A stretch of 64,000 bases of DNA, taken from the NCBI RefSeq assembly GCF_947507565.1, contig NC_089192.1:1110690-1174689 (forward strand), in the 5' to 3' direction. The stretch comes from Oscarella lobularis. Taxonomy: Eukaryota. The notes beneath the pieces were generated by a model. That model saw only the letters and a program-made list of their open reading frames with translations, was not told the DNA's origin and did not search any database. Positions 1 to 64,000 of the stretch are shown here, piece by piece. Made by a program: the position numbers and the translations under genes. The first letter of the stretch is position 1. The number at the start of each line of letters is the position of its first letter.

Positions 1-199
1 ATCTTTAAATCCCAGTGCGCGCACCAAGGCCGAAGCCCCCATCGCCCTGCCTACGGGCTCCGGCACGGTTATCAACCGTGGGCCACGCTGAGTCAACTAT
101 CCAGAGCGGTGTTTTCTGCCAATCTCCCGAGCCAGTCGTCAATGGGCCAAGCCGCAGTGCAATGCAACCACGACGCTCCCACCCTCAGCCGCAACTGAC

Positions 200-300
200 G
201 GGAACTCGGCTGTGCACGCCTTTATATAGGCTGCCGGCTCCTGGCGCGCTGATTGGCCGGCGGTTAGCTCCGCCCAGCGCTCTGATTGGTCGGCCAATTA
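200..300 (-). promoter_or_regulatory. Core-promoter-like element reading leftward on the minus strand: two CCAAT boxes, then a TATAAAG box
   Basis: Plus strand has 'tttatatagg' at 222-231, so the minus strand reads CCTATATAAAGG. Inverted CCAAT boxes ('gattggccgg' and 'ctgattggtcggccaatta') lie at 250-300, in the right order and spacing for a minus-strand gene starting left of about 190. A possible ATG is at about 40-42 on the minus strand. No gene body is visible within the window. Confidence 0.3.
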
Positions 301-842
301 AACAAAACTTGTTTTAGTCAGGTATTGCAGGTTGATTTCTGGTTATGCCGGTTGATTACCGGTATTTTCGAGCATGAATCATCGACAACACCCCTAAAAT
401 GGCGAAAATCAAAATGGCGAAATGCGATCCTAATGTACGGTAGGGTCCCTTTAATAAGCGACGATCTGAACGTAAGGGCTGTACATTACTTCGTTAACGT
501 TTTATCACTCGTTTTCGCGTGCACATGCGCGCGGATCGGCGATCACGCCCGCGGAAATCGAATAAAATTGTTTTTCCGCGACGGAAATGGCTCTTCTTCG
601 ACACGCCACGCGTCGCCGACGCAACACGACAACGCGCAAAGCCAAACGACAGGTAAGCGAAACCAATTGGAGGCAGAATTTAGAGAAAGAAACGAGCCTC
701 TTTTCTTTCCACGTTTTCTCACTGCTCGGAGCTTTCGAAACTCGTAATACAGTATCCGGCAGCCTTATTTGGCCATCCGGATACGTGCAAAAAATTACGA
801 TTAGTTCTCGGTGAGAGATAGAATTACTTCTAAAATGGCGGT

Positions 843-1233
843 TTGATCGAGTTTCTTTGGTTCGCCAAGCGCGCACGTGACTGCTTCAACACCCGTACAG
901 GCAATCCCACCGCTCTCCAATTCTTCGACCATGAACGTCGAAGCGTGCGCCGATTCGGCCACGCTAGAGCGCGCGGCGTCGCGGAAAGCGACGCGCGCGC
1001 TCATCGACGCGATCGAGAGCGATCGCGCGACGAATACTGCATTGGAACGCGCCGAGCGACGTTGGAGGCAGCGCATATGAAATCGGCGCGGACGACGCGT
1101 CGACGGCCAATCGTTGCTCAGCGTTCGCCATCTACGCTCGCCGAAGAGGCGAGAAGGCGCGCATTGTAGCGCACGCTCTGAGAGCCAGTGACGTAGCAGG
1201 GATCTCAGTAGCACCAAGTTCATCTGTTCTCCA
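843..1233 (+). repeat. R4: conserved 5' flank and putative promoter of the ZYG11-like genes
   Basis: The same roughly 250-400 bp segment ('gcattggaacgcgccgagcgacgttggaggcNgcgcatatgaaatcggcg...gcgagaaggcgcgcattgtagcgcacgct') precedes every ZYG11-like ATG. Copies sit at about 843-1233, 4862-5105, 10630-11009 and 14655-14891. Confidence 0.6.
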
Positions 1234-3627
1234 ATGGCATCAAGTCTTGCCGATTTGTGCACGAGAAGCCTTTGCCGAACGGACTACGAGATCTCCTCGT
1301 TTCCATTTCCATCGATCGCCGAGAGAATCCTTCTCCACTCGTCGTCGCCGCGTCGACTGCCTCTTCCGGTCGCCAACGCGCTCTTCGAAGGCTTGGCGCA
1401 ACGAGGAAAACTGACGGAGAGAATTCTTCGCCTTCTCCTCGATCGAGATCGAGCGATCGTGACGTCACTTCCTCTCATTGGTCTCCGATCGATTCCTCAT
1501 GATGACGGAGAGACGACTTTCGCGCGTCGTCTTCGACAGCAAGCGTTCCTATGTCGCGTCGACGTATCGTTCAGTCATTGCGTCGGCGAACTTTCCGTGT
1601 CGCTTGTGAGCGCCTTTGCCGACACGTGCAAAGACACGTTGCTTTCGTTTTCGGCTAGTCACGTGACCGGAGATCTTGGCATTTCGCGACTGAAAGACTT
1701 TACGCGATTGCGTCACGTCGATCTTAGCTACACGTCGGCAACGCCGAGCGACATCGACGCCGTGTGCGGATCTTTGTCTCAGTTACGTCATCTCAACGTA
1801 TCCGGCACGGGTGTTAGTTGGTCTCAAGTCTTTGCTTCAGCACGAGGACTCAATAAATTGGAGTACCTTGGCATGAGCAATTTGGATTTTTTGACATTAG
1901 ACGAGTGGACATTAGCCTCTCAACCCTACTTCAGCAGTCAACGGATAACCGATTTCTTTTCCATCTTCACTAGGTTGTCGGCGCTAGACATTTCGGGAGT
2001 TAGATTGAAGGGATTGCCATTATTGGTAAACGCCGAGGCTTTTCTTTCGGCTACGTTTCGTGAAATTGTCACTGGGGCCCAGTCATTGACTCATCTCGAA
2101 ACGAGTTTTCCAGAACTCTCTGAAGTTGTAGCTGAATTGCAGGTCGGCAATCTATTTGACCAAATGAAGTATTTGGCTTATTATGGCAGCGTCATATCGA
2201 TTCCGGGTATTCTTTTGAACGCTGGGTGTCCTCGCTTTTTCTGCAGTCAAGTTTTATCTTCTGGGCCGTATAATTCAAGAGCGATATGCGAGAATAACGT
2301 CGATTTTGTGACGCTGGCTCTGAAAGGCGGACCGTCCTTTGGGATGACTGCTCTGAGAATTCCGTGGTTCTTCGATCGATGCGCGTCGTCATTGGATGCA
2401 GCCGATCGTCGTGACCTTCTTCGGCGCGTTATGTCGGCCGCTGTCGCCGTCGCCCGCTTCAAACTATTTCGCATCGCCGGCACGTTCGAGTCCAACGCCG
2501 AGACGTTTTTGATGAACGTTATTGATCTGAGAACAGCGCACAAGACGCATTGTCTCTCATGTTCAAAACCGTTGTTTAGGCCGAGACGCGGCTGTTGCAT
2601 TCTACCCGGAACGGTTCGTCGGCATCGTCGCTACGCCTTTGCCGGTGATTTTTCTGATTCGTTGATAAAGGGGCTGTGGGATCAGATGATTGAATCCTGT
2701 TTAGAAGCGGCTCTCAATCAACCTGCCGTTTTTCGACGCGACAGCAATGATCAAATCCTGTCCGCATTGTGCGCTGCGCTTTTCGTTACTCTTCCTCGAC
2801 CTCCGCTTCGGTTCGCTGCCTTGACGTTTTTTCTGATCGCGCTAACTGGAAAGGAAACTGGAACGCGACGTCTTTCCACTTGCAGAAAATGCGCTGATGA
2901 CGGCACGCCTATGTCGGTGGCACTAAAGTCGATTTTTGAGTCTCTTTCCGACAAAGAGCGTTGTGGGCTTGCGCTAGAAAAGATCTGGCTTGCTCCGGTG
3001 TGCAATCATGTGGAGGCGATATGCACGGAACTGGTAACATCATTGCTGGTTGCTGTAGATCAAGTATCTCTTTCTAGAATTCCTCTTCTCCATCGTGACA
3101 GTCGCCTTTTCTTCGACATCCTCTACTACATGTCCCGCGATCTGCCGGATCTGCAGCGGCGTTTGGTTCAAGACAGTAATCTGTTGACACTTCTGGAGTA
3201 CCACCGTCCAGAAGCGGAAAGATTAGATGCTGCATCGTCTCTGAGGCTGCTGATTATTCTAGCTGAGAACGAGTCTCTGAGATATCGTCTGCTTTCGAAG
3301 TCATCGTTGCAGATGCTCCTTGAATGCCATCCCTGTTTCGAGACCAGCTATCTTACTTGTCTACTTCTGCTGTGTGACGACGCTCATTGGCCGGCGGATG
3401 TGCTCTCTAAAGACGCAACGGCTTACAGAATGATTACATTGCGTGGCGACATGTTGACATCTTCTTTAGCCGAGGACACTCAGCGCTACAGGTATTCAAG
3501 CAATACTGTTGCACTTCTACAAGATATGGCTCGACGAACGGACGTTCCACCCCCAGTAGGCTGGTTTGGGATGCACGTTCTCTCAAGGATAGATCAGCGT
3601 GTACAGATAAACCCAGCTTGTATTTAG
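1234..3627 (+). CDS. ZYG11/ZER1-like LRR + ARM-like protein, paralog 1 (797 aa, single exon)
   Basis: Uninterrupted ORF starting at ATG 1234. The N-terminus 'SSLADLCTRSLCRT...FPSIAERIL' resembles the ZYG11B VHL/Cul2-box region 'SLLDICLNFLTT...FPQEVADRLL'. Central LRRs ('LRHVDLSYTSATPSDIDAVCGSLSQLRHLNVSGTGVS') resemble 'RLESLDISNTSITDITALL' of ZYG11B. The C-terminal half is helical and ARM-like. Three further paralogs are about 85-90% identical. The family assignment is tentative. Confidence 0.55.
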   Translation: MASSLADLCTRSLCRTDYEISSFPFPSIAERILLHSSSPRRLPLPVANALFEGLAQRGKLTERILRLLLDRDRAIVTSLPLIGLRSIPHDDGETTFARRLRQQAFLCRVDVSFSHCVGELSVSLVSAFADTCKDTLLSFSASHVTGDLGISRLKDFTRLRHVDLSYTSATPSDIDAVCGSLSQLRHLNVSGTGVSWSQVFASARGLNKLEYLGMSNLDFLTLDEWTLASQPYFSSQRITDFFSIFTRLSALDISGVRLKGLPLLVNAEAFLSATFREIVTGAQSLTHLETSFPELSEVVAELQVGNLFDQMKYLAYYGSVISIPGILLNAGCPRFFCSQVLSSGPYNSRAICENNVDFVTLALKGGPSFGMTALRIPWFFDRCASSLDAADRRDLLRRVMSAAVAVARFKLFRIAGTFESNAETFLMNVIDLRTAHKTHCLSCSKPLFRPRRGCCILPGTVRRHRRYAFAGDFSDSLIKGLWDQMIESCLEAALNQPAVFRRDSNDQILSALCAALFVTLPRPPLRFAALTFFLIALTGKETGTRRLSTCRKCADDGTPMSVALKSIFESLSDKERCGLALEKIWLAPVCNHVEAICTELVTSLLVAVDQVSLSRIPLLHRDSRLFFDILYYMSRDLPDLQRRLVQDSNLLTLLEYHRPEAERLDAASSLRLLIILAENESLRYRLLSKSSLQMLLECHPCFETSYLTCLLLLCDDAHWPADVLSKDATAYRMITLRGDMLTSSLAEDTQRYRYSSNTVALLQDMARRTDVPPPVGWFGMHVLSRIDQRVQINPACI

Positions 3628-3935
3628 GGCTCTAATATTTAGAGAAGGCTGCTCCTTGTCTCCACTAGAATTAGTGCTACAGGTAGATCGTGTCTGAGAT
3701 CAGAGATTCTTTTTATTTATTTTTTAAATTTAGGTTTATAACCCTTGTTTAGAATTATAACGTAGTGGGCGTATTTCTGCTACGTCTTGTCGCGACAAAT
3801 CTCAAACGTTTACCATCCGCTCAGCAAGAGACAGACAATGTAGAAAGTTACGGAAAACGCCTAAGCAAAAATAAGGTAGAAAAGCGTTGGCATGCACTAA
3901 ACAAACAGAGAATCGCGTACAGTCAGCTACGCGAG
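3628..3935. repeat. R5: shared 3' region between the convergent ZYG11-like and NHL-BTB genes
   Basis: Segment 'ctccactagaattagtgctacaggtagatcgtgtctgagatcagagattctttttatttattttttaaatttaggtttataacccttgtttagaattataa...' recurs at 3628-3935, 7494-7777, 13392-13724, 17286-17595, about 21066-21307, about 23950-24242 and about 26850-27146. It probably carries the 3' UTRs and polyadenylation signals of both genes. Confidence 0.5.
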
Positions 3936-4880
3936 TCATTTGCCAATGAGTCTCATTATTTCTGCTAATAAATTGACGCCAAGATTCTCCAACTTTTCAT
4001 CTTGGGATAGCTCCTTGTAGTGGCTCACGAAAAATTGCAGGCATTTCTCTCTCAAATCTCTAAAGCCGTACTTATCAGCAAGAAACAGATAATCAATAGC
4101 CGTTGCAGCTGAAACCGTCTTTGCCAAATAGGACATGCAGAAATCCCGCAGAGTGGAAATGAGAAAACGATCAGCCAATACCAATATATCCGGCATGTGG
4201 CTGCTGTATTTCTGTACGTCCAAGCAGCCAGTGAGAAGAAATGAAATGATTGCGTAGAACGATTCATAGGTAGCATCTTCAATAGCAGTTGGAGTGGATT
4301 CGGTCTCGGAAGATTTCCATTTCCACGAGAACATACTGTTGAAGTATTCGCTTCGAATGCAAAGAACCGATTTAGCGGTGACGGTGACGTGCTTTCCTTG
4401 AACTAAGAATACGGCTTTATCTGTAGAAACGATTTCTTCGTTGTCAATCAATTCCGCAAGATCATGTGAAAGTTCATCGAATGCTTTGAAGGAAGGAGGT
4501 GCAGCTTTTTGAAGGAAGGAGGTGCCACTCTCACTCTACGAACGGCCTTCTGCTCCGTAAAGTAAAGGTACCCCGACTTAGAATCAAAAAACAAATGACG
4601 AGGATAATACAATGACGCTAATTCGCCTTTGCCATCTGTAGACGCTGCCGCACCTGATCCGCAGAGAATTTCTTTTTCATTTGATGACAATGTCAGCTTG
4701 TAGATTCTATGCGAGAGATCAGAGAAGTAGACATTTCCGTCGTCGTCAACAGCAACACCATAAGGTGTATTGAGATTTTTTCAAACGGTTGAAACGTTGT
4801 GGTTTTTAATAAATCTTTCTGATAGCACCATTAGATCGGTCAGCCACATACACAGAACAGTCTGGTCCCACGGCTAATTG
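3936..4880 (-). pseudogene. NHL-BTB-BACK pseudogene fragment (BTB/BACK plus the last NHL blades; frameshifted, 5' part replaced by R4)
   Basis: ORF 3936..4451 encodes the BTB/BACK part ('DKAVFLVQGKHVTVTAKSVLCIRSEYFNSMF...'). The frame then switches to ORF 4448..4690. A TTAT insertion ('ggtttttaataaatctttc', about 4805) frameshifts blade 5. Homology ends at about 4880, where the R4 flank begins. Exons 1-2 are absent. The lesions are identical to the copy at 13725-14672. Confidence 0.6.
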
Positions 4881-5105
4881 ATCGTTGCATTGGAACGCGC
4901 CGAGCGACGTTGGAGGCGGCGCATATGAAATCGGCGGGAAAGCGCGGACGACGCGTCGACGGCCAATCGTTGCTCAGCGTTCGCCATCTACGGTAGGTAC
5001 ATGTACGCTCGCCGAAGCGGCGAGAAGGCGCGCATTGTAGCGCACGCTGTGAGTGACGGGACGGATCTTAGCAGGGATCTCTGTACCAAGTTCATCTGTT
5101 CTCCA

Positions 5106-7493
5106 ATGGCATCAAGTCTTGCCGATTTGTGCACGAGAAGCCTTTGCCGAACGGACTACGAGATCTCCTCGTTTCCATTTCCATCGATCGCCGAGAGAAT
5201 CCTTCTCCACTCGTCGTCGCCGCGTCGACTGCCTCTTCCGGTCGCCAACGCGCTCTTCGAAGGCTTGGCGCAACGAGGAAAACTGACGGAGAGAATTCTT
5301 CGCCTTTTCCTCAATCGCGATCGAGCAATGGTGACGTCACTTCCTCTCATTGGTCTCCGATCGATTCCTCGTGATGACGGAGAGACGACTTTCGTGCGTC
5401 GTCTTCAACAGCAAGCGTTCCTATGTCGCGTCGACGTATCGTTCAGTCATTGCGTCGGCGAACTTTCGGTTTCGCTTGTGAGCACCTTTGCCGACACGTG
5501 CAAAGACACGTTGCTTTCGTTTTCGGCTAGTCACGTGACCGGAGATCTTGGTATTTCGCGACTGAAAGACTTCACGCGATTGCGTCACGTCGATCTTAGC
5601 TACACGTCGGCGACGCCGAGCGACATCAACGCCGTGTGCGGCTCCTTGTGTCAGTTGCGTCATCTCGACGTATCCGGCACTGACGTTAGTTGGTATCACG
5701 TCTTTGGTTCGGCACGAGGACTCGATCAATTGGAGTACCTTGGCATGAGCGATTTGGTATTTTTGACATTAGACGAGTGGACGCTTGTCTCACAACCCTA
5801 CTTCAGCACTCGATGGATAACCAATTTCTTTTTGGTTACCACTAGGTTGTCTACACTCGACATTTCAGGAGTTATATGTAAGGGATTGCCATCAGACAAG
5901 TCTATTCTTTCAGCTGCATTTCATGAAATTGTCACTGGGGCACGGTCATTGACTCATCTCGAAACGAGTTTTCCAAAACTCCCTGAAGTTGTAGCTGGAT
6001 TGCAGCTCGGCAATCTATTTGACCAAATGAAGTATTTGGCTTATTATGGCGTCGTCACATCAATTCCAGATATTCTTTTGAACGCTGGGTGTCCTCGCTT
6101 TTTCTGCAGTACATCTTCTCGGCCACATCATTCAAGAGCGATAGACGTGAATAACGTCGATTTTGTGACGCTGGCTCTGAAAGGCGGACCGTCCTTTGGG
6201 ATGACTGCTCTGGGAATTCCGCGGTTATTTTATCGATGCGCGTTGTCATCGGATGCAGCCGATCGTCGTGACCTTCTTCGGCGCGTTATGTCGGCCGCTG
6301 TCGCCGTCGCCCGCTTCAAACTATTTCGCATCACCGGCACGTTCAAGTCCAACGCCGAGACGTTTTTGATATACGTTATTTATCTGAGAACAGCGCACAG
6401 GACGCATTGTCTCTTATGTTCAAAACCGTTGCCGAGACGCGGCTGTTGCTTTCGACCCAGACCGGTTCGTCGCTACGCCTTTGCCGATGATTTTTCTGAT
6501 TCATCGATAAAGGAGCTGTGGGATCAGATGGTTGAATCCTGTTTAGAAGCGGCTCTCAATCAACCTGCCGTTTTTCGACGCGACAGCAATGATCGAATTC
6601 TGTCTGCATTGTGCGCTGCGCTTTTCGTTACTCTTCCTCGACCTCCGCTTCGGTTCGCTGCCTTGACGTTTTTTCTGAACGCGCTAACTGGAAAGGAAAC
6701 TGGAGTTACGAGACGTCTTTCCACTTGCAGAAACTGCGCTGATGACGGCACGCCTGTGTCGGTGGCACTAAAGTCGATTTTTGAGTCTCTTTCCGACCAA
6801 GAGCGTCGTGGGCTTGCGCTAGAAAAGAACTGGCTTGCTCCGGTGTGCAATCACGTGGAGGCGATATGCACGGAACTGGGAACGTCATTGCTGGTTGCAG
6901 ATCGAACATTTCTTTCTAGAATTCCTCTTCTCAATCGTGACAGTCGCCTTTTCTTGGACATCCTCTACTACATGTCCCGTGATCTGCCGGATGTGCAGCG
7001 GCATTTGGTTCAAGACAGTAATCTGTTGACACTTCTGCCATTGTATTCATCGCCACCGGTGCACCACCACCGTCCAGAAGTGGAAAGATTAGATGCCGCG
7101 TCATCTCTGAGGGTACTGATTATTCTAGCTGAGAACGAGTCTCTGAGACATCGTCTGCTTTCGACGTCATCGTTGCAGATGCTCCTTGAATTTCATCCCT
7201 GTTTTGAGACCAGCTATCTTACTTGTCTACTTCTGCTGTGTGACGACGCTCCTTGGCCGGCGGATGTGCTCTCTAAAGACGCAATGGCTTACAGAATGAT
7301 TACATTGCGCGGCGACATGTTGACATCTTCTTTAGTAGAGGACACTCAGCGCTGCAGGTATTCAAGCAATACTGTTGCACGTCTACAAGATATGGCTGGA
7401 CGAAAGGACGTTCCACCCCCAGTAGGCTGGTTTGGGATGTACGTTCTCTCAAGGATGGATCAGCGTGTACAGATAAACCCAGCTTCTATTTAG
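5106..7493 (+). CDS. ZYG11/ZER1-like LRR + ARM-like protein, paralog 2 (796 aa from the conserved ATG)
   Basis: The ORF-track entry 5001..7493 starts earlier, but the conserved start 'MASSLADLC' is the ATG at 5106-5108. Otherwise colinear with paralog 1. Confidence 0.55.
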   Translation: MASSLADLCTRSLCRTDYEISSFPFPSIAERILLHSSSPRRLPLPVANALFEGLAQRGKLTERILRLFLNRDRAMVTSLPLIGLRSIPRDDGETTFVRRLQQQAFLCRVDVSFSHCVGELSVSLVSTFADTCKDTLLSFSASHVTGDLGISRLKDFTRLRHVDLSYTSATPSDINAVCGSLCQLRHLDVSGTDVSWYHVFGSARGLDQLEYLGMSDLVFLTLDEWTLVSQPYFSTRWITNFFLVTTRLSTLDISGVICKGLPSDKSILSAAFHEIVTGARSLTHLETSFPKLPEVVAGLQLGNLFDQMKYLAYYGVVTSIPDILLNAGCPRFFCSTSSRPHHSRAIDVNNVDFVTLALKGGPSFGMTALGIPRLFYRCALSSDAADRRDLLRRVMSAAVAVARFKLFRITGTFKSNAETFLIYVIYLRTAHRTHCLLCSKPLPRRGCCFRPRPVRRYAFADDFSDSSIKELWDQMVESCLEAALNQPAVFRRDSNDRILSALCAALFVTLPRPPLRFAALTFFLNALTGKETGVTRRLSTCRNCADDGTPVSVALKSIFESLSDQERRGLALEKNWLAPVCNHVEAICTELGTSLLVADRTFLSRIPLLNRDSRLFLDILYYMSRDLPDVQRHLVQDSNLLTLLPLYSSPPVHHHRPEVERLDAASSLRVLIILAENESLRHRLLSTSSLQMLLEFHPCFETSYLTCLLLLCDDAPWPADVLSKDAMAYRMITLRGDMLTSSLVEDTQRCRYSSNTVARLQDMAGRKDVPPPVGWFGMYVLSRMDQRVQINPASI

Positions 7494-7777
7494 GGCTCTA
7501 ATATTTAGAGAAGGCTGCTCCTTTTCTCTACTAGAATTAGTGCTACAGGTAGATCGTGTCTGAGATCAGAGATTCTTTTTATTTATTTTTTAAAATTTAG
7601 GTTTATAACCCTTGTTTAGAATTATAATGTAGCGAGGGTATTTCTGCTACATCTTCTCGCGACAAATCTCAAACATTTACCATTCGGATATTTTGAATTG
7701 CAGAAAACGCAGCTTAGCAAAAAAATAAGGCAGAAGTTGACAAACACAAACAGAGAGAATCGCGTCAGTTACGTGAG

Positions 7778-9370
7778 TTATTTGCCAATGAGTCTGATTA
7801 TTTCTGCTAATAACTTGACGCCAAGACTCTCAAACTTTTCATCTTGGCAAAGTACTTTGTAGTGAATCGCGACAAATTGCAGGCATTTCTCTCTCAAATC
7901 TCTAAAGCCGTAATTATCAGCAAGAGACAGATAATCAATAGCCGTTGCAGTCGAAACGGTCTTTGCCAAATAGGCCATGCAAAAATCACGCAGAGTGGAA
8001 ATGAGAAAACGATCAGCCAATATCAATATATCCGGCATGTTGCTGCTGTATTTCTGTACGTCCAAGCAGCCAGTGAGAAGAAATGAAATAATTGCGTAGA
8101 ACGATTCATAGGTAGCATCTTTGATAGAAATTGGATTGGATTCGGTCTCGGAAGATTTCCAATTTGACGAGAACATCCTGTTGAAGTAATCACTTCGAAT
8201 GCAAAGAACCGATTTAGCGGTGACGGTGACGTGCTTTCCTTGAACTAAGAATACGGCTTTATCTGCAGAAACGATTTCTTCGTTGTCGATCAATTGCGCA
8301 AGATCATGTGAAAGTCCGGCGTCATTAAATGCAGGAGGGGCTGCTTTTGCTGCCTCGAAGGAAGGAGGTGCCACTCTCACTCTACGAACGGCCTTCGGCT
8401 CAGTAAAGTAAAGGTACCCCGACTTGGAATCGAAAAACAAATGACGAGGATCTTTCAATGACGCTAATTGGCCTTTGCCATCTATAGACGCTGCTTCACC
8501 TGATCCGCAGAGAATTTCTTTTTCACTTGATGATGATGCCAGCTTGTAGATTCTACGCAAGCGATCAGAGAAGTAGACATTTCCGTCATCGTCAACAGCC
8601 ACACTATAAGGTTGGTTGAGATTTTTACAAACGGTTGAAACGTGGTGGTTTTTAATCTTTCTGATAGCACCATTTAATTGGTCAGCCACATACACAGAGC
8701 CGTCTGGTCCCACGGCTAATTGATTTGGGCTATTAAATTTGGCTTCAGCACAGTGACCATCAATGTTGCCTGGTTGGCCTGCGGAGCCTGCTAGCGTTGT
8801 TACGCGTCCATCAACCTCAATTCGACGTATTGCATGTCCGCCATGAGAAGACACTAAGACACTGCCATCTTGTAGTGCCACAATCCCCAATGGGTGATTG
8901 AATTGAGCTTCAGTAAGGCCTACTCCATCTCGTTCTCCACAGCTCCCATTGCCAGCTAATGTAGAGACGGTGTCACCACTCAGCTGCGAGAACGTTTTAT
9001 ACTCAGAACCGTGGCACATCTGTATCATTACCTTTCGAATGCGACAGTTGGCGTAGTCAGCAACAAAGAGACAAGAGCCGGACGAGGCAATGCCTCCTGG
9101 TTTGGAAAATGTCGCCGAGTTCAAAGTACCATCTTGGTGACCGGATCGGCTGGGAATCCCAGCATGGGTCGAGAGTTCCTGAGAGGAAAGATCAACTTTC
9201 CATATGCATTGTTGACCGTGATCTGCGACACACATTTGATCGTCTAAAATCGTGATTCCCCACAAGCACGAGAACGACTCGTGACGTGACGCAGTCGAGA
9301 GATATCCGTCTAAAAACGGAAAAGAGGCACGCTCAAATGTTTTTCACAAACGGAACTCCTTACATTCCAT
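7778..9370 (-). CDS. NHL(6 blades)-BTB-BACK protein, array copy 2 (3 exons)
   Basis: Exon 1 coding part is only 'ATGGAAT' (plus 9364-9370, rc) with donor GTAAGG. Intron 1 is 9310-9363 (54 nt, acceptor ttttccgtttttag). Exon 2 is 9309-9032. Intron 2 is 8984-9031 (48 nt, GTAATG...TCTCGCAG; in-frame and stop-free, so the ORF track reads through it). Exon 3 is 8983-7778. NHL blades include 'LAVGPDGSVYVAD', 'YSVAVDDDGNVYFSD' and 'GAIRKI'. The BTB domain includes 'DKAVFLVQGKHVTVTAKSVLCIRSDYFNRMF...ATYESFYAIISFLLTG', followed by a BACK-like helical region. The track 'M' at 9265 is a TTG codon. Confidence 0.7.
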
Positions 9371-10620
9371 TTAGGAACGCGCAGAAGGTGTACACTCAAA
9401 TGATGCGAGTGACAACACGCGCGTTAGATCTTGGCAGTCAACGTTTCCTCGCCGTCATGTTATTCCGAAGCTCTCTGCTTCTAACGGTTCTTTTCCGATG
9501 TTTGACCGGATTCGAAACCCAGATTCGTACGTCGACCGTCAGTTCGAACTCCCCGCTGATCGTTCGACGACTTCCCACCCTAGATTCGGCGCTACGACAC
9601 TTCGATACGCTTCGTACAGACGAAATAAAGCATTCTAGCATCGATCCCTCGCGCAGAAGAATGGAGGTGTCGATCCTCGGACGGTACAAGAACATCCAAG
9701 TGTCCTGGAAGATCCATTCGAATTCTTTTCGCTGTAGAAATTTTTCTCTGCACCTCTCGAACGACAATAACCTGTTGGCACCCACTTTTCGCGCAGTCGT
9801 TTCAGACGAAACAGATAGCAAGTCTTTGAGAAAATCAACCGAAAAGAGTTTTACATTGGAGAGGGTGGGATAGCTCATTTCCTTTCGTGGGTCTTTTTAA
9901 TTGTTAGAATTTCTCTCCTGGCGGCTAGCGCCAATTTTGTACGAGTCCAAAGTTCATAGAAATTCTCTCCTGGCTACAGGGATTTTCTATAATAACATAG
10001 AATTTCCCTTCTAATTTTTAAATTCAAAATGCCTTCTCTTTTAATCTAATGTTTTTTTCCAGAGGAAGACGGATCTTCTGTTTCGGCTCACATCGATTCG
10101 GAACAATTGGTCACAGCAACGATTCTCAGTCACGACGATGCGTACTATATCGAAGTAGGTGCACGTGCACTACTGTCTTATAGAGAAAATCACTTTCAAA
10201 AAATTCCTTAGCCGTCGCATCGACACATCGCAGAGCCGCACGATTTTCACATGATCGCCTATAGGAGATCGGACGTCGTGCGCAATTACGGCGAAAGAAA
10301 GGATAACGGAAGGTGATAAAAGAATTGTCTTAGAACTTTCCGAGGGTTATGCTGCCTCGAATATTTTTCCCTTTTAGTTTCTCTGGTCGTTTCTGTGGAG
10401 TCGACTCGGAAGAGCATCACGTAATTCATAATAACGGTGAAACTTCATCAATGAGAGTAGGAGGCAAGATTGTCTTATTGGTCTTGATAGATTTTTCTCA
10501 CTCGTGGTCGCGACTTCGGCGCGCCGTTCCCGCGCGACACACGTGCCCCATCGCACTCGTCGCCGATCACAAATTTTATCAGACTCTCGGTGGACGAAGT
10601 TTTTCTGGGACCATCAATTT
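9286..10620 (+). repeat. R1-R2-R3: co-duplicated copy of the ADAM10/17-like 5' exons, orphaned from the rest of the gene
   Basis: R1 holds the + strand ORF '[22 protein letters not shown]...' (signal peptide) then '[16 protein letters not shown]...[25 protein letters not shown]'. This resembles the human ADAM17 prodomain segment 'LDSLLSDYDILSLSNI...[25 protein letters not shown]'. R2 (about 10073-10200) reads '[37 protein letters not shown]', matching '[32 protein letters not shown]'. R3 (about 10370-10620) reads '[11 protein letters not shown]...[37 protein letters not shown]', matching the cysteine-switch, furin-site and catalytic-start segment 'KVCGYLKVDNEE...[27 protein letters not shown]'. 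Other copies sit at 19713-20170 (R1 part), 22830-23890 (R1+R2), 25760-26800 (R1+R2) and 28690-30040 (R1+R2+R3, contiguous with the gene body). Confidence 0.6.
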
Positions 10621-11009
10621 TATGGTATCCGTGCTTCAACACCCGCGCGCCCAGCGGAGAATAGTACGGGTAATCCCACCGCTCTCCGATTCATCGACCA
10701 TGAACGTCGAAGCGAGCGCCGATTCGGCCACGCTAGAGCGCGCGGCGTCGCCGAAAGCGACGCGCGCGCTCGTCGACGCGATCGAGAGCGATCGCGCGAC
10801 GAATACTGCATTGGAACGCGCCGAGCGACGTCGGCGGGAAAGCGCGGACGACGCGTCGACGGCCAATCGTTGCTCAGCGTTCGCCATCTACGGTATGTAC
10901 ATGTACGCTCGCCGAAGAGGCGAGAAGGCGCGCATTGTCTAGCGCACGCTCTAAGAGCCAGTGACGGATCTTAGCAGGGGATCTCAGTACCAAGTTCATC
11001 TGTTCTCCA

Positions 11010-13391
11010 ATGGCTTCAAGTCTTGCCGATTTGTGCACAAGAAGCCTTTGCCGAACGGACTACGAGATCTCCTCGTTTCCATTTCCAACGATATCCGAGA
11101 GAATCCTTCTCTACCCGTCGTCGCCGCGTCGACTGCCTCTTCCGGTCGCCAACGCGCTCTTCGAAGGCTTGGCGCAACGAGCAAAACTGACGGAGAGAAT
11201 TCTTCGCCTTTTCCTCGATCGAGATCGAGCGATGGTGACGTCACTTCCTCTCATTGGTCTCCGATCGATTCCTCGTGATGACGGAGAGACGACTTTCGTG
11301 CGTCGTCTTCGACAGCAAGCGTTCCTATGTCGCGTCGACGTATCGTTCAGTCATTGCGTCGGCGAACTTTCCGTGTCGCTTGTGAGCGCCTTTGCCGACA
11401 CGTGCAAAGACACGTTGCTTTCGTTTTCGGCTAGTCACGTGACCGGAGATCTTGGCATTTCGCGACTGAAAGACTTTACGCGATTGCGTCACGTCGATCT
11501 TAGCTACACGTCGGCGACGCCGAGCGACATCGACGTCGTGTGCGGCTCCTTGTGTCAGTTACGTCATCTCGACGTATCCGGCACTGACGTTAGTTGGTAT
11601 CGCGTCTTTGGTTCGGCGCGAGGTCTCGATCAATTGGAGTACCTTGGCATGAGCGATTTGGTATTTTTGACATTAGACCAGTGGACGCTTGTCTCTCAAC
11701 CCTACTTCAGCACTCGATGGATAACCAATTTCTTTTTGGCTACCACTAGGTTGTCTACGCTCAACATTTCAGGAGTTATATGTAAGGGATTGCCATCAGA
11801 CAAGTCTATTCTTTCAGCTGCATTTCATGAAATTGTCACTGGGGCACGGTCATTGACTCATCTCGAAACGAGTTTTCCAGAACTCCCTGAAGTTGTAGCT
11901 GGATTGCAGCTCGGCAATCTATTTGACCAAATGAAGTATTTGGCTTATTATGGCATCGTCACATCAATTCCAGATATTCTTTTGAACTCTGGGTGTCCTC
12001 GCTTTTTCTGCGATACATCTTCTGGGCTACATTGTTCAAGAGCGATAGACGTAAATAACGTCGATTTTGTGACGCTGGCTCTGAAAGGCGGACCGTCCTT
12101 TGGGATGACTGCTCTGGGAATTCCGTGGTTATTTGATCAATGCGCGTCGTCATTGGATGCGGCCGATCGTCGTGACCTTCTTCGGCGCGTTATGTCGGCC
12201 GCTGTCGCCGTCGCCCGCTTCAAACTATTTCGCATCACCGGCACGTTTGAGTCCAACGCCGAGACGTTTTTGATATACGTTATATGTCTGAGAACAGCGC
12301 ACAGGACGCATTGTCTCTTATGTTCAGAACCGTTGTTTAGGCCGAGACGCCGCTGTTGCATTCTACCCGGACCGGTTCGTCGGCATCGTCGCTACGCCTT
12401 TGCTGGTGATTTTTCTGATTCGTCGATAAAGGAGCTGTGGGATCAGATGATTGAATCCTGTTTAGAAGCGGCTCTCAGTCAACCTGCCGTTTTTCGACGC
12501 GACAGCAATGATCGAATCCTGTCTGCATTGTGCGCTGCGCTTTTCGTTGCTCTTCCTCGACCTCCGCTTCGGTTCGCTGCCTTGACGTTTTTTCTGAACG
12601 CGCTAACTGGAAAGGAAACTGGAACGAGACGTCTTTCCACTTGCAAAAAATGCGGTTATGACGGCACGTTGCCTATGTCGGTGGCACTAAAGTCGATTTT
12701 TGAGTCTCTTTCCGACCAAGAGCGTCGTGGGCTTGCGCTAGAAAAGAACTGGCTTGCTTCGGTGTGCAATCACGTGGAGGCGATGTGCACGGAACAGGGA
12801 ACATTATTGCTGGGTGCACATCGAATATCTCTTCCTCTTCTCAATCGTGAAAGTCGCCTTTTCTTTGACATCCTCTACTACATGTCCCGTGATCTGCCGG
12901 ATGTGCAGCGACGTTTGGTTCAAGACAGTAATCTGTTGACACTTCTGCCATGGTATTCATGGCCGCCGGTGAACCACTGTCCAGAAGTGGAAAGATTAGA
13001 TGCTGCGTCATCTCTGAGGGTACTGATTATTCTAGCTGAGAACGAGTCTCTGCGACATCGTCTGCTTTTTTCGACGTCATTGTTGCATATGCTCCTTGAA
13101 TTTCATCCCTGTTTTGAGACCAGCTATCTTACTTGTCTACTTCTGCTGTGTGACGACGCTCATTGGCTGGCGGATGTGCTCTCTAAAGACGACATGGCTT
13201 ACAGAATGATTACATTGCGTGGCGACATGTTGACATCTTCTTTAGCCGAGGACACTCATCGCTACAGGTATTCAAGCAATACTGTTGCACTTCTACAAGA
13301 TATGGCTCGACGAACGGACGTTCCACCCCCTGTAGGCTGGTTTGGGATGTACGTGCTCTCAAGGATGGATCAGCGTGTACAGATACAGTAA
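11010..13391 (+). CDS. ZYG11/ZER1-like LRR + ARM-like protein, paralog 3 (793 aa)
   Basis: ATG at 11010. Uninterrupted ORF colinear with paralogs 1 and 2. Confidence 0.55.
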   Translation: MASSLADLCTRSLCRTDYEISSFPFPTISERILLYPSSPRRLPLPVANALFEGLAQRAKLTERILRLFLDRDRAMVTSLPLIGLRSIPRDDGETTFVRRLRQQAFLCRVDVSFSHCVGELSVSLVSAFADTCKDTLLSFSASHVTGDLGISRLKDFTRLRHVDLSYTSATPSDIDVVCGSLCQLRHLDVSGTDVSWYRVFGSARGLDQLEYLGMSDLVFLTLDQWTLVSQPYFSTRWITNFFLATTRLSTLNISGVICKGLPSDKSILSAAFHEIVTGARSLTHLETSFPELPEVVAGLQLGNLFDQMKYLAYYGIVTSIPDILLNSGCPRFFCDTSSGLHCSRAIDVNNVDFVTLALKGGPSFGMTALGIPWLFDQCASSLDAADRRDLLRRVMSAAVAVARFKLFRITGTFESNAETFLIYVICLRTAHRTHCLLCSEPLFRPRRRCCILPGPVRRHRRYAFAGDFSDSSIKELWDQMIESCLEAALSQPAVFRRDSNDRILSALCAALFVALPRPPLRFAALTFFLNALTGKETGTRRLSTCKKCGYDGTLPMSVALKSIFESLSDQERRGLALEKNWLASVCNHVEAMCTEQGTLLLGAHRISLPLLNRESRLFFDILYYMSRDLPDVQRRLVQDSNLLTLLPWYSWPPVNHCPEVERLDAASSLRVLIILAENESLRHRLLFSTSLLHMLLEFHPCFETSYLTCLLLLCDDAHWLADVLSKDDMAYRMITLRGDMLTSSLAEDTHRYRYSSNTVALLQDMARRTDVPPPVGWFGMYVLSRMDQRVQIQ

Positions 13392-13724
13392 ACCCAGCTT
13401 GTATTTAGGGCTCTAAGGCTGCTCCTTGTCTCCACTAGAATTAGTGCTACAGGTAGATCGTGTCTGAGATCAGAGATTCTTTTTATTGATTTTTTAAATT
13501 TAGGTTTATAACCCTTGTTTAGAATTATAATGTAGCGAGCGTATTTCTGCTACATGTTGTCGCGACAAATCTCAAACGTTTACCATTCACATACCGCTCA
13601 GCAAGAGACAGACAATGTAGAAAGTTACAGAAAACGCCTAAGCAAAAAATAAGGCAGAAAAGCGTCGAGAAACAAAGCACGCACTAAACAAACAGAGAGA
13701 ATCGCGTACAGTCAGCTACGTGAG

Positions 13725-14672
13725 TCATTTGCCAATGAGTCTCACTATTTCTACTACTAACTTGACGCCAAGACTCTCAAACTTTTCATCTTGGCAGAGT
13801 ACTTTGTAATTGCTCACGACAAATTGCAGGCATTTCTCTCTCAAATGTCTAAAGCCGTACTTATCGGCAAGAGACAGATAATCAATAGCCGTTGCGGTTG
13901 AAACGGTCTTTGCCAAATAGGCCATGCAAAAATCACGCAGAGTGGAAATGAGAAAACGATCAGCCAATACCAATATATCCGGCATGTTGTTGCTGTACTT
14001 CTGTACGTCCAAGGAGCCAGTGAGAAGAAATGAAATGATTGCGTAAAACGATTCATAGGTAGCATCTTTTACAGAAATTGGAGTGGATTCGGTCTCGGAA
14101 GATTTCCAATTCGACGAGAACATACTGTTGAAGTAATCACTTCGAATGCAAAGAACCGATTTAGCGGTAACGGTGACGTGCTTTCCTTGAACTAAGAATA
14201 CGGCTTTATCTGTAGAAAGGATTTCTTCGTTGTCAATCAATTCCGCAAGATCATGTGAAAGTTCATCAAATGCTTTGAAGGAAGGAGGTGCTGCTTTTTT
14301 GAAGGAAGGAGGTGCCACTCTCACTCTACGAACGGCCTTCTGCTCCGTAAAGTAAAGGTACCCCGACTTAGAATCAAAAAACAAATGACGAGGATAATAC
14401 AATGACGCTAATTCGCCCTTGCCATCTGTAGACGCTGCCGCACCTGATCCGCAGAGAATTTCTTTTTCATTTGATGACAATGTCAGCTTGTAGATTCTAT
14501 GCGAGAGATCAGAGAAGTAGACATTTCCGTCGTCGTCAACAGCAACACCATAAGGTGTATTGAGATTTTTACAAACGGTTGAAACGTTGTGGTTTTTAAT
14601 AAATCTTTCTGATAGCACCATTAGATCGGTCAGCCACATACACAGAACAGTCTGGTCCCACGGCTAATTGAT
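13725..14672 (-). pseudogene. NHL-BTB-BACK pseudogene fragment (duplicate of the 3936-4880 fragment)
   Basis: ORF 13725..14639 covers NHL blades 5-6 and BTB/BACK. The same TTAT insertion and TAA as at about 4805 recur here ('agaaagatttattaaaaacc', about 14610). Upstream homology ends at the R4 junction (about 14655-14672). There are no 5' exons. Confidence 0.6.
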
Positions 14673-14891
14673 CGTTGCATTGGAACGCGTCGAGCGACGT
14701 TGGAGGCGGCGCATATGAAATCGGCGGGAAAGCGCGGACGACGCGTCGACGGCCAATCGTTGCTCAGCGTTCGCCATCTACGGTACATGTACGCTCGCCG
14801 AAGCGGCGAGAAGGCGCGCATTGTAGCGCACGCTGTGAGTGACGGGACGGATCTTAGCAGGGATCTCTGTACCAAGTTCATCTGTTCTCCA

Positions 14892-17285
14892 ATGGCATCA
14901 AGTCTTGCCGATTTGTGCACGAGAAGCCTTTGCCGAACGGACTACGAGATCTCCTCGTTTCCATTTCCATCGATCGCCGAGAGAATCCTTCTCCACTCGT
15001 CGTCGCCGCGTCGACTGCCTCTTCCGGTCGCCAACGCGCTCTTCGACGGCTTGGCGCGACGAGGAAAACTGACGGAGAGAATTCTTCGCCTTTTCCTCGA
15101 TCGCGATCGAGCGATGGTGACGTCACTTCCTCTCATTGGTCTCCGATCGATTCCTCGTGATGACGGAGAGACGACTTTCGTGCGTCGTCTTCGACAGCAA
15201 GCGTTCCTATGTCGCGTCGACGTATCGTTCAGTCATTGCGTCGGCGAACTTTCCGTGTCGCTTGTGAGCGCCTTTGCCGACACGTGCAAAGACACGTTGC
15301 TTTCGTTTTCGGCTAGTCACGTGACCGGTGATCTTGGTATTTCGCGACTGAAAGACTTCACGCGATTGCGTCACGTCGATCTTAGCTACACGTCGGCAAC
15401 GCCGAGCGACATCAACGCCGTGTGTGGCTCCTTGTCTCAGTTGCGTCATCTCGACGTATCCGGCACTGACGTTAGTTGGTATCACGTCTTTGGTTCGGCG
15501 CGAGGACTCGATCAATTGGAGTACCTTGGCATGAGCGATTTGGTATTTTTGACATTAGACGAGTGGACGCTTGTCTCTCAACCCTACTTCAGCACTCGAT
15601 GGATAACCGATTTCTTTTTGGTTACCACTAGGTTGTCTGCGCTCAACATTTCAGGAGTTAATATTAAGGGATTGCCATTAGACGAGTCTATTCTTTCAGC
15701 TGCATTTCATGAAATTGTCACTGGGGCACGGTCATTGACTCATCTTGAAACGAGTTTTCCAGAACTCCCTGAAGTTGTAGCTGGATTGCAGCTCGGCAAT
15801 CTATTTGACCAAATGAAGTATTTGGCTTATTATAGGGCCGTCACATCGATTCCGGATATTCTTTTGAACGCTGGGTGTCCTCGCTTTTTCTGCAGTAGTA
15901 GTAGTATGTCTTATGGGTTACATTATTCAAGAGCGATGTACGTGAATAACGTCGATTTTGTGACGCTGGCTCTGAAAGGCGGACCGTCCTTTTGGGTGAC
16001 TGTTCTGAGAATTCCGTGGTTATTTGATCAATGCACGTTGTCGTCATTGGATGCAGCCGATCATCGTGACCTTCGGAGCGTTATGTCGGCCGCTGTCGCC
16101 GTCGCCCGCTTCAAACTATTTCGCGTCACCGGCTCCAGCGCCGACGCCGAGCCGTTTTTGACGGACGTTATTTGTCTGAGAACAGAGCACAGGGCGTATT
16201 GTCTCCTATGTTCAAAACCGTTTAGGCTGGGACTCGGCTGTTTCATTCAACTCGGAACGATTCGTCGCAACTCCTTTGCCGGTGATTTTTTTGAATCTGA
16301 TTCGTTGATAAAGGAACTGTGGGATCAGATGATTGAATCCTGTTTAGAAGCGGCTCTCAATCAACCTGCCGTTTTTCGACACGACAGGAATGATGAAATC
16401 CTGTCTGCATTGTGCGCTGCGCTTTTCGTTACTTTTCCTCGACCTCCTCTTCGGTTCGCTGTCTTGACGTTTTTTCTGAACGCGCTAACTGGAAAGGAAA
16501 CTGGAACGCGACGTCTTTCCACTTGCCAAAAATGCGCTGATGACGGCAGGCTGCCTATGTCGGTGGCACTAAAGTCGATTTTTGAGTCTCTTTCCGACAA
16601 AGAGCGTTGTGGGCTTGCGCTAGGAAAGAACTGGCTTGCTCCTGTGCGCGATCACGTGGAGGCGATAGGCACAGAAATGGAAACATCATCGCTGGTTGCT
16701 GTTTATCGCAACGATATAGATCGAGTATCTCTTTCTACTAGTAGAATTCCTCTTCTCCATCGCCTTTTCTTGGACATCCTCTACTACATATCCCGCGATC
16801 TGCCGGATGTGCAGCGGCGTTTGGTTCAAGACAGTAATCTGTTGACACTTCTGGAGCACCAGGGAAGATTAGATGCTGCATCATCTCTGAGGCTGCTGAT
16901 TATTCTAGCTGAGAACGAGTCTCTGAGACATCATCTGCTTTCGAAGTCATCGTTGCAGATGCTCCTTGAATGCCATCCCTGTTTCGAGACCAGCTATCTT
17001 ACTTGTCTACTTCTGCTGTGTGATGACGCTCATTGGCCGGTGAATGTGCTTTCTAAGGACGCAATGGCTTACAGAATGATTTCATTGCGCGGCGACATGT
17101 TGACATCTTCTTTAGCCGAGGACACTCAGCGCTACAGGTATTCAAGCAATACTGTTGCACTTCTACAAGATATGGCTCGACGAACGGACGTTCCACCAGT
17201 AGGCTGGTTTGGGATGCACGTTCTCTCAAGGATGGATCAGCGTGTACAGATAAACCCAGCTTGTATTTATGGCTCTAATATTTAG
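14892..17285 (+). CDS. ZYG11/ZER1-like LRR + ARM-like protein, paralog 4 (798 aa from the conserved ATG)
   Basis: The track ORF 14700..17285 starts at a TTG codon. The conserved start 'MASSLADLC' is ATG 14892-14894. Confidence 0.55.
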   Translation: MASSLADLCTRSLCRTDYEISSFPFPSIAERILLHSSSPRRLPLPVANALFDGLARRGKLTERILRLFLDRDRAMVTSLPLIGLRSIPRDDGETTFVRRLRQQAFLCRVDVSFSHCVGELSVSLVSAFADTCKDTLLSFSASHVTGDLGISRLKDFTRLRHVDLSYTSATPSDINAVCGSLSQLRHLDVSGTDVSWYHVFGSARGLDQLEYLGMSDLVFLTLDEWTLVSQPYFSTRWITDFFLVTTRLSALNISGVNIKGLPLDESILSAAFHEIVTGARSLTHLETSFPELPEVVAGLQLGNLFDQMKYLAYYRAVTSIPDILLNAGCPRFFCSSSSMSYGLHYSRAMYVNNVDFVTLALKGGPSFWVTVLRIPWLFDQCTLSSLDAADHRDLRSVMSAAVAVARFKLFRVTGSSADAEPFLTDVICLRTEHRAYCLLCSKPFRLGLGCFIQLGTIRRNSFAGDFFESDSLIKELWDQMIESCLEAALNQPAVFRHDRNDEILSALCAALFVTFPRPPLRFAVLTFFLNALTGKETGTRRLSTCQKCADDGRLPMSVALKSIFESLSDKERCGLALGKNWLAPVRDHVEAIGTEMETSSLVAVYRNDIDRVSLSTSRIPLLHRLFLDILYYISRDLPDVQRRLVQDSNLLTLLEHQGRLDAASSLRLLIILAENESLRHHLLSKSSLQMLLECHPCFETSYLTCLLLLCDDAHWPVNVLSKDAMAYRMISLRGDMLTSSLAEDTQRYRYSSNTVALLQDMARRTDVPPVGWFGMHVLSRMDQRVQINPACIYGSNI

Positions 17286-17595
17286 AGAAGGCTGCTCCTT
17301 GTCTCCACTAGAATTAGTGCTACAGGTAGATCGTGTCTGAGATCAGAGATTCTTTTTATTTATTTTTTAAATTTCGGTTTATAACCCTTGTTTAGAATTA
17401 TAACGTAGTGGGCGTATTTCTGCTACATCTTGTCGCGACAAATCTCAAAGGTTTACCATTCGCATACCGCTCAGCAAGAGACAGACAATGTAGAAAGTTA
17501 CAGAAAACGCAACTAAGCAAAAAGGCAGAAAAACGTTGAGAAACAAGGCGTGCACTAAACAAACAGAGAGAATCACGTCCAGTCAGCTACGTGAG

Positions 17596-19157
17596 TCATT
17601 TGCCAATGAGTCTCATTATTTCTACTACTAACTTGACACCAAGACTCTCAAACTTTTCATCTTGGCACAGTACTTTGTAGTGGCTCACGACAAATTGCAG
17701 GCATTTCTCTCTCAAATCTCTAAAGCCGTACTTATCAGCAAGAGACAGATAATCAATAGCCGTTGCAGCTGAAACTGTCTTCGCCAAATAGCTCATGCAA
17801 AAATCACACAGAGTGGAAATTAGAAAACGATCAGCCAATATCAATATATCCGGCATGTTGCTGTTGTACTTCTGTACGTCCAAGCAGCCAGTGAGAAGAA
17901 ATGAAATGACTGCGTAGAACGATTCATAGGTAACATCTTCAATAGCAATTGGAGCGGATTCGGTCTCTGAAGATTTCCAATTCGACGAGAACATCCTGTT
18001 GAAATATTCACTTCGAATGCAAAGAACCGATTTAGCGGTGACGGTGACGTGCTTTTCTTGAACTAAGAAAACGGCTTTATCTGTAGAAACGATTTCTTCG
18101 TTGTCAATCAATTGCGCAAGATCATGTGAAAGTTCATCAAATGCTTTGAAGGAAGGAGGTGCCACTCCCACTCTACGAACGGCCTGCAGTTCGGTAAAGT
18201 AAAGGTACCCCGACTTGAAATCGAAAAACAAATGACGAGGATCGTTCAATGACGCTAATTCGCCTTTGCCATCTATAGACGCTGCTTCACCTGTTCCACA
18301 GAGAATTTCTTTCTCAATCGATGAGGATGCCAGCTTGTAGATTCTATGCGAGCGATCAGAGAAGTAGACATTTCCGTCATCGTCAACAGCCACACCATAA
18401 GGTGTGTTGAGATTTTTACAAACGGTTGAAACGTGGTGGTTTTTAATCTTTCTGATAGCACCATTGTTTCGGTCAGCCACATACACAGAACCGTCTGGTC
18501 CCACGGCTAATTGATCCGGATTATTAAATTTGGCTTCAGTACAGTGACCATCAATGTTGCCTGATTGACCTGCGGAGCCTGCTAACGTTGTTACGCGTCC
18601 ATCAGCTTCAATTTGACGTATTGTATGTCCGCCATGAGAAGACACTAAGACACTGCCATCTTGTAGTGCCACAATCCCGAATGGGTGATTGAGTTGAGCT
18701 TCAGTAAGGCCTACTCCATCTCGTTCTCCACAGGTGCCATTGCCAGCTAATGTAGAGACGGTGTCACCACTCAGCTGCGAGGGCGTTTTATACTCAGAAT
18801 CGTGGCAAATCTGTATCATTCACCTTTCGAACGCGATTGCCGCTGTAGTCAGCGACGAAGAGACAAGAACCGGAGGAGGAGGCAATGCCTGTTGGATTGG
18901 AAAATTTCGCCGAGATCAAAATACCGTCTTTGTGACCGCGACTGGATTGACCGGGAATCCCAGCATGGGCCGAGACTGCTTGAGAGGTAAGATCAACTTT
19001 CCAAATGCAGTTTTGACTGCTGTCTGCGACACACACTTGATCGTTTAGGATTGTGATTCTCCACAAGTACGAGAACGATTCGTGACGTGACACAGTCGTG
19101 ACAGATCCGTCTAAAACGGAAAGGAAGCGTGAAGGCTCAAGTACTAACGGCCCTCTT
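17596..19157 (-). CDS. NHL-BTB-BACK protein, array copy 4 (3 exons, apparently intact)
   Basis: Exon 1 'ATGGAAT' at plus 19151-19157 with donor GTAAAG. Intron 1 is about 50 nt. Exon 2 runs 19093-18824. Intron 2 is 18775-18823 (49 nt, GTGAAT...CCTCGCAG). Exon 3 runs 18774-17596. The apparent frameshift between ORFs 18794..19093 and 17596..18819 lies inside intron 2. Confidence 0.65.
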
Positions 19158-20222
19158 TACATTCCATTTGACCAGGGTCCGGCTGGGCAAGAAAACTGGC
19201 TGGGAAGGGCAGGGCTAGAGAGCACGGATCTTAGCTTAGACGAATGCCCAGGGGCGTCGCCACCGGCCCGGCCGGTCCGGCGCGAGCCGGGCCAATGTTT
19301 TCCAAAATAAAAACTATTTTTAGCAAGATAAACCGAGCCAAAATAGAATCTGTTAGAAAGGACATTGCATACGTGTACGATCATAGTGAAACCCGAAAGT
19401 TGGGCTTCCCGGACATAGCTACGGTATGTCCGAAGTTCGACATAAAGTCCGACTCTGACAGTTTGGTCGATTTGAGTATAATAAAGTTTTCTAAAGATAC
19501 AACAGAAAGAGCACGTGAATCCAACAAAGTGAACTTATTTAATGATTCTTCATTCTCTAAGTATTTACGATAAACATACATGAAACCTAATTGCACAAGT
19601 GGGCGTGGTCGAAAAAATTTTTCGCGGGCGCAAAACTACTCTCTCTCTATAAGCCGGGCCAAACGAAAAATCGATGCGACGCCCCTGATGCCTAGCTCTG
19701 TGCCTAAAAGAGTGACAACACGCGCGTTAGAAGTCAAAGCTTCCTGAGCCTTCCTCGCCATCTGCTTCTAACGGTTCTCTTCCCGTGTTTGACCGGATTC
19801 GAAACGCAGATTTGTACGTCGACCATCAGTTTGAAGTCCCCGCGCGATCGTTCGACGACTTCCACCCTAGATTCGGCGCTACGACACTTCCAACTTCGAT
19901 ACGCTTCGTACAGGCGAAACAAAGCATTCTAGCATCGATTCCTCTTGCAGAAGAATGGAGGTGTCGATCCTTGGACGGTACAAGAACATCCAAGTGTCCT
20001 GGAAGATCCATTCGAAGTCTTTTTGCTAGAAAGTTTGCTCTGAATCTCTTTTGGCACCCAATTTTCTCGCAGTCGTTTCCGACGAAGTAGGCAGATCGCA
20101 AGATTTTGAGAAAATCAACCGAAAAGAGTTTACATTGGAGAGGGTGGGATAGCTCATTTCCTTTCACATATTTGTGGCTTTTTTAATTCATAGAATTACT
20201 CTCTTCGCTAGAGCCAATTTCT

Positions 20223-20489
20223 ATGAGTCCGAGGGCTCATAGATTGTCTCCCCTGGCTATAGAGCCAATTTCATACAAATCGAGGTCTCATAGAATTTCT
20301 CTCCTGGCTATAGAGCCAATTTCTATGAGGCAAGGTCTCACAGAATTTTGCTCCTGCAATTACTATGAGACAAGGTCTCATAGAACTTCTCTCCTGGCTT
20401 TCTATGAGTCAAGGGCTCATAGAATTTCTCTCCGCCTGGCTACAGCTAATTTCTATGAGTCCAGACGAAGCAGAACGCTATCTGGTTAG
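20223..20489. repeat. Minisatellite, about 44-48 bp unit x about 5.5
   Basis: Unit 'tctcatagaattTctctcctggctatagagccaatttctatgagNcNagg'. A shorter 2-unit version of the same motif occurs in every R1/R2 junction (for example 9900-9990 and 23460-23550). Confidence 0.7.
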
Positions 20490-21307
20490 TTCATTGCGTC
20501 CTCGTTGAAACCTTAGACTATTCCCGCTCCTCCGCCCCTCCGTTTACATTATTTGAGAGCGGATACACTGTCGTTTGCGTGCCGAGTGTAGCGCACGCTT
20601 GACTAGCCCGACGTAGCGCCTTGATTTTGCCGACCAAGCCCACTGCCGTTACTACGTATGCGTTCGCTTTTCGCGTCCAAATAGCGTCCGGATGTCTGTA
20701 GAATAGATCGACAATGCATTTTGCGACGAATTCATCGCTTCTACGGCTCGTTTCGCGTCGTTTCGCGATGCGTGGACAGTTGACGTCATGCGTTGCTCAA
20801 TGTAGCGTGACAGGGCGTGTCTTGCGTACGTATGCACACTCTTTTTGGCGTTTTGATTTGATTTCGAACAAAATTTCGCTCGTTTTTGCCGGCAGAAATG
20901 CATTTGGGGCCGATTGACGGTATTTTGGGTTCTAACGCCGCACTCTTGATCGTGAATAGCTGCAGTCGTTCCGCTCCAGTCGCGTATCAATATAAATACC
21001 CAGCGTTTACAAGTACTAATCAGAGAGGAGCAGAGAGAGCTCGTGGCTAAGATAGAAGGGAGGCTGGCAACTCTCCCTAAGATTGTGTCTGAGATTAGAG
21101 ATTCTTTTTATTTATTTAGTCTTAACCCTTGTTTAGAATTATAAAGTTGCGAGCGTATTTCTGCTACATCTTGTCGCCACAAATCTCAAACATTTACCCT
21201 TCGGATATTTTGAATTGCAGAAAACGCAACTAAGCAAAAAATAAGGCAGAAAAACGTTGAGAAACAAGGCATGCACTAAACAAACAGAGAGAATCGCGTC
21301 CAGTCAG

Positions 21308-22905
21308 CTAAGTGAGTCTCATTATTTCTACTACCAACTTGACGCCAAGACTCTCAAACTTTTCATCTTGGCAAAGTACTTTGTAGTGGCTCACGACAAA
21401 TTGCAGGCATTTCTCTCTCAAATCTCTAAAGCCGTACTTATCAGCAAGAGACAGATAATCAATAGCCGTTGCGGTTGAAACGGTCTTTGCCAAATAGGCA
21501 ATGCAAAAATCACGCAGAGTGGAAATGAGAAAACGATCAGCCAATATCAATATATCCGGCATGTTGCTGCTGTACTTCTGTACGTCCAAGGAGCCAGTGA
21601 GAAGAAATGAAATGATTGCGTAGAACGATTCATAGGTGGCATCTTTGATAGAAATTGGAGTGGATTCGGTCTCGGAAGATTTCCAATTCGACGAGAACAT
21701 ACTGCTGAAGTAATCACTTCGAATGCAAAGAACCGATTTAGCGGTGACGGTGACGTGCTTTCCTTGAACTAAGAATACGGCTTTATCTGTAGAAACGATT
21801 TCTTCGTTGTCAATCAATTGCGCAAGATCATGTGAAAGTTCATCGAATGCTTTGAAGGAAGGAGGTGCAGCTTTTTTGAAGGAAGGAGGTGCCACTCTCA
21901 CTCTACGAACGGCCTTCTGCTCCGTAAAGTAAAGGTACCCCGACTTAGAATCAAAAAACAAGTGATGAGGTAGATTCAATGACGCTAATTCTCCCTTGCC
22001 ATCTGTAGACACTGCCGCACCTGATCCGCAGAGAACTTCTTTTTCATTTGATGACAATGCCAGCTTGTAGATTCTATGCGAGAGATCAGAGAAGTAGACA
22101 TTTCCGTCATCGTCAACAGCCACACCATAAGGTGTGTTGAGATTTTTACAAACGGTTGAAACGTGGTGGTTTTTAATCTTTCTGATAGCACCATTAGCAC
22201 CACTAGATCGGTCAGCCACATACACAGAACCGTCTGGTCCCACTGCTAATTGATCTGGGTGATTAAATTTGGCTTCAGTACAGTGACCATCGGTGTTGCC
22301 TGGTTGGCCTGCGGAGCCTGCTAGCGTTGTTACGCGTCCATCAACCTCAATTCGACGTATTGTATGTCCGCCAAAAGAAGACACTAAGACACTTCCATCT
22401 TGTAGTGCCACAATCCCGAATGGGTGATTGAATTGAGCTTCAGTAAGGCCTACTCCATCTCGGTCTCCACGGGTGCCATTGCCAGCTAATGTAGAGACGG
22501 TGTCACCACTCAGCTGCGAGAGCGTTTTATACTCAGAACCGTGGCAAATCTACGTGTATCCATTACCTTTCGAATGCGATTCCTTTCGCACTCAGTGACG
22601 AAGAGACAGCAACCGGAGGAGGCAATGCCTACTGGTTTGGAAAATGTCGCCGAGTTCAAAGTACCGTCTTGGTGACCGGATTGGCCGGGAATGCCAGCAT
22701 GGGCCGAGACTTCTTGAGAGGTAAGATCAACTTTCCAAATGCAGTGTTGATTGAAGTCTGAGACACACACTTGATCGTTTAGGATCGCGATTCCCCACAA
22801 GTACGAGAACGATTCGTGACGTGACACAGTCGAGACAGATCCATCTAAAAACGGAAAAGAGGCACGCTCAAATGTTTTTCACAAACGGAACTCCTTACAT
22901 TCCAT
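21308..22905 (-). CDS. NHL-BTB-BACK protein, array copy 5 (3 exons)
   Basis: Exon 1 ATG at plus 22903-22905. Exon 2 is 22827-22567. Intron 2 is 22514-22566 (53 nt, GTAATG...CTCGCAG). Exon 3 is 22513-21308. A 15-nt in-frame deletion at the C-terminus gives '...EIMRLT*' instead of '...EIMRLIGK*'. Confidence 0.6.
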
Positions 22906-24242
22906 TTAGGAACGCGCAGAAGGTGCTCAAACGATTGACAGGGTCCGACAAGGCACGGCTAGAGAGTGACAACACGCGCGTTAGAACGTGGCAGTCAACG
23001 CTTCCTCGCAGTCATGTTATTCCGAAGCTCTCTGCTTCTAACGGTTCTATTCTCATGTTTGACCGGATTCGAAACCCAGATTCGTACGTCGACCGTCAGT
23101 TCGAACTCCCACCCTAGATTCGGCGCTACGACACTTCGATGCGCTTCGTACGAGCGAGATAAGGCGTACGAGCGAGATAATGCATTCTAGCATCGATCCC
23201 TCGCGCAGAAGAATGGAGGTGTCGATCCTCGGACGGTACAAGAACATCCAAGTGTCCTGGAAGATCCATTGTTGGAATTCTTTTCGCTGTAGAAAATTTT
23301 CTCTGCATCTCTCGAACGACGAAAACCTGTTGGCACCCAATTTTCGCGCAGTCGTTTCAGACGAAACAGGCAGTTCGCAAGTTTTTGAGAAAATCAACTG
23401 AAAAGAGTTTTACATTGGAGAGGGTGGGATGGCTCATTTCCTTTCGTGGGTCTTTTTAATTGATAGAATTTCTCTCCTGGCGGCTAGAGCCAATTTGTAC
23501 GAGTCCAAAGTTCATAGAAATTCTCTCCTGGCTACAGGGATTTTCTACGATAACATAGAACTTCCCTTCTAATTTTTAATTCAAAAGGCCTTCTGTTTTA
23601 ATCTAATGTTTTTTCCCAGAGGAAACGGATCTTCTGTTTCGGCTCACATCGATTCGGAACAATCGGTGACGGCAACGATTCTCAGTCACGACGATGCGTA
23701 CACAATTACACATGTATATCGAAGTAGGTGCACGTGCACTGCTGTCTCATTGAATATCACTTTCAAAAATTCCGTAGCCGTCGCATCGACACATCGCAGA
23801 GCCACACAATTTTCACATGATCGCCTATAGAAGATCGGACGTTGTCCACAATTACGGCAAAAGAAATTCTAACGGAAGGTGATAAAATAGTATGCACCTT
23901 TACGTTTGACGAGAGAAGAGACGCGTGTATGACCCAAAGAATTGTCTTAGAACTTCCTAGAGACTCCACTCGAATTAGTGAGACTGGTAGATTGTGTCTG
24001 AGATTAGAGATTCCTTTTATTTTTTTATTTTGGCCCCTTGTTTAGAATTATAGCGTAGTGAGCTTATTTCTGCCGCGGTAAATCTCAAGCATTTTACCCT
24101 TCAGATATTTCAAATTGCACCACTCAGCAAGAGACAGATAATATATAGAAAATTACAGAAAACGCAGCCGAGCAAAAATAAGTCAAAAAACCGTTGAGAA
24201 ACAAAACGTACAGAGAGAATCGCGTCCAGTCAGCTACGTGAG

Positions 24243-25833
24243 TCATTTGCCAACGAGTCTCACTATTTCTACTACTAACTTGACGCCAAGACTCTCAAAC
24301 TTTTCGTCTTGGCACAGTACTTTGTAGTGGCTCACGACAAATTGCAGGCATTCCTCTCTCAAATCTCTAAAACCGTACTTATCTGCAAGAGACAGATAAT
24401 CAATAGCCGTCGCAGCTGAAACCGTCTTTGCCAAATGAGTCATGCAGAAATCACGCAGAGTGGAAATGAGAAAACGATCAGCCAATACCAATATATCCGG
24501 CATGTTGCTGCTGTACTTCTGTACGTCCAAGGAGCCAGTGAGAAGAAATGAAATGATTGCGTAGAACGATTCATAGGTAGCATCTTCAATAGCAATTGGA
24601 GCGGATTCGGTCTCGGAAGATTTCCAATTTGACGAGAACATCCTATTGAAGTAACCACTTCGGATGCAAAGAACCGATTTAGCGGTGACGGTGACGTGCT
24701 TTCCTTGAACTAAGAACACGGCTTTATCTGTAGAATCGATTTCTTCGTTGTTGATCAATCGCGCAAGATCATGTGAAAGTTCATCAAATGCTTTAAAGGA
24801 AGGAGGTGCTGCTTTTTTGAAGGAAGGAGGTGCCACTCTCACTCTACGAACTGCCTTCTGCTCCGTAAAGTAAAGGTACCCTGACTTAGAATCGAAAAAC
24901 AAATGATGAGGATCATTCAATGACGCTAATTCGCCCTTGCCATCTGTAGACGCTACTTCACCTGATCCGCAGAGAATTTCTTTTTCACTTGATGATGATG
25001 CCAGCTTGTAGATTCTATGCGAGAGATCAGAGAAGTAGACATTTCCGTCATCGTCAACAGCCACACCATAAGGTTGGTTGAGATTTTTACAAACGGTTGA
25101 AACGTGGTGGTTTTTAATCTTTCTGATAGCACCATTACATCGGTCAGCCACATACACAGAACCGTCTGGTCCCACGGCTAATTGATGTGGGACATTAAAT
25201 TTGGCTTCAGCACAGTGACCATCAGCGTTGCCTCGTAGACCTGCGGAGCCTGCTAACGTTGTTACGCGTCCATCAACCTCAATTCGACGTATTGTATGTC
25301 CGCCATAAGAAGACACTAAGACACTCCCATCTTGTAGTGCCACAATTCCGAACGGGATATTGAATTGAGCTTCAGTAAGGCCTTCTCCATCTCGTTCTCC
25401 ACAGGTGCCATTGCCAGCTAATGTAGAGAGGGCGTCACCACTCAGCTGCGAGGGCGTTTTATACTCAGAACCGCGGCAAATCTGTATCATTACCTTTCGA
25501 ATGCGATTGCTGTCGCACTCAGCGACGAAGAGACAAGAACCGGAGGAGGCAATGCCTACTGGACCAGAAAATGTCGCCGAGTTCAAACTACCGTCTTGGT
25601 GACCGGATTCGCCGGGAATCCCAGCATGGGCGGAGACTTTTTGAGAGGTAAGATCAACTTTCCAAATGCACTTTTGAGTGTGATCTGCGACACACAATTG
25701 ATCGTTTAGGATCGTGATTCCCCACAATTCCGAGAACGACTCGTGACGTGCCACAGTCGAGACAGATCCGTCTAAAAACGGAAAAGAGGCACGCTCAAAT
25801 GTTTTTTCACAAACGGAACTCCTTACATTCCAT
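24243..25833 (-). CDS. NHL-BTB-BACK protein, array copy 6 (3 exons, apparently intact)
   Basis: Exon 1 ATG at plus 25831-25833. Intron 2 is 25446-25493 (48 nt, in-frame and stop-free). Exon 3 reaches 24243. The track 'M' at 25754 is a GTG codon. Confidence 0.65.
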
Positions 25834-27146
25834 TTAGGAACGCGCAGAAGGTGCTCAAACGATTGACAGGGCAGGGCTAGAGAGTGACAACGCGCGCGTT
25901 AGAACTTTGGTTCCTCGCCGTCATGTTATTCCGAAGCTCTCTGCTTCTAACGGTTCTTTTCCCATGTTTGACCGGATTCGAAACCCAGATTCGTACGTCG
26001 ACCGTCAGTTCGAACTCCCCGCCGATCGTTCGACGACTTCCCACCCTAGATTCGGCGCTACGACACTTCGATACGCTTCGTACAGACGAAATAAAGAAGC
26101 ATCAATCCCTCGCGCGGAAGAATGAGGTGTCGATTCTCGGACGGTACAAGAACATCCAAGTGTCCTGGAAGATCCATTGTTGGAATTCTTTTCGCTAGAA
26201 ATTTTTCTCTGCACCTCTCGAACGGCAATAACCTGTTGGCACCCAATTTTCGCGCAGTCGTTTCAGACGAAACAGGCAGATCGCAAGTCTTTGAGAAAAT
26301 CAACCGAAAAGAGTTTTACATTGGAGAGGGTGGGTTCTAGCTCATTTCCTTTCGTGGGTCTTTTTAATTGATAGAATTTCTCTCCTGGCGGCTAGAGCCA
26401 ATTTGTACGAGTCCAAAGTTCATAGAAATTCTCTCCTGGCTACAGGGATTTTCTATAATAACATAGATTTTCCCTTCTAATTTTTAATTCAAAATGCCTT
26501 CTGTTTTAATCTAATGTTTTTTCCCAGAGGAAGACGGATCTTCTGTTTCGGCTCACATTGATTCGGAACAATTGGTCACAGCAACGATTCTCAGTCACGA
26601 TGATGCGTACTATATCGAAGTAGGTGCACGCGCACTACTGTCTTATAGAGAAACTCACTTTCAAAAAAATTCCGTAGCCGTCGCATCGACACATCGCAGA
26701 GCCACACGATTTTCACATGATTGCCTATAGGAGATCAGACGTCGTGCACAATTACGGCGAAAGACATGATAACGGAAGGTGATAAAATAGTATGCACCTT
26801 TACGTTTGACGAGAGAGAAGAGACGCGTGTATGACCCAAAGAATTGTCTTAGAACTTCCTAGAGACTCCACTAGAATTAGTGAGACTGGTAGATTGTGTC
26901 TGCGATTAGAGATTCCTTTTATTTTTTAATTTAGGCCCCTTGTTTAGAATTATAACATAGTGAGCTTATTTCTGTCGCGGCAAATCTCAAGCATTTTACC
27001 CTTCAGATTTTTCAAATTGCACCACCCAGCAACGGACAGATATTATATAGAAAATTACAGAAAACGCAGGTAAGCAAAAAATAAGTCAAAAAAACCGTTG
27101 AGAAACAAAACGTACAGAAAGAATCGCGTCCAGTCAGCTACGTGAG

Positions 27147-28748
27147 TTATTTGCCAATGAGTCTGATTATTTCTGCTAATAACTTGACGCCAAGACTCTC
27201 AAACTTTTCATCTTGGCACAGTACTTTGTAGTGGCTCACGACAAATTGCAGGCATTCCTTTCTCAAATCTCTAAAACCGTACTTATCAGCAAGAGACAGA
27301 AAATCAATAGCCGTTGCAGCTGAAACCGTCTTTGCCAAATGGGTCATGCAGAAATCACGCAGAGTGGAAATGAGAAAACGATCAGCCAATACCAATATAT
27401 CCGGCATGTTGCTGCTGTACTTCTGTACGTCCAAGGAGCCAGTGAGAAGAAATGAAATGATTGCATAGAACGATTCATAGGTAGCATCTTCAATAGCAAT
27501 TGGAGCGGATTCGGTCTCGGAAGATTTCCAATTTGACGAGAACATCCTATTGAAGTAATCACTTCGAATGCAAAGAACCGATTTAGCGATGACGGTGACG
27601 CGCTTTCCTTGAACTAAGAATACGGCCTTATCTGCAGAAACGATTTCTTCGTTGTCAATCAATAGCGCAAGATCATGTGAAAGTCCGGCATCATTAAATG
27701 CTTTGAAGGAAGGAGGGGCTGCGTTTGCTGCTTTGAAGGAAGGAGGTGCCACTCTCACTCTACGAACGGCCTTCGGCTCTGTAAAGTAAAGGTACCCTGA
27801 CTTAGAATCGAAAAACAAATGATGAGGATCATTCAATGACGCTAATTCGCCCTTGCCATCTGTAGACGCTGCTTTACCTGATCCGCAGAGAATTTCTTTC
27901 TCAATTGATGATGATGCCAGCTTGTAGATTCTATGCGAGCGATCAGAGAAGTAGACATTTCCGTCATCGTCAACAGCCACACCATAAGGTGCATTGAGAT
28001 TTTTACAAACGGTTGAAACGTGGTGGTTTTTAATCTTTCTGATAGCACCATTGGATCGGTCAGCCACATACACAGAACCGTCTGGTCCCACGGCTAATTG
28101 ATCTGGATTCATAAATTTGGCTTTAGCACAGTGACCATCAGTGTTGCCTGGTTGACCTGCGGAGCCTGCTAACGTTGTTGCGCGTCCGTCAACCTCAATT
28201 TGACGTATTGTATGTCCGCCATAAGAAGACACTAAGACACTCCCATCTTGTAGTGCCACAATCCCGAATGGGTGATTGAATTGAGCTTCAGTAAGGCCTA
28301 CTCCATCTCGTTCTCCACAGGTGCCATTGCCAGCTAATGTAGAGACGGTGTCACCACTCAGCTGCGAGAGCGTTTTATATACTCAGAAGTCTGAACCGTG
28401 GCAAATCTGCATCATTACTTTTCGAATGCGATTTCCGTCGTACTCAGCGACGAAGAGGCAAGAACCGGAGGAGGCAATGCCTGTTGGACCGGAAAATTTC
28501 GCCGAGATCAAAAATCCGTCTTGGTGACCGGATTGGCCAGGAATCCCAGCATGGGCGGAGACTGCAAGATCAACTTTCCAAATACACGTTTGAGCGTAGT
28601 CTACGACACACAATTGATCGTTTATGATCGTGATTCCCCACAAGTTCGAGAACGACTCGTGACAGGACACAGTGGAGACAGATCCGTCTGAAACGGAAAA
28701 GAGGCATGCTCAAATGTTCTTTTACAAACGGCTTTCCTTGCATTCCAT
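27147..28748 (-). CDS. NHL-BTB-BACK protein, array copy 7 (3 exons; GC donor in intron 1)
   Basis: Exon 1 'ATGGAAT' at plus 28742-28748, followed by GCAAGG (a GC-AG intron candidate). Exon 2 is 28670-28419. Intron 2 is 28362-28418 (57 nt, GTAATG...CTCGCAG). Exon 3 is 28361-27147. Confidence 0.55.
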
Positions 28749-28857
28749 TTAGGAACGCGCAGAAGGTGCTCAGATGATTGACAGGGTCCGGCAAGGCGGG
28801 GCTAGAGAGTGACAACACGCGCGTTAGAACTTTTGCAGTCAACGCTTCCTCGCCGTC

Positions 28858-31800
28858 ATGTTATTCCGAAGCTCTCTGCTTCTAACGGTTCTTTTCCCAT
28901 GTTTGACCGGATTTGAAACTCAGATTCGTACGTCGACCGTCAGTTCGAAATCCCCGCCGATCGTTCGACGATTTCCCACCCTAGATTCGGCGCTACGACA
29001 CTTCGACACGCTTCGTACAGACGAAATAAAGCATTCTAGCATCGATCCCTCGCGCAGAAGAATAGAGGTGTCGATTCTCGGACGGTACAAGAACATCTAA
29101 GTGTCCTGGAAGATCCATTGTTGAAATTCTTTTCGCTGTAGAAAATTTTCTCTGCACCTCTCGAACGACAATAACCTGTTGGCACCCAATTTTCGCGCAG
29201 TCGTTTCAGACGAAACAGGCAGTTCGCAAGTCTTTGAGAAAATCAACCGAAAAGAGTTTTACATTGGAGAGGGTGTGGTCTAGCTCATTTCCTTTCGTGG
29301 GTCTTTTTAATTTATAGAATTTCTCTCCTGGCGGCTAAAGCCAATTTGTACGAGTCCAAAGTTCATAGAAATTCTCTCCTGGCTACAGGGATTTTCTATA
29401 ATAACATAGAATTTCCCTTCTAATTTTTAATTCAAAATGCCTTCTGTTTTAATGAATCTAATGTTTGTTCCAGAGGAAGACGGATCTTCTGTTTCGGCTC
29501 ACATCGATTCGGAACAATTGGTCACAGCAACGATTCTCAGTCATGACGATGCGTACTATATCGAAGTAGGGGCACGTGCACTACTGTATGATAGAGAAAA
29601 CCACTTTCAAAAAATTCCTTAGCCGTCGCATCGACACATCGCAGAGCCACACGATTTTCACATGATCGCCTATAGGAGATCGGACGTCGTGCGCAATTAC
29701 GGCGAAAGAAAGGATAACGGAAGGTGATAAAAAATTGTCTTAGAACACTTTCCGAGGGTTATGCTGCCTAAAATATTTTTTTCCCTTTTAGTTTCTCTGG
29801 TCGTTTCTGTGGAGTCGACTCGGAAGAGCATCACATAGTTCATAATAACGGTGAAACTTCATCAATGAGAGTAGGAGGCAAGATTATCTTATCGATCTTA
29901 ATAGATTTTTCTCACTCGTGGTCGCGACTTCGGCGCGCCGTTCCCGCGCGACACACGTGCCCCATCGCACTCGTCGCCGATCACAAATTTTATCAGACTC
30001 TCGGTGGACGAAGTTTTTCTGGGACCATCAATTTTATGGTCTAAGCAAATGTCTCGAGGATTAAAATACATTTTTGAGACGCATTTTGATAGATAAATCT
30101 AATCGGCGATATTAATCAAATATACAGGGGAACGGATTTCGATGGGATCGACGGCGTCGGATTGCAAGTGGCCTTGGTAGGGGATTAATCATATATTTAT
30201 TATGTTCGAATTTAATTTCTCTTGTCCTTTTCTTAGGCGGTCGTCAACGCGACGGCGAATAGTGGTAGCACTCATTTCAACTCGAACGGCAAAGACGGCA
30301 AAGGCTTCAGCGCTTCTGAGCTTTTGACCGTGAGTCTCTCTCCCATTCACACGCGCGTATCCCCAAGACGTCTGTGATCTCTCGCGAAGGCGTTCAGTCG
30401 TACGCTCGAATGGCAGAGCTATTGTCTCGCTCATCTCTTCACTCATCGCGATTTCGACAAAGGCGTCCTGGGACTCGCCTACGTGGCGAGTCCGAGTCGA
30501 TCGGCGCCCGGCGGAATATGTTCTCCCGGTGAGAAACGTTAATAAATAATAATTTTATTTGGGCTGAACACGTTTTTGTTTCTCTAGTCTATAGGAGAAC
30601 TCAATCGCTGAGGACCGGAATGACGAGCACGATCAATTACGGTAGACGACTTGTCAAAGAAGAAATAACCGTCGTCGCGTCACATGGTCAGAAAATCAAT
30701 ATTATTTATTAATGAATCAACGTGAGTTTTGTTATAGAAATTGGTGAGAGCGCTTTGCGATGTGAGCCCCTCCTCCTCTTCCTCCTTGACGATGTATCTA
30801 GGTCACAATTGGGGATCTCCGCACGATCCGGATTCGGGCAATTGCGCCGGCGATTCGAACAACGGCCGATTTATCATGTATCCGTCGGCGAGCGACGGAC
30901 TCGATCCGAACAACAGAGTCAGAAAAATAATTAAATCAGATTAAAATAATTAATATATAAATTGAATTCGCTTTTAGTTGTTTTCGAGTTGCAGTAGACT
31001 TTCAATTGGCGCCGTCCTCGCTTCGAAGGCCTCGACTTGTTTCGACGGTACAACGTTCTTCGTCGTCTGGGTCGATGTTTACGAGAGGGGGCCCCCTTAG
31101 ATACGAGCAACGCGTTCTGTGGCAATTTTCGCGTCGACGTGTCTGAGAATTACGTTGAGCAGTGCGACGAGGGGATAGTGAGCGAGGCGGAAAGGTCGCC
31201 GAACGACACGCGCTGCTGCGACAATACGTGCAAGCTCTTGACGTCGATTCGAGCCAATTGCAGGTATGATGACGAAAAATCGTTGGATTTCTTAGGGAAT
31301 TGATGCTCGTCTAGCGATAAAAATGACGTGTGTTGCACGAATTGCGGAATAGCGGATACCGGGAAACGTTGTCGCAGTGCCGATCACGTCAATTGCATTC
31401 GAGAGGAATTTTGCAAGTACGAAATTAATCAATTAAATACTTATACAGTTATAGATATTATGGTGTAGTGGTACTTCCCCCAAGTGTCCTCTGCCGCCTC
31501 GGTTGGAACCGGATGGAACTCCGTGCATCAATGGGTTTGTAGCACTAATCAGTATTGACGAACCCGTTTCGATTATGCTTTGCTTTTCCAGCGGGACGTG
31601 CATGAAGGGCAAGTGCGAAGACTTCTGCACTGTGCGCGGTTTCAAGCCTTGCGACTGCTTTCAAAATCGTACGCTTTTCAATTGACTATTTCTCGGCAAA
31701 TGTTTTTTTTTCCTTAGCAAAATTTTCCACCCACTCGTGCCAACTGTGCTGCGTTCGCGACCGCGAGTGTCAGCCCTATATAGCGACGAGCGACGACGTC

Positions 31801-32446
31801 GAAAACACGACGCTGAGACTGGCGTTGAACGGCAGCTCCGCGTCCTATCCCAATGGGAAGACATGCAACAATCAAACGGGACTATGCGATATGGTACAGT
31901 ACTGGGCACCCCACTCCTCCGCGCGCGCGTGATACATCGTTTCTCAGGGCGTGTGCGTACGCACCGTTCAGGACACGCAAGATCGATTCTGGGACATCTT
32001 CGGAGACTTCAGTCTCGACCTCATAGGTTCTTCATCAAATCAAAAGATATGAACGTCTCGTAGAGAGATATTTGTTTCCTTTTCAGCTGAGTGGTTTCGA
32101 AATAACATCGTCGCCGACGTCCTCATATTCACGACTCTCGTTTGGATACCCCTCTCTCTAGTCGTCACTTACTTTGTAACTGCTAAGCGAGGAGAGTATC
32201 GATGTTTCAATGTATATCATTCTATCTCAGGATAGGAAGAGGTTGGGGGAGTTCGAGAGGCAGGAGCAGGAGTGGCTCGACGCGACCGATCGTCGTCGAC
32301 GAGCGATGGAGAAGCGCGAAGTGGAGCAGCAAAGGAATTGGGCTTTCAAGCCGCGCAAATCGAAGAGTCGAAAGTATCGCACCGACGAAAACGTCAGTCT
32401 TCTTCAGTCGACCGAACAGGTGAGAGAGGGGGGAAGTTTGTATTAG
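28858..32446 (+). CDS. ADAM10/ADAM17 (TACE/Kuzbanian)-family metalloprotease-disintegrin, multi-exon; the 5' exon copy carries in-frame stops
   Basis: Modelled exons: signal peptide and pro N-terminus from ATG 28858; pro '[15 protein letters not shown]...' about 29474-29614; cys-switch/furin/catalytic start about 29790-30038. Then 30127-30175, 30237-30329 and 30390-30528 ('[25 protein letters not shown]', cf. ADAM17 '[25 protein letters not shown]'). Then 30588-30686, microexon 30738-30743, and 30802-30917 ('[16 protein letters not shown]...[11 protein letters not shown]'). Then 30978-31047 and 31101-31263 (disintegrin '[19 protein letters not shown]...RCCDNTC'). Cysteine-rich exons follow at about 31320-31890, a TM exon ('[24 protein letters not shown]') at about 32085-32200, and a basic cytoplasmic tail to about 32446. 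Introns are 51-88 nt. Exon 1 of this copy has TAA at about 29098 and a further stop near 29125, relative to the frame that is conserved and open in the other R1 copies. Confidence 0.6.
30738..30743 (+). other. Candidate 6-nt microexon (AAATTG) supplying the Glu-Ile of the [12 protein letters not shown] zinc-binding motif
   Basis: The upstream exon ends '...GCG TCA CAT G' at 30686, donor GTCAGA. Intron 30687-30737 is 51 nt with acceptor TTTTGTTATAG. The microexon is AAATTG, with donor GTGAGA at 30744. Intron 30744-30801 is 58 nt with acceptor TATCTAG. The next exon begins GTCACAATTGG. Together this reads [12 protein letters not shown], the exact HExGHNxGxxHD reprolysin consensus. Skipping the microexon gives HGHNW and loses the catalytic Glu. 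Confidence 0.5.
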
Positions 32447-33013
32447 GCATGGAGTCAAAGCTAAATGTTTATGCTAAAAGTCGATTTTCACGCAGAACTA
32501 GAAAACGGAGAAAGCGAAAAAAATCGAACTAATCCGCTAACTATTTCACTAATAATCCTTGATCGACGATATTCACTCCACTCGTTCGTTTCGTTTCGTA
32601 ATAGTTATGTGTTTAGAAGTCGGAGAACGCGGGATTTCAGCTCAGAAGTTTCGACGGTTTTCTGACCAACGCCCTTTTCTTGACAGACTTGGATTGAGTT
32701 TGCCGCGTTCCTATCTCGATGCGAAACCTTTGTAAACAGGGTGGGGATCCCTATTATCGCGTTACCGTTCTATATGGAGAGGATTTCCTAATAAGAAGAA
32801 GCCATATCTGGGCGACCGGATTTACCACACAATAACGTAATCATAAGACTTCGTGCCATGCCATCGAGGATGACACATAAAGGGGACAAACCGACTAGAA
32901 ATGAGAAGAGAAAAGCGAAGAGAAAAAGTTCGTCAGAAAAAGAAAGATTAAAGACAACGAGACAGGTACAGAATCACATAACGTTCGTCCAAGACACGAT
33001 GAGAACGGCGTGC

Positions 33014-43910: not shown

Positions 43911-44613
43911 TGTCCCGTAGGAATTTCGAACGTTCCCGTATTAAACAAATGACGACACGGAAGAAGGCCGATTCAAGAGCGGCTGCTTCCACCGCTGTGT
44001 TTACAAAGGTACGTTTTTATTGCTCTTGCGTGCATTTGACTCAGCCGGCGGGTGCTGTGCAAAAAGGAAAGAGGCGCTTGTTGCGGTTGCTATGCAAACA
44101 AACTGCCGTTGACTCTGCCGAAGGTCGTCTTTCCCAGTCGACGCGGACCTATTGGAATATTCAACCAGCGCAGTCTCGTCTTGAGCAGTGGAAAGACTAT
44201 GCAGCCGAAACGTCCTCGCACCGTAGGAATAGTGAGCTGGAGGGAGACCACGGAGACAACGAACGATATGCAGACAATCCGAAACTTCGTTCACGTTTCT
44301 GTTCGTATTTTTTGCAAATATACATTCTTGTTTTTTTTCTATTTTTTAATTTTAGCCGGTTGCAGAGGACTTTGCGAGAAACTTGAAGTTGTCCGGGACT
44401 TCGGTGAAGACGCATCATCGCGGTGCGGCGTTCGCCGCACAATGGCATCCCGATACTTCGAATTGCGGCGTTATTCATCCGGCTCATTTGACGGAAACGG
44501 TAGACACGTGGCTCGCCCAGCGGCGAAAATTAATTAGAACGGCCGATTCAAAAAGCCGAACGCGACAGTATCAGTATCAGTATTCAGGGTTACCCAACGG
44601 AAAAAAATGTTGA
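43910..44613 (+). CDS. Hypothetical small basic protein, 3 exons, middle-exon frame ambiguous
   Basis: Exon 1 'MSRRNFERSRIKQMTTRKKADSRAAASTAVFTK' ends at a consensus GTACGT donor. The last exon, after acceptor 'ttttaattttag' at about 44355, ends at 44613. The middle exon has two plausible frames (ORFs 43910 and 44052). Confidence 0.3.
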
Positions 44614-44713
44614 ATTGATTTTTTGCAATATAGTTTACAGAAGTTGAGTACAGTTACGGCAGTTGCTACGTACGGGCCACTACTCTAGCATAGCAACAGC
44701 GAAAAGTCCGAAG

Positions 44714-46902
44714 ATGCCGAGGAAAAAGGAGACAGGCGAGGCCGCCGTCGAAGAGGCAAGCGTCGTAGACGTTGCATAAGCGTTCTAAGGCAACGTGCGC
44801 TCTCCTCAGTCGTTCGATCCGTTGGATTTGCTCACGAAAGAGCCGAAAACAGTCGTTCTCACGCTGAAATCGTCCGAAGGCGTCGTCGTCGCGCGTGCAT
44901 GCGAAGCGCTGCAGAAATTCGCTGAAAAATGTGCGCGAAAGACGCGTGCGAATCCCCGAATATTCGAAACAGAGTCGCGTTTTCCCGTTTTCCCGTTCGA
45001 TAGCCGCTAAAAATCAACTCGAATTGACGAAACTCAATGCAATTGGACCGCTTCTCGATTTGCTTCGATCGAAAGACGAAGCGTTGCGCGCTCACGCCGC
45101 CGTTTGCGTCGCCACCATGGCAACCAATCGTGAGAAAAAATTTTCGAAATAATTTCGCGAGTCGATAAATATTTCCAAATAGGCGACGTTCGAAATCTAT
45201 TGAGAAAACTCGGAGCTATACCATTGCTAATCGAATTATTAGCGAATACTGGTAACGCTCATAGAACAATATTTTTAATTAATTAACTTGGGGATTTCTT
45301 TTTTGGTAGATAATGTTATTAGTCAAGAGCGAGCGAGCTGCGGTTTAGCGTCTCTTGTTGAAGAATACTCGGGCAAGGCTATAGCCGTCGAACATGGGGC
45401 TATTCCCGCTTTGCTGTCTCTTCTCGCTTCACCAGACTGTGATACGCAAGTGAGAGAATAAACCCCTTATGGTTCATTATTTCCTAGCTGATGTTCTATT
45501 ATATAGAAAAATGCTATCAGAGCTCTTCTCTTGATAACGGACGATTACAAGGGAAGACCGGAGTTGAGGACTCGCGACGATGGTGAAACCAAAACGTACG
45601 ATTTTCAATTTTAAATTAGTGACGTTGTTCTCCCTACTAGGTCTTTCCTCCGTATTGAATTTGCTCGATTCTGAGTATCCGGTTGTGCAGAAATTAGCGC
45701 TGGACACCCTGATACGTTGCTCGAGTGAAGGCACGATTTTTTCATTTAATTAATTAAATAATTAATTATTGAGGCAATTTTTTTAGTTGAGAGTCGGACT
45801 GCTTTGAGAGAGCTGGGAGCTTCGAGTCGGCTTGTTGAAATTCTACAAAACAAGGTACACAGTAATCGGGAAAATTCATTGTTTAATGTATTGATATTTT
45901 CTATAAGGAATTTCATGATCTGCACTTGCCTGTTCTTCACATTCTATCCTACTGCTTGTCGGACCCTGAGACAGCAATCGTACGCTAACGCCGCTTCATT
46001 TGTTAGGGTCTTATTTATCATCCTCCTTCTTATCTTAGACGATTCAGGGTTCTGGACATCTCCAGATGCTCGTTGATTTTGCGAGACAGTCAACGCTGCC
46101 AGAATCGCAGCAGCACGCCGTCAGTCTAAATAAATAATATAGATTAATAAATAGTATTTGATTTTCTTCTTCTTCAAGGTCGCTGCCCTGTCTCGAGCCG
46201 CCGAAAACGAAAGCGTGCGAAAGAACCTTCACGAAACGAACATAGAAGAACTGCTAATTTCTCTAATGACAAGCAACGTACGTGCACATCGTAAAATTCT
46301 CCTTTTCAGCAATTTACACTTTATCGTAGCATATGGGCGTGGCAAAGTCCGCACTCGAAGCGTCAGCCGTAATGGCGAAAAGTGCAGTGGCAAAACACAC
46401 TCTGGCGGAACAAGGTAAATACCTCAAATTTTTTTATGTCGTAGCCTACATATATTTGTTTAGGGGCTATCAACTGTCTCATGCAGCTTTTGGTGAGAGA
46501 AGAGATGGAAATCAAAGAACTCGCCCTCATGACTCTCGCCACCCTGTCCCAGCCCGATTCGGCGTCTAGTTCATTTATATCGAAGTCTCTGCTCAAAACT
46601 CATCTAAATTTTATATCATTTAATAATTCATTATCTAGACTTATAGTGGAGAACGGGGGAATGCAACCCATTGTCGCCTTTTTAACCGAGAAGACGTCAA
46701 CTCCGTCCATTTTCGCCAACGTCGCCGCATGTCTTGCGAACGTCGCCGAAGAAGGTACACTCGACATGCGCGCCAAAGCCAAAACGAAAACGAAAAGCGA
46801 ATTTGTATACTGCGTATAGAATATTTACGATCGTTCATGCTCGATGAAGATGTAGTCGTTTCCGGTCTCGTTGCTTTATTGCGATCGAGGTAACGCTAAT
46901 CT

Positions 46903-46933
<31 letters not shown>

Positions 46934-48349
46934 TCTTTTTTGTAGTGACGACGCCGTTCAGAAGCAGGCTGCTTCCGCTCTTGCTTCCCTCTTCACCGAT
47001 GCACGTGCAAGACATCAAGTAATGGACGTTTCATTAACTAATCGTTTATTTATATGAAGACATACAGTACGTATCTTTTTCTTAGTTTCAACTTCATTCG
47101 GGTCTCGGTCCTCTTCTCGGTTTGCTTTATTCGAAAAATTCTGACGTCAGAAAAAGCGCTTCGCGTGCTCTGTCCGGTTGCGCGTCCGATTCGGTGCTAG
47201 CCAATCAGATTTGTTCGCAAAGGTAACCTCTACTATATGTCACAAACTTAGATAGACCTAACTGCACTTTAGCGGGCTCGAAAGGCTTCAAGAATTGATA
47301 GAAAATCGCAAGTGGTCTTGGGAAGCAAAGTGTTTCGAATTTGCCCTAAAATGTGCACTCGACAACTGCCTTCCGGCGAAGTATTGGCTGGAGGGCTATC
47401 TCGCGCCGACGGACATCATTCAAGACGGGTTCTACGACATGGGACAAGTAAGCATCATTTATGCATATATGATATCAATTAATATACTCGTTGTTTTTCA
47501 AGGCTTTTCCTGGGAAGAAGTTCTTGCCTTTGGAGGACGCGTACAAGCTCGAAATGAGCCATCAGGTGCGAACTATACTGCTCGTCAACGGAAAGGAGGA
47601 TCAGCATCATCATCATCATCATCACCAAGGCAACGAATTGGGAAGTCGACCCGCGTCGGAAATGGAATTGAAGCCGCCTCAAGATCCGAAGGAGAGAGCG
47701 TCGACGAAGCTGGCGAAAGGAAAGAAGAAGAAAGAAAAAGAGACAACTTTTGTCAATACTGTCGCTGCTGCCAAGGAGACCAGTGTCGGTGACCATGGCA
47801 ACCAAGGCGACTCTAATCATCAGAACGAATTTCAACCGCCGGCAGATCCCGTATTCAAATCCTACATCGATGATGTCAGAAATTCGATTCTACCTCTCGC
47901 CGACGAAGGCAGTCAAATTCGTCTTCTCGCCGAATTTGTTTTTGAAAAAATGGGCGGGGCCATTCCGAGAGGATCATTCAAGTCGGAAATGCTCGTCGCC
48001 GGATCTGATGTTCTCGTGAAGAAAGAATTGCAGTGCAACGTCGTGCCGATCGGTCGCGTCACCATGGGAACGTCTCGTCATCGCGCTCTTCTATTCAAAG
48101 CGCTTGCCGATCGTTTAGCCATACCTTGCTCCGTTGTGCGAGGAAAGTATGGGAGAACGTATAACGAAGTCTTTCTTTCAAATATTGGGAAGGTATTAAT
48201 TGGTCTGAGTTTGTATGACGTCATGCTGCATATTTGGTCTCTAGGATGGCGAGGCTCTGAAGCGGAGGGCATATATAGTTGATTTGTTGTACGAACCGGG
48301 CAAACTTATGTTAGATCACACTAGACAGGCAGAAGAGTACAAGAACTAA
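44714..48349 (+). CDS. ARMC3: Armadillo repeat-containing protein 3 (ARM repeats plus a C-terminal EDR1-like domain), multi-exon
   Basis: Exon 1 'MPRKKETGEAAVEEAS', then 'FDPLDLLTKEPKTVVLTLKSSEGVVVARACEALQKFAEK' (human ARMC3 'FDPLMIESKKAATVVLMLNSPEEEILAKACEAIYKFALKG'). A run of ARM-repeat exons follows from about 44990 to 47230. Then 'GFYDMGQ', then 'AFPGKKFLPLEDAYKLE...' with a (His)7 tract at 47604-47624. The C-terminal EDR1 domain is 'SYIDDVRNSILPLADEGSQIRLLAEFVFEKMGGAIP...NVVPIGRVTMGTSRHRALLFKALADRLAIPCSVVRGKYGRTYNEVFL', near-identical in pattern to human 'ALLFKALADRIGIGCSLVRGEYGRAWNEVML'. The final exon '...YIVDLLYEPGKLMLDHTRQAEEYKN*' ends with stop 48347-48349. Confidence 0.8.
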
Positions 48350-48540
48350 ACAAGGCAAGTGCTTTGAACTGTTAGTATATCATTTTATGCCACGCCTCTC
48401 GGCGAAAACTCTCGGCGAACACATTGGGATTATGTTAACTATCGTTATCCGGGCCCCTCTCGTTTCATTCACTGACATTCAGTCGCCAGAATCTCCTTCG
48501 GAGAGACGCTTCGTTAGCTCAGGCATTGTTTGATCGACGG

Positions 48541-49905
48541 CATGGATAAGTCTGCGACGCAGCGAAACGCAATCTTGTTCCAGCACAGTTTCTTCGAGGT
48601 AAACTCACTCGAATTCTCTCGCGTAGTCGATTTATGCTCGAATAAAACACGTAGATGCTGGAGGAGTTGAAAATGAGAAGGGTAATAATGAGAAATTAAA
48701 AAAAATGAAGGCGACTTATAATGTGACGTCATTTGACAGACGTTGACAGCGCAGAACGAAAAACGCATAAGACAAGTTGTTGAACAGCATCATCAGATGG
48801 AAAAGGAAAAGGCAAATTTTTTAAATTTTATTTCGACTTTTTTTCTACTTTCCACTCACACTGTCATAGGCGGACTTATCAAGGGAATATCAGTTGATGA
48901 TGGAAAGGCACGAAGAAGAAATTCAATTGCTTCGACAGCAGTACGAAGACAAAGTTCAGTCATTGGAAGATCAAATGGTCAGTAGAAGTATTTATTTATT
49001 TATTTATTTATTTGTGATTTGATCTCTTATAGGTTGTTCTATCTCTTTCTGTCGAGTCGAAGCAAAAGGAAATTACCGCTTTGAAGGAGGAGCTGGGATC
49101 CTTGCGACAGGATAAGTACGAAGTGGAGCGAATCAATGCAGAACTGGTTCCTAGGAGATGAGGGGGGCAAACAAGTTGACGCTATTTTGAATCAGTGTCC
49201 CCTTTGTGCCTAGTCTCAGAGCCTTCAAATTCAATCTTCGTGCAAAGAACCGTTGGTCAACAAAATGACTGACATCGAAGAGAAGCTGTTGCACGTGAAC
49301 GAAGTCAAGTTGGACGTCCAAAAGCAATTGACAAAACTCCAGCAAAACGGTCAGCGATTAGAAAGAGTCGCGTCTATTAAAACCTATTTAATAATTGGCA
49401 AAGAGTACTAGACTACCAAAAATAAAATAATGACGAATATATTTATTATTTATTTATTTATTTATTAAATAAATACCTAGCAGTTGTCTCTCTGAATATT
49501 CTTTGAGAAGGCCATGTGACGTTTACTTTTTTATTTCCTTCTTTAGTTGATTCCGCTGTGGCATTTAATCAAAAGCTCCACTTCCTCCACGAGCAGCACG
49601 ACGACGAGGTGGTGACGCTGAGACGCGAGCTATCGGCCAAGTGCGCGCAAATCGTTCAAGGTCGAGAGACGGAAATGAAGACAAAAGACGACGACGCGCG
49701 AGACGCCGACGTCGAAAAGGAGCTCGCTCTCCAGAAAGAAGTCACTCGACGACTGACGGATCAGATCGAGAGCATGACAGACGATCGCAAGAAAATGGAA
49801 AAATTGCTACGCGACGCCCACGAAATCATAGAAAAATCGCTCGTCGGAAAGGAGAAGAGGAACGAAGTGGAGGAAATCATGGAGATTCCGACTGCAGAGG
49901 AATAA
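48541..49905 (+). CDS. Hypothetical coiled-coil protein, multi-exon
   Basis: Start 'MDKSATQRNAILFQHSFFE' with donor GTAAAC. Exons include 'QNEKRIRQVVEQHHQMEKEK', 'LIKGISVDDGKARRRNSIASTAVRRQSSVIGRSNG', 'VVLSLSVESKQKEITALKEELGSLRQDKYEVERINAEL', 'SLQIQSSCKEPLVNKMTDIEEKLLHVNEVKLDVQKQLTKLQQNGQ' and the terminal ORF 49516..49905 '...LHFLHEQHDDEVVTLRRELSAKCAQIVQGRETEMK...EIMEIPTAEE*'. Introns carry (TTTA)n runs. Confidence 0.45.
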
Positions 49906-49958
49906 ATGACGACGAGACGACTCAAAATTCTATTGCTACAACTACGTGGAGGCTACTG

Positions 49959-50992
49959 CTATTGCTCGTCGTCTGGAGTCGGATTTGTTTTCTGACTTCC
50001 AACTACTTCGTCCAGAACTTCCATAGACTTATCCTTCTCGCCCTGTGTTCCCGACTCATCGGTTGTTGTTTTTGTTGCCGCCGCTTCGGCTTCCTGTTTG
50101 GCTTTCGTCGCCGCTTCGGCCTCTTCTTCCTCTCGCAGTTGATCGAACTTGTCGTGGCCCCACGATACCGGGCTAGTGTCTCTTCCGCCGCCGCCGCCGC
50201 CACCGCCGCCGCCAAAGCCGCCGCTGCTGTAATAGGATGCCCCCGCGCTGTGACGCCGATTGCCACGCAGTCTCGGATCGTTGTCCATCCGATTGTCATG
50301 CTACGAGCAGAAGGTAAGTTTATGTATGTACGTGAGGAAATTGTTTGAGGCGTATGAAAAAAAGTCTACAACCATTTCCTTACTACTGATACCTCCTCTA
50401 TGGGTTTCCTACTACTGTATAAAAGGCGTACACCAAATCGTGTGTATGACGTAATGTACTACACTCAATTTATTATTATTATTATTGTTTCTTACCAGAA
50501 AATATCTGCTATTTCGGGGAACGTCTTCCGGATTAAGATAATCGATGTCTCTCATCTGCTGGAATCCGCCTCCTCGACCACGCGGCGACGGTCCGCCGCC
50601 TCTCCATCTCATAGGATATCTTCCCCTTCCGAATCCCATACCGCGACCCCAACCGCCGCCACCGCGCGCGCCCCGGCCGCCGCCGCGCTCCATGTCCGCA
50701 TCGTGCGCTGGTGGCGGATTCGACTCGCCCCATCTTCCCCATCGCTCGTCGTCCCGGTGATAACGGCCGCGGTCTTCGTAACGCGACGCCACGCCTCTGC
50801 GAATGTACGGCGGACTGCTGCGACGGCGACGAATGCGATCCCATTCGTCGGGCGTCGTGCCAGCGCCGCCGTGCCATTTTCTGTCGCGATCTCTGTCTCT
50901 CTCGTCTCGCCAGTGTCGCTGATCGCGCCCGTAGCCCGAGGAGTCTCTCGGATTCCTCTCGTAGGGCCTCCTGTCGCGCTCCCGACTAAATT
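49959..50992 (-). CDS. RD/RG/RGG-rich low-complexity protein (2 exons)
   Basis: Minus-strand exon about 50992-50494: 'RERDRRPYERNPRDSSGYGRDQRHWRDERDRDRDRKWHGGAGTTPDEWDRIRRRRSSPPYIRRGVASRYEDRGRYHRDDERWGRWGESNPPPAHDADMERGGGRGARGGGGWGRGMGFGRGRYPMRWRGGGPSPRGRGGGFQQMRDIDYLNPEDVPRNSRYFL', with donor GTAAGA. Intron about 50302-50493. Exon 50301-49959: 'HDNRMDNDPRLRGNRRHSAGASYYSSGGFGGGGGGGGGGRDTSPVSWGHDKFDQLREEEEAEAATKAKQE...DDEQ*'. SERBP1/HABP4-like composition, not a confident assignment. The 5' end is unresolved. Confidence 0.4.
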
Positions 50993-51204
50993 TGCACCGT
51001 TTGAAACGTGGCTGGGTCTCGGCGCTTCGCTACCTTCGCGATCTTCTCGAGTTTCGATACTCGGGCATTCTGTGTACAAGCGTTTACGTTTACGCGTATC
51101 ACGCGTGCGCGAAAGTGCGCGAACAGGACGCACCGACGCAGAGTTTGACCAGAGACTTACAGTGTACGGAACTGACGGACGGGCAAACAGAAAGGCAAAG
51201 CGTA

Positions 51205-52056
51205 TTAAGTCAAGGAAATGACAAGTATAACAATAAGAATTCCCATTGCCACAGCTTCAAGAAAGAGTTTTACGACTACGGCTACTCCTAGGCATAGCGA
51301 TTTTCCTTCACCGTCTCTTTCTTCACTGTCAGGGGGGTTTACATTGCTGCCCTTGGTCTGCAGTTCTATTTGATTTTTATCATTTTGAATGTTCAATTTT
51401 CTTTTTTGATTCAACTTCCACGCTCTGCAGGACATGACGATTATTTCAACGATTGATAGCAAGATGTGTACTCCTCTTCCAATGGTTGTGTACAAATAGG
51501 CATTGAACTCATCGTGTCCATAAAGATATTCTCCATAAAGATAATCACCCCCTGAGAATTTTTCACTGTTTGTCAAGACCAATGTCAGAGAAAGTCCGTA
51601 AGCAGCAACACTTCCAATCATTGACAGGATACTGAAAGACTCGTTTGCGCAAGCAAAACGATTTTTTCGAAGTTGGCAGCATTCTTTTTCGAGTTGGCAG
51701 CATTCTTTTTTATTGCACGCGCGACGACCTGTCAAGCCGACCTTAGACACTTGAAGAACGAATTCAAGACCGGCTACAGCAATCAAACACACGTATATTA
51801 TCCAAATTTGATTGTCATCAAGTGAAGACGCCAGGCTGGTGTTTTTGAAATTGTGAAACGTATACGCGGCGTAAACAACTTCAAAACCGCGCACAAGAAG
51901 TGTGGCTATAGTGAAGATGATCGCCAGGCTAATATATTTTCCAGAGAGCGGAGTCGCCACATCGAGTGATTTACCAAAATCTACACAAAGCGCTTCTAAT
52001 GCGTCAAAAGCCTGGGTCACGTCGTGCACCGTCATCGGTAAAGACTGAGTACTCAC
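51205..52056 (-). CDS. Four-transmembrane (tetraspan-like) protein, 283 aa
   Basis: ORF 51205..52056. Four hydrophobic segments: 'ISLAIIFTIATLLV', 'IWIIYVCLIAVAGLEFVL', 'FSILSMIGSVAAYGLSLTLVL' and 'LYTTIGRGVHILLSIVEIIVM'. A Cys-rich loop reads 'CNKKECCQLEKECCQLRKNRFAC'. No confident family assignment. Confidence 0.4.
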   Translation of the reverse strand: MSTQSLPMTVHDVTQAFDALEALCVDFGKSLDVATPLSGKYISLAIIFTIATLLVRGFEVVYAAYTFHNFKNTSLASSLDDNQIWIIYVCLIAVAGLEFVLQVSKVGLTGRRACNKKECCQLEKECCQLRKNRFACANESFSILSMIGSVAAYGLSLTLVLTNSEKFSGGDYLYGEYLYGHDEFNAYLYTTIGRGVHILLSIVEIIVMSCRAWKLNQKRKLNIQNDKNQIELQTKGSNVNPPDSEERDGEGKSLCLGVAVVVKLFLEAVAMGILIVILVISLT

Positions 52057-52481
52057 GATCTCGTCGGTTGAGATCCAACTGCACGTGAGCCAGTTAAAGC
52101 ACAGCCGTCACATGACCTGCATCTCGTGAGAAAAATCATTATTTCCTTCGAGCTTCTTATGAAACTGTCCACGCGCGAGTCGTCATTTTTTGACTGCAAC
52201 GTCCGTTTTCTGTTTTGGAGTCTTCATTCCTCTGCTGCAACATAGCAGTTGATGGTAACCAAGCACGATTTTCAGTTTCTTATGCATATAGTAACCGCAT
52301 TTGTCCTATTCAGCCAAGCATCGCGTCTTGTCTATCGGTCAAGTTGGCATCAGACAGTGGATGACTACTGGTAACTATGAATGCATAAAATAACTAACTG
52401 GTTAACAGCTAAGCATTTTCTAGAGAGAACTACCAAAAGCGAGTCAATATGAAAGTGAAATACATGCCAGTGTCACGCCAA

Positions 52482-53909
52482 CTACTTGGCAGATGCCAAC
52501 GACCTAGCATTGGCATATACCGAATCTGTATCACAGTAGATAAGCTCGATATGCCGCTTCTCGTCGTTCTTCAACTCGAACTCCGGTCTCCCGTGCATAA
52601 CGCGCAAATTATCAAAAACAACTATCTCGCCGGGCTGAAGTTTGACTCGAACCAAGAAGCGCTCGTGATCGTGCAGAAGACGCATGAATCGATAGTAAGC
52701 TTCATACCAATGAAACAGCTCGTCTTTCGCCTTCACTGAAAACCGATCGCCTCGCATGTGATTACTGAGAAAAATCCCCTCCAACTCACCAAATCGATCA
52801 AGTCTAGGAGAAAGAATGCACCTCATATAGAATATGTACTGTCAAGTGAATTTACCTCAAGATGGGATGCCAACAGATGCTGTCATAGGCAATGTAATCG
52901 GTTCCAACGTCGCGATTGTAGCATTTGTATTCGCTTAGGATGCGAAACGCCTTGGGATATTCTCTTTTCAGATGATGCGCCGCGGCAAATCCGTCGCAAT
53001 ACCAAGTCGATCCGGCGTCGGAGCCGGACACCTGATGAATGCAGTGAAAAATTTGAAACTAGAGAGAGAGATAAGTAGAAGATAAAAAAAGAGTCTTCTC
53101 TAAGAAAGTAATTAGGTTACCTCTGGTGAATAGGCAATTGTAGGAAAATCCACGTGAAGAGTCAGTGTTCCCGAAGTGTAGGCAAGATGAGAAGGATCGC
53201 TAGTTGACTGCACCGTCATAAGATCACTAAAGGGGGAAACAAAGTACATATGTAAGCATACAGTATATATAATTATGGTCTCTCCATATGCTCCTATTCT
53301 AATCATACCCGTAGCTTGTGCGCTTTCTTCTTCTTCCCAATCGCTTTCCAAATTCGATCAATTCACTCCGCTCGGCTTTCGCTCCGTCCACTATGACCAA
53401 GCCGTGCGATCTCAATTTCGACAGGAGCTCGATTAGGCATCGATTCTCATCGAGCACTCGACGAAACTGAAATTTGAAAATATTTTCGCCGCAATAGTCG
53501 CTACCCCAATGAAATCGCTTAGCGGCGTTCCGGATGCAGGCGACGGCCAACTCCAATTCTTCGTCAGCCAATCGGCACTCAACGTCGTTCGATCACCAGA
53601 TGACCAATGGACAGTGAATTGAGACCCATTTCGACTCACTTCGACGTCTGTGACGATGATGTCGTCGGATCCACGCCGTAGCAATCCTTCGCTGGCTAGG
53701 CCTACTCCTGCATTTTGTCTTTGCCTCTCTTCCCAGACGTAAGCGTATGGGAGTCGATACGAGGCGCTCGTTTCGTCTTCGATCGTAAGTTCTCGTTTCT
53801 CAGGCGCTGATCGGACTGAGACTATGGAGCTTGAGCGTCGAGTGAGGGCGCGTGCTGCAAGACGACGTGCATATCCAATCGATAGCGAAACAAAGCGCCA
53901 TCCGTGCAT
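52482..53909 (-). CDS. Trimethyllysine / gamma-butyrobetaine dioxygenase family (TMLHE/BBOX1-like, carnitine biosynthesis), multi-exon
   Basis: The N-terminus 'MHGWRFVSLSIGYARRLAARALTRRSSS' looks like a mitochondrial presequence. 'SQFTVHWSSGDRTTLSADWL' matches BBOX1 'KVYITWPDEHYSEFQADWL' (DUF971). Exon 53571..: '...LSKLRSHGLVIVDGAKAERSELIEFGKRLG' (BBOX1 'STLKKVGIVRLTGASDKPGEVSKLGKRMG'). Exon about 53351..: 'SHLAYTSGTLTLHVDFP' (BBOX1 'NVAYTTGKLSFHTDYP'). Exon about 53040-52858: 'TWYCDGFAAAHHLKREYPKAFRILSEYKCYNRDVGTDYIAYDSI'. The terminal ORF 52482..52826 reads '...VKLQPGEIVVFDNLRVMHGR...' (BBOX1 'MNPGDVITFDNWRLLHGR'). Confidence 0.7.
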
Positions 53910-54137
53910 CTTTTGTTGTTATCCGGGCTTCGCGTTACGTCACGCTACCACGCCGGGAAAGAGCTACAGTATTCGTAAGATAAGGGGTCTTTACAAGGCC
54001 TAAACAAATAACGACGTACGCGTCTCAAACGAAAGAGCAACGGGTAAAAGCCATTTCGACTAAAACCCGTGACCATATCTTGAACTGCGCACGCGTGAAT
54101 CACCTTTTTCGTTCTTCGCCGTTTTCTGACTTTTCGC

Positions 54138-56353
54138 ATGTGGTCGGCTTGCTGCCCCTGCTTTCGAACGAAACAGACGTCAAATGGTCTCTACGAACCG
54201 CTTCTCTTGGAAAAAGAACGCGAGGCCGTCAACGATCTCCTCGAATTCCTGCAGAAGAGTACGAAATCCCTATTCCGTGCTCAGTTCTTACCTACGCGTC
54301 TCCCTTCAGCCGAAGGAGAGGCGAACATAACCGACGAACGCCTGCAAGCGCTCTGCACGCTCACCTACTCGGAAAACGTCGACCTTCAACGCTCCGCCGC
54401 CCTCTGCTTTTCGGAAATCAGCGAAAAACGTAAAAGAGAGCTATAGCACGGGGCGACATCGTTTCACTACGATTTTTTTTCAGTAACAACTCCAATTGAC
54501 GAGTCAATATTGGAGCCAATACTATCTCTCATACAATCGCAAGACACCGAAGTTCAGTCAGCCGCTTCAGTGGCTCTAAGCAACTTCGCTCTAATTGGAC
54601 CAGGTTAATTATTTAATTATTTAATTGAATTATTTAATTGAATTATTTATACTTTCTATTTGATGCTCTAAATAGTTGCTAACAAGGAAGTCATCGTTCG
54701 ATGCGGAGCCCTGCGCCCGTTGGTCGCTCTCCTGTCGTCGAGCAACGTCGACGTCCAGTGCAACGCGTGCGGATGCATGACGACGCTTGCAACGTCGGGT
54801 AACGTTCGTTCTCGCGCGCGTAATTCTCGTCTCGGAATGTTTCTCTTCCAGAGACGACGAAGCGTATGATCGTCGTCGAAGGCGCCGTCGGACCTCTCCT
54901 GCGTTTGGCGCGATCGAGAGATCCGCGCGTCCAGCGCAATGCCACGGGGACCCTATTGAATCTCACGCATCTCGGTGTGAACTAGAAAACGCTTCGATAC
55001 ATTTGTAACTTTTTTTTCTTGTATAGATGTAAATCGATTCGAATTGGCTAGGTTTGGAGCAATCCCCGTCTTCATTGGCCTGCTACAGAGTCGCGATTGC
55101 GACGTTCAGTATTACTGCGCTGCGGCCCTTAGCAACATGGCAGTTCACGGTAACCAGGCACAATATATATTTTTTCATTCATTTATGTTCTACTTCAGCT
55201 GAGCATCGCGTGTTGATGACTCAAATAGGAGGCGGTGACGTCGTACGGTACCTAATCAGTCTTCTGTCTATTGGAATCGATAAGGTCAAGTGTCAGTCGT
55301 GTCTCGCATTGAGAAACTTGGCATCAGACGGTGAACGAGATGTGAACGCTTCTCTTAATTCCTCAATGTTCCTTTGTAGGTTCAACTCAGATGCAGATAG
55401 TCGAGGCTGGCGGCCTCAAAGCGATTCATCCGCTCTTGAACGCAACCGACGTCGAATGCCAGACTGCCGCTATCGCGGCACTTCGAAATCTATCGATCCA
55501 TAAAGACAACGCTGTGATTAATTAATTTTTTGTATTGATTATTTGAGACTTGTTTCTCTTTCTTTCTCTCTGTCTTCAGGTCGCAATAGTTCGCGAGAAT
55601 TTTCTCGCCGACTTTTGCGTTTTGCTGGGCAATGACAACGAACCGGAAATCCAATGCCACACGGCGGGAACGCTGAGAAATCTGGCGACCGAGGACTTGA
55701 AAGATTCGATATTGAACTCGGGATGTCTCAAGACTCTAGCGACGGTTCTGCTGAGTGCGAACGAATCTAGCATTGTCCAATCAGAAGCAAGCGCCGCTTT
55801 GGCTGTATTAGCTGCAAATGGTACGAAATTATTTCTTCTATTAAAACGTGATTGTCATTGGATTGTTTCTAGTCAAGTGCCAAGAGGCCATAGTCGGATT
55901 CCACGACGGTCGGTTTATTCAGGTTGTCATGGAAATGGCTATGAATCACGGAAGCGAAGACGTTCGATATAACTGTCTGGGAATCATTGGTCACTTGGCC
56001 TTGAACGGTAAGAGTAAGACTCCTCTTTAATTAATAATGATATACAGTGTGCTTATACAGTAGTCAAACATATATTTATATATACTTTATGTTTTTTAGT
56101 TAATACTCACAAGACTCTGTTGAGTTGTCGACCGTCCGTGTTGGACGTCATTGACGTGTTTTTGAAATCGTCTGAAATCAGTCACGTTCACATTGGAATG
56201 TGGGCCACGTGTCACCTGTCAGAAGGCGCGGAGGAGACGAAGACTCTCATAAAGCAAGCGAAAGGATTCGAAATGATTTTGAAGTGGTCTGGCGACGATG
56301 CGGTGCCCGAAGTTAGGCAATTGGCTGAAACTATTATCAAGAATATAAAGTAG
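54138..56353 (+). CDS. Vac8-like armadillo-repeat protein, about 11 exons
   Basis: The N-terminus '[39 protein letters not shown]...[27 protein letters not shown]' resembles yeast Vac8 'MGSCCSCLKD...NEREAVTLLLGYLE...[26 protein letters not shown]'. ARM-repeat exons sit at about 54485-54605, 54675-54800, 54855-54970, 55030-55150, 55195-55330, 55380-55510, 55580-55830, 55862-56010 and 56100-56353 (stop). Introns are 45-70 nt. Confidence 0.65.

Positions 56354-64000: not shown

Follow-up and report, generated by a model that had tools for sequence, protein, structure and literature searches.

Two families of putative cullin adaptor genes, ZYG11/ZER1-like and NHL-BTB-BACK, interleaved in a tandem array of the sponge Oscarella lobularis

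Self-BLAST of a 64,000-nucleotide stretch of the Oscarella lobularis genome (hereafter the window, to which all coordinates refer) delimits a tandem array of ~29 kb at 895-30040, in which three ~2.9-kb units that hold only NHL-BTB genes come after a pair of ~9.8-kb higher-order repeats. The basic unit, 3.85 kb in length, comprises a gene of ~800 amino acids on the + strand and an NHL-BTB gene on the - strand. The ZYG11/ZER1 family, to which the ~800-aa genes belong (see below), consists of CUL2 receptors, and BTB proteins are CUL3 adaptors. Four intact + strand ORFs of 793-861 aa (Z1 to Z4) and nine NHL-BTB copies (A to I; tblastn), all on the - strand and two of them truncated, are present in the window:

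895-30040, no strand: whole tandem array (self-BLAST)
895-10663, no strand: higher-order repeat copy 1, with Z1, fragment A, Z2, NHL-BTB B and spacer (self-BLAST, 91.6% to copy 2)
1234-3627, +: Z1, ZYG11/ZER1-family gene, 797 aa, single exon (ORF; identical to P0001)
3948-4895, -: A, dead NHL-BTB fragment covering residues ~178-495, disrupted by a stop and two frameshifts (tblastn; Pfam BTB and BACK on the residual ORF)
5109-7493, +: Z2, ZYG11-family paralog (the open frame reaches back to 5001; MASSLADL, the conserved start, is at 5109)
7778-9307, -: B, full-length NHL-BTB-BACK gene, residues 4-495 without a stop (tblastn; Pfam BTB 6e-17, NHL 1e-12, TEN_NHL, BACK)
9304-10626, no strand: spacer upstream of the NHL-BTB 5' end, R1R2R3 of the earlier note (repeat comparison)
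10664-20260, no strand: higher-order repeat copy 2, with Z3, fragment C, Z4, NHL-BTB D and partial spacer (self-BLAST)
11010-13391, +: Z3, ZYG11-family paralog, 793 aa (ORF)
13725-14685, -: C, truncated NHL-BTB fragment, 304-aa ORF left (tblastn)
14892-17285, +: Z4, ZYG11-family paralog (ORF, open from 14700)
17596-19108, -: D, NHL-BTB gene, frame shifts over a small intron near residue 95 (Pfam, tblastn)
21308-22842, -: E, NHL-BTB gene (tblastn; 98.5-98.9% to NCBI model P0009)
24243-25769, -: F, NHL-BTB gene, 48-nt in-frame intron at 25446-25493 (Pfam, tblastn)
27147-28685, -: G, NHL-BTB gene, sole stop falls in a small intron (tblastn)
57205-58728, -: H, older NHL-BTB paralog (self-BLAST, tblastn; 84-87% to copies A-G)
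59688-61194, -: I, older NHL-BTB paralog, extra frameshift in the N-terminal part (tblastn; 84-87% to array copies)

The two higher-order repeats align at 895-7037 and 10664-16853 with 91.6% identity over 6.26 kb and an offset of ~9.78 kb, and the alignment extends through 7082-7690/16862-17466, 7746-9322/17559-19122 and 9474-9976/19761-20259; inside the repeat, the basic units pair at 1038-4882 and 4886-8724 (89.8%). The 2.9-kb units align at 21314-26787 and 24255-29732 (91.6%, offset 2.94 kb), with the last ending at 30040. The spacer at 9304-10626 recurs at 22839-23887, 25766-26787 and 28682-30040, and a Pfam scan of its ORFs found no domain. A palindromic 40-51-bp tandem repeat occupies 20188-20433. 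No further array copies occur in the 8.5 kb upstream of the window (L005), and downstream of the array lie unique sequence and a spondin gene. An earlier note, made from the sequence alone, had described the recurring unit, a mirrored ~9.8-kb block and three 2.9-kb units, all of which self-comparison by BLAST reproduces; of its range of 1-30040 the end is correct and the start is not, the array beginning at ~895, and the range takes in the array copies of NHL-BTB while leaving out the older copies H and I. In tblastn, copies B (7790-9307), D (17608-19108), E (21311-22842), F (24255-25769) and G (27159-28685) match over their full length, whereas A (3948-4895) and C (13737-14685) are truncated; the matches of H and I span 57217-58728 and 59703-61194.

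The link of the Z copies to ZYG11 is transitive, since direct Pfam and PDB sequence matches are absent. Searched directly against Pfam and PDB sequences, the Z copies returned no ZYG11 link: in one Pfam scan no match attained E<0.1, the Zer-1-type LRR profile PF25013 scored no higher than 13 bits (E 0.097) where it matched at all, and PF22964 (ZER1-like_2nd, the C-terminal ARM) had no direct Pfam match, so that the simple domain scan once expected to reveal LRR, ARM and Zyg-11-like domains yields nothing clear. P0006, a paralog with 59% identity, reaches 26.1-26.4 bits with PF25013, the cut-off being 27. At the level of profiles, homology throughout the LRR region is strong. A family profile search of 1.8 billion representatives retrieved P0141 (E 7e-24) and Corticium candelabrum P0144 (E 5e-20), in which Pfam ZER1-like_2nd scores 131 and 79 bits, respectively, and which match the PDB chains of ZER1 and ZYG11B. 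The hhalign comparison of the window family with these two proteins (99.9%, E 1.2e-32, 672 columns) is full length and aligns the C-terminal ARM region with their PF22964-bearing part. The AF2 model of Z1 (pLDDT 78.6, pTM 0.79) consists of alternating strand-helix repeats, and its sole full-length PDB match in Foldseek is the cryo-EM structure of human ZYG11B (9lk2_A, E 4.4e-9, TM 0.51/0.55), with the alignment covering the whole model including the ARM part. Taken with the BC and Cul2 boxes described below, these results establish the ~800-aa genes as members of the ZYG11/ZER1 family and uphold the identity first proposed for them.

As in ZYG11B and ZER1, the VHL box of the Z proteins (BC box and Cul2 box) is N-terminal and precedes a predicted LRR solenoid, with ARM repeats at the C-terminus, although identity to ZYG11B is just ~14% in the structural alignment and the copies fall under Pfam thresholds. 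The BC box consensus for Elongin C binding, (S,T,P)LXXX(C,S,A)XXXφ (PMC4878042), is matched by SLADLCTRSL at residues 3-12 of all Z copies in the window and by the conservative variant SLADLCVKCL of P0006. Via hhalign this segment aligns with the BC-box helix L18-L26 of ZYG11B, which, with F50, P51, V54 and L58 of the Cul2 box, provides contact residues (PMC13201589). Downstream of the BC box, the Cul2 box consensus φPXXφXXXφ (PMC4878042) is matched by LPLPVANAL in the Z copies and LPIPITNAL in P0006, corresponding to those four ZYG11B positions and aligning with LPTSIADKL in P0141, a bona fide ZER1-like protein. ZYG11B and ZER1 serve the Gly/N-degron pathway as CRL2 substrate receptors, with a pocket formed by W522, N523, D526, N567 and E570 in ZYG11B and W552, N553, D556, N597 and E600 in ZER1 (PMC9741652). 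In an alignment-dependent comparison, the Z proteins have Y-Y-R-I/A-E in place of W-N-D-N-E, such that four of five residues are replaced and the Glu alone is retained; among Oscarella paralogs the replaced positions are hypervariable. The replacement argues against a Gly/N-degron function, not against homology. As judged from these motifs, the Z proteins are most likely substrate receptors that dock on Elongin B/C-CUL2, because the N-terminal VHL box is kept, and most likely recognise targets other than N-terminal glycine, because the glycine-reading residues are replaced; substrates may have diversified within the family.

Domain assignment of the NHL-BTB copies is simpler, with plain Pfam matches for the NHL, BTB and BACK domains anticipated earlier. 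BTB/POZ (PF00651) scores 62-66 bits in every copy tested (cut-off 20.5) and is followed by BACK, at 21-23 bits for PF07707 (cut-off 20.9) and 25-32 bits for PF24570 (cut-off 27.4). An N-terminal NHL propeller precedes the BTB (Pfam NHL and TEN_NHL; PDB matches to PknD/Pizza, teneurin and NHLRC2). The BTB-BACK part of copy F has PDB sequence matches to KLHL11, KLHL22, SPOP and GMCL1, in which BTB is likewise followed by BACK/3-box, and the alignment reaches through the 3-box (KLHL11 residues 51-188, KLHL22 53-197). As in SPOP, the substrate-binding domain would come before the BTB, but it differs from those of SPOP and the KLHL proteins in being a six-blade NHL propeller with its nearest sequence relatives among PknD-type, teneurin-type and bacterial NHL domains. 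The α3-β4 loop clamps CUL3 through Phe130 and Glu132 in KLHL11 and Met233 in SPOP (PMC3597819). In the corresponding loop, NHL-BTB proteins have Trp at Phe130 and, unlike KLHL11, Ser at Glu132 (NWKSSETE, compared with GQFSES in KLHL11 and GSWKES in GMCL1). NHL-BTB-BACK proteins are most likely dimeric CUL3 adaptors in which the N-terminal propeller would present substrates. Among the best 120 of 1054 matches, NHL and BTB were combined in one protein only in Oscarella. Copy I corresponds to NCBI model P0016, annotated as 'RCC1 and BTB domain-containing protein 1-like'. The tandem expansion of the family resembles the lineage-specific expansion of MATH-BTB genes in nematodes and plants reportedly described by Thomas in 2006.

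Units that are 88-94% identical are the type of sequence that assemblers may mishandle, and the repeat structure could have arisen from repeats that were mis-joined or over-expanded. The window is 100% identical to the hifiasm primary contig ptg000061l (HiFi), and units diverge by 6-12%, much more than HiFi read errors would produce. The alternate haplotig atg000076l, on which the array was assembled independently, runs collinear with the primary contig for 12.5 kb (98% identity), with its units in unchanged order, and is ~6.2 kb shorter, with two NHL-BTB copies after Z4 rather than four; the haplotypes differ by a whole number of 2.9-kb units and nothing else, and all four Z genes are present on both. 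Further, RefSeq NCBI gene models match Z4 exactly (P0004, which begins at 14715 and is 100% identical to 14715-17282), copy E closely and most of copy F. An artefact, which the earlier note had named as a possible undoing of its reading, is thus highly improbable, because the alternate haplotig holds the array with two fewer NHL-BTB units, and the array is a young tandem duplication still varying in copy number. Just as improbable is the unit as cargo of a mobile element copying in tandem: the repeated spacers that flank the genes and the palindromic repeat at 20188-20433 speak for it, but transposase, reverse transcriptase and integrase domains are absent from all unit ORFs (Pfam), each copy directly adjoins the next in the same register, and paralogs elsewhere have different flanks. 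Decay of functionless duplicates, with the ~800-aa ORFs being young pseudogenes still without stops, would fit the dN/dS of 0.76-0.96 among the four Z genes, the lack of Pfam matches and the dead state of fragments A and C. It is nonetheless unlikely, as all 25 indel runs in the Z genes are in frame compared with three of 14 in adjacent spacer, and as the chance of no stop after ~80 random substitutions is ~0.07-0.08 per copy and jointly ~3e-5 for the four 2.4-kb ORFs, assuming that copies evolve independently. The LRR region has a pN/pS of 0.46-0.72, the VHL-box motifs are invariant across the four copies, and an O. pearsei transcriptome contains a paralog. The four Z genes therefore appear to be functional, with maintained frames and fast protein evolution; a dN/dS this close to 1 might also reflect relaxed constraint and falls short of demonstrating positive selection. 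For the NHL-BTB genes dN/dS is about 0.4 (0.33-0.57).

The convergent pair might instead be a two-gene module amplified by selection; its genes might be under joint regulation, act against each other or form a selfish element similar to the toxin-antidote pair peel-1/zeel-1. In four consecutive pairs the genes lie tail-to-tail with ~300 bp separating the stop codons, the array is polymorphic between haplotypes, and a C. elegans selfish element has a zyg-11-family antidote (PMC3144186). That element combines a ZYG-11-like domain and a transmembrane domain with an adjoining toxin gene and presence/absence polymorphism (PMC3144186), whereas the Z proteins open with the BC box and appear to lack any added transmembrane or other domain of the ZEEL-1 kind, their neighbour is a BTB adaptor and not a linked toxin gene, and the Z genes occur on both haplotypes. 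The duplication breakpoint truncates two of the four NHL-BTB partners, one of them clearly dead, and the haplotype copy-number difference consists of NHL-BTB-only units. Within ±10 kb at nine other loci of the genome the partner is absent in every case, with ZYG11-like genes lacking NHL-BTB at five (L002, L006, L011, L012, L013) and NHL-BTB genes lacking ZYG11-like at four (L007-L010), and several of these single-family loci are tandem arrays. A selected module is accordingly quite unlikely, and the weight originally placed on two adaptor classes amplified as a pair is not sustained, given the truncated partners, the three NHL-BTB-only units and the unpaired loci.

The array is probably a recent segmental duplication generated by unequal crossing-over, with the two adaptor families interleaved by adjacency. 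One tail-to-tail pair of a ZYG11/ZER1-family gene and an NHL-BTB-BACK gene would have been the starting point, and a first duplication with its breakpoint inside the NHL-BTB gene would have produced the 3.85-kb unit, its NHL-BTB partner cut short; A and C are sister copies (95.1%) truncated at one and the same residue, ~178. The two-unit block may then have been duplicated again into the 9.8-kb higher-order repeat and the NHL-BTB gene plus upstream spacer amplified separately into 2.9-kb units, by unequal crossing-over between repeats. The closest pairs are Z2-Z3 (not Z1-Z3 or Z2-Z4), C-E and F-G; homogenisation is patchy and gene conversion blurs the duplication order. The nested two-unit period, shared breakpoints, haplotype copy-number differences and patchy homogenisation resemble other clusters formed by unequal crossing-over, and while the unit differs in holding two unrelated adaptor genes, the mechanism is ordinary.

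ZYG11/ZER1 genes usually number one or two per animal genome, whereas the Oscarella family is multi-copy. The precedent for such an expansion is that of zyg-11-like genes in Caenorhabditis, including zeel-1 (PMC3144186), likewise lineage-specific, many-copied, partly tandem and rapidly diverging; the expansion in Oscarella, a homoscleromorph sponge, differs in being interleaved here with an unrelated BTB family. A role of the array genes in immunity or genetic conflict may be envisaged. Since both families have expanded and formed arrays separately elsewhere in the genome, their interleaving is probably a passive result of adjacency, and the co-amplification is best read as passive segmental duplication within two independently expanding adaptor families.

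Self-comparison of the window reproduced the repeated array that the earlier note had described. Positions 895–7037 match 10664–16853 at 91.6% over 6.26 kb, with further matching segments to ~9976/20259, and the higher-order repeat has a period of ~9.78 kb; inside it lies a 3.85-kb basic unit (1038–4882 vs 4886–8724, 89.8%). Further along, 21314–26787 matches 24255–29732 at 91.6% with a period of 2.94 kb, corresponding to three units that end at 30040. The array holds four intact forward-strand ORFs of 793–861 aa (the ZYG11-like genes Z1–Z4), with no ZYG11-like fragment found in the rest of the window and no additional array copy in the 8.5 kb upstream of it. With a full-length NHL-BTB model as the query, tblastn recovered nine NHL-BTB copies in the window, all on the reverse strand. 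Five of the array copies (B, D, E, F, and G) are full-length, their in-frame stops being confined to a ~48-nt intron after residue ~95 that is removed by splicing in the NCBI models, while two are truncated.

1234–3627, + strand, ZYG11-like gene Z1
3948–4895, - strand, NHL-BTB fragment A, beginning at residue ~178 and carrying a stop and frameshifts
5109–7493, + strand, ZYG11-like gene Z2
11010–13391, + strand, ZYG11-like gene Z3
13737–14685, - strand, NHL-BTB fragment C, beginning at residue ~178, as in fragment A
14892–17285, + strand, ZYG11-like gene Z4

Fragment A is the sister copy of fragment C (95.1% identity), the NHL-BTB pairs C–E and F–G share 95.8% each, and the closest pair among the ZYG11-like genes is Z2–Z3, relationships that record patchy homogenisation and no clean duplication history. 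The spacer after copy D is the most divergent (83% vs 88–93% for the others) and contains 40–51-bp tandem repeats at 20188–20433, each present ~3 times and built from units that are themselves palindromic. In Z2 and Z4 the reading frame continues without a stop ahead of the conserved MASSLADL start (5001–5108 and 14700–14891), and gene callers add 36–64 residues there; since family members have their BC box at the very N-terminus, these extensions are probably not translated. One RefSeq model (P0008, ‘isoform X1’) joins window 24831–25769 to 21311–21898, so that its N-terminal 300 residues come from copy F and its C-terminal 200 from copy E, with one complete 2.9-kb unit skipped; it represents either genuine transcription across copies or mis-annotation within the repeat.

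The locus is embedded in ordinary animal sequence, with neighboring genes for spondin, NMD3, an ARMC3-like protein, and a sushi-domain protein. The 856-aa protein of 14715–17282 is 100% identical to an NCBI “uncharacterized protein [Oscarella lobularis]”, and a 22.6-kb locus of the 1.02-Mb hifiasm primary contig ptg000061l (ENA assembly ERZ18545485) is 100% identical to window 4715–27285. Window 4731–17275 (98.0%) and 29729–33481 (98.6%) have collinear counterparts on the alternate haplotig atg000076l, and the interval between these parts is ~6.2 kb shorter on the haplotig (window 17276–29728 vs 12535–18789 of the haplotig locus, L003), leaving two NHL-BTB genes after Z4 vs four on the primary contig. 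Outside this difference of two NHL-BTB units the haplotypes of the sequenced individual are ~2% divergent. The length difference is an integral multiple of the 2.9-kb unit, a hallmark of unequal crossing-over. Because the alternate haplotig also carries the array, it has been assembled twice independently, and the possibility raised in the earlier note that it is an assembly artefact was rejected. A mobile-element reading was likewise rejected. At the right end of the window, a diverged local duplication (61429–62118 vs 63283–63988, 72.6%) of a secreted-protein gene segment adjoins a sushi-domain ORF.

Among the domains predicted for the two families, NHL, BTB, and BACK were found by Pfam/HMMER and a ZYG11 domain was not detected directly. 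A Pfam scan of the four ~800-aa proteins returned no family at E < 0.1, scanning their halves separately with E relaxed to 10 yielded nothing beyond generic LRR matches and a 13-bit LRR_Zer-1 match, and neither phmmer nor a 10-sequence profile found a significant PDB sequence match, the non-significant ones being to LRRs only (ANP32A and KDM2B). A word-indexed homolog search with a ZYG11-like protein recovered seven close relatives only, while an exhaustive profile search with the family gave 67 matches. These include an O. pearsei transcript and ~10 further lineages of 750–840 aa, all from ENA assemblies; every such lineage whose locus was looked up came from the same ENA assembly as the window, and one has a member named O. 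lobularis by NCBI. The profile also reached two database proteins with recognizable domains, P0141 (E 7e-24; Pfam ZER1-like_2nd at 131 bits, LRR_Zer-1 over threshold; PDB matches to ZER1 at 2.8e-23 and ZYG11B at 6e-21) and P0144 from the homoscleromorph Corticium candelabrum (E 5e-20; ZER1-like_2nd at 79 bits). An outer-group profile built around these (A2, the P0141/P0144 group) matches the ZYG11B and ZER1 structures at ~1e-32, and hhalign aligned the window family with this group over 672 columns that run from the first helix to near the C-terminus (99.9% probability, E 1.2e-32). An AlphaFold model from a shallow 10-sequence alignment (pLDDT 51.5) was too poor for use; a widened 24-sequence alignment gave pLDDT 78.6 and pTM 0.79. 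In a Foldseek search of the PDB with this fold, human ZYG11B (9lk2_A) was the best match and the sole full-length one (E 4.4e-9; TM 0.51/0.55; 849 alignment columns), with lower matches covering only the LRR part (FBXL17, SKP2, and TIR1) or only the ARM part. The label “ZYG11-like” is therefore correct, on the strength of the profile bridge to ZER1-like proteins, the hhalign alignment, and the ZYG11B fold match.

Consensus sequences have been published for the BC box and Cul2 box (PMC4878042), and in the window family SLADLCTRSL and LPLPVANAL fit them, respectively. Both motifs align with the matching segments of bona fide ZER1-like proteins and with the ZYG11B residues contacting Elongin C (PMC13201589). 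N-degron binding is abolished by mutation at ZER1 W552, N553, D556, N597, or E600 (PMC9741652); these five pocket residues are kept in P0141, but the window family has Y, Y, R, I/A, and E at the five positions, which vary freely among Oscarella paralogs. Judged from the motifs and these residues, the window proteins appear to have retained cullin docking and changed substrate specificity.

For the NHL-BTB proteins, Pfam matches to BTB (62–66 bits), NHL, TEN_NHL, and BACK bear out the original identification. The propeller resembles NHL domains of the PknD type, teneurin, and NHLRC2, and the BTB-BACK region aligns, through the 3-box, with the CUL3 adaptors KLHL11, KLHL22, SPOP, KBTBD4, and GMCL1. 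A Trp occupies the position of KLHL11 Phe130, the hydrophobic residue that inserts into CUL3 (PMC3597819), and the adjacent Glu is replaced by Ser. Among the best 120 of 1054 matches, NHL and BTB are combined only in proteins from the ENA assemblies or NCBI O. lobularis, followed by bacterial NHL proteins; a word-indexed search with the BTB-BACK part alone gave two matches, so the taxonomic range of the combination is only weakly tested. For the NHL domain of 24243–25754, the best non-Oscarella matches within the same 120 are NHL-repeat proteins of bacteria (30–39% identity, with E values as low as 1e-127) and not TRIM-NHL proteins of animals. Summing of scores over the repeats could account for this resemblance, as could descent of the domain from a bacterial or teneurin-like source. 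Copies H and I (57137–58735 and 59587–61256) lie 27 kb downstream of the array, outside the range of the earlier note and with no adjoining ZYG11-like gene; they share 84–87% identity with the array copies and 88% between themselves, and appear to be the older pair from which the family at this locus arose.

The dN/dS comparison proposed for the paralogs gave 0.76–0.96 for pairs of Z1–Z4 (dS 0.056–0.089) and 0.33–0.57 for the NHL-BTB paralogs, in which the NHL part (0.57) evolves faster than the BTB-BACK part (0.35). Regional pN/pS in the Z genes is 0.46–0.72 in the LRRs, 1.1–2.2 in ARM repeats 346–560, and 0.7–0.9 in the C-terminal ARM. Positive selection on the Z genes is suggested by these ratios and is not claimed, the strongest result among the six pairs tested for pN/pS > 1 in ARM repeats 346–560 being p = 0.028 before correction, in a single pair. 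On a codon-blind nucleotide alignment, 25/25 indel runs in the Z genes are multiples of three vs 3/14 in the tail-to-tail spacer. In simulations on the ORFs, a 2.4-kb frame stayed free of stops after ~80 random substitutions in only 7–8% of cases, which, assuming independent evolution of the copies, gives ~3e-5 for all four. By these sequence measures the Z genes are maintained.

The earlier note had taken the co-amplified pair of convergent adaptor genes as the unit of interest, a view that these results do not support. Half of the NHL-BTB partners in the higher-order repeat are cut by the duplication breakpoint, NHL-BTB occurs alone in three array units and in the haplotype difference, and nine other loci in the genome, inspected over ±10 kb, carry one family only. 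ZYG11-like genes number two at L002 (sharing a 10.5-kb repeat with a receptor-kinase-like gene), at least three, head-to-tail, at L012, two at L013, and one each at L006 and L011, with no NHL-BTB gene within 10 kb of any of them; five head-to-tail NHL-BTB genes occur at L007 and one or two at each of L008–L010, where no ZYG11-like gene was found. The most economical reading is that the array is a passive co-duplication of two neighbors from separately expanding families, and the interleaving of the two adaptor classes appears incidental. The receptor-kinase-like genes adjoining the ZYG11-like tandem repeats at L002 (ptg000096l, 1–22286) carry Recep_L_domain and PK_Tyr, and those beside the ZYG11-like genes at L012 (ptg000081l, 16029–22475) carry Kelch, Ephrin_rec_like, and Pkinase; the genome thus has clusters in which several expanding families lie together.

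Most animals have one or two ZYG11/ZER1 genes, and to our knowledge a large expansion has been described only in Caenorhabditis. One member of the Caenorhabditis family is the antidote of a selfish element (PMC3144186). Compared with the nematode zyg-11 expansion, that of the sponge is a second and independent one in the same family. Tandemly expanded BTB adaptors are also well known (MATH-BTB); new here are the lineage, the NHL-BTB-BACK architecture, which appears to be undescribed, and the interleaving of both classes. A literature search found no publication on sponge ZYG11, NHL-BTB, or adaptor expansions, nor on such interleaving. Because the interleaving appears incidental, what makes the locus valuable is its two gene families and not how they are arranged, and the sponge ZYG11-like genes, with cullin-docking motifs kept and the degron pocket scrambled, offer natural variants for studying how a receptor scaffold changes specificity. 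It is conceivable, though we consider it rather unlikely, that homoscleromorph CRL2 receptors of the ZYG11 type, whose degron pocket is hypervariable, and sponge-specific NHL-BTB CUL3 adaptors form large, fast-diversifying, copy-number-polymorphic repertoires for the recognition of non-self or pathogen effectors (e.g., in symbiont control or allorecognition), with the interleaved array as a hotspot where both diversify together. If so, these recognition repertoires would be an animal counterpart, at the base of Metazoa, of the ‘immune adaptor’ idea developed for nematode and plant F-box/MATH-BTB proteins.

Follow-up and report, generated by a model that had tools for sequence, protein, structure and literature searches.

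The 64,000-nt window analysed here, a single stretch of the genome of the sponge Oscarella lobularis, contains four intronless tandem paralogs resembling ZYG11/ZER1. All four genes lie on the forward strand, namely c1 at positions 1234-3627 (an intronless open reading frame of 797 aa, identical to database protein P0005 across all 722 aa that P0005 covers), c2 at 5106-7493 (795 aa from MASSLADL, in a frame open from 5001), c3 at 11010-13391 (793 aa) and c4 at 14892-17285 (797 aa from MASSLADL, in a frame open from 14700). The coordinates of a first-pass annotation, which had reported short hypervariable patches, fall in c2, and c4 matches a RefSeq 'uncharacterized protein [Oscarella lobularis]' (P0004). 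Pairwise identity among the four genes is 93-95.5% for coding DNA and 86-91% for protein. A family profile search yielded 27 representatives (50% clustering, E<1e-10), and the ten best full-length matches, which were looked up, all belonged to homoscleromorph sponges wherever a species was named. The four reading frames are best explained as young tandem duplicates within a branch of ZYG11/ZER1 specific to homoscleromorph sponges.

Two haplotigs of this region differ in the copy found at the c4 position, where divergence between the haplotypes is roughly 10%, and in the number of neighbouring NHL-BTB genes. Between c3 and its allele on the second haplotig there are 15 nucleotide differences. 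A conserved pairing of the family with NHL-BTB genes was considered and rejected, as the other family loci examined (L002 and L003) were without NHL-BTB neighbours; the association in the window is probably just co-duplication.

The label 'ZYG11-like', given to these genes in the first-pass annotation, was borne out by profile-profile comparison and by structure matches. The sponge-clade profile reached proteins carrying the Pfam domains ZER1-like_2nd (E=4e-38) and LRR_Zer-1, and hhalign aligned it with those ZER1-like proteins over their full length (99.9%, E=1.8e-33, 664 columns). A wider family profile matched the structures of ZYG11B and ZER1 with E=2e-23; the wider alignment was required, since the narrow profile found no ZYG11B match in the PDB. 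Direct Pfam scans of c1 and c2 brought neither PF25013 nor PF22964 to E<=0.01, and the sole Pfam match of c2 at this threshold, PhyR_sigma2, was dismissed as unrelated and below its own cutoff (17 bits versus 27). Sister sponge paralogs fell just under the threshold for PF25013, the Zer-1-type LRR (25-27 bits), and the LRR region of the paralogs was aligned by hhalign at 99.9%. For the C-terminal half, hhalign spanned its whole length against PF22964-bearing proteins (E=4e-38), and the family profile matched the ARM crystal structures of ZYG11B and ZER1 with E of about 1e-17. An AlphaFold model of c2 (m3ac3346cbcda), built from a 25-sequence alignment, reached a pLDDT of 78 and a pTM of 0.78 and displayed alternating strand/helix repeats in the LRR region; a run with 10 sequences (pLDDT 52) was discarded. 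The top Foldseek match of this model in the PDB was 9lk2_A, full-length human ZYG11B-EloB-EloC (E=1.6e-10, TM 0.51-0.55), and identity between the sponge paralogs and ZYG11B is about 14%. Each copy combines a BC-box/Cul2-box-like module at its N-terminus with some ten predicted leucine-rich repeats and, at the C-terminus, an armadillo-like helical domain, the layout of substrate receptors of CUL2-RING ligases.

The N-terminal module carries a BC-box-like motif, SLADLCTRSL (c2 residues 4-13, positions 5115-5144), followed by a Cul2-box-like motif, FPFPSIAERILL (c2 residues 23-34, positions 5172-5207). Both are invariant in 4/4 copies, conform to the VHL-box pattern (S/T/P)LxxxCxxx(hydrophobic) with subsequent Cul2 box, and have aligned counterparts at the N-terminal end of ZER1-like proteins as well as in ZYG11B, at S17-L26 and V49-L59, respectively. 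Within the ZYG11B BC box residues L18, I21, C22 and L26 contact EloC, and the Cul2 box residues are F50, P51, V54 and L58 (PMC13201589). The paralogs match L18, I21, C22, L26, F50, P51 and L58, and these motifs would be expected to mediate binding of EloC and CUL2.

The Gly/N-degron pocket of ZYG11B is formed by W522, N523, D526, N567, E570, A647 and R649 (PMC13201589), for which we took equivalent residues from a HMMER alignment. In the helix DILYYMSRD (c2 618-626, positions 6957-6983), Y621, Y622 and R625 align with W522, N523 and D526; Y621 and R625 are invariant in 10/10 aligned family members and Y622 nearly so. In the helix LIILAENE (c2 671-678, positions 7116-7139), I673 and E676 align with N567 and E570, E676 being invariant. 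The third element, RCRYSS (c2 749-754, positions 7350-7367), has invariant R751, Y752 and S753, and its Y752 and S754 align with A647 and R649 in the ARM7-ARM8 linker of ZYG11B. Only E570 has an identical counterpart (E676) and W522 a conservative one (Y621), whereas the sponge proteins carry Y, R, I, Y and S at the places of N523, D526, N567, A647 and R649. Because of these replacements, recognition of Gly/N-degrons by the sponge paralogs appears unlikely. The pocket-equivalent residues are nevertheless invariant among the four paralogs and conserved within the sponge clade, and they lie outside the variable patches. A 'recognition surface', one of two readings that had been proposed for the patches, therefore cannot mean the canonical ZYG11B pocket.

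Every patch peptide quoted in the first-pass annotation was found at its given place, and in the model the patches form loops that emerge from a conserved LRR and ARM frame and coincide with segments of low confidence (pLDDT<50). Patch a (c2 residues 335-348, positions 6108-6149) connects the last LRR strand to the first ARM helix (pLDDT<50 at 337-345) and has a dN/dS ratio (w) of 2.2; its equivalents lie at 2245-2292 in c1, 12012-12053 in c3 and 15894-15944 in c4. Patch b (residues 440-463, 6423-6494; w=5.8) is a long inter-helix loop (pLDDT<50 at 431-456), with equivalents at 2566-2652, 12327-12413 and 16215-16289 in c1, c3 and c4, respectively. Patch c (residues 589-614, 6870-6947; w=3.8) directly precedes the helix equivalent to W522/N523/D526 (pLDDT<50 at 597-610) and corresponds to 3025-3105 in c1, 12789-12857 in c3 and 16671-16763 in c4. 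Patch d (residues 645-663, 7038-7094; w=4.4) directly precedes the helix equivalent to N567/E570 (pLDDT<50 at 651-659) and corresponds to 3196-3228, 12948-13001 and 16854-16874 in the same order.

Two further variable stretches had been overlooked. One, 'e', is a loop after a beta-strand in the LRR domain (c2 residues 257-268, positions 5874-5909) with three codons at P(w>1)>0.9. The other is an indel-bearing loop, TGKETGVTRRLSTCRNCADDGT (c2 residues 528-549, positions 6687-6752; pLDDT<50 at 530-547), with a site at column 558, and appears to be an ARM H2-H3 loop. Together with patches c and d this loop aligns with H2-H3 loops, and those of ZYG11B (N420/H421, E460 and Q499/Q503) form a back-to-back dimer interface. 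A grouping on one face is suggested for patches c and d only.

Columns variable at the amino acid level were clustered along the alignment (dispersion index 1.50 versus 0.77 permuted, p=0.0002), whereas columns with only synonymous variation showed no clustering (p=0.22). Differences within patches had been described as wholesale replacement, for which we considered compensated frameshifts as a cause. These were rejected, since all MAFFT gaps were multiples of three and the codon alignment resolved the patches mostly into single-base changes and in-frame indels. Slippage in simple repeats or low-complexity sequence was discarded as well, Tandem Repeats Finder detecting only a weak 14-nt pair in the c3 patches.

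In the patches dN was 0.219 versus a dS of 0.064 (ratio 3.4), with a dS of 0.075 outside them and a flanking intergenic divergence of 0.05-0.10 (about 0.08). Replacement divergence is about three times both the synonymous and the intergenic value, and the individual ratios of 2.2-5.8 arise at normal dS. The choice of patches for their variability was corrected for by a scan simulation that assumed w=1, the observed number of synonymous changes and a uniform mutation rate; the four best windows held 65 replacements versus 44.4 +/- 3.6 simulated (maximum 58 in 1000). This correction is limited by the synonymous density in the patches, which was 1.2-1.5 times background. CpG hypermutation of the Arg-rich patches was rejected, with a CpG-context fraction of 0.205 inside versus 0.210 elsewhere; CpG transitions made up 13/67 patch changes and CpG observed/expected was 1.3. 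The neighbouring NHL-BTB genes, used as an internal control with the same method, gave w of 0.33-0.57.

Site models were fitted to four or five sequences with our own implementation, not PAML. M2a was favoured over M1a with an LRT of 44.5 (p=2e-10; 44-58 under all three topologies), compared to at most 5.2 in neutral simulations, although recombination and multi-nucleotide mutations can both inflate such tests. About 5% of codons were placed at dN/dS 9-12 and the background class at w ~0.9, and relaxed constraint is therefore pervasive. Among ten sites with a posterior above 0.9, only three were located in patches a-d, three in the LRR stretch and four were scattered, none of them before codon 257. 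A ratio at or below 1 throughout with low-complexity indels, the outcome that the first-pass annotation had set against its own claim, was not observed. In a small number of codons, replacements and in-frame indels build up at several times the rate of change at synonymous or intergenic sites, and most of this change is gathered in surface loops, i.e. an LRR loop, the LRR-ARM linker and ARM inter-helix loops.

Such a pattern might also be produced by tolerant, indel-prone surface loops free of constraint, with the excess stemming from complex or multi-nucleotide mutation near indels and from residual misalignment. We regard this as a serious rival, although a less probable one. Indels occur in every patch, the patches coincide with low-confidence loops, the same loops differ in length across the wider family, and the bulk of the gene already evolves at w ~0.9. 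The likelihood ratio points both ways, as removal of gap-adjacent columns lowered it to 19.5 but left it significant (p=6e-5). On the other hand dS in the patches is not raised, as the values above show, the changes are mostly isolated and single-base, and columns more than two codons from any gap still carried 0.88 replacements per codon versus 0.21 elsewhere. The tolerant-loop explanation gains some weight from the independent pair P0006/P0007, chosen a priori as a replicate. Differences in this pair were enriched in the same loops (p=0.002), but dS and dN were both doubled there and no excess was seen (loop w 0.60 versus 0.56 elsewhere); P0007 may be a pseudogene. Two more distant clusters of near-identical copies (the P0013 and P0010 groups) showed no loop enrichment, which tells against diversifying selection. 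If the loops were mere tolerant linkers, the array would be an ordinary young tandem gene family.

Redundant young copies drifting neutrally towards pseudogenes could show variability devoid of functional meaning, and the whole-gene dN/dS of 0.76-0.96 (NG86) or 1.19 (M0) would fit such decay, as would the lack of any Pfam domain reaching threshold. We consider this highly improbable. No stop codon occurs in the four copies, although 307 or more substitutions would by expectation have produced 10.1 (P=3e-5), and all of the approximately 18 indel sites in the coding sequences are multiples of three, in contrast to the adjacent 300-nt 3' intergenic spacer with indel lengths of 1, 2, 4, 5, 7, 14, 17 and others. 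Dispensable copies would also hardly be expected to show a dN/dS of 0.36 over the N-terminal 180 codons, and a related transcript was found in O. pearsei, c4 moreover having a RefSeq gene model. Selection preserves an intact reading frame in every copy and acts as a constraint on the N-terminal module. Most of the LRR/ARM scaffold is drifting almost neutrally.

Gene conversion between copies shuffles variants at this locus. From codon 100 to 300 a haplotig copy (h5) shows no difference from c2, informative sites conflict with one another (29, 8 and 6 in favour of the three possible groupings), copy-specific changes occur in blocks (c1 codons 200-300, c4 codons 300-600), and 13/17 allelic differences carry a state found in another paralog. 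Further, the ZYG11-like genes have a dS of 0.056-0.089, whereas that of the NHL-BTB genes next to them is about twice as high. These observations would also suit a mosaic in which most of the gene was homogenised repeatedly and indels blocked conversion in the patches, which would have retained older divergence. As an account of the patches this is unlikely, since older divergence would lift dS and dN together, whereas dS in the patches is at the background level and synonymous variation shows no clustering.

We therefore prefer diversifying selection on peripheral, partner-contacting loops, to which we assign a probability of roughly 0.55. Of the two readings offered originally, a diversifying recognition surface or relaxed loops, the former retains support from the selection signal in the loops once it is moved away from the canonical pocket, and the latter is weakened. 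Under diversifying selection each paralog would dock to a common ligase core and keep its central pocket alike, and the paralogs would differ in what binds at the periphery, possibly an extended substrate or the other subunit of a dimer. One may go further and propose a polymorphic, sponge-specific recognition locus, in which a common docking module and pocket are combined with hypervariable ARM/LRR loops that set a foreign, self or paralog partner, with diversifying or balancing selection preserving variation that conversion reshuffles. This extension is doubtful at present. If it were true, the divergent haplotypes at c4 and the varying copy number of the NHL-BTB (CUL3-type) genes would be signs of a locus for immunity or allorecognition, or of a selfish element, comparable to the hyperdivergent regions of Caenorhabditis that hold zyg-11-like genes and zeel-1.

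To our knowledge, the only large ZYG11/ZER1 expansion described before is that of Caenorhabditis, the source of the zeel-1 antidote gene. Expansion of E3 receptors is usually interpreted as driven by pathogens or by intragenomic conflict. If the selection reading is true, this separate and rapidly evolving expansion, in an animal lineage that branched off early, would indicate that expansion and diversification of E3 receptors is a recurrent animal strategy. The array would also offer a compact natural experiment, in which four near-identical receptors differ mainly in a few loops and the role of the non-pocket surfaces of ZYG11-type proteins becomes addressable.

Human ZYG11B and ZER1, the CRL2 Gly/N-degron receptors (PDB 9LK2, 9BID, 7EP0-7EP5), share with the sponge proteins a VHL-box-like N-terminus followed by LRR and ARM domains, the LRR domain of the sponge proteins being a predicted one, but the linker between BC box and Cul2 box is short in the sponge. 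One or two conserved ZYG11/ZER1 genes are the rule in animals (PMC3144186), in contrast to the multi-copy, rapidly evolving tandem array found here. In Caenorhabditis the zyg-11-like genes, including zeel-1, have expanded from 1-2 genes to many in tandem arrays, with a locus at which the haplotypes are strongly diverged both in sequence and in the genes they contain (PMC3144186). The sponge expansion is likewise lineage-specific but independent, and the locus, known here from its sequence, has NHL-BTB genes as neighbours, with no transmembrane fusion or linked toxin seen. The combination of a conserved docking end with fast loops has precedents in other expanded families of ubiquitin-ligase receptors. 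According to Thomas 2006, as relayed in PMC8120010, F-box and MATH-BTB families of nematodes and plants conserve the cullin/adaptor-docking motif and have raised replacement rates and positively selected sites in the remainder of the protein; these genes also form tandem arrays with copy-number variation (PMC8120010). The sponge array is similarly lineage-expanded in tandem, with four copies in the window, and pairs a docking end at w=0.36 with patches at w=2.2-5.8, values that come from few sequences with recombination present. Unlike the F-box and MATH-BTB proteins, the sponge receptors belong to a class with a CUL2-type VHL box, LRR and ARM domains, and their putatively selected sites, as judged from four or five sequences, lie in peripheral loops beside invariant pocket equivalents.

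The window carries four tandem ZYG11-like paralogs, c1 to c4, each a long intronless open reading frame (ORF) on the + strand starting at a common MASSLADL (c1, 1234-3627; c2, 5106-7493, in which the region highlighted by the first-pass annotation falls; c3, 11010-13391; c4, 14892-17285). They are 86-91% identical in protein and 93-95.5% in coding DNA, alternate with - strand NHL+BTB(+BACK) genes, and have exact or near-exact database matches named "uncharacterized protein [Oscarella lobularis]", which assigns the window to this homoscleromorph sponge. Upstream of MASSLADL the frame stays open for 35 codons in c2 (5001-5105) and 64 in c4 (14700-14891), and the gene models of RefSeq and ENA begin at these upstream positions. 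Since this extension is shut by stops or a frame change in c1 and c3, MASSLADL is likely the true start.

A Pfam search gave no match for c1, a single unrelated, sub-threshold PhyR_sigma2 match for c2 (17 bits; cutoff 27), and no ZYG11/ZER1-family match for either. The designation "ZYG11-like", proposed from the sequence alone, was borne out, as regards homology and architecture, by profile, model and N-terminal motif matches. A profile of the sponge copies found 68 proteins among 1.84 billion representatives, 27 of them at E<1e-10; for the ten best full-length matches, the sources that name a species were O. lobularis, O. pearsei and Corticium candelabrum only. The remoter matches P0021, P0024 and P0034 carry two Pfam domains, LRR_Zer-1 and, with E-values as low as 4e-38, ZER1-like_2nd. 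In a profile-profile comparison, 664 columns of the narrow Oscarella clade, nearly the full length, aligned to these proteins (probability 99.9%, E=1.8e-33). The wider family profile matched human ZYG11B (9BID, 9LK2; E=2e-23) and also ARM-domain crystal structures of ZYG11B and ZER1. The AlphaFold model of c2, built with 25 family members (pLDDT 78, pTM 0.78), had full-length ZYG11B-EloB-EloC (9lk2_A) as its best Foldseek match in the PDB (E=1.6e-10, TM 0.51-0.55). At the N-terminus, SLADLCTRSL ... FPFPSIAERILL aligns with the BC box and Cul2 box of ZYG11B, whose contact residues are L18, I21, C22, L26, F50, P51, V54 and L58 (PMC13201589).

ZYG11B holds the N-terminal glycine degron by W522, N523, D526, N567, E570, A647 and R649 (PMC13201589). 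The residues of c2 (numbered from MASSLADL) that align to this pocket are, in order, Y621, Y622, R625, I673, E676, Y752 and S754, so that E570 alone is identical. With the charge of D526 reversed to R and A647 replaced by Y, recognition of a glycine degron seems unlikely. These seven positions were invariant or nearly so in all ten aligned sponge sequences, including paralogs at 56% identity. Judged by these residues, the sponge proteins are not complete members of the ZYG11 family.

The four copies are kept intact by selection despite a high whole-gene dN/dS (0.76-0.96 by NG86, 1.19 under M0). At least 307 substitutions separate them, and 3.3% of random changes with the observed transition/transversion mix would create a stop; no stop codon was found in c1-c4 versus about 10 predicted (P=3e-5). 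All of the roughly 18 indel sites in the coding sequences are multiples of three, and the 300-nt spacer directly downstream showed indels of 1, 2, 4, 5, 7, 14, 17 and other lengths among its four copies. Codons 1-180 had a dN/dS of 0.36. The NHL-BTB neighbours, analysed in the same way, gave pairwise dN/dS of 0.33-0.57 at dS of 0.08-0.19 and thus show both tighter constraint and greater divergence than the ZYG11-like copies.

The first-pass annotation had described four short hypervariable patches (exact c2 coordinates from the present analysis: a, 6108-6149; b, 6423-6494; c, 6870-6947; d, 7038-7094). Every peptide it quoted was found in c1-c4, and the patchiness is real: amino-acid-variable columns were clustered (dispersion 1.50 versus 0.77 permuted, p=0.0002), and clustering of synonymous-only variable columns was not significant (p=0.22). 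Two further variable stretches, absent from that description, lie at 5874-5909 in the LRR domain and 6687-6752 in a loop of c2. Codon-aware alignment resolved the patches into point substitutions and indels, every one a multiple of three, which rules out compensated frameshifts as their origin. Tandem Repeats Finder detected no repeat in the patches able to account for the indels; its sole signal across all patches was a weak imperfect 14-nt direct repeat of 1.9 copies in patch a of c3 (12006-12032).

Pooled over c1-c4, patches a-d showed dN 0.219, dS 0.064 and dN/dS 3.4, compared with dN 0.050, dS 0.075 and dN/dS 0.67 for the gene outside them. Intergenic divergence between copies was 0.05-0.10. 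Measured against these two independent neutral references, replacements in the patches are therefore about threefold faster, with no rise in the patches' own synonymous rate. As the patches had been picked for their variability, we used a scan-type neutral simulation with dN/dS=1 everywhere, a matched synonymous count and the four richest equal-length windows kept per replicate; 65 replacements were observed in such windows versus 44.4 +/- 3.6 simulated (maximum 58, 1000 replicates). Columns separated from every gap by more than two codons still carried 0.88 replacements per codon versus 0.21 elsewhere. CpG mutation failed to account for the excess.

With our own GY94/F3x4 likelihood implementation of the site models, M2a was preferred to M1a on the main topology (2dlnL=44.5, p=2e-10) and assigned 4.9% of codons a dN/dS of about 11.7. 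The statistic was 55.1 and 58.5 on the remaining two four-taxon topologies and 19.5 (p=6e-5) without gap-adjacent columns; 14 neutral simulations gave 0 to 5.2 (M0 dN/dS 0.76-1.23). Of the ten sites with posterior >0.9, three fell in patches a-d, three in the LRR stretch and four were scattered. Recombination and multi-nucleotide mutations are known sources of false positives in such tests. Gene conversion among the copies is real: informative sites backed conflicting groupings (29, 8 and 6), and 13 of the 17 nucleotide differences between c2 and c3 and their alleles on the other haplotig (L001, ENA ERZ18545485 atg000076l; 271-2763 and 6290-8673) matched the state in another paralog, seven of them common to just a subset of paralogs. 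Allelic replacements hit codons that also vary between paralogs, e.g. alignment columns 423, 432 and 461. The copy at the c4 position of L001 (P0002, 10178-12529) was identical to c2 over codons 100-300, then about 10% diverged, and outside this tract was about equally far from all four window copies, which indicates a mosaic with a recent gene-conversion or unequal-crossover tract. We compared window positions 15230-29700 and L001 10500-18800 as haplotigs. Haplotig identity was 99.3-100% across c2 and c3, falling to about 90% within c4, and beyond c4 NHL-BTB copy number was unequal before the Spondin gene; this c4-to-Spondin segment is hyperdivergent and structurally variable.

In an a-priori replicate, the sister paralogs P0006 and P0007, the same loops differed at 33% versus 16% (p=0.002), with no dN/dS excess (0.60 versus 0.56 elsewhere) and a doubled dS. 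The N-terminus of P0007 is disrupted: at its locus (L003, 5522-7902) the gene caller reads the N-terminal ~125 codons in a different frame, so that this copy is probably either a pseudogene with a frameshift or a product of misassembly. Two remoter near-identical clusters showed no loop enrichment. Given the scattered sites, the gene conversion and a replicate without dN/dS excess, the claim of positive selection is not clean, and the replacement excess may be adaptive.

The main c2 model segments with pLDDT <50 (337-345, 431-456, 530-547, 597-610 and 651-659) correspond, in that order, to patches a and b, the additional loop at 6687-6752, and patches c and d. Since variable alignment columns depress model confidence, this match is to some extent circular. 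Shorter segments were 409-414, 492-495, 745-750 and the C-terminal tail 786-795. In the alignment with ZYG11B, the helices bearing the W522/N523/D526 and N567/E570 equivalents are directly preceded by the loops of patches c and d, respectively. Helix order in the model suggests that both, with loops 492-495 and 530-547, would occupy the same (H2-H3) loop position in four successive ARM repeats. Patches c and d thus probably lie along one ridge peripheral to the pocket, which would fit the initial idea of a single face. The corresponding loops of human ZYG11B hold N420/H421, E460 and Q499/Q503, part of the back-to-back dimer interface and not of the degron groove (PMC13201589), so the matching ridge there is a protein-protein interface.

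The NHL-BTB genes (3936-4451, 7778-9265, 13725-14639, 17596-19093, 21308-22411, 24243-25754, 27147-28259, 57205-58410 and 59688-60890, all -), some truncated, form an array convergent with the ZYG11-like genes that extends past them. They look like CUL3-type adapters and were absent at the other ZYG11-like loci, L002 and L003. A gene at 33159-34523 (-) encodes two Spondin_N domains (E=1.5e-86) behind a signal-peptide-like N-terminus. Three further ORFs (61945-62754, 63133-63741 and 47491-48282, all +) include one Sushi/CCP domain, one weak galactose-binding (F5/8 type C-like) match and one EDR1/CTR1/ARMC3 peptidase-like domain (E=1.7e-18).

In the most likely mechanism, each paralog would dock onto the same ligase core via its conserved N-terminus and present an identical central pocket, the copies differing in a handful of exposed loops that would contact either a partner protomer or extended substrate parts. 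This variation would be generated and shuffled by tandem duplication, in-frame indels, selection-favoured point substitutions and gene conversion. The pattern is like that of expanded F-box and MATH-BTB adapter families, which keep the cullin-docking motif conserved, with positive selection in the remainder (PMC8120010; Thomas 2006 as cited there). The only large expansion described for the ZYG11 family is that of Caenorhabditis, with 19-37 genes versus 1-2 in most animals, which includes tandem arrays and gave rise to zeel-1 (PMC3144186); the sponge array adds an independent second case.

Follow-up and report, generated by a model that had tools for sequence, protein, structure and literature searches.

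A tandem array of NHL-propeller/BTB genes in the sponge Oscarella lobularis with two short predicted introns, the second specific to the array

Organization of the gene array

The window analysed here (64,000 nucleotides, positions 1,110,690 to 1,174,689 of NC_089192.1) is nuclear DNA of the homoscleromorph sponge Oscarella lobularis, and its positions 1-19235 are 100% identical to contig ptg000061l of the ENA assembly ERZ18545485. At the protein level, too, the top matches belong to O. lobularis. Using tblastn on the window we identified nine loci with NHL-propeller/BTB paralogs, all on the minus strand, and the number of array copies is unequal between haplotigs. On sequence grounds, these SPOP-like genes form a tandem array with structural polymorphism and would encode proteins with an NHL propeller, a BTB and a BACK domain. 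An earlier note on this DNA, made from the letters by a model, ascribed the same structure to all nine loci, but the complete 5' structure (exon 1, intron 1, exon 2 and intron 2) is present in seven. Copies 1 (3939..4895) and 3 (13725..14685) are 5'-truncated and lack exons 1 and 2 together with both introns; copy 1 is a fragment from approximately residue 178 with an internal frameshift, and copy 3 starts from approximately residue 178-192. The spliced products are 490-496 aa long in six copies (2, 4, 5, 6, 7 and 8), and dN/dS values for the exons are mostly <1 among the paralogs.

Gene models

For copy 2, the coding part of exon 1 (9364..9370) is ATGGAAT, corresponding to Met, Glu and the first base of a Tyr codon. 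It is followed by intron 1 (9310..9363; 54 nt, phase 1, GTAAGG...TTTTTAG, with an in-frame TGA inside), exon 2 (9032..9309; 278 nt, covering the strand that closes the propeller, then blade 1 and the larger part of blade 2), intron 2 (8984..9031; 48 nt, phase 0, GTAATG...TCGCAG, in-frame and stop-free with the translation VMIQMCHGSEYKTFSQ) and exon 3 (7778..8983; 1206 nt including the stop codon, covering the remaining NHL propeller, a linker, BTB and BACK). The spliced product is a 496-aa NHL-propeller and BTB/BACK protein.

Copy 4 (17596..19167) has exons at 19167-19161, 19110-18824 and 18774-17596, encoding 490 aa; its intron 1 is 50 nt with the donor GTAAAG, and its 49-nt intron 2 (18823-18775) causes a frameshift if retained. 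Copy 5 (21308..22905; exons 22905-22899, 22844-22567 and 22513-21308; 496 aa) has a 54-nt intron 1 and a 53-nt intron 2 (22566-22514). Copy 6 (24243..25833; exons 25833-25827, 25771-25494 and 25445-24243; 495 aa) has a 55-nt intron 1 and, as in copy 2, a stop-free intron 2 of 48 nt (25493-25446; translation VMIQICRGSEYKTPSQ). In copy 7 (27147..28748; exons 28748-28742, 28687-28419 and 28361-27147; 496 aa) exon 2 has a 9-nt in-frame deletion, the 54-nt intron 1 has a GC donor (GCAAGG), with a weak GT located 12 nt further downstream as an alternative, and the 57-nt intron 2 (28418-28362) contains an in-frame TGA.

Copy 8 (57205..58797; exons 58797-58785, 58730-58450 and 58395-57205; 494 aa) has 13 coding nt in exon 1, ATGGACTCCGAAT, and an intron 1 (58784-58731; 54 nt) that is in-frame and stop-free, while its 54-nt intron 2 (58449-58396; donor GTTATT, acceptor TTTAAG) has two in-frame stops. 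Finally, in copy 9 (59688..61256) ATGGAAT is at 61256-61250, intron 1 is 53 nt, exon 2 spans 61196-60929 and intron 2 is 53 nt (60928-60876). A 10-nt deletion in exon 2 of this copy introduces a frameshift that splicing does not repair, and the spliced ORF therefore ends after 102 aa; the allele of the alternate haplotype is intact.

Exon 1, start codon and intron 1

The coding exon 1 described in the earlier note, ATGGAAT with a 13-nt version in copy 8, is found in all seven 5'-complete copies (ATGGAAT in copies 2, 4, 5, 6, 7 and 9), and the peptide consensus that it gave for the sequence after intron 1 is also correct as quoted. Exon 1 would consist of the 5' UTR plus ATGGAAT as its sole coding part. 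The start codon has an A at -3 and a G at +4, and in copies 2, 5, 6 and 7 an in-frame TAA is positioned directly upstream of the ATG. Without splicing, the ORF opened by this ATG is 6-8 codons long in copies 2, 4, 5, 6 and 7, and in copy 8 it reads through the stop-free intron 1 from the annotated ATG. No Met is present upstream of the acceptor in the exon-2 frame in any copy except copy 8, where this Met is the annotated ATG, and the next in-frame Met in copies 4-6 is at residue 359-367. A real start codon elsewhere would make the short exon irrelevant; in copies 2, 4, 5, 6 and 7 there is no usable alternative.

Just upstream of the copy 2 ATG we found a conserved 14-nt motif, CTTCTGCGCGTTCC (9374..9387, minus strand), which is also present at 22909-22922, 25837-25850, 28752-28765 and 58806-58819 (five exact matches in total vs 0.48 expected by chance) and is missing upstream of copy 4. 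It is probably a core-promoter or 5'-UTR element. Upstream of copies 2, 5, 6 and 7 there is also a tRNA-like sequence, for which neither ARAGORN nor Rfam returned a match.

In the seven 5'-complete copies intron 1 begins with GTAAGG, GTAAAG, GTAAGC or GCAAGG and ends with TTTTAG or TTTCAG. The GTAAGG/GTAAAG donor that the earlier note gave for all copies does thus not apply to copy 7, with its GCAAGG. Intron 1 is present at the homologous position, and in phase 1, in all distant paralogs (the P0011, P0012, P0019 and P0021 genes), and the coding part of exon 1 varies between 7 and 34 nt (34 nt in P0011, 13 in P0012, 16 in P0019 and 22 in P0021). Judged from these gene sequences, intron 1 is an old, family-wide intron, and it immediately precedes the propeller's first beta-strand, i.e. 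the ring-closing strand. Among copies 2, 5 and 6 intron 1 is 100% identical whereas exon 2 is only 85-90% identical, a pattern resembling that of mosaic gene conversion. For exon 2, positive selection was considered and rejected; dN/dS reaches 1.4 in only two pairs with 6 synonymous changes, and is 0.4-0.8 in the other pairs.

Intron 2

The splice sites of intron 2 are GTAATG, GTGAAT, GTTATT or GTATTA at the donor and TCGCAG, TTTAAG or TTGAAG at the acceptor, and its length is 48, 49, 53, 48, 57, 54 and 53 nt in copies 2, 4, 5, 6, 7, 8 and 9, respectively. Our data confirm that it is 48 nt, in-frame and stop-free in copies 2 and 6, and that it is 49-57 nt with stops or frameshifts in copies 4 (49 nt), 5 (53 nt) and 7 (57 nt, TGA). 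In alternate haplotigs, versions of 48, 51 and 54 nt are present, all of 3n length and stop-free. Overall, five of the ten intron 2 versions (copies 4, 5, 7, 8 and 9) have frame-breaking indels or stops.

The features are those of a U2-type intron: donor/acceptor sequences and a pyrimidine-rich tract at both boundaries, restoration of the frame on removal (in six copies; copy 9 is the exception because of its exon 2 frameshift) and non-coding-like evolution. With respect to the latter, copy 8 shares 0.56-0.62 identity with copies 2-7 in intron 2, as opposed to 0.77-0.79 in exon 2 and 0.84 in exon 3. Copies 2 and 6 differ at four nucleotides in intron 2, all of which change the amino acid, and the codons that copy 6 has in common with the alternate copy-9 allele do not differ at the DNA level; synonymous-only changes were seen in neither comparison. 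The suggestion that the segment evolves as an intron is borne out by these data together with the varied lengths and the stops in some copies, and both the length and the sequence of intron 2 drift as in neutral non-coding DNA. Moreover, a phase-0 48-nt intron of equal composition is stop-free in 38% of shuffles, and since copies 2 and 6 share the stop-free state by descent it counts as one event, not two. The 3n stop-free 48-nt form in these two copies is a shared sub-clade state that is unremarkable by chance.

Intron 2 is present only in this array; the other NHL-BTB paralogs of the genome have a continuous ORF after intron 1. Several possible sources of the segment were considered and rejected. 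One was an origin from Val and Gln codons, given that the intron ends are GTA (Val) and CAG (Gln) and that distant paralogs have 'VQ' (RIRKVQLGDG), which would mean a 42-nt insertion between the two codons. MAFFT places the Leu after the junction against Val/Ile of the paralogs, the loop length differs among clades (between 5 and 7 residues), and any phase-0 GT...CAG intron gives V...Q automatically. A repeat or introner was rejected since, within the window, the sequence is found at the paralogous positions and nowhere else. As to a fragment of an NHL repeat, the intron core CACGGTTCTGAGTA matches the blade 4 DGSVY codons at 13 of 14 nt; with an E-value of 1.9 in BLAST and no similarity beyond this stretch, we treated the match as chance.

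Predicted proteins

The proteins match the Pfam families NHL (53 bits), TEN_NHL (57 bits), BTB/POZ (PF00651; E = 6.5e-17, 62 bits vs a cut-off of 20.5) and BACK (PF07707; 22.5 bits vs a cut-off of 20.9), while BACK_BPM_SPOP, with 27.2 bits, is slightly below its cut-off of 27.4. Matching sequences in the PDB are NHL propellers of the PknD and Pizza type as well as the BTB-BACK of SPOP and KLHL11. In the AlphaFold model, residues 5-298 form the 24 strands of the propeller, i.e. six blades of four strands, with pLDDT mostly >90; the N-terminal strand 5-11 completes blade 6, and residues 408-495 are helical. The intron 2 junction (K95|L96) falls within the third strand of blade 2 (residues 92-97). 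This differs from the earlier note, which placed the residues of a retained intron 2 between NHL blades 2 and 3.

The BTB and BACK domains are similar to those of SPOP and KLHL11 and the domain that binds substrates would, like that of SPOP and RCBTB1, be N-terminal to the BTB; the array proteins are presumably CUL3 substrate adaptors. The N-terminal domain is, however, a six-bladed NHL propeller and not MATH, RCC1 or Kelch as in adaptors of the SPOP/KLHL/RCBTB type. Other NHL propellers (the PknD sensor domain, the 'Pizza' designs, NHLRC2, the teneurin NHL and TRIM71) share the six NHL repeats and the six-bladed fold, but in the array proteins the propeller is fused to BTB-BACK instead of a kinase, thioredoxin or TRIM module.

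Comparison with public annotation

The spliced translations of copies 2, 5, 6 and 8 are identical, residue for residue, to RefSeq XP_065843705.1, XP_065843703.1, XP_065843704.1 and XP_065843692.1, respectively (the copy 5 protein is also identical to P0003). This identity covers the ME|Y start as well as the splicing out of intron 2. The gene model of the earlier note is therefore correct and already public. That splicing rescues copies 4, 5 and 7 stands with respect to the reading frame, giving full-length ORFs of 490, 496 and 496 aa; for copies 4 and 7 an identical public protein was not found. For copy 9, RefSeq has a 400-aa protein (XP_065844124.1) that starts at an ATG within intron 2. 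RefSeq also joins copies 5 and 6 into a single gene, of which they are isoforms together with a chimeric X1 that has non-canonical splice sites at the junction, which means that its annotation is not flawless at this locus.

Discussion

We conclude with high confidence that the intact copies are three-exon genes with two ordinary short (48-57 nt) U2-type spliceosomal introns, of which intron 2 is specific to the array. Splicing in vivo is suggested via the RefSeq models, which themselves are predictions. Our search of the literature on intron statistics in O. lobularis gave nothing usable. A start codon near the first intron and short introns that occasionally are in-frame are common; the gene structure is normal and biologically nothing is unexpected.

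There is a substantial chance, somewhat short of even, that the rescued copies are not all working genes in spite of the intron model, and that this birth-and-death array has pseudogenes or null alleles in copy 9 (on the present haplotype) and possibly in copies 4 and 7. This would fit the 10-nt deletion in copy 9 next to its intact counterpart on the alternate haplotype, the GC donor combined with the 9-nt deletion in copy 7, the missing CTTCTGCGCGTTCC motif in copy 4, the lack of identical public proteins for copies 4 and 7, the truncation of copies 1 and 3, and the copy number difference between haplotigs. For copies 4 and 7, which may also simply be silent, the spliced ORFs are however full length with dN/dS <1 vs most paralogs, and GC-AG introns are a normal minority class.

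A different question is whether copies 2 and 6 use intron 2 as a functional, regulated, exitron-like retained intron, with part of their mRNA including these 48 nt, escaping NMD and encoding 16 additional residues in the blade 2 hairpin, between the third and fourth strands. Exitrons, stop-free 3n introns and the NMD 'spell-checking' of retention are known concepts (PMC5014332, PMC2911113, PMC4484396), and copies 2 and 6 fit short stop-free 3n introns, the retention of which is an in-frame insertion invisible to NMD, as do the alternate alleles of 48, 51 and 54 nt. In the structural model the insertion point precedes the hairpin loop, where an insertion could be tolerated, and for copy 2 retention predicts the tryptic peptide VMIQMCHGSEYK. 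In contrast to exitrons, intron 2 shows neither coding-type constraint across the paralogs nor selection for or against the stop-free state, which is lost in half of the paralogs and alleles, and its divergence is at the level of neutral sites. Further arguments against a functional retained form are the amino-acid-changing differences between copies 2 and 6, the frequency of the stop-free state among shuffles, and that no retained isoform of the copy 2 and 6 genes was found among the RefSeq proteins. We consider regulated retention improbable, and an isoform that retains intron 2 would be a speculative possibility only.

That the genes are not spliced at all and instead are the long uninterrupted ORFs of the ENA assembly, with ATGGAAT irrelevant, has naive ORF calls among the ENA proteins (P0001, P0004, P0006 and P0008) on its side and is nevertheless exceedingly improbable: P0001 starts at Met28 of copy 2 and reads through intron 2, including its 16 residues, but Met28 is present in copy 2 only (in other copies the first Met is at residue 105-367), the 27 residues upstream of it are conserved across paralogs down to ~50% identity and form the ring-closing strand and the first strand of blade 1 (pLDDT ~95), unless intron 2 is removed the frame shifts in copies 4 and 5 and runs into stops in copies 7 and 8, and the splice is used in the RefSeq models.

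Within the three-exon reading, the origin of intron 2 can be considered. An unlikely though not negligible scenario is that intron 2 is a young lineage-specific intron gained in the array ancestor, that the 48-nt stop-free form is near the original state (for example, an in-frame hairpin insertion in blade 2 that was later spliced out), and that copies 2 and 6 are still able to express both forms. With respect to gain vs loss of intron 2, the paralog tree gives only an unrooted three-way split. If the scenario is true, the array would represent a natural series of a new intron losing its coding compatibility.

The practical value of the result concerns annotation. ORF-based calling, as in the ENA-derived proteins, gives a truncated N-terminus, 16 spurious residues or starts inside intron 2, while RefSeq is right for copies 2, 5, 6 and 8. 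Finally, with intron 2 limited to one young, copy-number-variable array, the locus might be of use as a small-scale example for studying how an intron is gained or lost in a sponge.

Gene models across the array

A tblastn search of the window with the spliced copy 2 protein gives nine NHL-BTB loci, all on the minus strand (copies 1 to 9, numbered by coordinate). Copy 2 consists of coding exon 1 (ATGGAAT, 9370-9364), a 54-nt intron 1 (GTAAGGAGTTCC...CCGTTTTTAG, 9363-9310), exon 2 (278 nt, 9309-9032), a 48-nt intron 2 (GTAATGATACAGATGTGCCACGGTTCTGAGTATAAAACGTTCTCGCAG, 9031-8984) and exon 3 (1206 nt), with the stop codon at its end, 7778 (all minus strand). Joining the exons gives a 1491-nt CDS for a protein of 496 aa (N-terminus MEYGYLSTASRHESFS), with NHL and TEN_NHL repeats predicted by Pfam in the first ~300 residues followed by BTB (E = 6.5e-17) and BACK domains. 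In a PDB sequence search the N-terminal part matched PknD-type ('Pizza') NHL propellers, NHLRC2 and teneurin NHL domains, and the C-terminal part SPOP and KLHL11 BTB-BACK.

The earlier note assigned the same structure to all nine loci, which is wrong for copies 1 (3939-4895, minus) and 3 (13728-14685, minus); both begin at approximately residue 178-192 and lack exon 1, intron 1, exon 2 and intron 2. The 5' region is present in the other seven (copies 2, 4, 5, 6, 7, 8 and 9). Coding exon 1 is 7 nt in these, except in copy 8, where it is 13 nt as noted (ATGGACTCCGAAT). Intron 1 is 50 nt in copy 4, 53 nt in copy 9, 55 nt in copy 6 and 54 nt in copies 2, 5, 7 and 8; with respect to its proposed GTAAGG/GTAAAG donor, copy 4 indeed has GTAAAG while copy 7 has GCAAGG. 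Intron 2 is 48 nt and stop-free in copies 2 and 6, 49 nt in copy 4, 53 nt in copies 5 and 9, 57 nt with an in-frame TGA in copy 7, and 54 nt with two in-frame stops in copy 8. Removing it gives copies 4, 5 and 7 full-length reading frames, as had been claimed (spliced ORFs of 490, 496 and 496 aa), and copies 6 and 8 encode 495 and 494 aa; exon 2 of copy 9 has lost 10 nt, which ends its ORF at 102 aa. Apart from the points corrected here, explicit spliced models reproduced the lengths, peptide strings and coordinates of the note exactly.

Evolution is fastest in exon 2 (9032-9309 and the paralogous segments), which spans the closure strand to most of blade 2. Its dN between copies 2-7 is 0.10-0.18, and dN/dS rises to as much as 1.4 in two pairs; the intron 1 flanking it has 100% identity between copies 2, 5 and 6. 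These alignments suggest mosaic gene conversion, relaxed or diversifying selection acting on the N-terminal blades, or both.

Public annotation

An exact-sequence look-up showed that spliced copies 2, 5, 6 and 8 correspond residue for residue to the RefSeq proteins XP_065843705.1, XP_065843703.1, XP_065843704.1 and XP_065843692.1, respectively; for copies 4 and 7, the searched collection contained no protein identical to the spliced product. Public annotation therefore already includes both the 7-nt (or 13-nt) coding exon 1 and the splicing out of intron 2, and the gene model is correct and public. Naive ORFs reading through intron 2, as anticipated, do occur in the ENA assembly: protein P0001 contains VMIQMCHGSEYKTFSQ and starts at Met28, while the ORF-style proteins P0004 and P0008 begin within intron 2. 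The RefSeq model of copy 9 (XP_065844124.1, 400 aa) likewise starts from an ATG within intron 2, consistent with the exon 2 frameshift. RefSeq isoform X1 (XP_065843702.1, 501 aa) combines copy 6 residues 1-313 with the C-terminal 194 residues of copy 5. Its junction, from 24794 to 21892, falls within a repeated AAPPSFK motif and lacks GT-AG boundaries; the probable source is a transcript of a recombinant haplotype or an artefact of alignment, not a splice.

The start codon

A real start codon elsewhere would make the ATGGAAT exon irrelevant; inspection of the upstream frames and unspliced ORFs of the copies revealed no alternative start. The ATG has A at -3 and G at +4, is directly preceded by an in-frame TAA in copies 2, 5, 6 and 7, and opens an unspliced ORF of only 6-8 codons in copies 2, 4, 5, 6 and 7. 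Extending the exon 2 frame upstream through intron 1 gives no Met, except in copy 8 (intron 1 in-frame), and the next in-frame Met is residue 28 in copy 2 only and residues 359-367 in copies 4-6. The YG(Y/S)VST motif directly after the intron 1 acceptor is conserved even in ~50% identical paralogs, and in the AlphaFold model (mean pLDDT 80.8; >90 across the propeller) this region forms strand 5-11, the fourth strand of blade 6, which closes the ring. The residues after intron 1 must be translated, and the AUG lies only in the spliced mini-exon.

Intron 2 evolves as an intron

The intron 2 lengths in the window (48, 49, 53, 48, 57, 54 and 53 nt in copies 2 and 4-9) and in alternate haplotigs (48, 51 and 54 nt) include several that are not multiples of three, and five of the ten versions carry a frameshift or stops. 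Within copies 2-7 intron 2 diverges by 4-10%, the same as synonymous sites in the neighbouring exon 3 (dS 0.06-0.16), and copy 8 is 56-62% identical to copies 2-7 in intron 2, vs 37-52% in intron 1, 77-79% in exon 2 and 84% in exon 3. This bears out the view that the segment evolves as intron. The two 48-nt versions (copies 2 and 6) differ at four nucleotides, each altering an amino acid (M/I, H/R, F/P), and the codons common to copy 6 and the intact alternate copy 9 allele are identical in DNA, with none of the synonymous substitutions expected under purifying selection. A 48-nt phase-0 intron of such composition is stop-free in 38% of shuffles, and copies 2 and 6 owe their stop-free state to shared ancestry. 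Within the window, intron 2 is not a dispersed repeat. Judged from these comparisons, intron 2 appears coding in none of the versions.

Short introns of 3n length without stops escape NMD if retained, and some genomes show selection against them (PMC5014332; PMC2911113); exitrons, described in plants and humans, are coding-like, often 3n and alternatively spliced (PMC4484396). Intron 2 resembles exitrons in length and lack of stops in two copies (2 and 6), but differs in showing no coding constraint. The retained insert had been placed between blades 2 and 3. Counted in Pfam-style sequence repeats, it indeed comes after NHL repeat 2, but structurally the junction K95|L96 lies within blade 2, inside its third strand (92-97) and directly ahead of the hairpin leading to strand 100-105 (AlphaFold model). 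A 16-residue insertion there could conceivably lengthen a bottom-face hairpin in the model; a retained-intron isoform of copies 2 and 6 is unsupported speculation.

Haplotypes, duplication and neighbouring sequences

Proteins of Oscarella lobularis give the best protein matches. Window positions 1-19235 match contig ptg000061l of ENA assembly ERZ18545485 at 100% identity; alternate haplotigs from this assembly are ~97.5-98.5% identical. Haplotypes differ in the structure of the array (window 14673-22960 vs haplotig L003/atg000821l), and ~8 kb with copies 4 and 5 is missing from one alternate haplotig. The alternate copy 9 allele (haplotig L004, 9880-10420), whose exon 1 measures 13 nt (ATGGACTCGGAAT) and whose 54-nt intron 2 contains no stops, is intact; the window allele (60929-61196) carries the 10-nt frameshifting deletion. 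A segmental duplication of ~6.2 kb (895-7037 vs 10665-16853, 91.6% identity) contains the truncated copies 1 and 3, whose upstream sequences are almost identical and unrelated to the normal 5' end, together with large ORFs.

These belong to four paralogous intronless ORFs of ~800-860 aa on the plus strand (1234-3627, 5001-7493, 11010-13391 and 14700-17285), interleaved with copies 1-4 on the opposite strand. They gave no Pfam domain or PDB sequence match, show leucine-rich-repeat-like motifs by eye, and represent a second, uncharacterised gene family that was amplified together with the array. Unrelated neighbours are ORFs with a Spondin_N domain (33159-34523, minus; E = 1.5e-86) and a Sushi/SCR repeat (61945-62754, plus).

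A perfectly conserved 14-mer, CTTCTGCGCGTTCC, lies 3-8 nt 5' of the ATG in five copies (9374-9387, 22909-22922, 25837-25850, 28752-28765 and 58806-58819, minus; five matches vs 0.48 expected) and is absent from copy 4. A palindrome-like (C/A)TGCGTAAAAGT(A/G)CGCA(G/T) is present just upstream in copy 8 and distant paralogs (e.g. 13395-13420 of L007, a sequence carrying a distant paralog gene). Both are candidate promoter or 5'-UTR elements. A tRNA T-arm-like sequence, CGAATCTGGGTTTCGAATCCGGTCAAAC, common to ~9500-9540, 23050-23090, 25980-26019 and 28900-28935 (minus), gave no ARAGORN or Rfam match and could be a SINE remnant.

Age of the two introns

All distant paralogs fetched from elsewhere in the assembly have a phase-1 intron at the homologous site, just before Gly-Tyr/Phe, and the sole variable there is the exon 1 coding length: 13 nt in the P0012 gene (ATGGAGGAGGACG|GTGAGT), 16 nt in P0019, 22 nt in P0021 and 34 nt in P0011. 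Two of their first introns, of 54 nt (L007, 11677-11730) and 66 nt (L005, 10017-10082), are also in-frame and stop-free, read through by naive ORFs and spliced out by RefSeq. As the 54-nt intron 1 of copy 8 (58731-58784) is likewise 3n and stop-free, such short introns seem unexceptional in this genome.

Intron 2 was found in none of the distant paralogs examined, whose ORFs are continuous past intron 1. An unrooted neighbour-joining tree divides into three deep groups and supports the array clade with 100% bootstrap, and on this tree a gain of intron 2 in the array ancestor would be at least as parsimonious as its loss elsewhere. The locus has an ordinary eukaryotic gene structure within a birth-and-death tandem array, and a recent, array-specific gain of intron 2 is the candidate for the least ordinary reading remaining.

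Follow-up and report, generated by a model that had tools for sequence, protein, structure and literature searches.

Orphan copies of ADAM17 5' exons in a tandem array of NHL-BTB genes in Oscarella lobularis

RESULTS

Five copies of the ADAM17 5' end lie within an NHL-BTB gene array

In Oscarella lobularis, an NHL-BTB gene was amplified by repeated tandem duplication, and the first exons of its neighbor, ADAM17, were copied with it. Within the window, by which we mean the whole 64-kb stretch of DNA that was analyzed, the 5' end of ADAM17 is present five times (c1 to c5; Table 1), and four of the copies start 86 to 109 bp head-to-head from the ATGGAAT start exon of an NHL-BTB gene. Self-BLAST revealed that the segment at 9001-10626 recurs at 22531-23887 (86%), 25463-26787 (91%), and 28390-30040 (90%); a partial match lies at 19710-20262 (80%).

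The preliminary description of this DNA had read these blocks as ADAM10/17-like 5' exons and proposed a tblastn search with the N-terminal 450 amino acids of ADAM17 or ADAM10. With that portion of O. pearsei ADAM17, an independent protein, as the query, we obtained exactly five matches in the 64 kb (9508-10636, 19940-20131, 23114-23876, 25947-26776, and 28882-31147), with E-values reaching 1e-42 and 5e-106. Three independent comparisons, with O. pearsei ADAM17, human ADAM17 structures, and Pfam, identify the copies as ADAM17. The blocks had been described as three repeats (R1-R2-R3) following every NHL-BTB gene; they proved instead to be seven small exons with introns of ~55 nt, found at five of the nine NHL-BTB copies or fragments in the window. 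No ADAM fragment lies at the two distal NHL-BTB copies (57 to 61 kb) or at the two NHL-BTB 3' fragments. These 3' fragments are themselves partial duplicates, showing that truncation at unit boundaries is general in this array. We also found a third gene family, absent from the earlier account, with an open reading frame (ORF) of ~800 amino acids on the plus strand as part of a larger repeat unit; no Pfam domain was found in this gene.

Table 1. Coordinates of the NHL-BTB and ADAM17 features in the window
Feature	Position	Strand	Details
NHL-BTB 3' fragments	3660-4882 and 13430-14672		Other partial duplicates in the array
NHL-BTB first coding exon, unit 1	9364-9370	-	ATGGAAT, 7 nt, then GTAAGG donor
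Intergenic region, unit 1	9371-9456		86 bp, divergent, putative shared promoter
c1, orphan	9457-10624	+	Exons 1-7; tblastn against O. pearsei ADAM17, E=1.7e-42
c1 exons	9457-9526, 9584-9683, 9738-9864, 10063-10154, 10212-10312, 10378-10436, 10491-10624	+	Projected from c5
c1 junction and read-through	10625-10942	+	Reaches 5' region of downstream ~800-aa gene
Insertion, unit 2	19223-19710		488 bp; 12-nt perfect inverted repeat near each end
c2, orphan	19750-20143	+	Equivalents of exons 1-3 only: 19750-19813, 19871-19977, 20030-20143
c3, orphan	23014-23878	+	Exons 1-5: 23014-23083, 23118-23235, 23293-23423, 23619-23723, 23778-23878
c4, orphan	25923-27145	+	Exons 1-5: 25923-25992, 26050-26143, 26199-26329, 26528-26619, 26678-26778
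NHL-BTB first coding exon, unit 5	28742-28748	-	Donor GC (ATGGAAT followed by GCAAGG)
ADAM17 (TACE) orthologue, predicted functional	28858-32501	+	23 exons, 746 aa
c5 exons 1-7	28858-28927, 28985-29084, 29142-29272, 29474-29565, 29623-29723, 29792-29850, 29905-30038	+	Parent of orphans

NHL-BTB and ADAM17 starts are divergent and closely spaced

The minus-strand ATGGAAT exon of unit 1 lies exactly where it had been placed before; a 54-nt intron (9310-9363) separates it from exon 2, which begins at 9309, and the coding sequence continues down to 7778. The same exon and donor were found at 19161-67, 22899-905, 25827-33, 28742-48 (with the variant donor of Table 1), and 61250-56, for a total of six copies. 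RefSeq NHL-BTB models XP_065843702-04 begin MEYGSVSTV.., which corresponds to the ATGGAAT exon spliced to exon 2. RefSeq places the starts of NHL-BTB isoforms in the ATGGAAT exon of unit 3 and in that of unit 4, and isoform X1 joins two units by a cross-unit splice.

The distance between the NHL-BTB and ADAM start codons is 86 bp for c1, 108 bp for c3, 89 bp for c4, and 109 bp for c5, in agreement with the divergent starts ~90 to 110 bp apart that had been proposed, with the correction that the c1 ADAM ATG is at 9457 and not at 9461. In unit 2, the gap is 582 bp because of a 488-bp insertion between the NHL-BTB and ADAM starts. This transposon-like insertion occurs only in the window haplotype and is missing in haplotigs L001 and L003. 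Between the two start codons of unit 1, on the ADAM ATG's upstream side, lies a 22-mer, GAGTGACAACACGCGCGTTAGA (9407-9428). Every one of the five copies, even the diverged c2, retains it with zero or one mismatch, where zero occurrences would be expected by chance. Bidirectional promoter pairs are usually defined by position, as divergent genes with transcription start sites separated by less than ~1 kb. Judged by position alone, the start codons of units 1, 3, 4, and 5 have the spacing of such pairs (5' ends <1 kb apart), and the 86- to 109-bp region may act as a shared promoter. A scan for sigma-70 promoters and terminators, which is inapplicable to a eukaryote, returned nothing.

c5 and the downstream gene body form an intact ADAM17 gene

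As previously proposed, only the last copy, with exons 1 to 7 at 28858-30038, is contiguous with an ADAM gene body. Exon 8 begins at 30093, upstream of the position 30127 first suggested, and the stop codon ends at 32501. The introns are 48 to 76 nt long except for a single 201-nt intron. We rejected a model with 28858-29084 and 29792-30038 as single exons, which contain an in-frame TAA; O. pearsei ADAM17 and the RefSeq models show two extra introns of ~55 nt.

From Met1 onward, the resulting 746-aa model aligns colinearly with the O. pearsei protein, at 60% identity. Against human ADAM17 (8snl_A), c5 and the body aligned over residues 38-728, propeptide included (E=1.1e-103, versus E=1.2e-52 for the best ADAM10 match), and the alignment was continuous across human residues 31-703. 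The best homologues in the database carry the name ADAM 17-like. In Pfam, Reprolysin_2 (E=3e-33) and Reprolysin_5 (E=3.5e-31) matched, and the fragment on its own scored 24.2 bits for Pep_M12B_propep versus a cut-off of 23.7; the Pfam ADAM17_MPD model did not score on c5 and the body. The model carries the HExxHxxGxxHD zinc-binding motif of an M12B catalytic domain, to which a putative 6-nt microexon at 30738-30743 would supply the E-I; if it were skipped, the frame would be preserved but the catalytic Glu would be lost. In the human propeptide alignment, FCG pairs with PKVCGY (cysteine switch) and RLRR with RVKRR (furin-type site). A signal peptide was assigned by eye, and disintegrin-like, membrane-proximal, and transmembrane parts are also present. 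These features, together with the closer match to ADAM17 than to ADAM10, identify c5 and the body as an ADAM17/TACE orthologue at the sequence level.

Four upstream copies are truncated and mostly disabled

The remaining copies, which we refer to as orphans, lack the catalytic domain, and their homology to ADAM17 ends after exon 3 (c2), exon 5 (c3 and c4), or exon 7 (c1); downstream of these ends, we found no ADAM-like sequence. An earlier claim that every copy extends from the signal peptide to the start of the catalytic domain therefore holds for c1 and c5 and fails for c2 (exons 1 to 3, no ATG) and for c3 and c4, which end after exon 5. Among the orphans, only c1 extends far enough to include the exons that encode the cysteine switch, furin site, and beginning of the catalytic domain. 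All its splice sites are intact, and a fixed 4-nt deletion in exon 3 at about 9822, shared by all three haplotypes, causes a frameshift and premature stop. In c2, the ATG is deleted, and frameshifts of -6, +7, and -17 accompany one stop codon. In c3, intron 1 has shrunk to 34 nt, exon 2 contains an 18-nt insertion, a nonsense codon (R93*) has arisen, and exon 4 has lost its acceptor and gained 13 nt.

In the window haplotype, c4 has intact splice sites and an open frame. Two deletions in its exon 2, one of 5 nt and one of 1 nt, put a patch of 11 prodomain codons out of frame, and the cysteine-switch exon is absent. Beyond the duplication junction at ~26787, c4 has recruited two 3' exons (27007-27069 and 27118-27145) from the 3' flanking sequence of the NHL-BTB gene that follows on the opposite strand. 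The c4 product alone matches the human ADAM17 propeptide (8snm_A) with E=1.6e-6 and contains the c4-specific peptides KHQSLARKNEVSILGR and FFKLHHPATDR. Thus truncated, c1 to c4 are fragments rather than members of the ADAM17/TACE family; they retain introns and are shortened relative to the parent, as is characteristic of unprocessed partial pseudogenes.

RefSeq models cross the duplication junctions

Two RefSeq models, XP_065843708.1 and XP_065843709.1, span duplication junctions (at ~26787 and at 10626/10664, respectively). We reconstructed XP_065843708.1, a 192-aa "ADAM 17-like protease," exactly from the c4 exons and the two recruited 3' exons, so that this label covers only a prodomain fragment. 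Likewise, XP_065843709.1 was rebuilt exactly from 10251-10312, 10378-10436, and 10491-10942, with the read-through after exon 7 forming its C-terminal part. This model begins at an internal Met because the frameshift in c1 exon 3 is fixed; it has no signal peptide, and no Pfam domain was found in it. At the c1 junction, the self-BLAST match to ADAM17 intron 7 stops at 10626, and sequence homologous to the unit start (895) follows from 10664. The orphans had been described as having nothing downstream; c1 in fact adjoins the 5' region of another gene, and RefSeq models carry both c1 and c4 past their junctions.

In the protein collection searched, an exact look-up found no protein identical to the 746-aa ADAM17 model, and homology searches for the gene body turned up nothing near-identical from O. 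lobularis. The sole O. lobularis protein named "ADAM 17-like protease" in this collection is the 192-aa orphan product.

Coding constraint differs between c5 and the orphans

Substitutions specific to c5 number 4 in 483 exon sites, all of them synonymous, versus 10 in 347 intron sites. Orphan exons have changed at least as fast as orphan introns, with 17 synonymous and 20 nonsynonymous changes, including R93*. These counts indicate that c5 is under purifying selection and that the orphans evolve without coding constraint. Disabling lesions and relaxed constraint both mark the orphans, with small substitution counts and with c4 open in the window haplotype.

Strictly neutral evolution is expected to yield nonsynonymous and synonymous changes at ~2-3:1, and the orphan ratio of 20:17 lies below this expectation. 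Furthermore, exon 7 of c1 is identical to that of c5 at 134 of 134 positions, and the flanking introns differ. The low ratio and this identity could reflect residual constraint or, equally, gene conversion from c5. Overall, the copies differ by 3 to 20% and by many indels, and identity between the units forms a mosaic. In units 1, 3, 4, and 5, the ADAM fragments are 93 to 97% alike, versus 81 to 93% for the adjacent NHL-BTB 5' coding region. Because of gene conversion, divergence between copies is likely blurred.

Haplotigs differ in array structure

We recovered three haplotigs via ENA ORF P0002, corresponding to three versions of the region in the ENA assembly. Over 20.6 kb, the primary contig matches the window at 100% identity, and divergence between haplotigs is 1.2 to 1.6%. 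Both alternate haplotigs hold c1 and further copies in unchanged order. In haplotig L003, ~8 kb of the array is missing (window 14673-22960, except for a unit-2-like NHL-BTB 5' part), and a c2/c3 hybrid ADAM fragment is present. Its c4 has the 5-nt deletion only and is hence frameshifted, with many stops. The variation in unit number between haplotigs, together with the c2/c3 hybrid, demonstrates unequal crossing-over within the array. The proposal that unequal recombination used a unit containing the ADAM17 5' region is borne out by the L003 deletion and hybrid, and this process is still reshaping the array.

DISCUSSION

A model for the origin of the orphans

Our analysis strongly favors passive partial duplication of the ADAM17 5' end along with NHL-BTB units as the best overall explanation. 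The four shortened, mostly broken ADAM17 copies upstream of a single working gene would then, with high probability, be an ordinary by-product of segmental duplication. The copies, exon contents, lesions, breakpoints, selection contrast, and haplotype structural differences were observed directly; the order of the duplications, promoter activity, and transcription are inferred. The ancestral state would have been a head-to-head pair of NHL-BTB (minus strand) and ADAM17 (plus strand), with start codons ~100 bp apart. Segmental tandem duplications would have multiplied the NHL-BTB gene, with a larger unit also multiplying the ~800-aa gene. On the right-hand side, the breakpoints lie within ADAM17, in intron 5 for a 2.9-kb unit that gave rise to c3 and c4 and in the first bases of intron 7 for a 9.8-kb unit that gave rise to c1. 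In a second large unit, c2 sits at the corresponding place, where it has since been cut back to exons 1 to 3. With breakpoints inside ADAM17, each new unit would take the intergenic region and exons 1 to 5 or 1 to 7 but not the remainder of the gene.

Only the most downstream copy would have remained attached to exons 8 to 23 as the working gene. The upstream copies would have become unprocessed partial pseudogenes, or gene relics, gathering frameshifts, a nonsense codon, ATG loss, and a transposon-like insertion, with nonallelic recombination and gene conversion between units likely continuing to alter copy number and to make hybrids. With their start region retained and their splice sites intact, some orphans may still yield junction-spanning transcripts, which is the form of the two RefSeq models; such transcripts would most likely be nonfunctional by-products.

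Alternative explanations

The copies could in principle be an assembly artifact, either falsely expanded repeats or haplotypes set in tandem. Tandem arrays are prone to misassembly, and the ENA assembly contains three versions of this region. However, the divergence of 3 to 20% and the indels between copies far exceed the 1.2 to 1.6% between haplotigs, the primary contig is identical to the window over 20.6 kb, and two alternate haplotigs contain c1 and other copies in the same order. Because the copies diverge and independent haplotigs agree, we reject this explanation, whose probability is close to nil. A regulatory role, in which the ADAM17 start region (intergenic region, exon 1, and first introns) is retained as a promoter or enhancer needed by NHL-BTB, is unlikely. 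It corresponds to the inherited ADAM-type divergent promoter proposed in the preliminary description and draws on the close spacing of the start codons in four units, the RefSeq isoforms that begin with the ATGGAAT of unit 3 or unit 4, the 22-mer upstream of the ADAM ATG in every copy, even c2, and the better conservation between units of the ADAM-fragment region than of the adjacent NHL-BTB 5' coding sequence. Against such retention, the distal NHL-BTB copies keep ATGGAAT without an ADAM fragment upstream, unit 2 tolerates both the intergenic insertion and loss of the block beside the NHL-BTB ATG, and a whole unit is deleted in an alternate haplotype. Greater similarity of the ADAM fragments can also arise by gene conversion, and with copies this young (intron identity of 93 to 97%), their retention would need no selection.

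Some orphans might instead be new functional genes, with c4 as a secreted inhibitor or decoy derived from the ADAM17 prodomain and c1 as a chimera with the ~800-aa gene. We consider this reading very unlikely, even though c4 has a start codon, a hydrophobic signal-peptide-like N terminus, intact splice sites, an open 192-aa frame, a RefSeq entry, and a match to the ADAM17 propeptide, and exon 7 of c1 is open across its junction (XP_065843709.1). In mammals, the isolated TACE prodomain is reported to be a specific inhibitor (PMC5159831). Opposing a function for c4 are its out-of-frame prodomain patch, its lack of the cysteine-switch exon, and the frameshift and many stops of its L003 counterpart; because of that frameshift, we rejected function of the open frame as the main reading. 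For c1, the fixed exon 3 frameshift and the absence of a signal peptide or Pfam domain in XP_065843709.1 argue similarly, and orphan exon substitution rates are not below intron rates. The earlier suggestion of truncated, secreted prodomain peptides is likewise weakened, given that c1, c2, and c3 are disabled and c4 is frameshifted in another haplotype. It is very improbable that c4 is expressed as a secreted prodomain modulating ADAM17 or that orphan starts drive chimeric transcripts, such as from c1 into the ~800-aa gene. If true, the c4 prodomain or c1 chimera would represent an early step in gene birth from partial duplication, and the gene downstream of c1 would gain ADAM17-like regulation. 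The orphans could also provide the real ADAM17 gene with alternative clusters of 5' exons, with transcription beginning in an upstream copy whose exon 5 or 7 is spliced to the downstream exon 6 or 8. They lie on the same strand upstream of the body with intact donors and compatible phases, and RefSeq already contains a cross-unit splice (NHL-BTB isoform X1). Yet only c4, in one haplotype, could yield an in-frame product, the RefSeq model of c4 ends in the next unit without joining the body, and the transcript would cross a whole NHL-BTB gene antisense, making this use of the orphans extremely improbable.

Comparison with known systems

Partial duplicates, chimeric genes, and recruited noncoding sequence arise at tandem-duplication junctions in Drosophila yakuba (Rogers et al. 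2017, PMC5460883). As in that system, a breakpoint inside a gene has copied its 5' part and start region beside foreign sequence, and O. lobularis models cross the junctions, with c4 acquiring two new 3' exons and c1 continuing into the 5' region of the next gene. Unlike in D. yakuba, the process in O. lobularis was repeated, leaving four orphans in one array, most of them already disabled. The orphans also resemble duplicated pseudogenes in tandem arrays in their retained introns, truncation at unit boundaries, frameshifts, nonsense codon, and start-codon loss, as well as in the mosaic identity between units and the copy-number variation between haplotypes. The relic here differs from usual tandem-array pseudogenes in being the 5' end of the divergent neighbor of the amplified gene, carried passively. 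Similarly, the NHL-BTB/ADAM17 arrangement departs from typical bidirectional pairs in that one unit is split by the 488-bp insertion.

In relation to ADAM17/TACE, the M12B metalloprotease with an inhibitory prodomain (PMC5159831), the parent is a full orthologue. The coding content of the orphans covers the signal peptide and most of the prodomain and, in c1, also includes the cysteine switch, furin site, and first catalytic-domain residues. None of the orphans has the catalytic, disintegrin, membrane-proximal, or transmembrane portions of ADAM17/TACE, and they are for the most part out of frame. Our literature search found no paper describing the NHL-BTB/ADAM17 locus.

The locus offers a clean example, dated by its lesions, of how amplifying one of two divergent genes ~100 bp apart inevitably copies the 5' end of the other, and the array illustrates ongoing change by unequal crossing-over between haplotypes. 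The main value of these findings is practical, and they open no new biological question. They carry a warning for annotation, as in the protein collection searched the intact 746-aa gene is unmatched and an orphan fragment bears the ADAM17 name. With the orphan product as the only O. lobularis entry there named ADAM 17-like, studies of sponge sheddases or of Notch- or EGFR-pathway proteases could mis-score ADAM17 in O. lobularis.

An intact ADAM17 gene and four 5′ copies in a compound tandem array

The window DNA was eukaryotic with very short introns, and protein searches led to the homoscleromorph sponge Oscarella lobularis. Several O. lobularis RefSeq proteins are encoded exactly in the window, and positions 349-20942 were 100% identical to primary contig ptg000061l of ENA assembly ERZ18545485. 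Self-comparison and ORF listing revealed a compound tandem array of three kinds of component: a plus-strand gene for a protein of ~800 aa, a minus-strand NHL-BTB gene (Pfam matches NHL, TEN_NHL, BTB and BACK), and an ADAM block. A Pfam search with the ~800-aa protein returned no domain. By eye it resembles a leucine-rich repeat protein; its gene belongs to the larger repeat unit, and a possible coding exon (MNVEAS...AFAIYG) lies upstream of the copy at 11010. The truncated NHL-BTB fragments are further partial duplicates in the array. Of the two older NHL-BTB copies, one corresponds to RefSeq "RCC1 and BTB domain-containing protein 1-like" (P0133), and the other stands head-to-head, at ~185 bp, with an unrelated plus-strand ORF, indicating that members of this family work with different upstream neighbors.

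Features of the array and its surroundings (c1 to c5, copies of the ADAM17 5′ end; E, exon of the ADAM17 gene)
Feature	Position	Strand	Remarks
~800-aa gene, 4 copies	1234-3627, 5001-7493, 11010-13391, 14700-17285	+	single ORF
NHL-BTB, full copies	ends 9370, 19167, 22905, 25833, 28748	-	
NHL-BTB, truncated 3′ fragments	3660-4882, 13430-14672	-	BTB/BACK part only; between ~800-aa gene copies
NHL-BTB, two older copies	57205-58827, 59688-61256	-	~80% DNA identity
Repeat unit, ~9.8 kb	895-10626		matches 10664-20262
Repeat unit, ~2.9 kb	between 21080 and 29732		3 copies
c1	9457-10624		E1-E7; all splice sites intact; 4-nt deletion in E3, frameshift, then stop
c2	19750-20143		E1-E3; ATG deleted; indels of -6, +7 and -17 nt; stop
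c3	23014-23878		E1-E5; intron 1 down to 34 nt; 18-nt insertion in E2; R93*; E4 acceptor lost, 13-nt insertion
c4	25923-26778		E1-E5; splice sites intact; 5-nt and 1-nt deletions in E2 (11 codons out of frame, then restored)
c5	28858-30038	+	E1-E7; intact; contiguous with E8-E23
Possible coding exon	10700-10893		
488-bp element	19223-19710		12-nt inverted repeats at 19249-19260 and 19676-19687
Minisatellite in c2	20188-20433		3-3.4 copies
Exons recruited by c4	27007-27069, 27118-27145		
ADAM17 intron 3	29273-29473		201 nt
Candidate ADAM17 microexon	30738-30743	+	AAATTG
Spondin_N gene	33159-34523	-	454 aa, single ORF
Unrelated ORF	61441-62754	+	

A tblastn search of the window, of the type that the preliminary description had proposed, identified exactly five places matching the first 450 aa of O. 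pearsei ADAM17. Projection of the c5 exons onto each copy defined its content. The observation behind that description, that ADAM17 5′ exons accompany the NHL-BTB genes, was real and largely accurate, although overstated in scope and detail. The block was said to follow every NHL-BTB gene and is paired with five of the nine copies or fragments; the cysteine switch, furin site, and catalytic start were assigned to each unit, and among the orphans (c1 to c4) only c1 has those exons.

The last copy alone had been described as contiguous with a gene body, and c5 indeed joins E8-E23, with the body resuming at 30093 rather than 30127. A spliced model of this copy and its downstream sequence, refined against transcript-derived O. 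pearsei ADAM17 (EP00118_P006568, P0005) and RefSeq models, has 23 exons encoding 746 aa, exclusively GT-AG splice sites, and introns of 48-76 nt with one longer exception. The product shares 60% identity with O. pearsei ADAM17 and is colinear with it from Met1, and it aligned in a single piece with human ADAM17 residues 31-703 (E=1.1e-103) and more weakly with ADAM10 (E=1.2e-52); Pfam matches were Reprolysin_2, Reprolysin_5, and Pep_M12B_propep. Exon 6 encodes the cysteine-switch region (FCG versus human PKVCGY), and a furin-type site (RLRR) and the first part of the catalytic domain are encoded by exon 7.

The HEIGH zinc-binding motif appears to be split by two introns, of 51 and 58 nt, that flank a 6-nt microexon. 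Judged from the sequence and O. pearsei SHELGHNWG, this exon would encode the catalytic Glu and Ile; skipping is predicted to keep the frame and lose the catalytic residue. Intron 3, the sole long intron, contains a repeat motif of ~40-50 bp (CATAGAATTTCTCTCCTGGC...) that has grown to a minisatellite in c2. Converging on the ADAM17 3′ end is a gene whose product has two Spondin_N domains (E=1.5e-86).

Orphan copies are partial duplicates, probably decaying

We assigned copy-specific substitutions by parsimony in a four-way alignment of c1, c3, c4, and c5. Only 4 exon changes in 483 sites, all synonymous, were found in c5, versus 10 intron changes in 347 sites, a pattern of purifying selection. 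Orphans in the alignment had accumulated exon changes at rates no lower than those of their introns, with pooled counts of 17 synonymous and 20 nonsynonymous changes, including one nonsense codon. This nonsynonymous share is somewhat below the strict-neutral prediction, and c1 exon 7 is identical to that of c5 (134/134). Because unit-to-unit identity is strongly mosaic, we attribute both to gene conversion, although with such small counts some residual coding constraint is possible. The NHL-BTB 5′ coding part (8935-9370) was 81-93% identical between units, and the adjoining nonfunctional ADAM fragments (9404-10320) were 93-97% identical, possibly reflecting fast evolution of the NHL-BTB N terminus or gene conversion homogenizing the ADAM region.

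Two alternate haplotigs in ERZ18545485, L001 and L003, span the array. The c1 frameshift is common to all three haplotypes. Of the two c4 deletions, L003 carries just the 5-nt one, which leaves this copy frameshifted with many stops. The open reading frame of c4 in the window is thus not one that has been maintained. Window positions 14673-22960 are also missing from L003, save for a unit 2-like NHL-BTB 5′ part, and at the join this haplotig carries a hybrid ADAM fragment with a c2-like 5′ half (no ATG) and a c3-like 3′ half (R93*, 13-nt insertion). This hybrid is direct evidence for unequal crossovers within the array, the process previously proposed to have built it, here inside the ADAM fragments themselves. 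L001 (atg000076l), the primary contig L002 (ptg000061l), and L003 (atg000821l) give three versions of one 10-kb stretch differing pairwise by ~1.2-1.6%, suggesting more than two haplotypes in the sequenced material, unless one "alternate" contig derives from a paralogous region.

Ordinary partial tandem duplication is the best explanation for the orphan copies. On this reading, a divergent NHL-BTB/ADAM17 pair was amplified through tandem segmental duplications whose right-hand breakpoints fell inside ADAM17 intron 5 or intron 7, so that new units received the start region and first exons but none of the remaining gene. The copy lying farthest downstream is still the working gene, and the others are unprocessed partial pseudogenes, decaying and reshuffled. 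The phenomenon is of a known kind: tandem duplication in Drosophila likewise leaves 5′ gene fragments fused, at the junctions, to foreign sequence (PMC5460883). An orphan could instead act as a stand-alone ADAM17 prodomain inhibitor (cf. PMC5159831) or as a chimeric gene, or the orphans could serve as alternative 5′ exon clusters, but the lesions and the haplotype data make each of these unlikely.

Head-to-head arrangement with NHL-BTB genes

The minus-strand NHL-BTB start exon was confirmed at 9364-9370. Its motif, ATGGAAT|GTAAGG, is kept in six NHL-BTB copies, and an intron of ~52-54 nt separates it from the next exon, which is in frame; RefSeq proteins XP_065843702, XP_065843703, and XP_065843704 begin MEYGSVSTV..., as this splice predicts. 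The copy adjoining the functional ADAM17 gene has a GC donor (ATGGAAT|GCAAGG; 28740-28748, minus strand), which may be weakened. NHL-BTB and ADAM start codons are separated by 86 bp (c1), 108 bp (c3), 89 bp (c4), and 109 bp (c5). The spacing in unit 2, 582 bp, includes a 488-bp element, found once in the window, with perfect inverted repeats near its ends. The element is missing from both alternate haplotigs and resembles a polymorphic insertion of a MITE-like, small nonautonomous DNA transposon.

From this arrangement the preliminary description inferred a bidirectional promoter, a reasonable reading of start codons 86-109 bp apart. The sole indication of a conserved element is a 22-mer retained in all five ADAM copies. 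Evidence argues against a dependence of NHL-BTB genes on a putative "ADAM-type" promoter: the distal copies (57-61 kb) have the same first exon with no ADAM fragment upstream, the insertion in unit 2 is tolerated, and a unit is deleted in L003.

Existing annotation of the orphan copies

Two orphans, c4 and c1, are already RefSeq gene models. XP_065843708.1 ("ADAM 17-like protease," 192 aa) corresponds exactly to E1-E5 of c4 joined to two recruited exons. These exons lie in sequence flanking the 3′ end of the next NHL-BTB gene, on the strand opposite to it, and the stop codon of the model ends one base before that of this gene; the c4 product gave a match to the propeptide of human ADAM17 (E=1.6e-6). 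XP_065843709.1 ("uncharacterized protein," 190 aa) starts from an internal Met within c1 E5, continues through E6 and E7, and then runs on past the duplication junction into 5′ sequence of the gene that follows. Homology searches and exact look-up found no O. lobularis protein in the protein collection matching the intact ADAM17 body. With the ADAM17 name on the c4 fragment and the intact gene unmatched, there is a possible annotation gap or hazard, and the practical value of these findings is mainly a warning that the name sits on an orphan. RefSeq NHL-BTB isoform X1 (P0125, XP_065843702.1; 21308-25833, minus strand) is a cross-unit chimera: unit 4 (24243-25833) encodes its N-terminal part and unit 3, from 21308, the C-terminal BTB part. 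A transcript of this kind would pass through c3 in antisense orientation.
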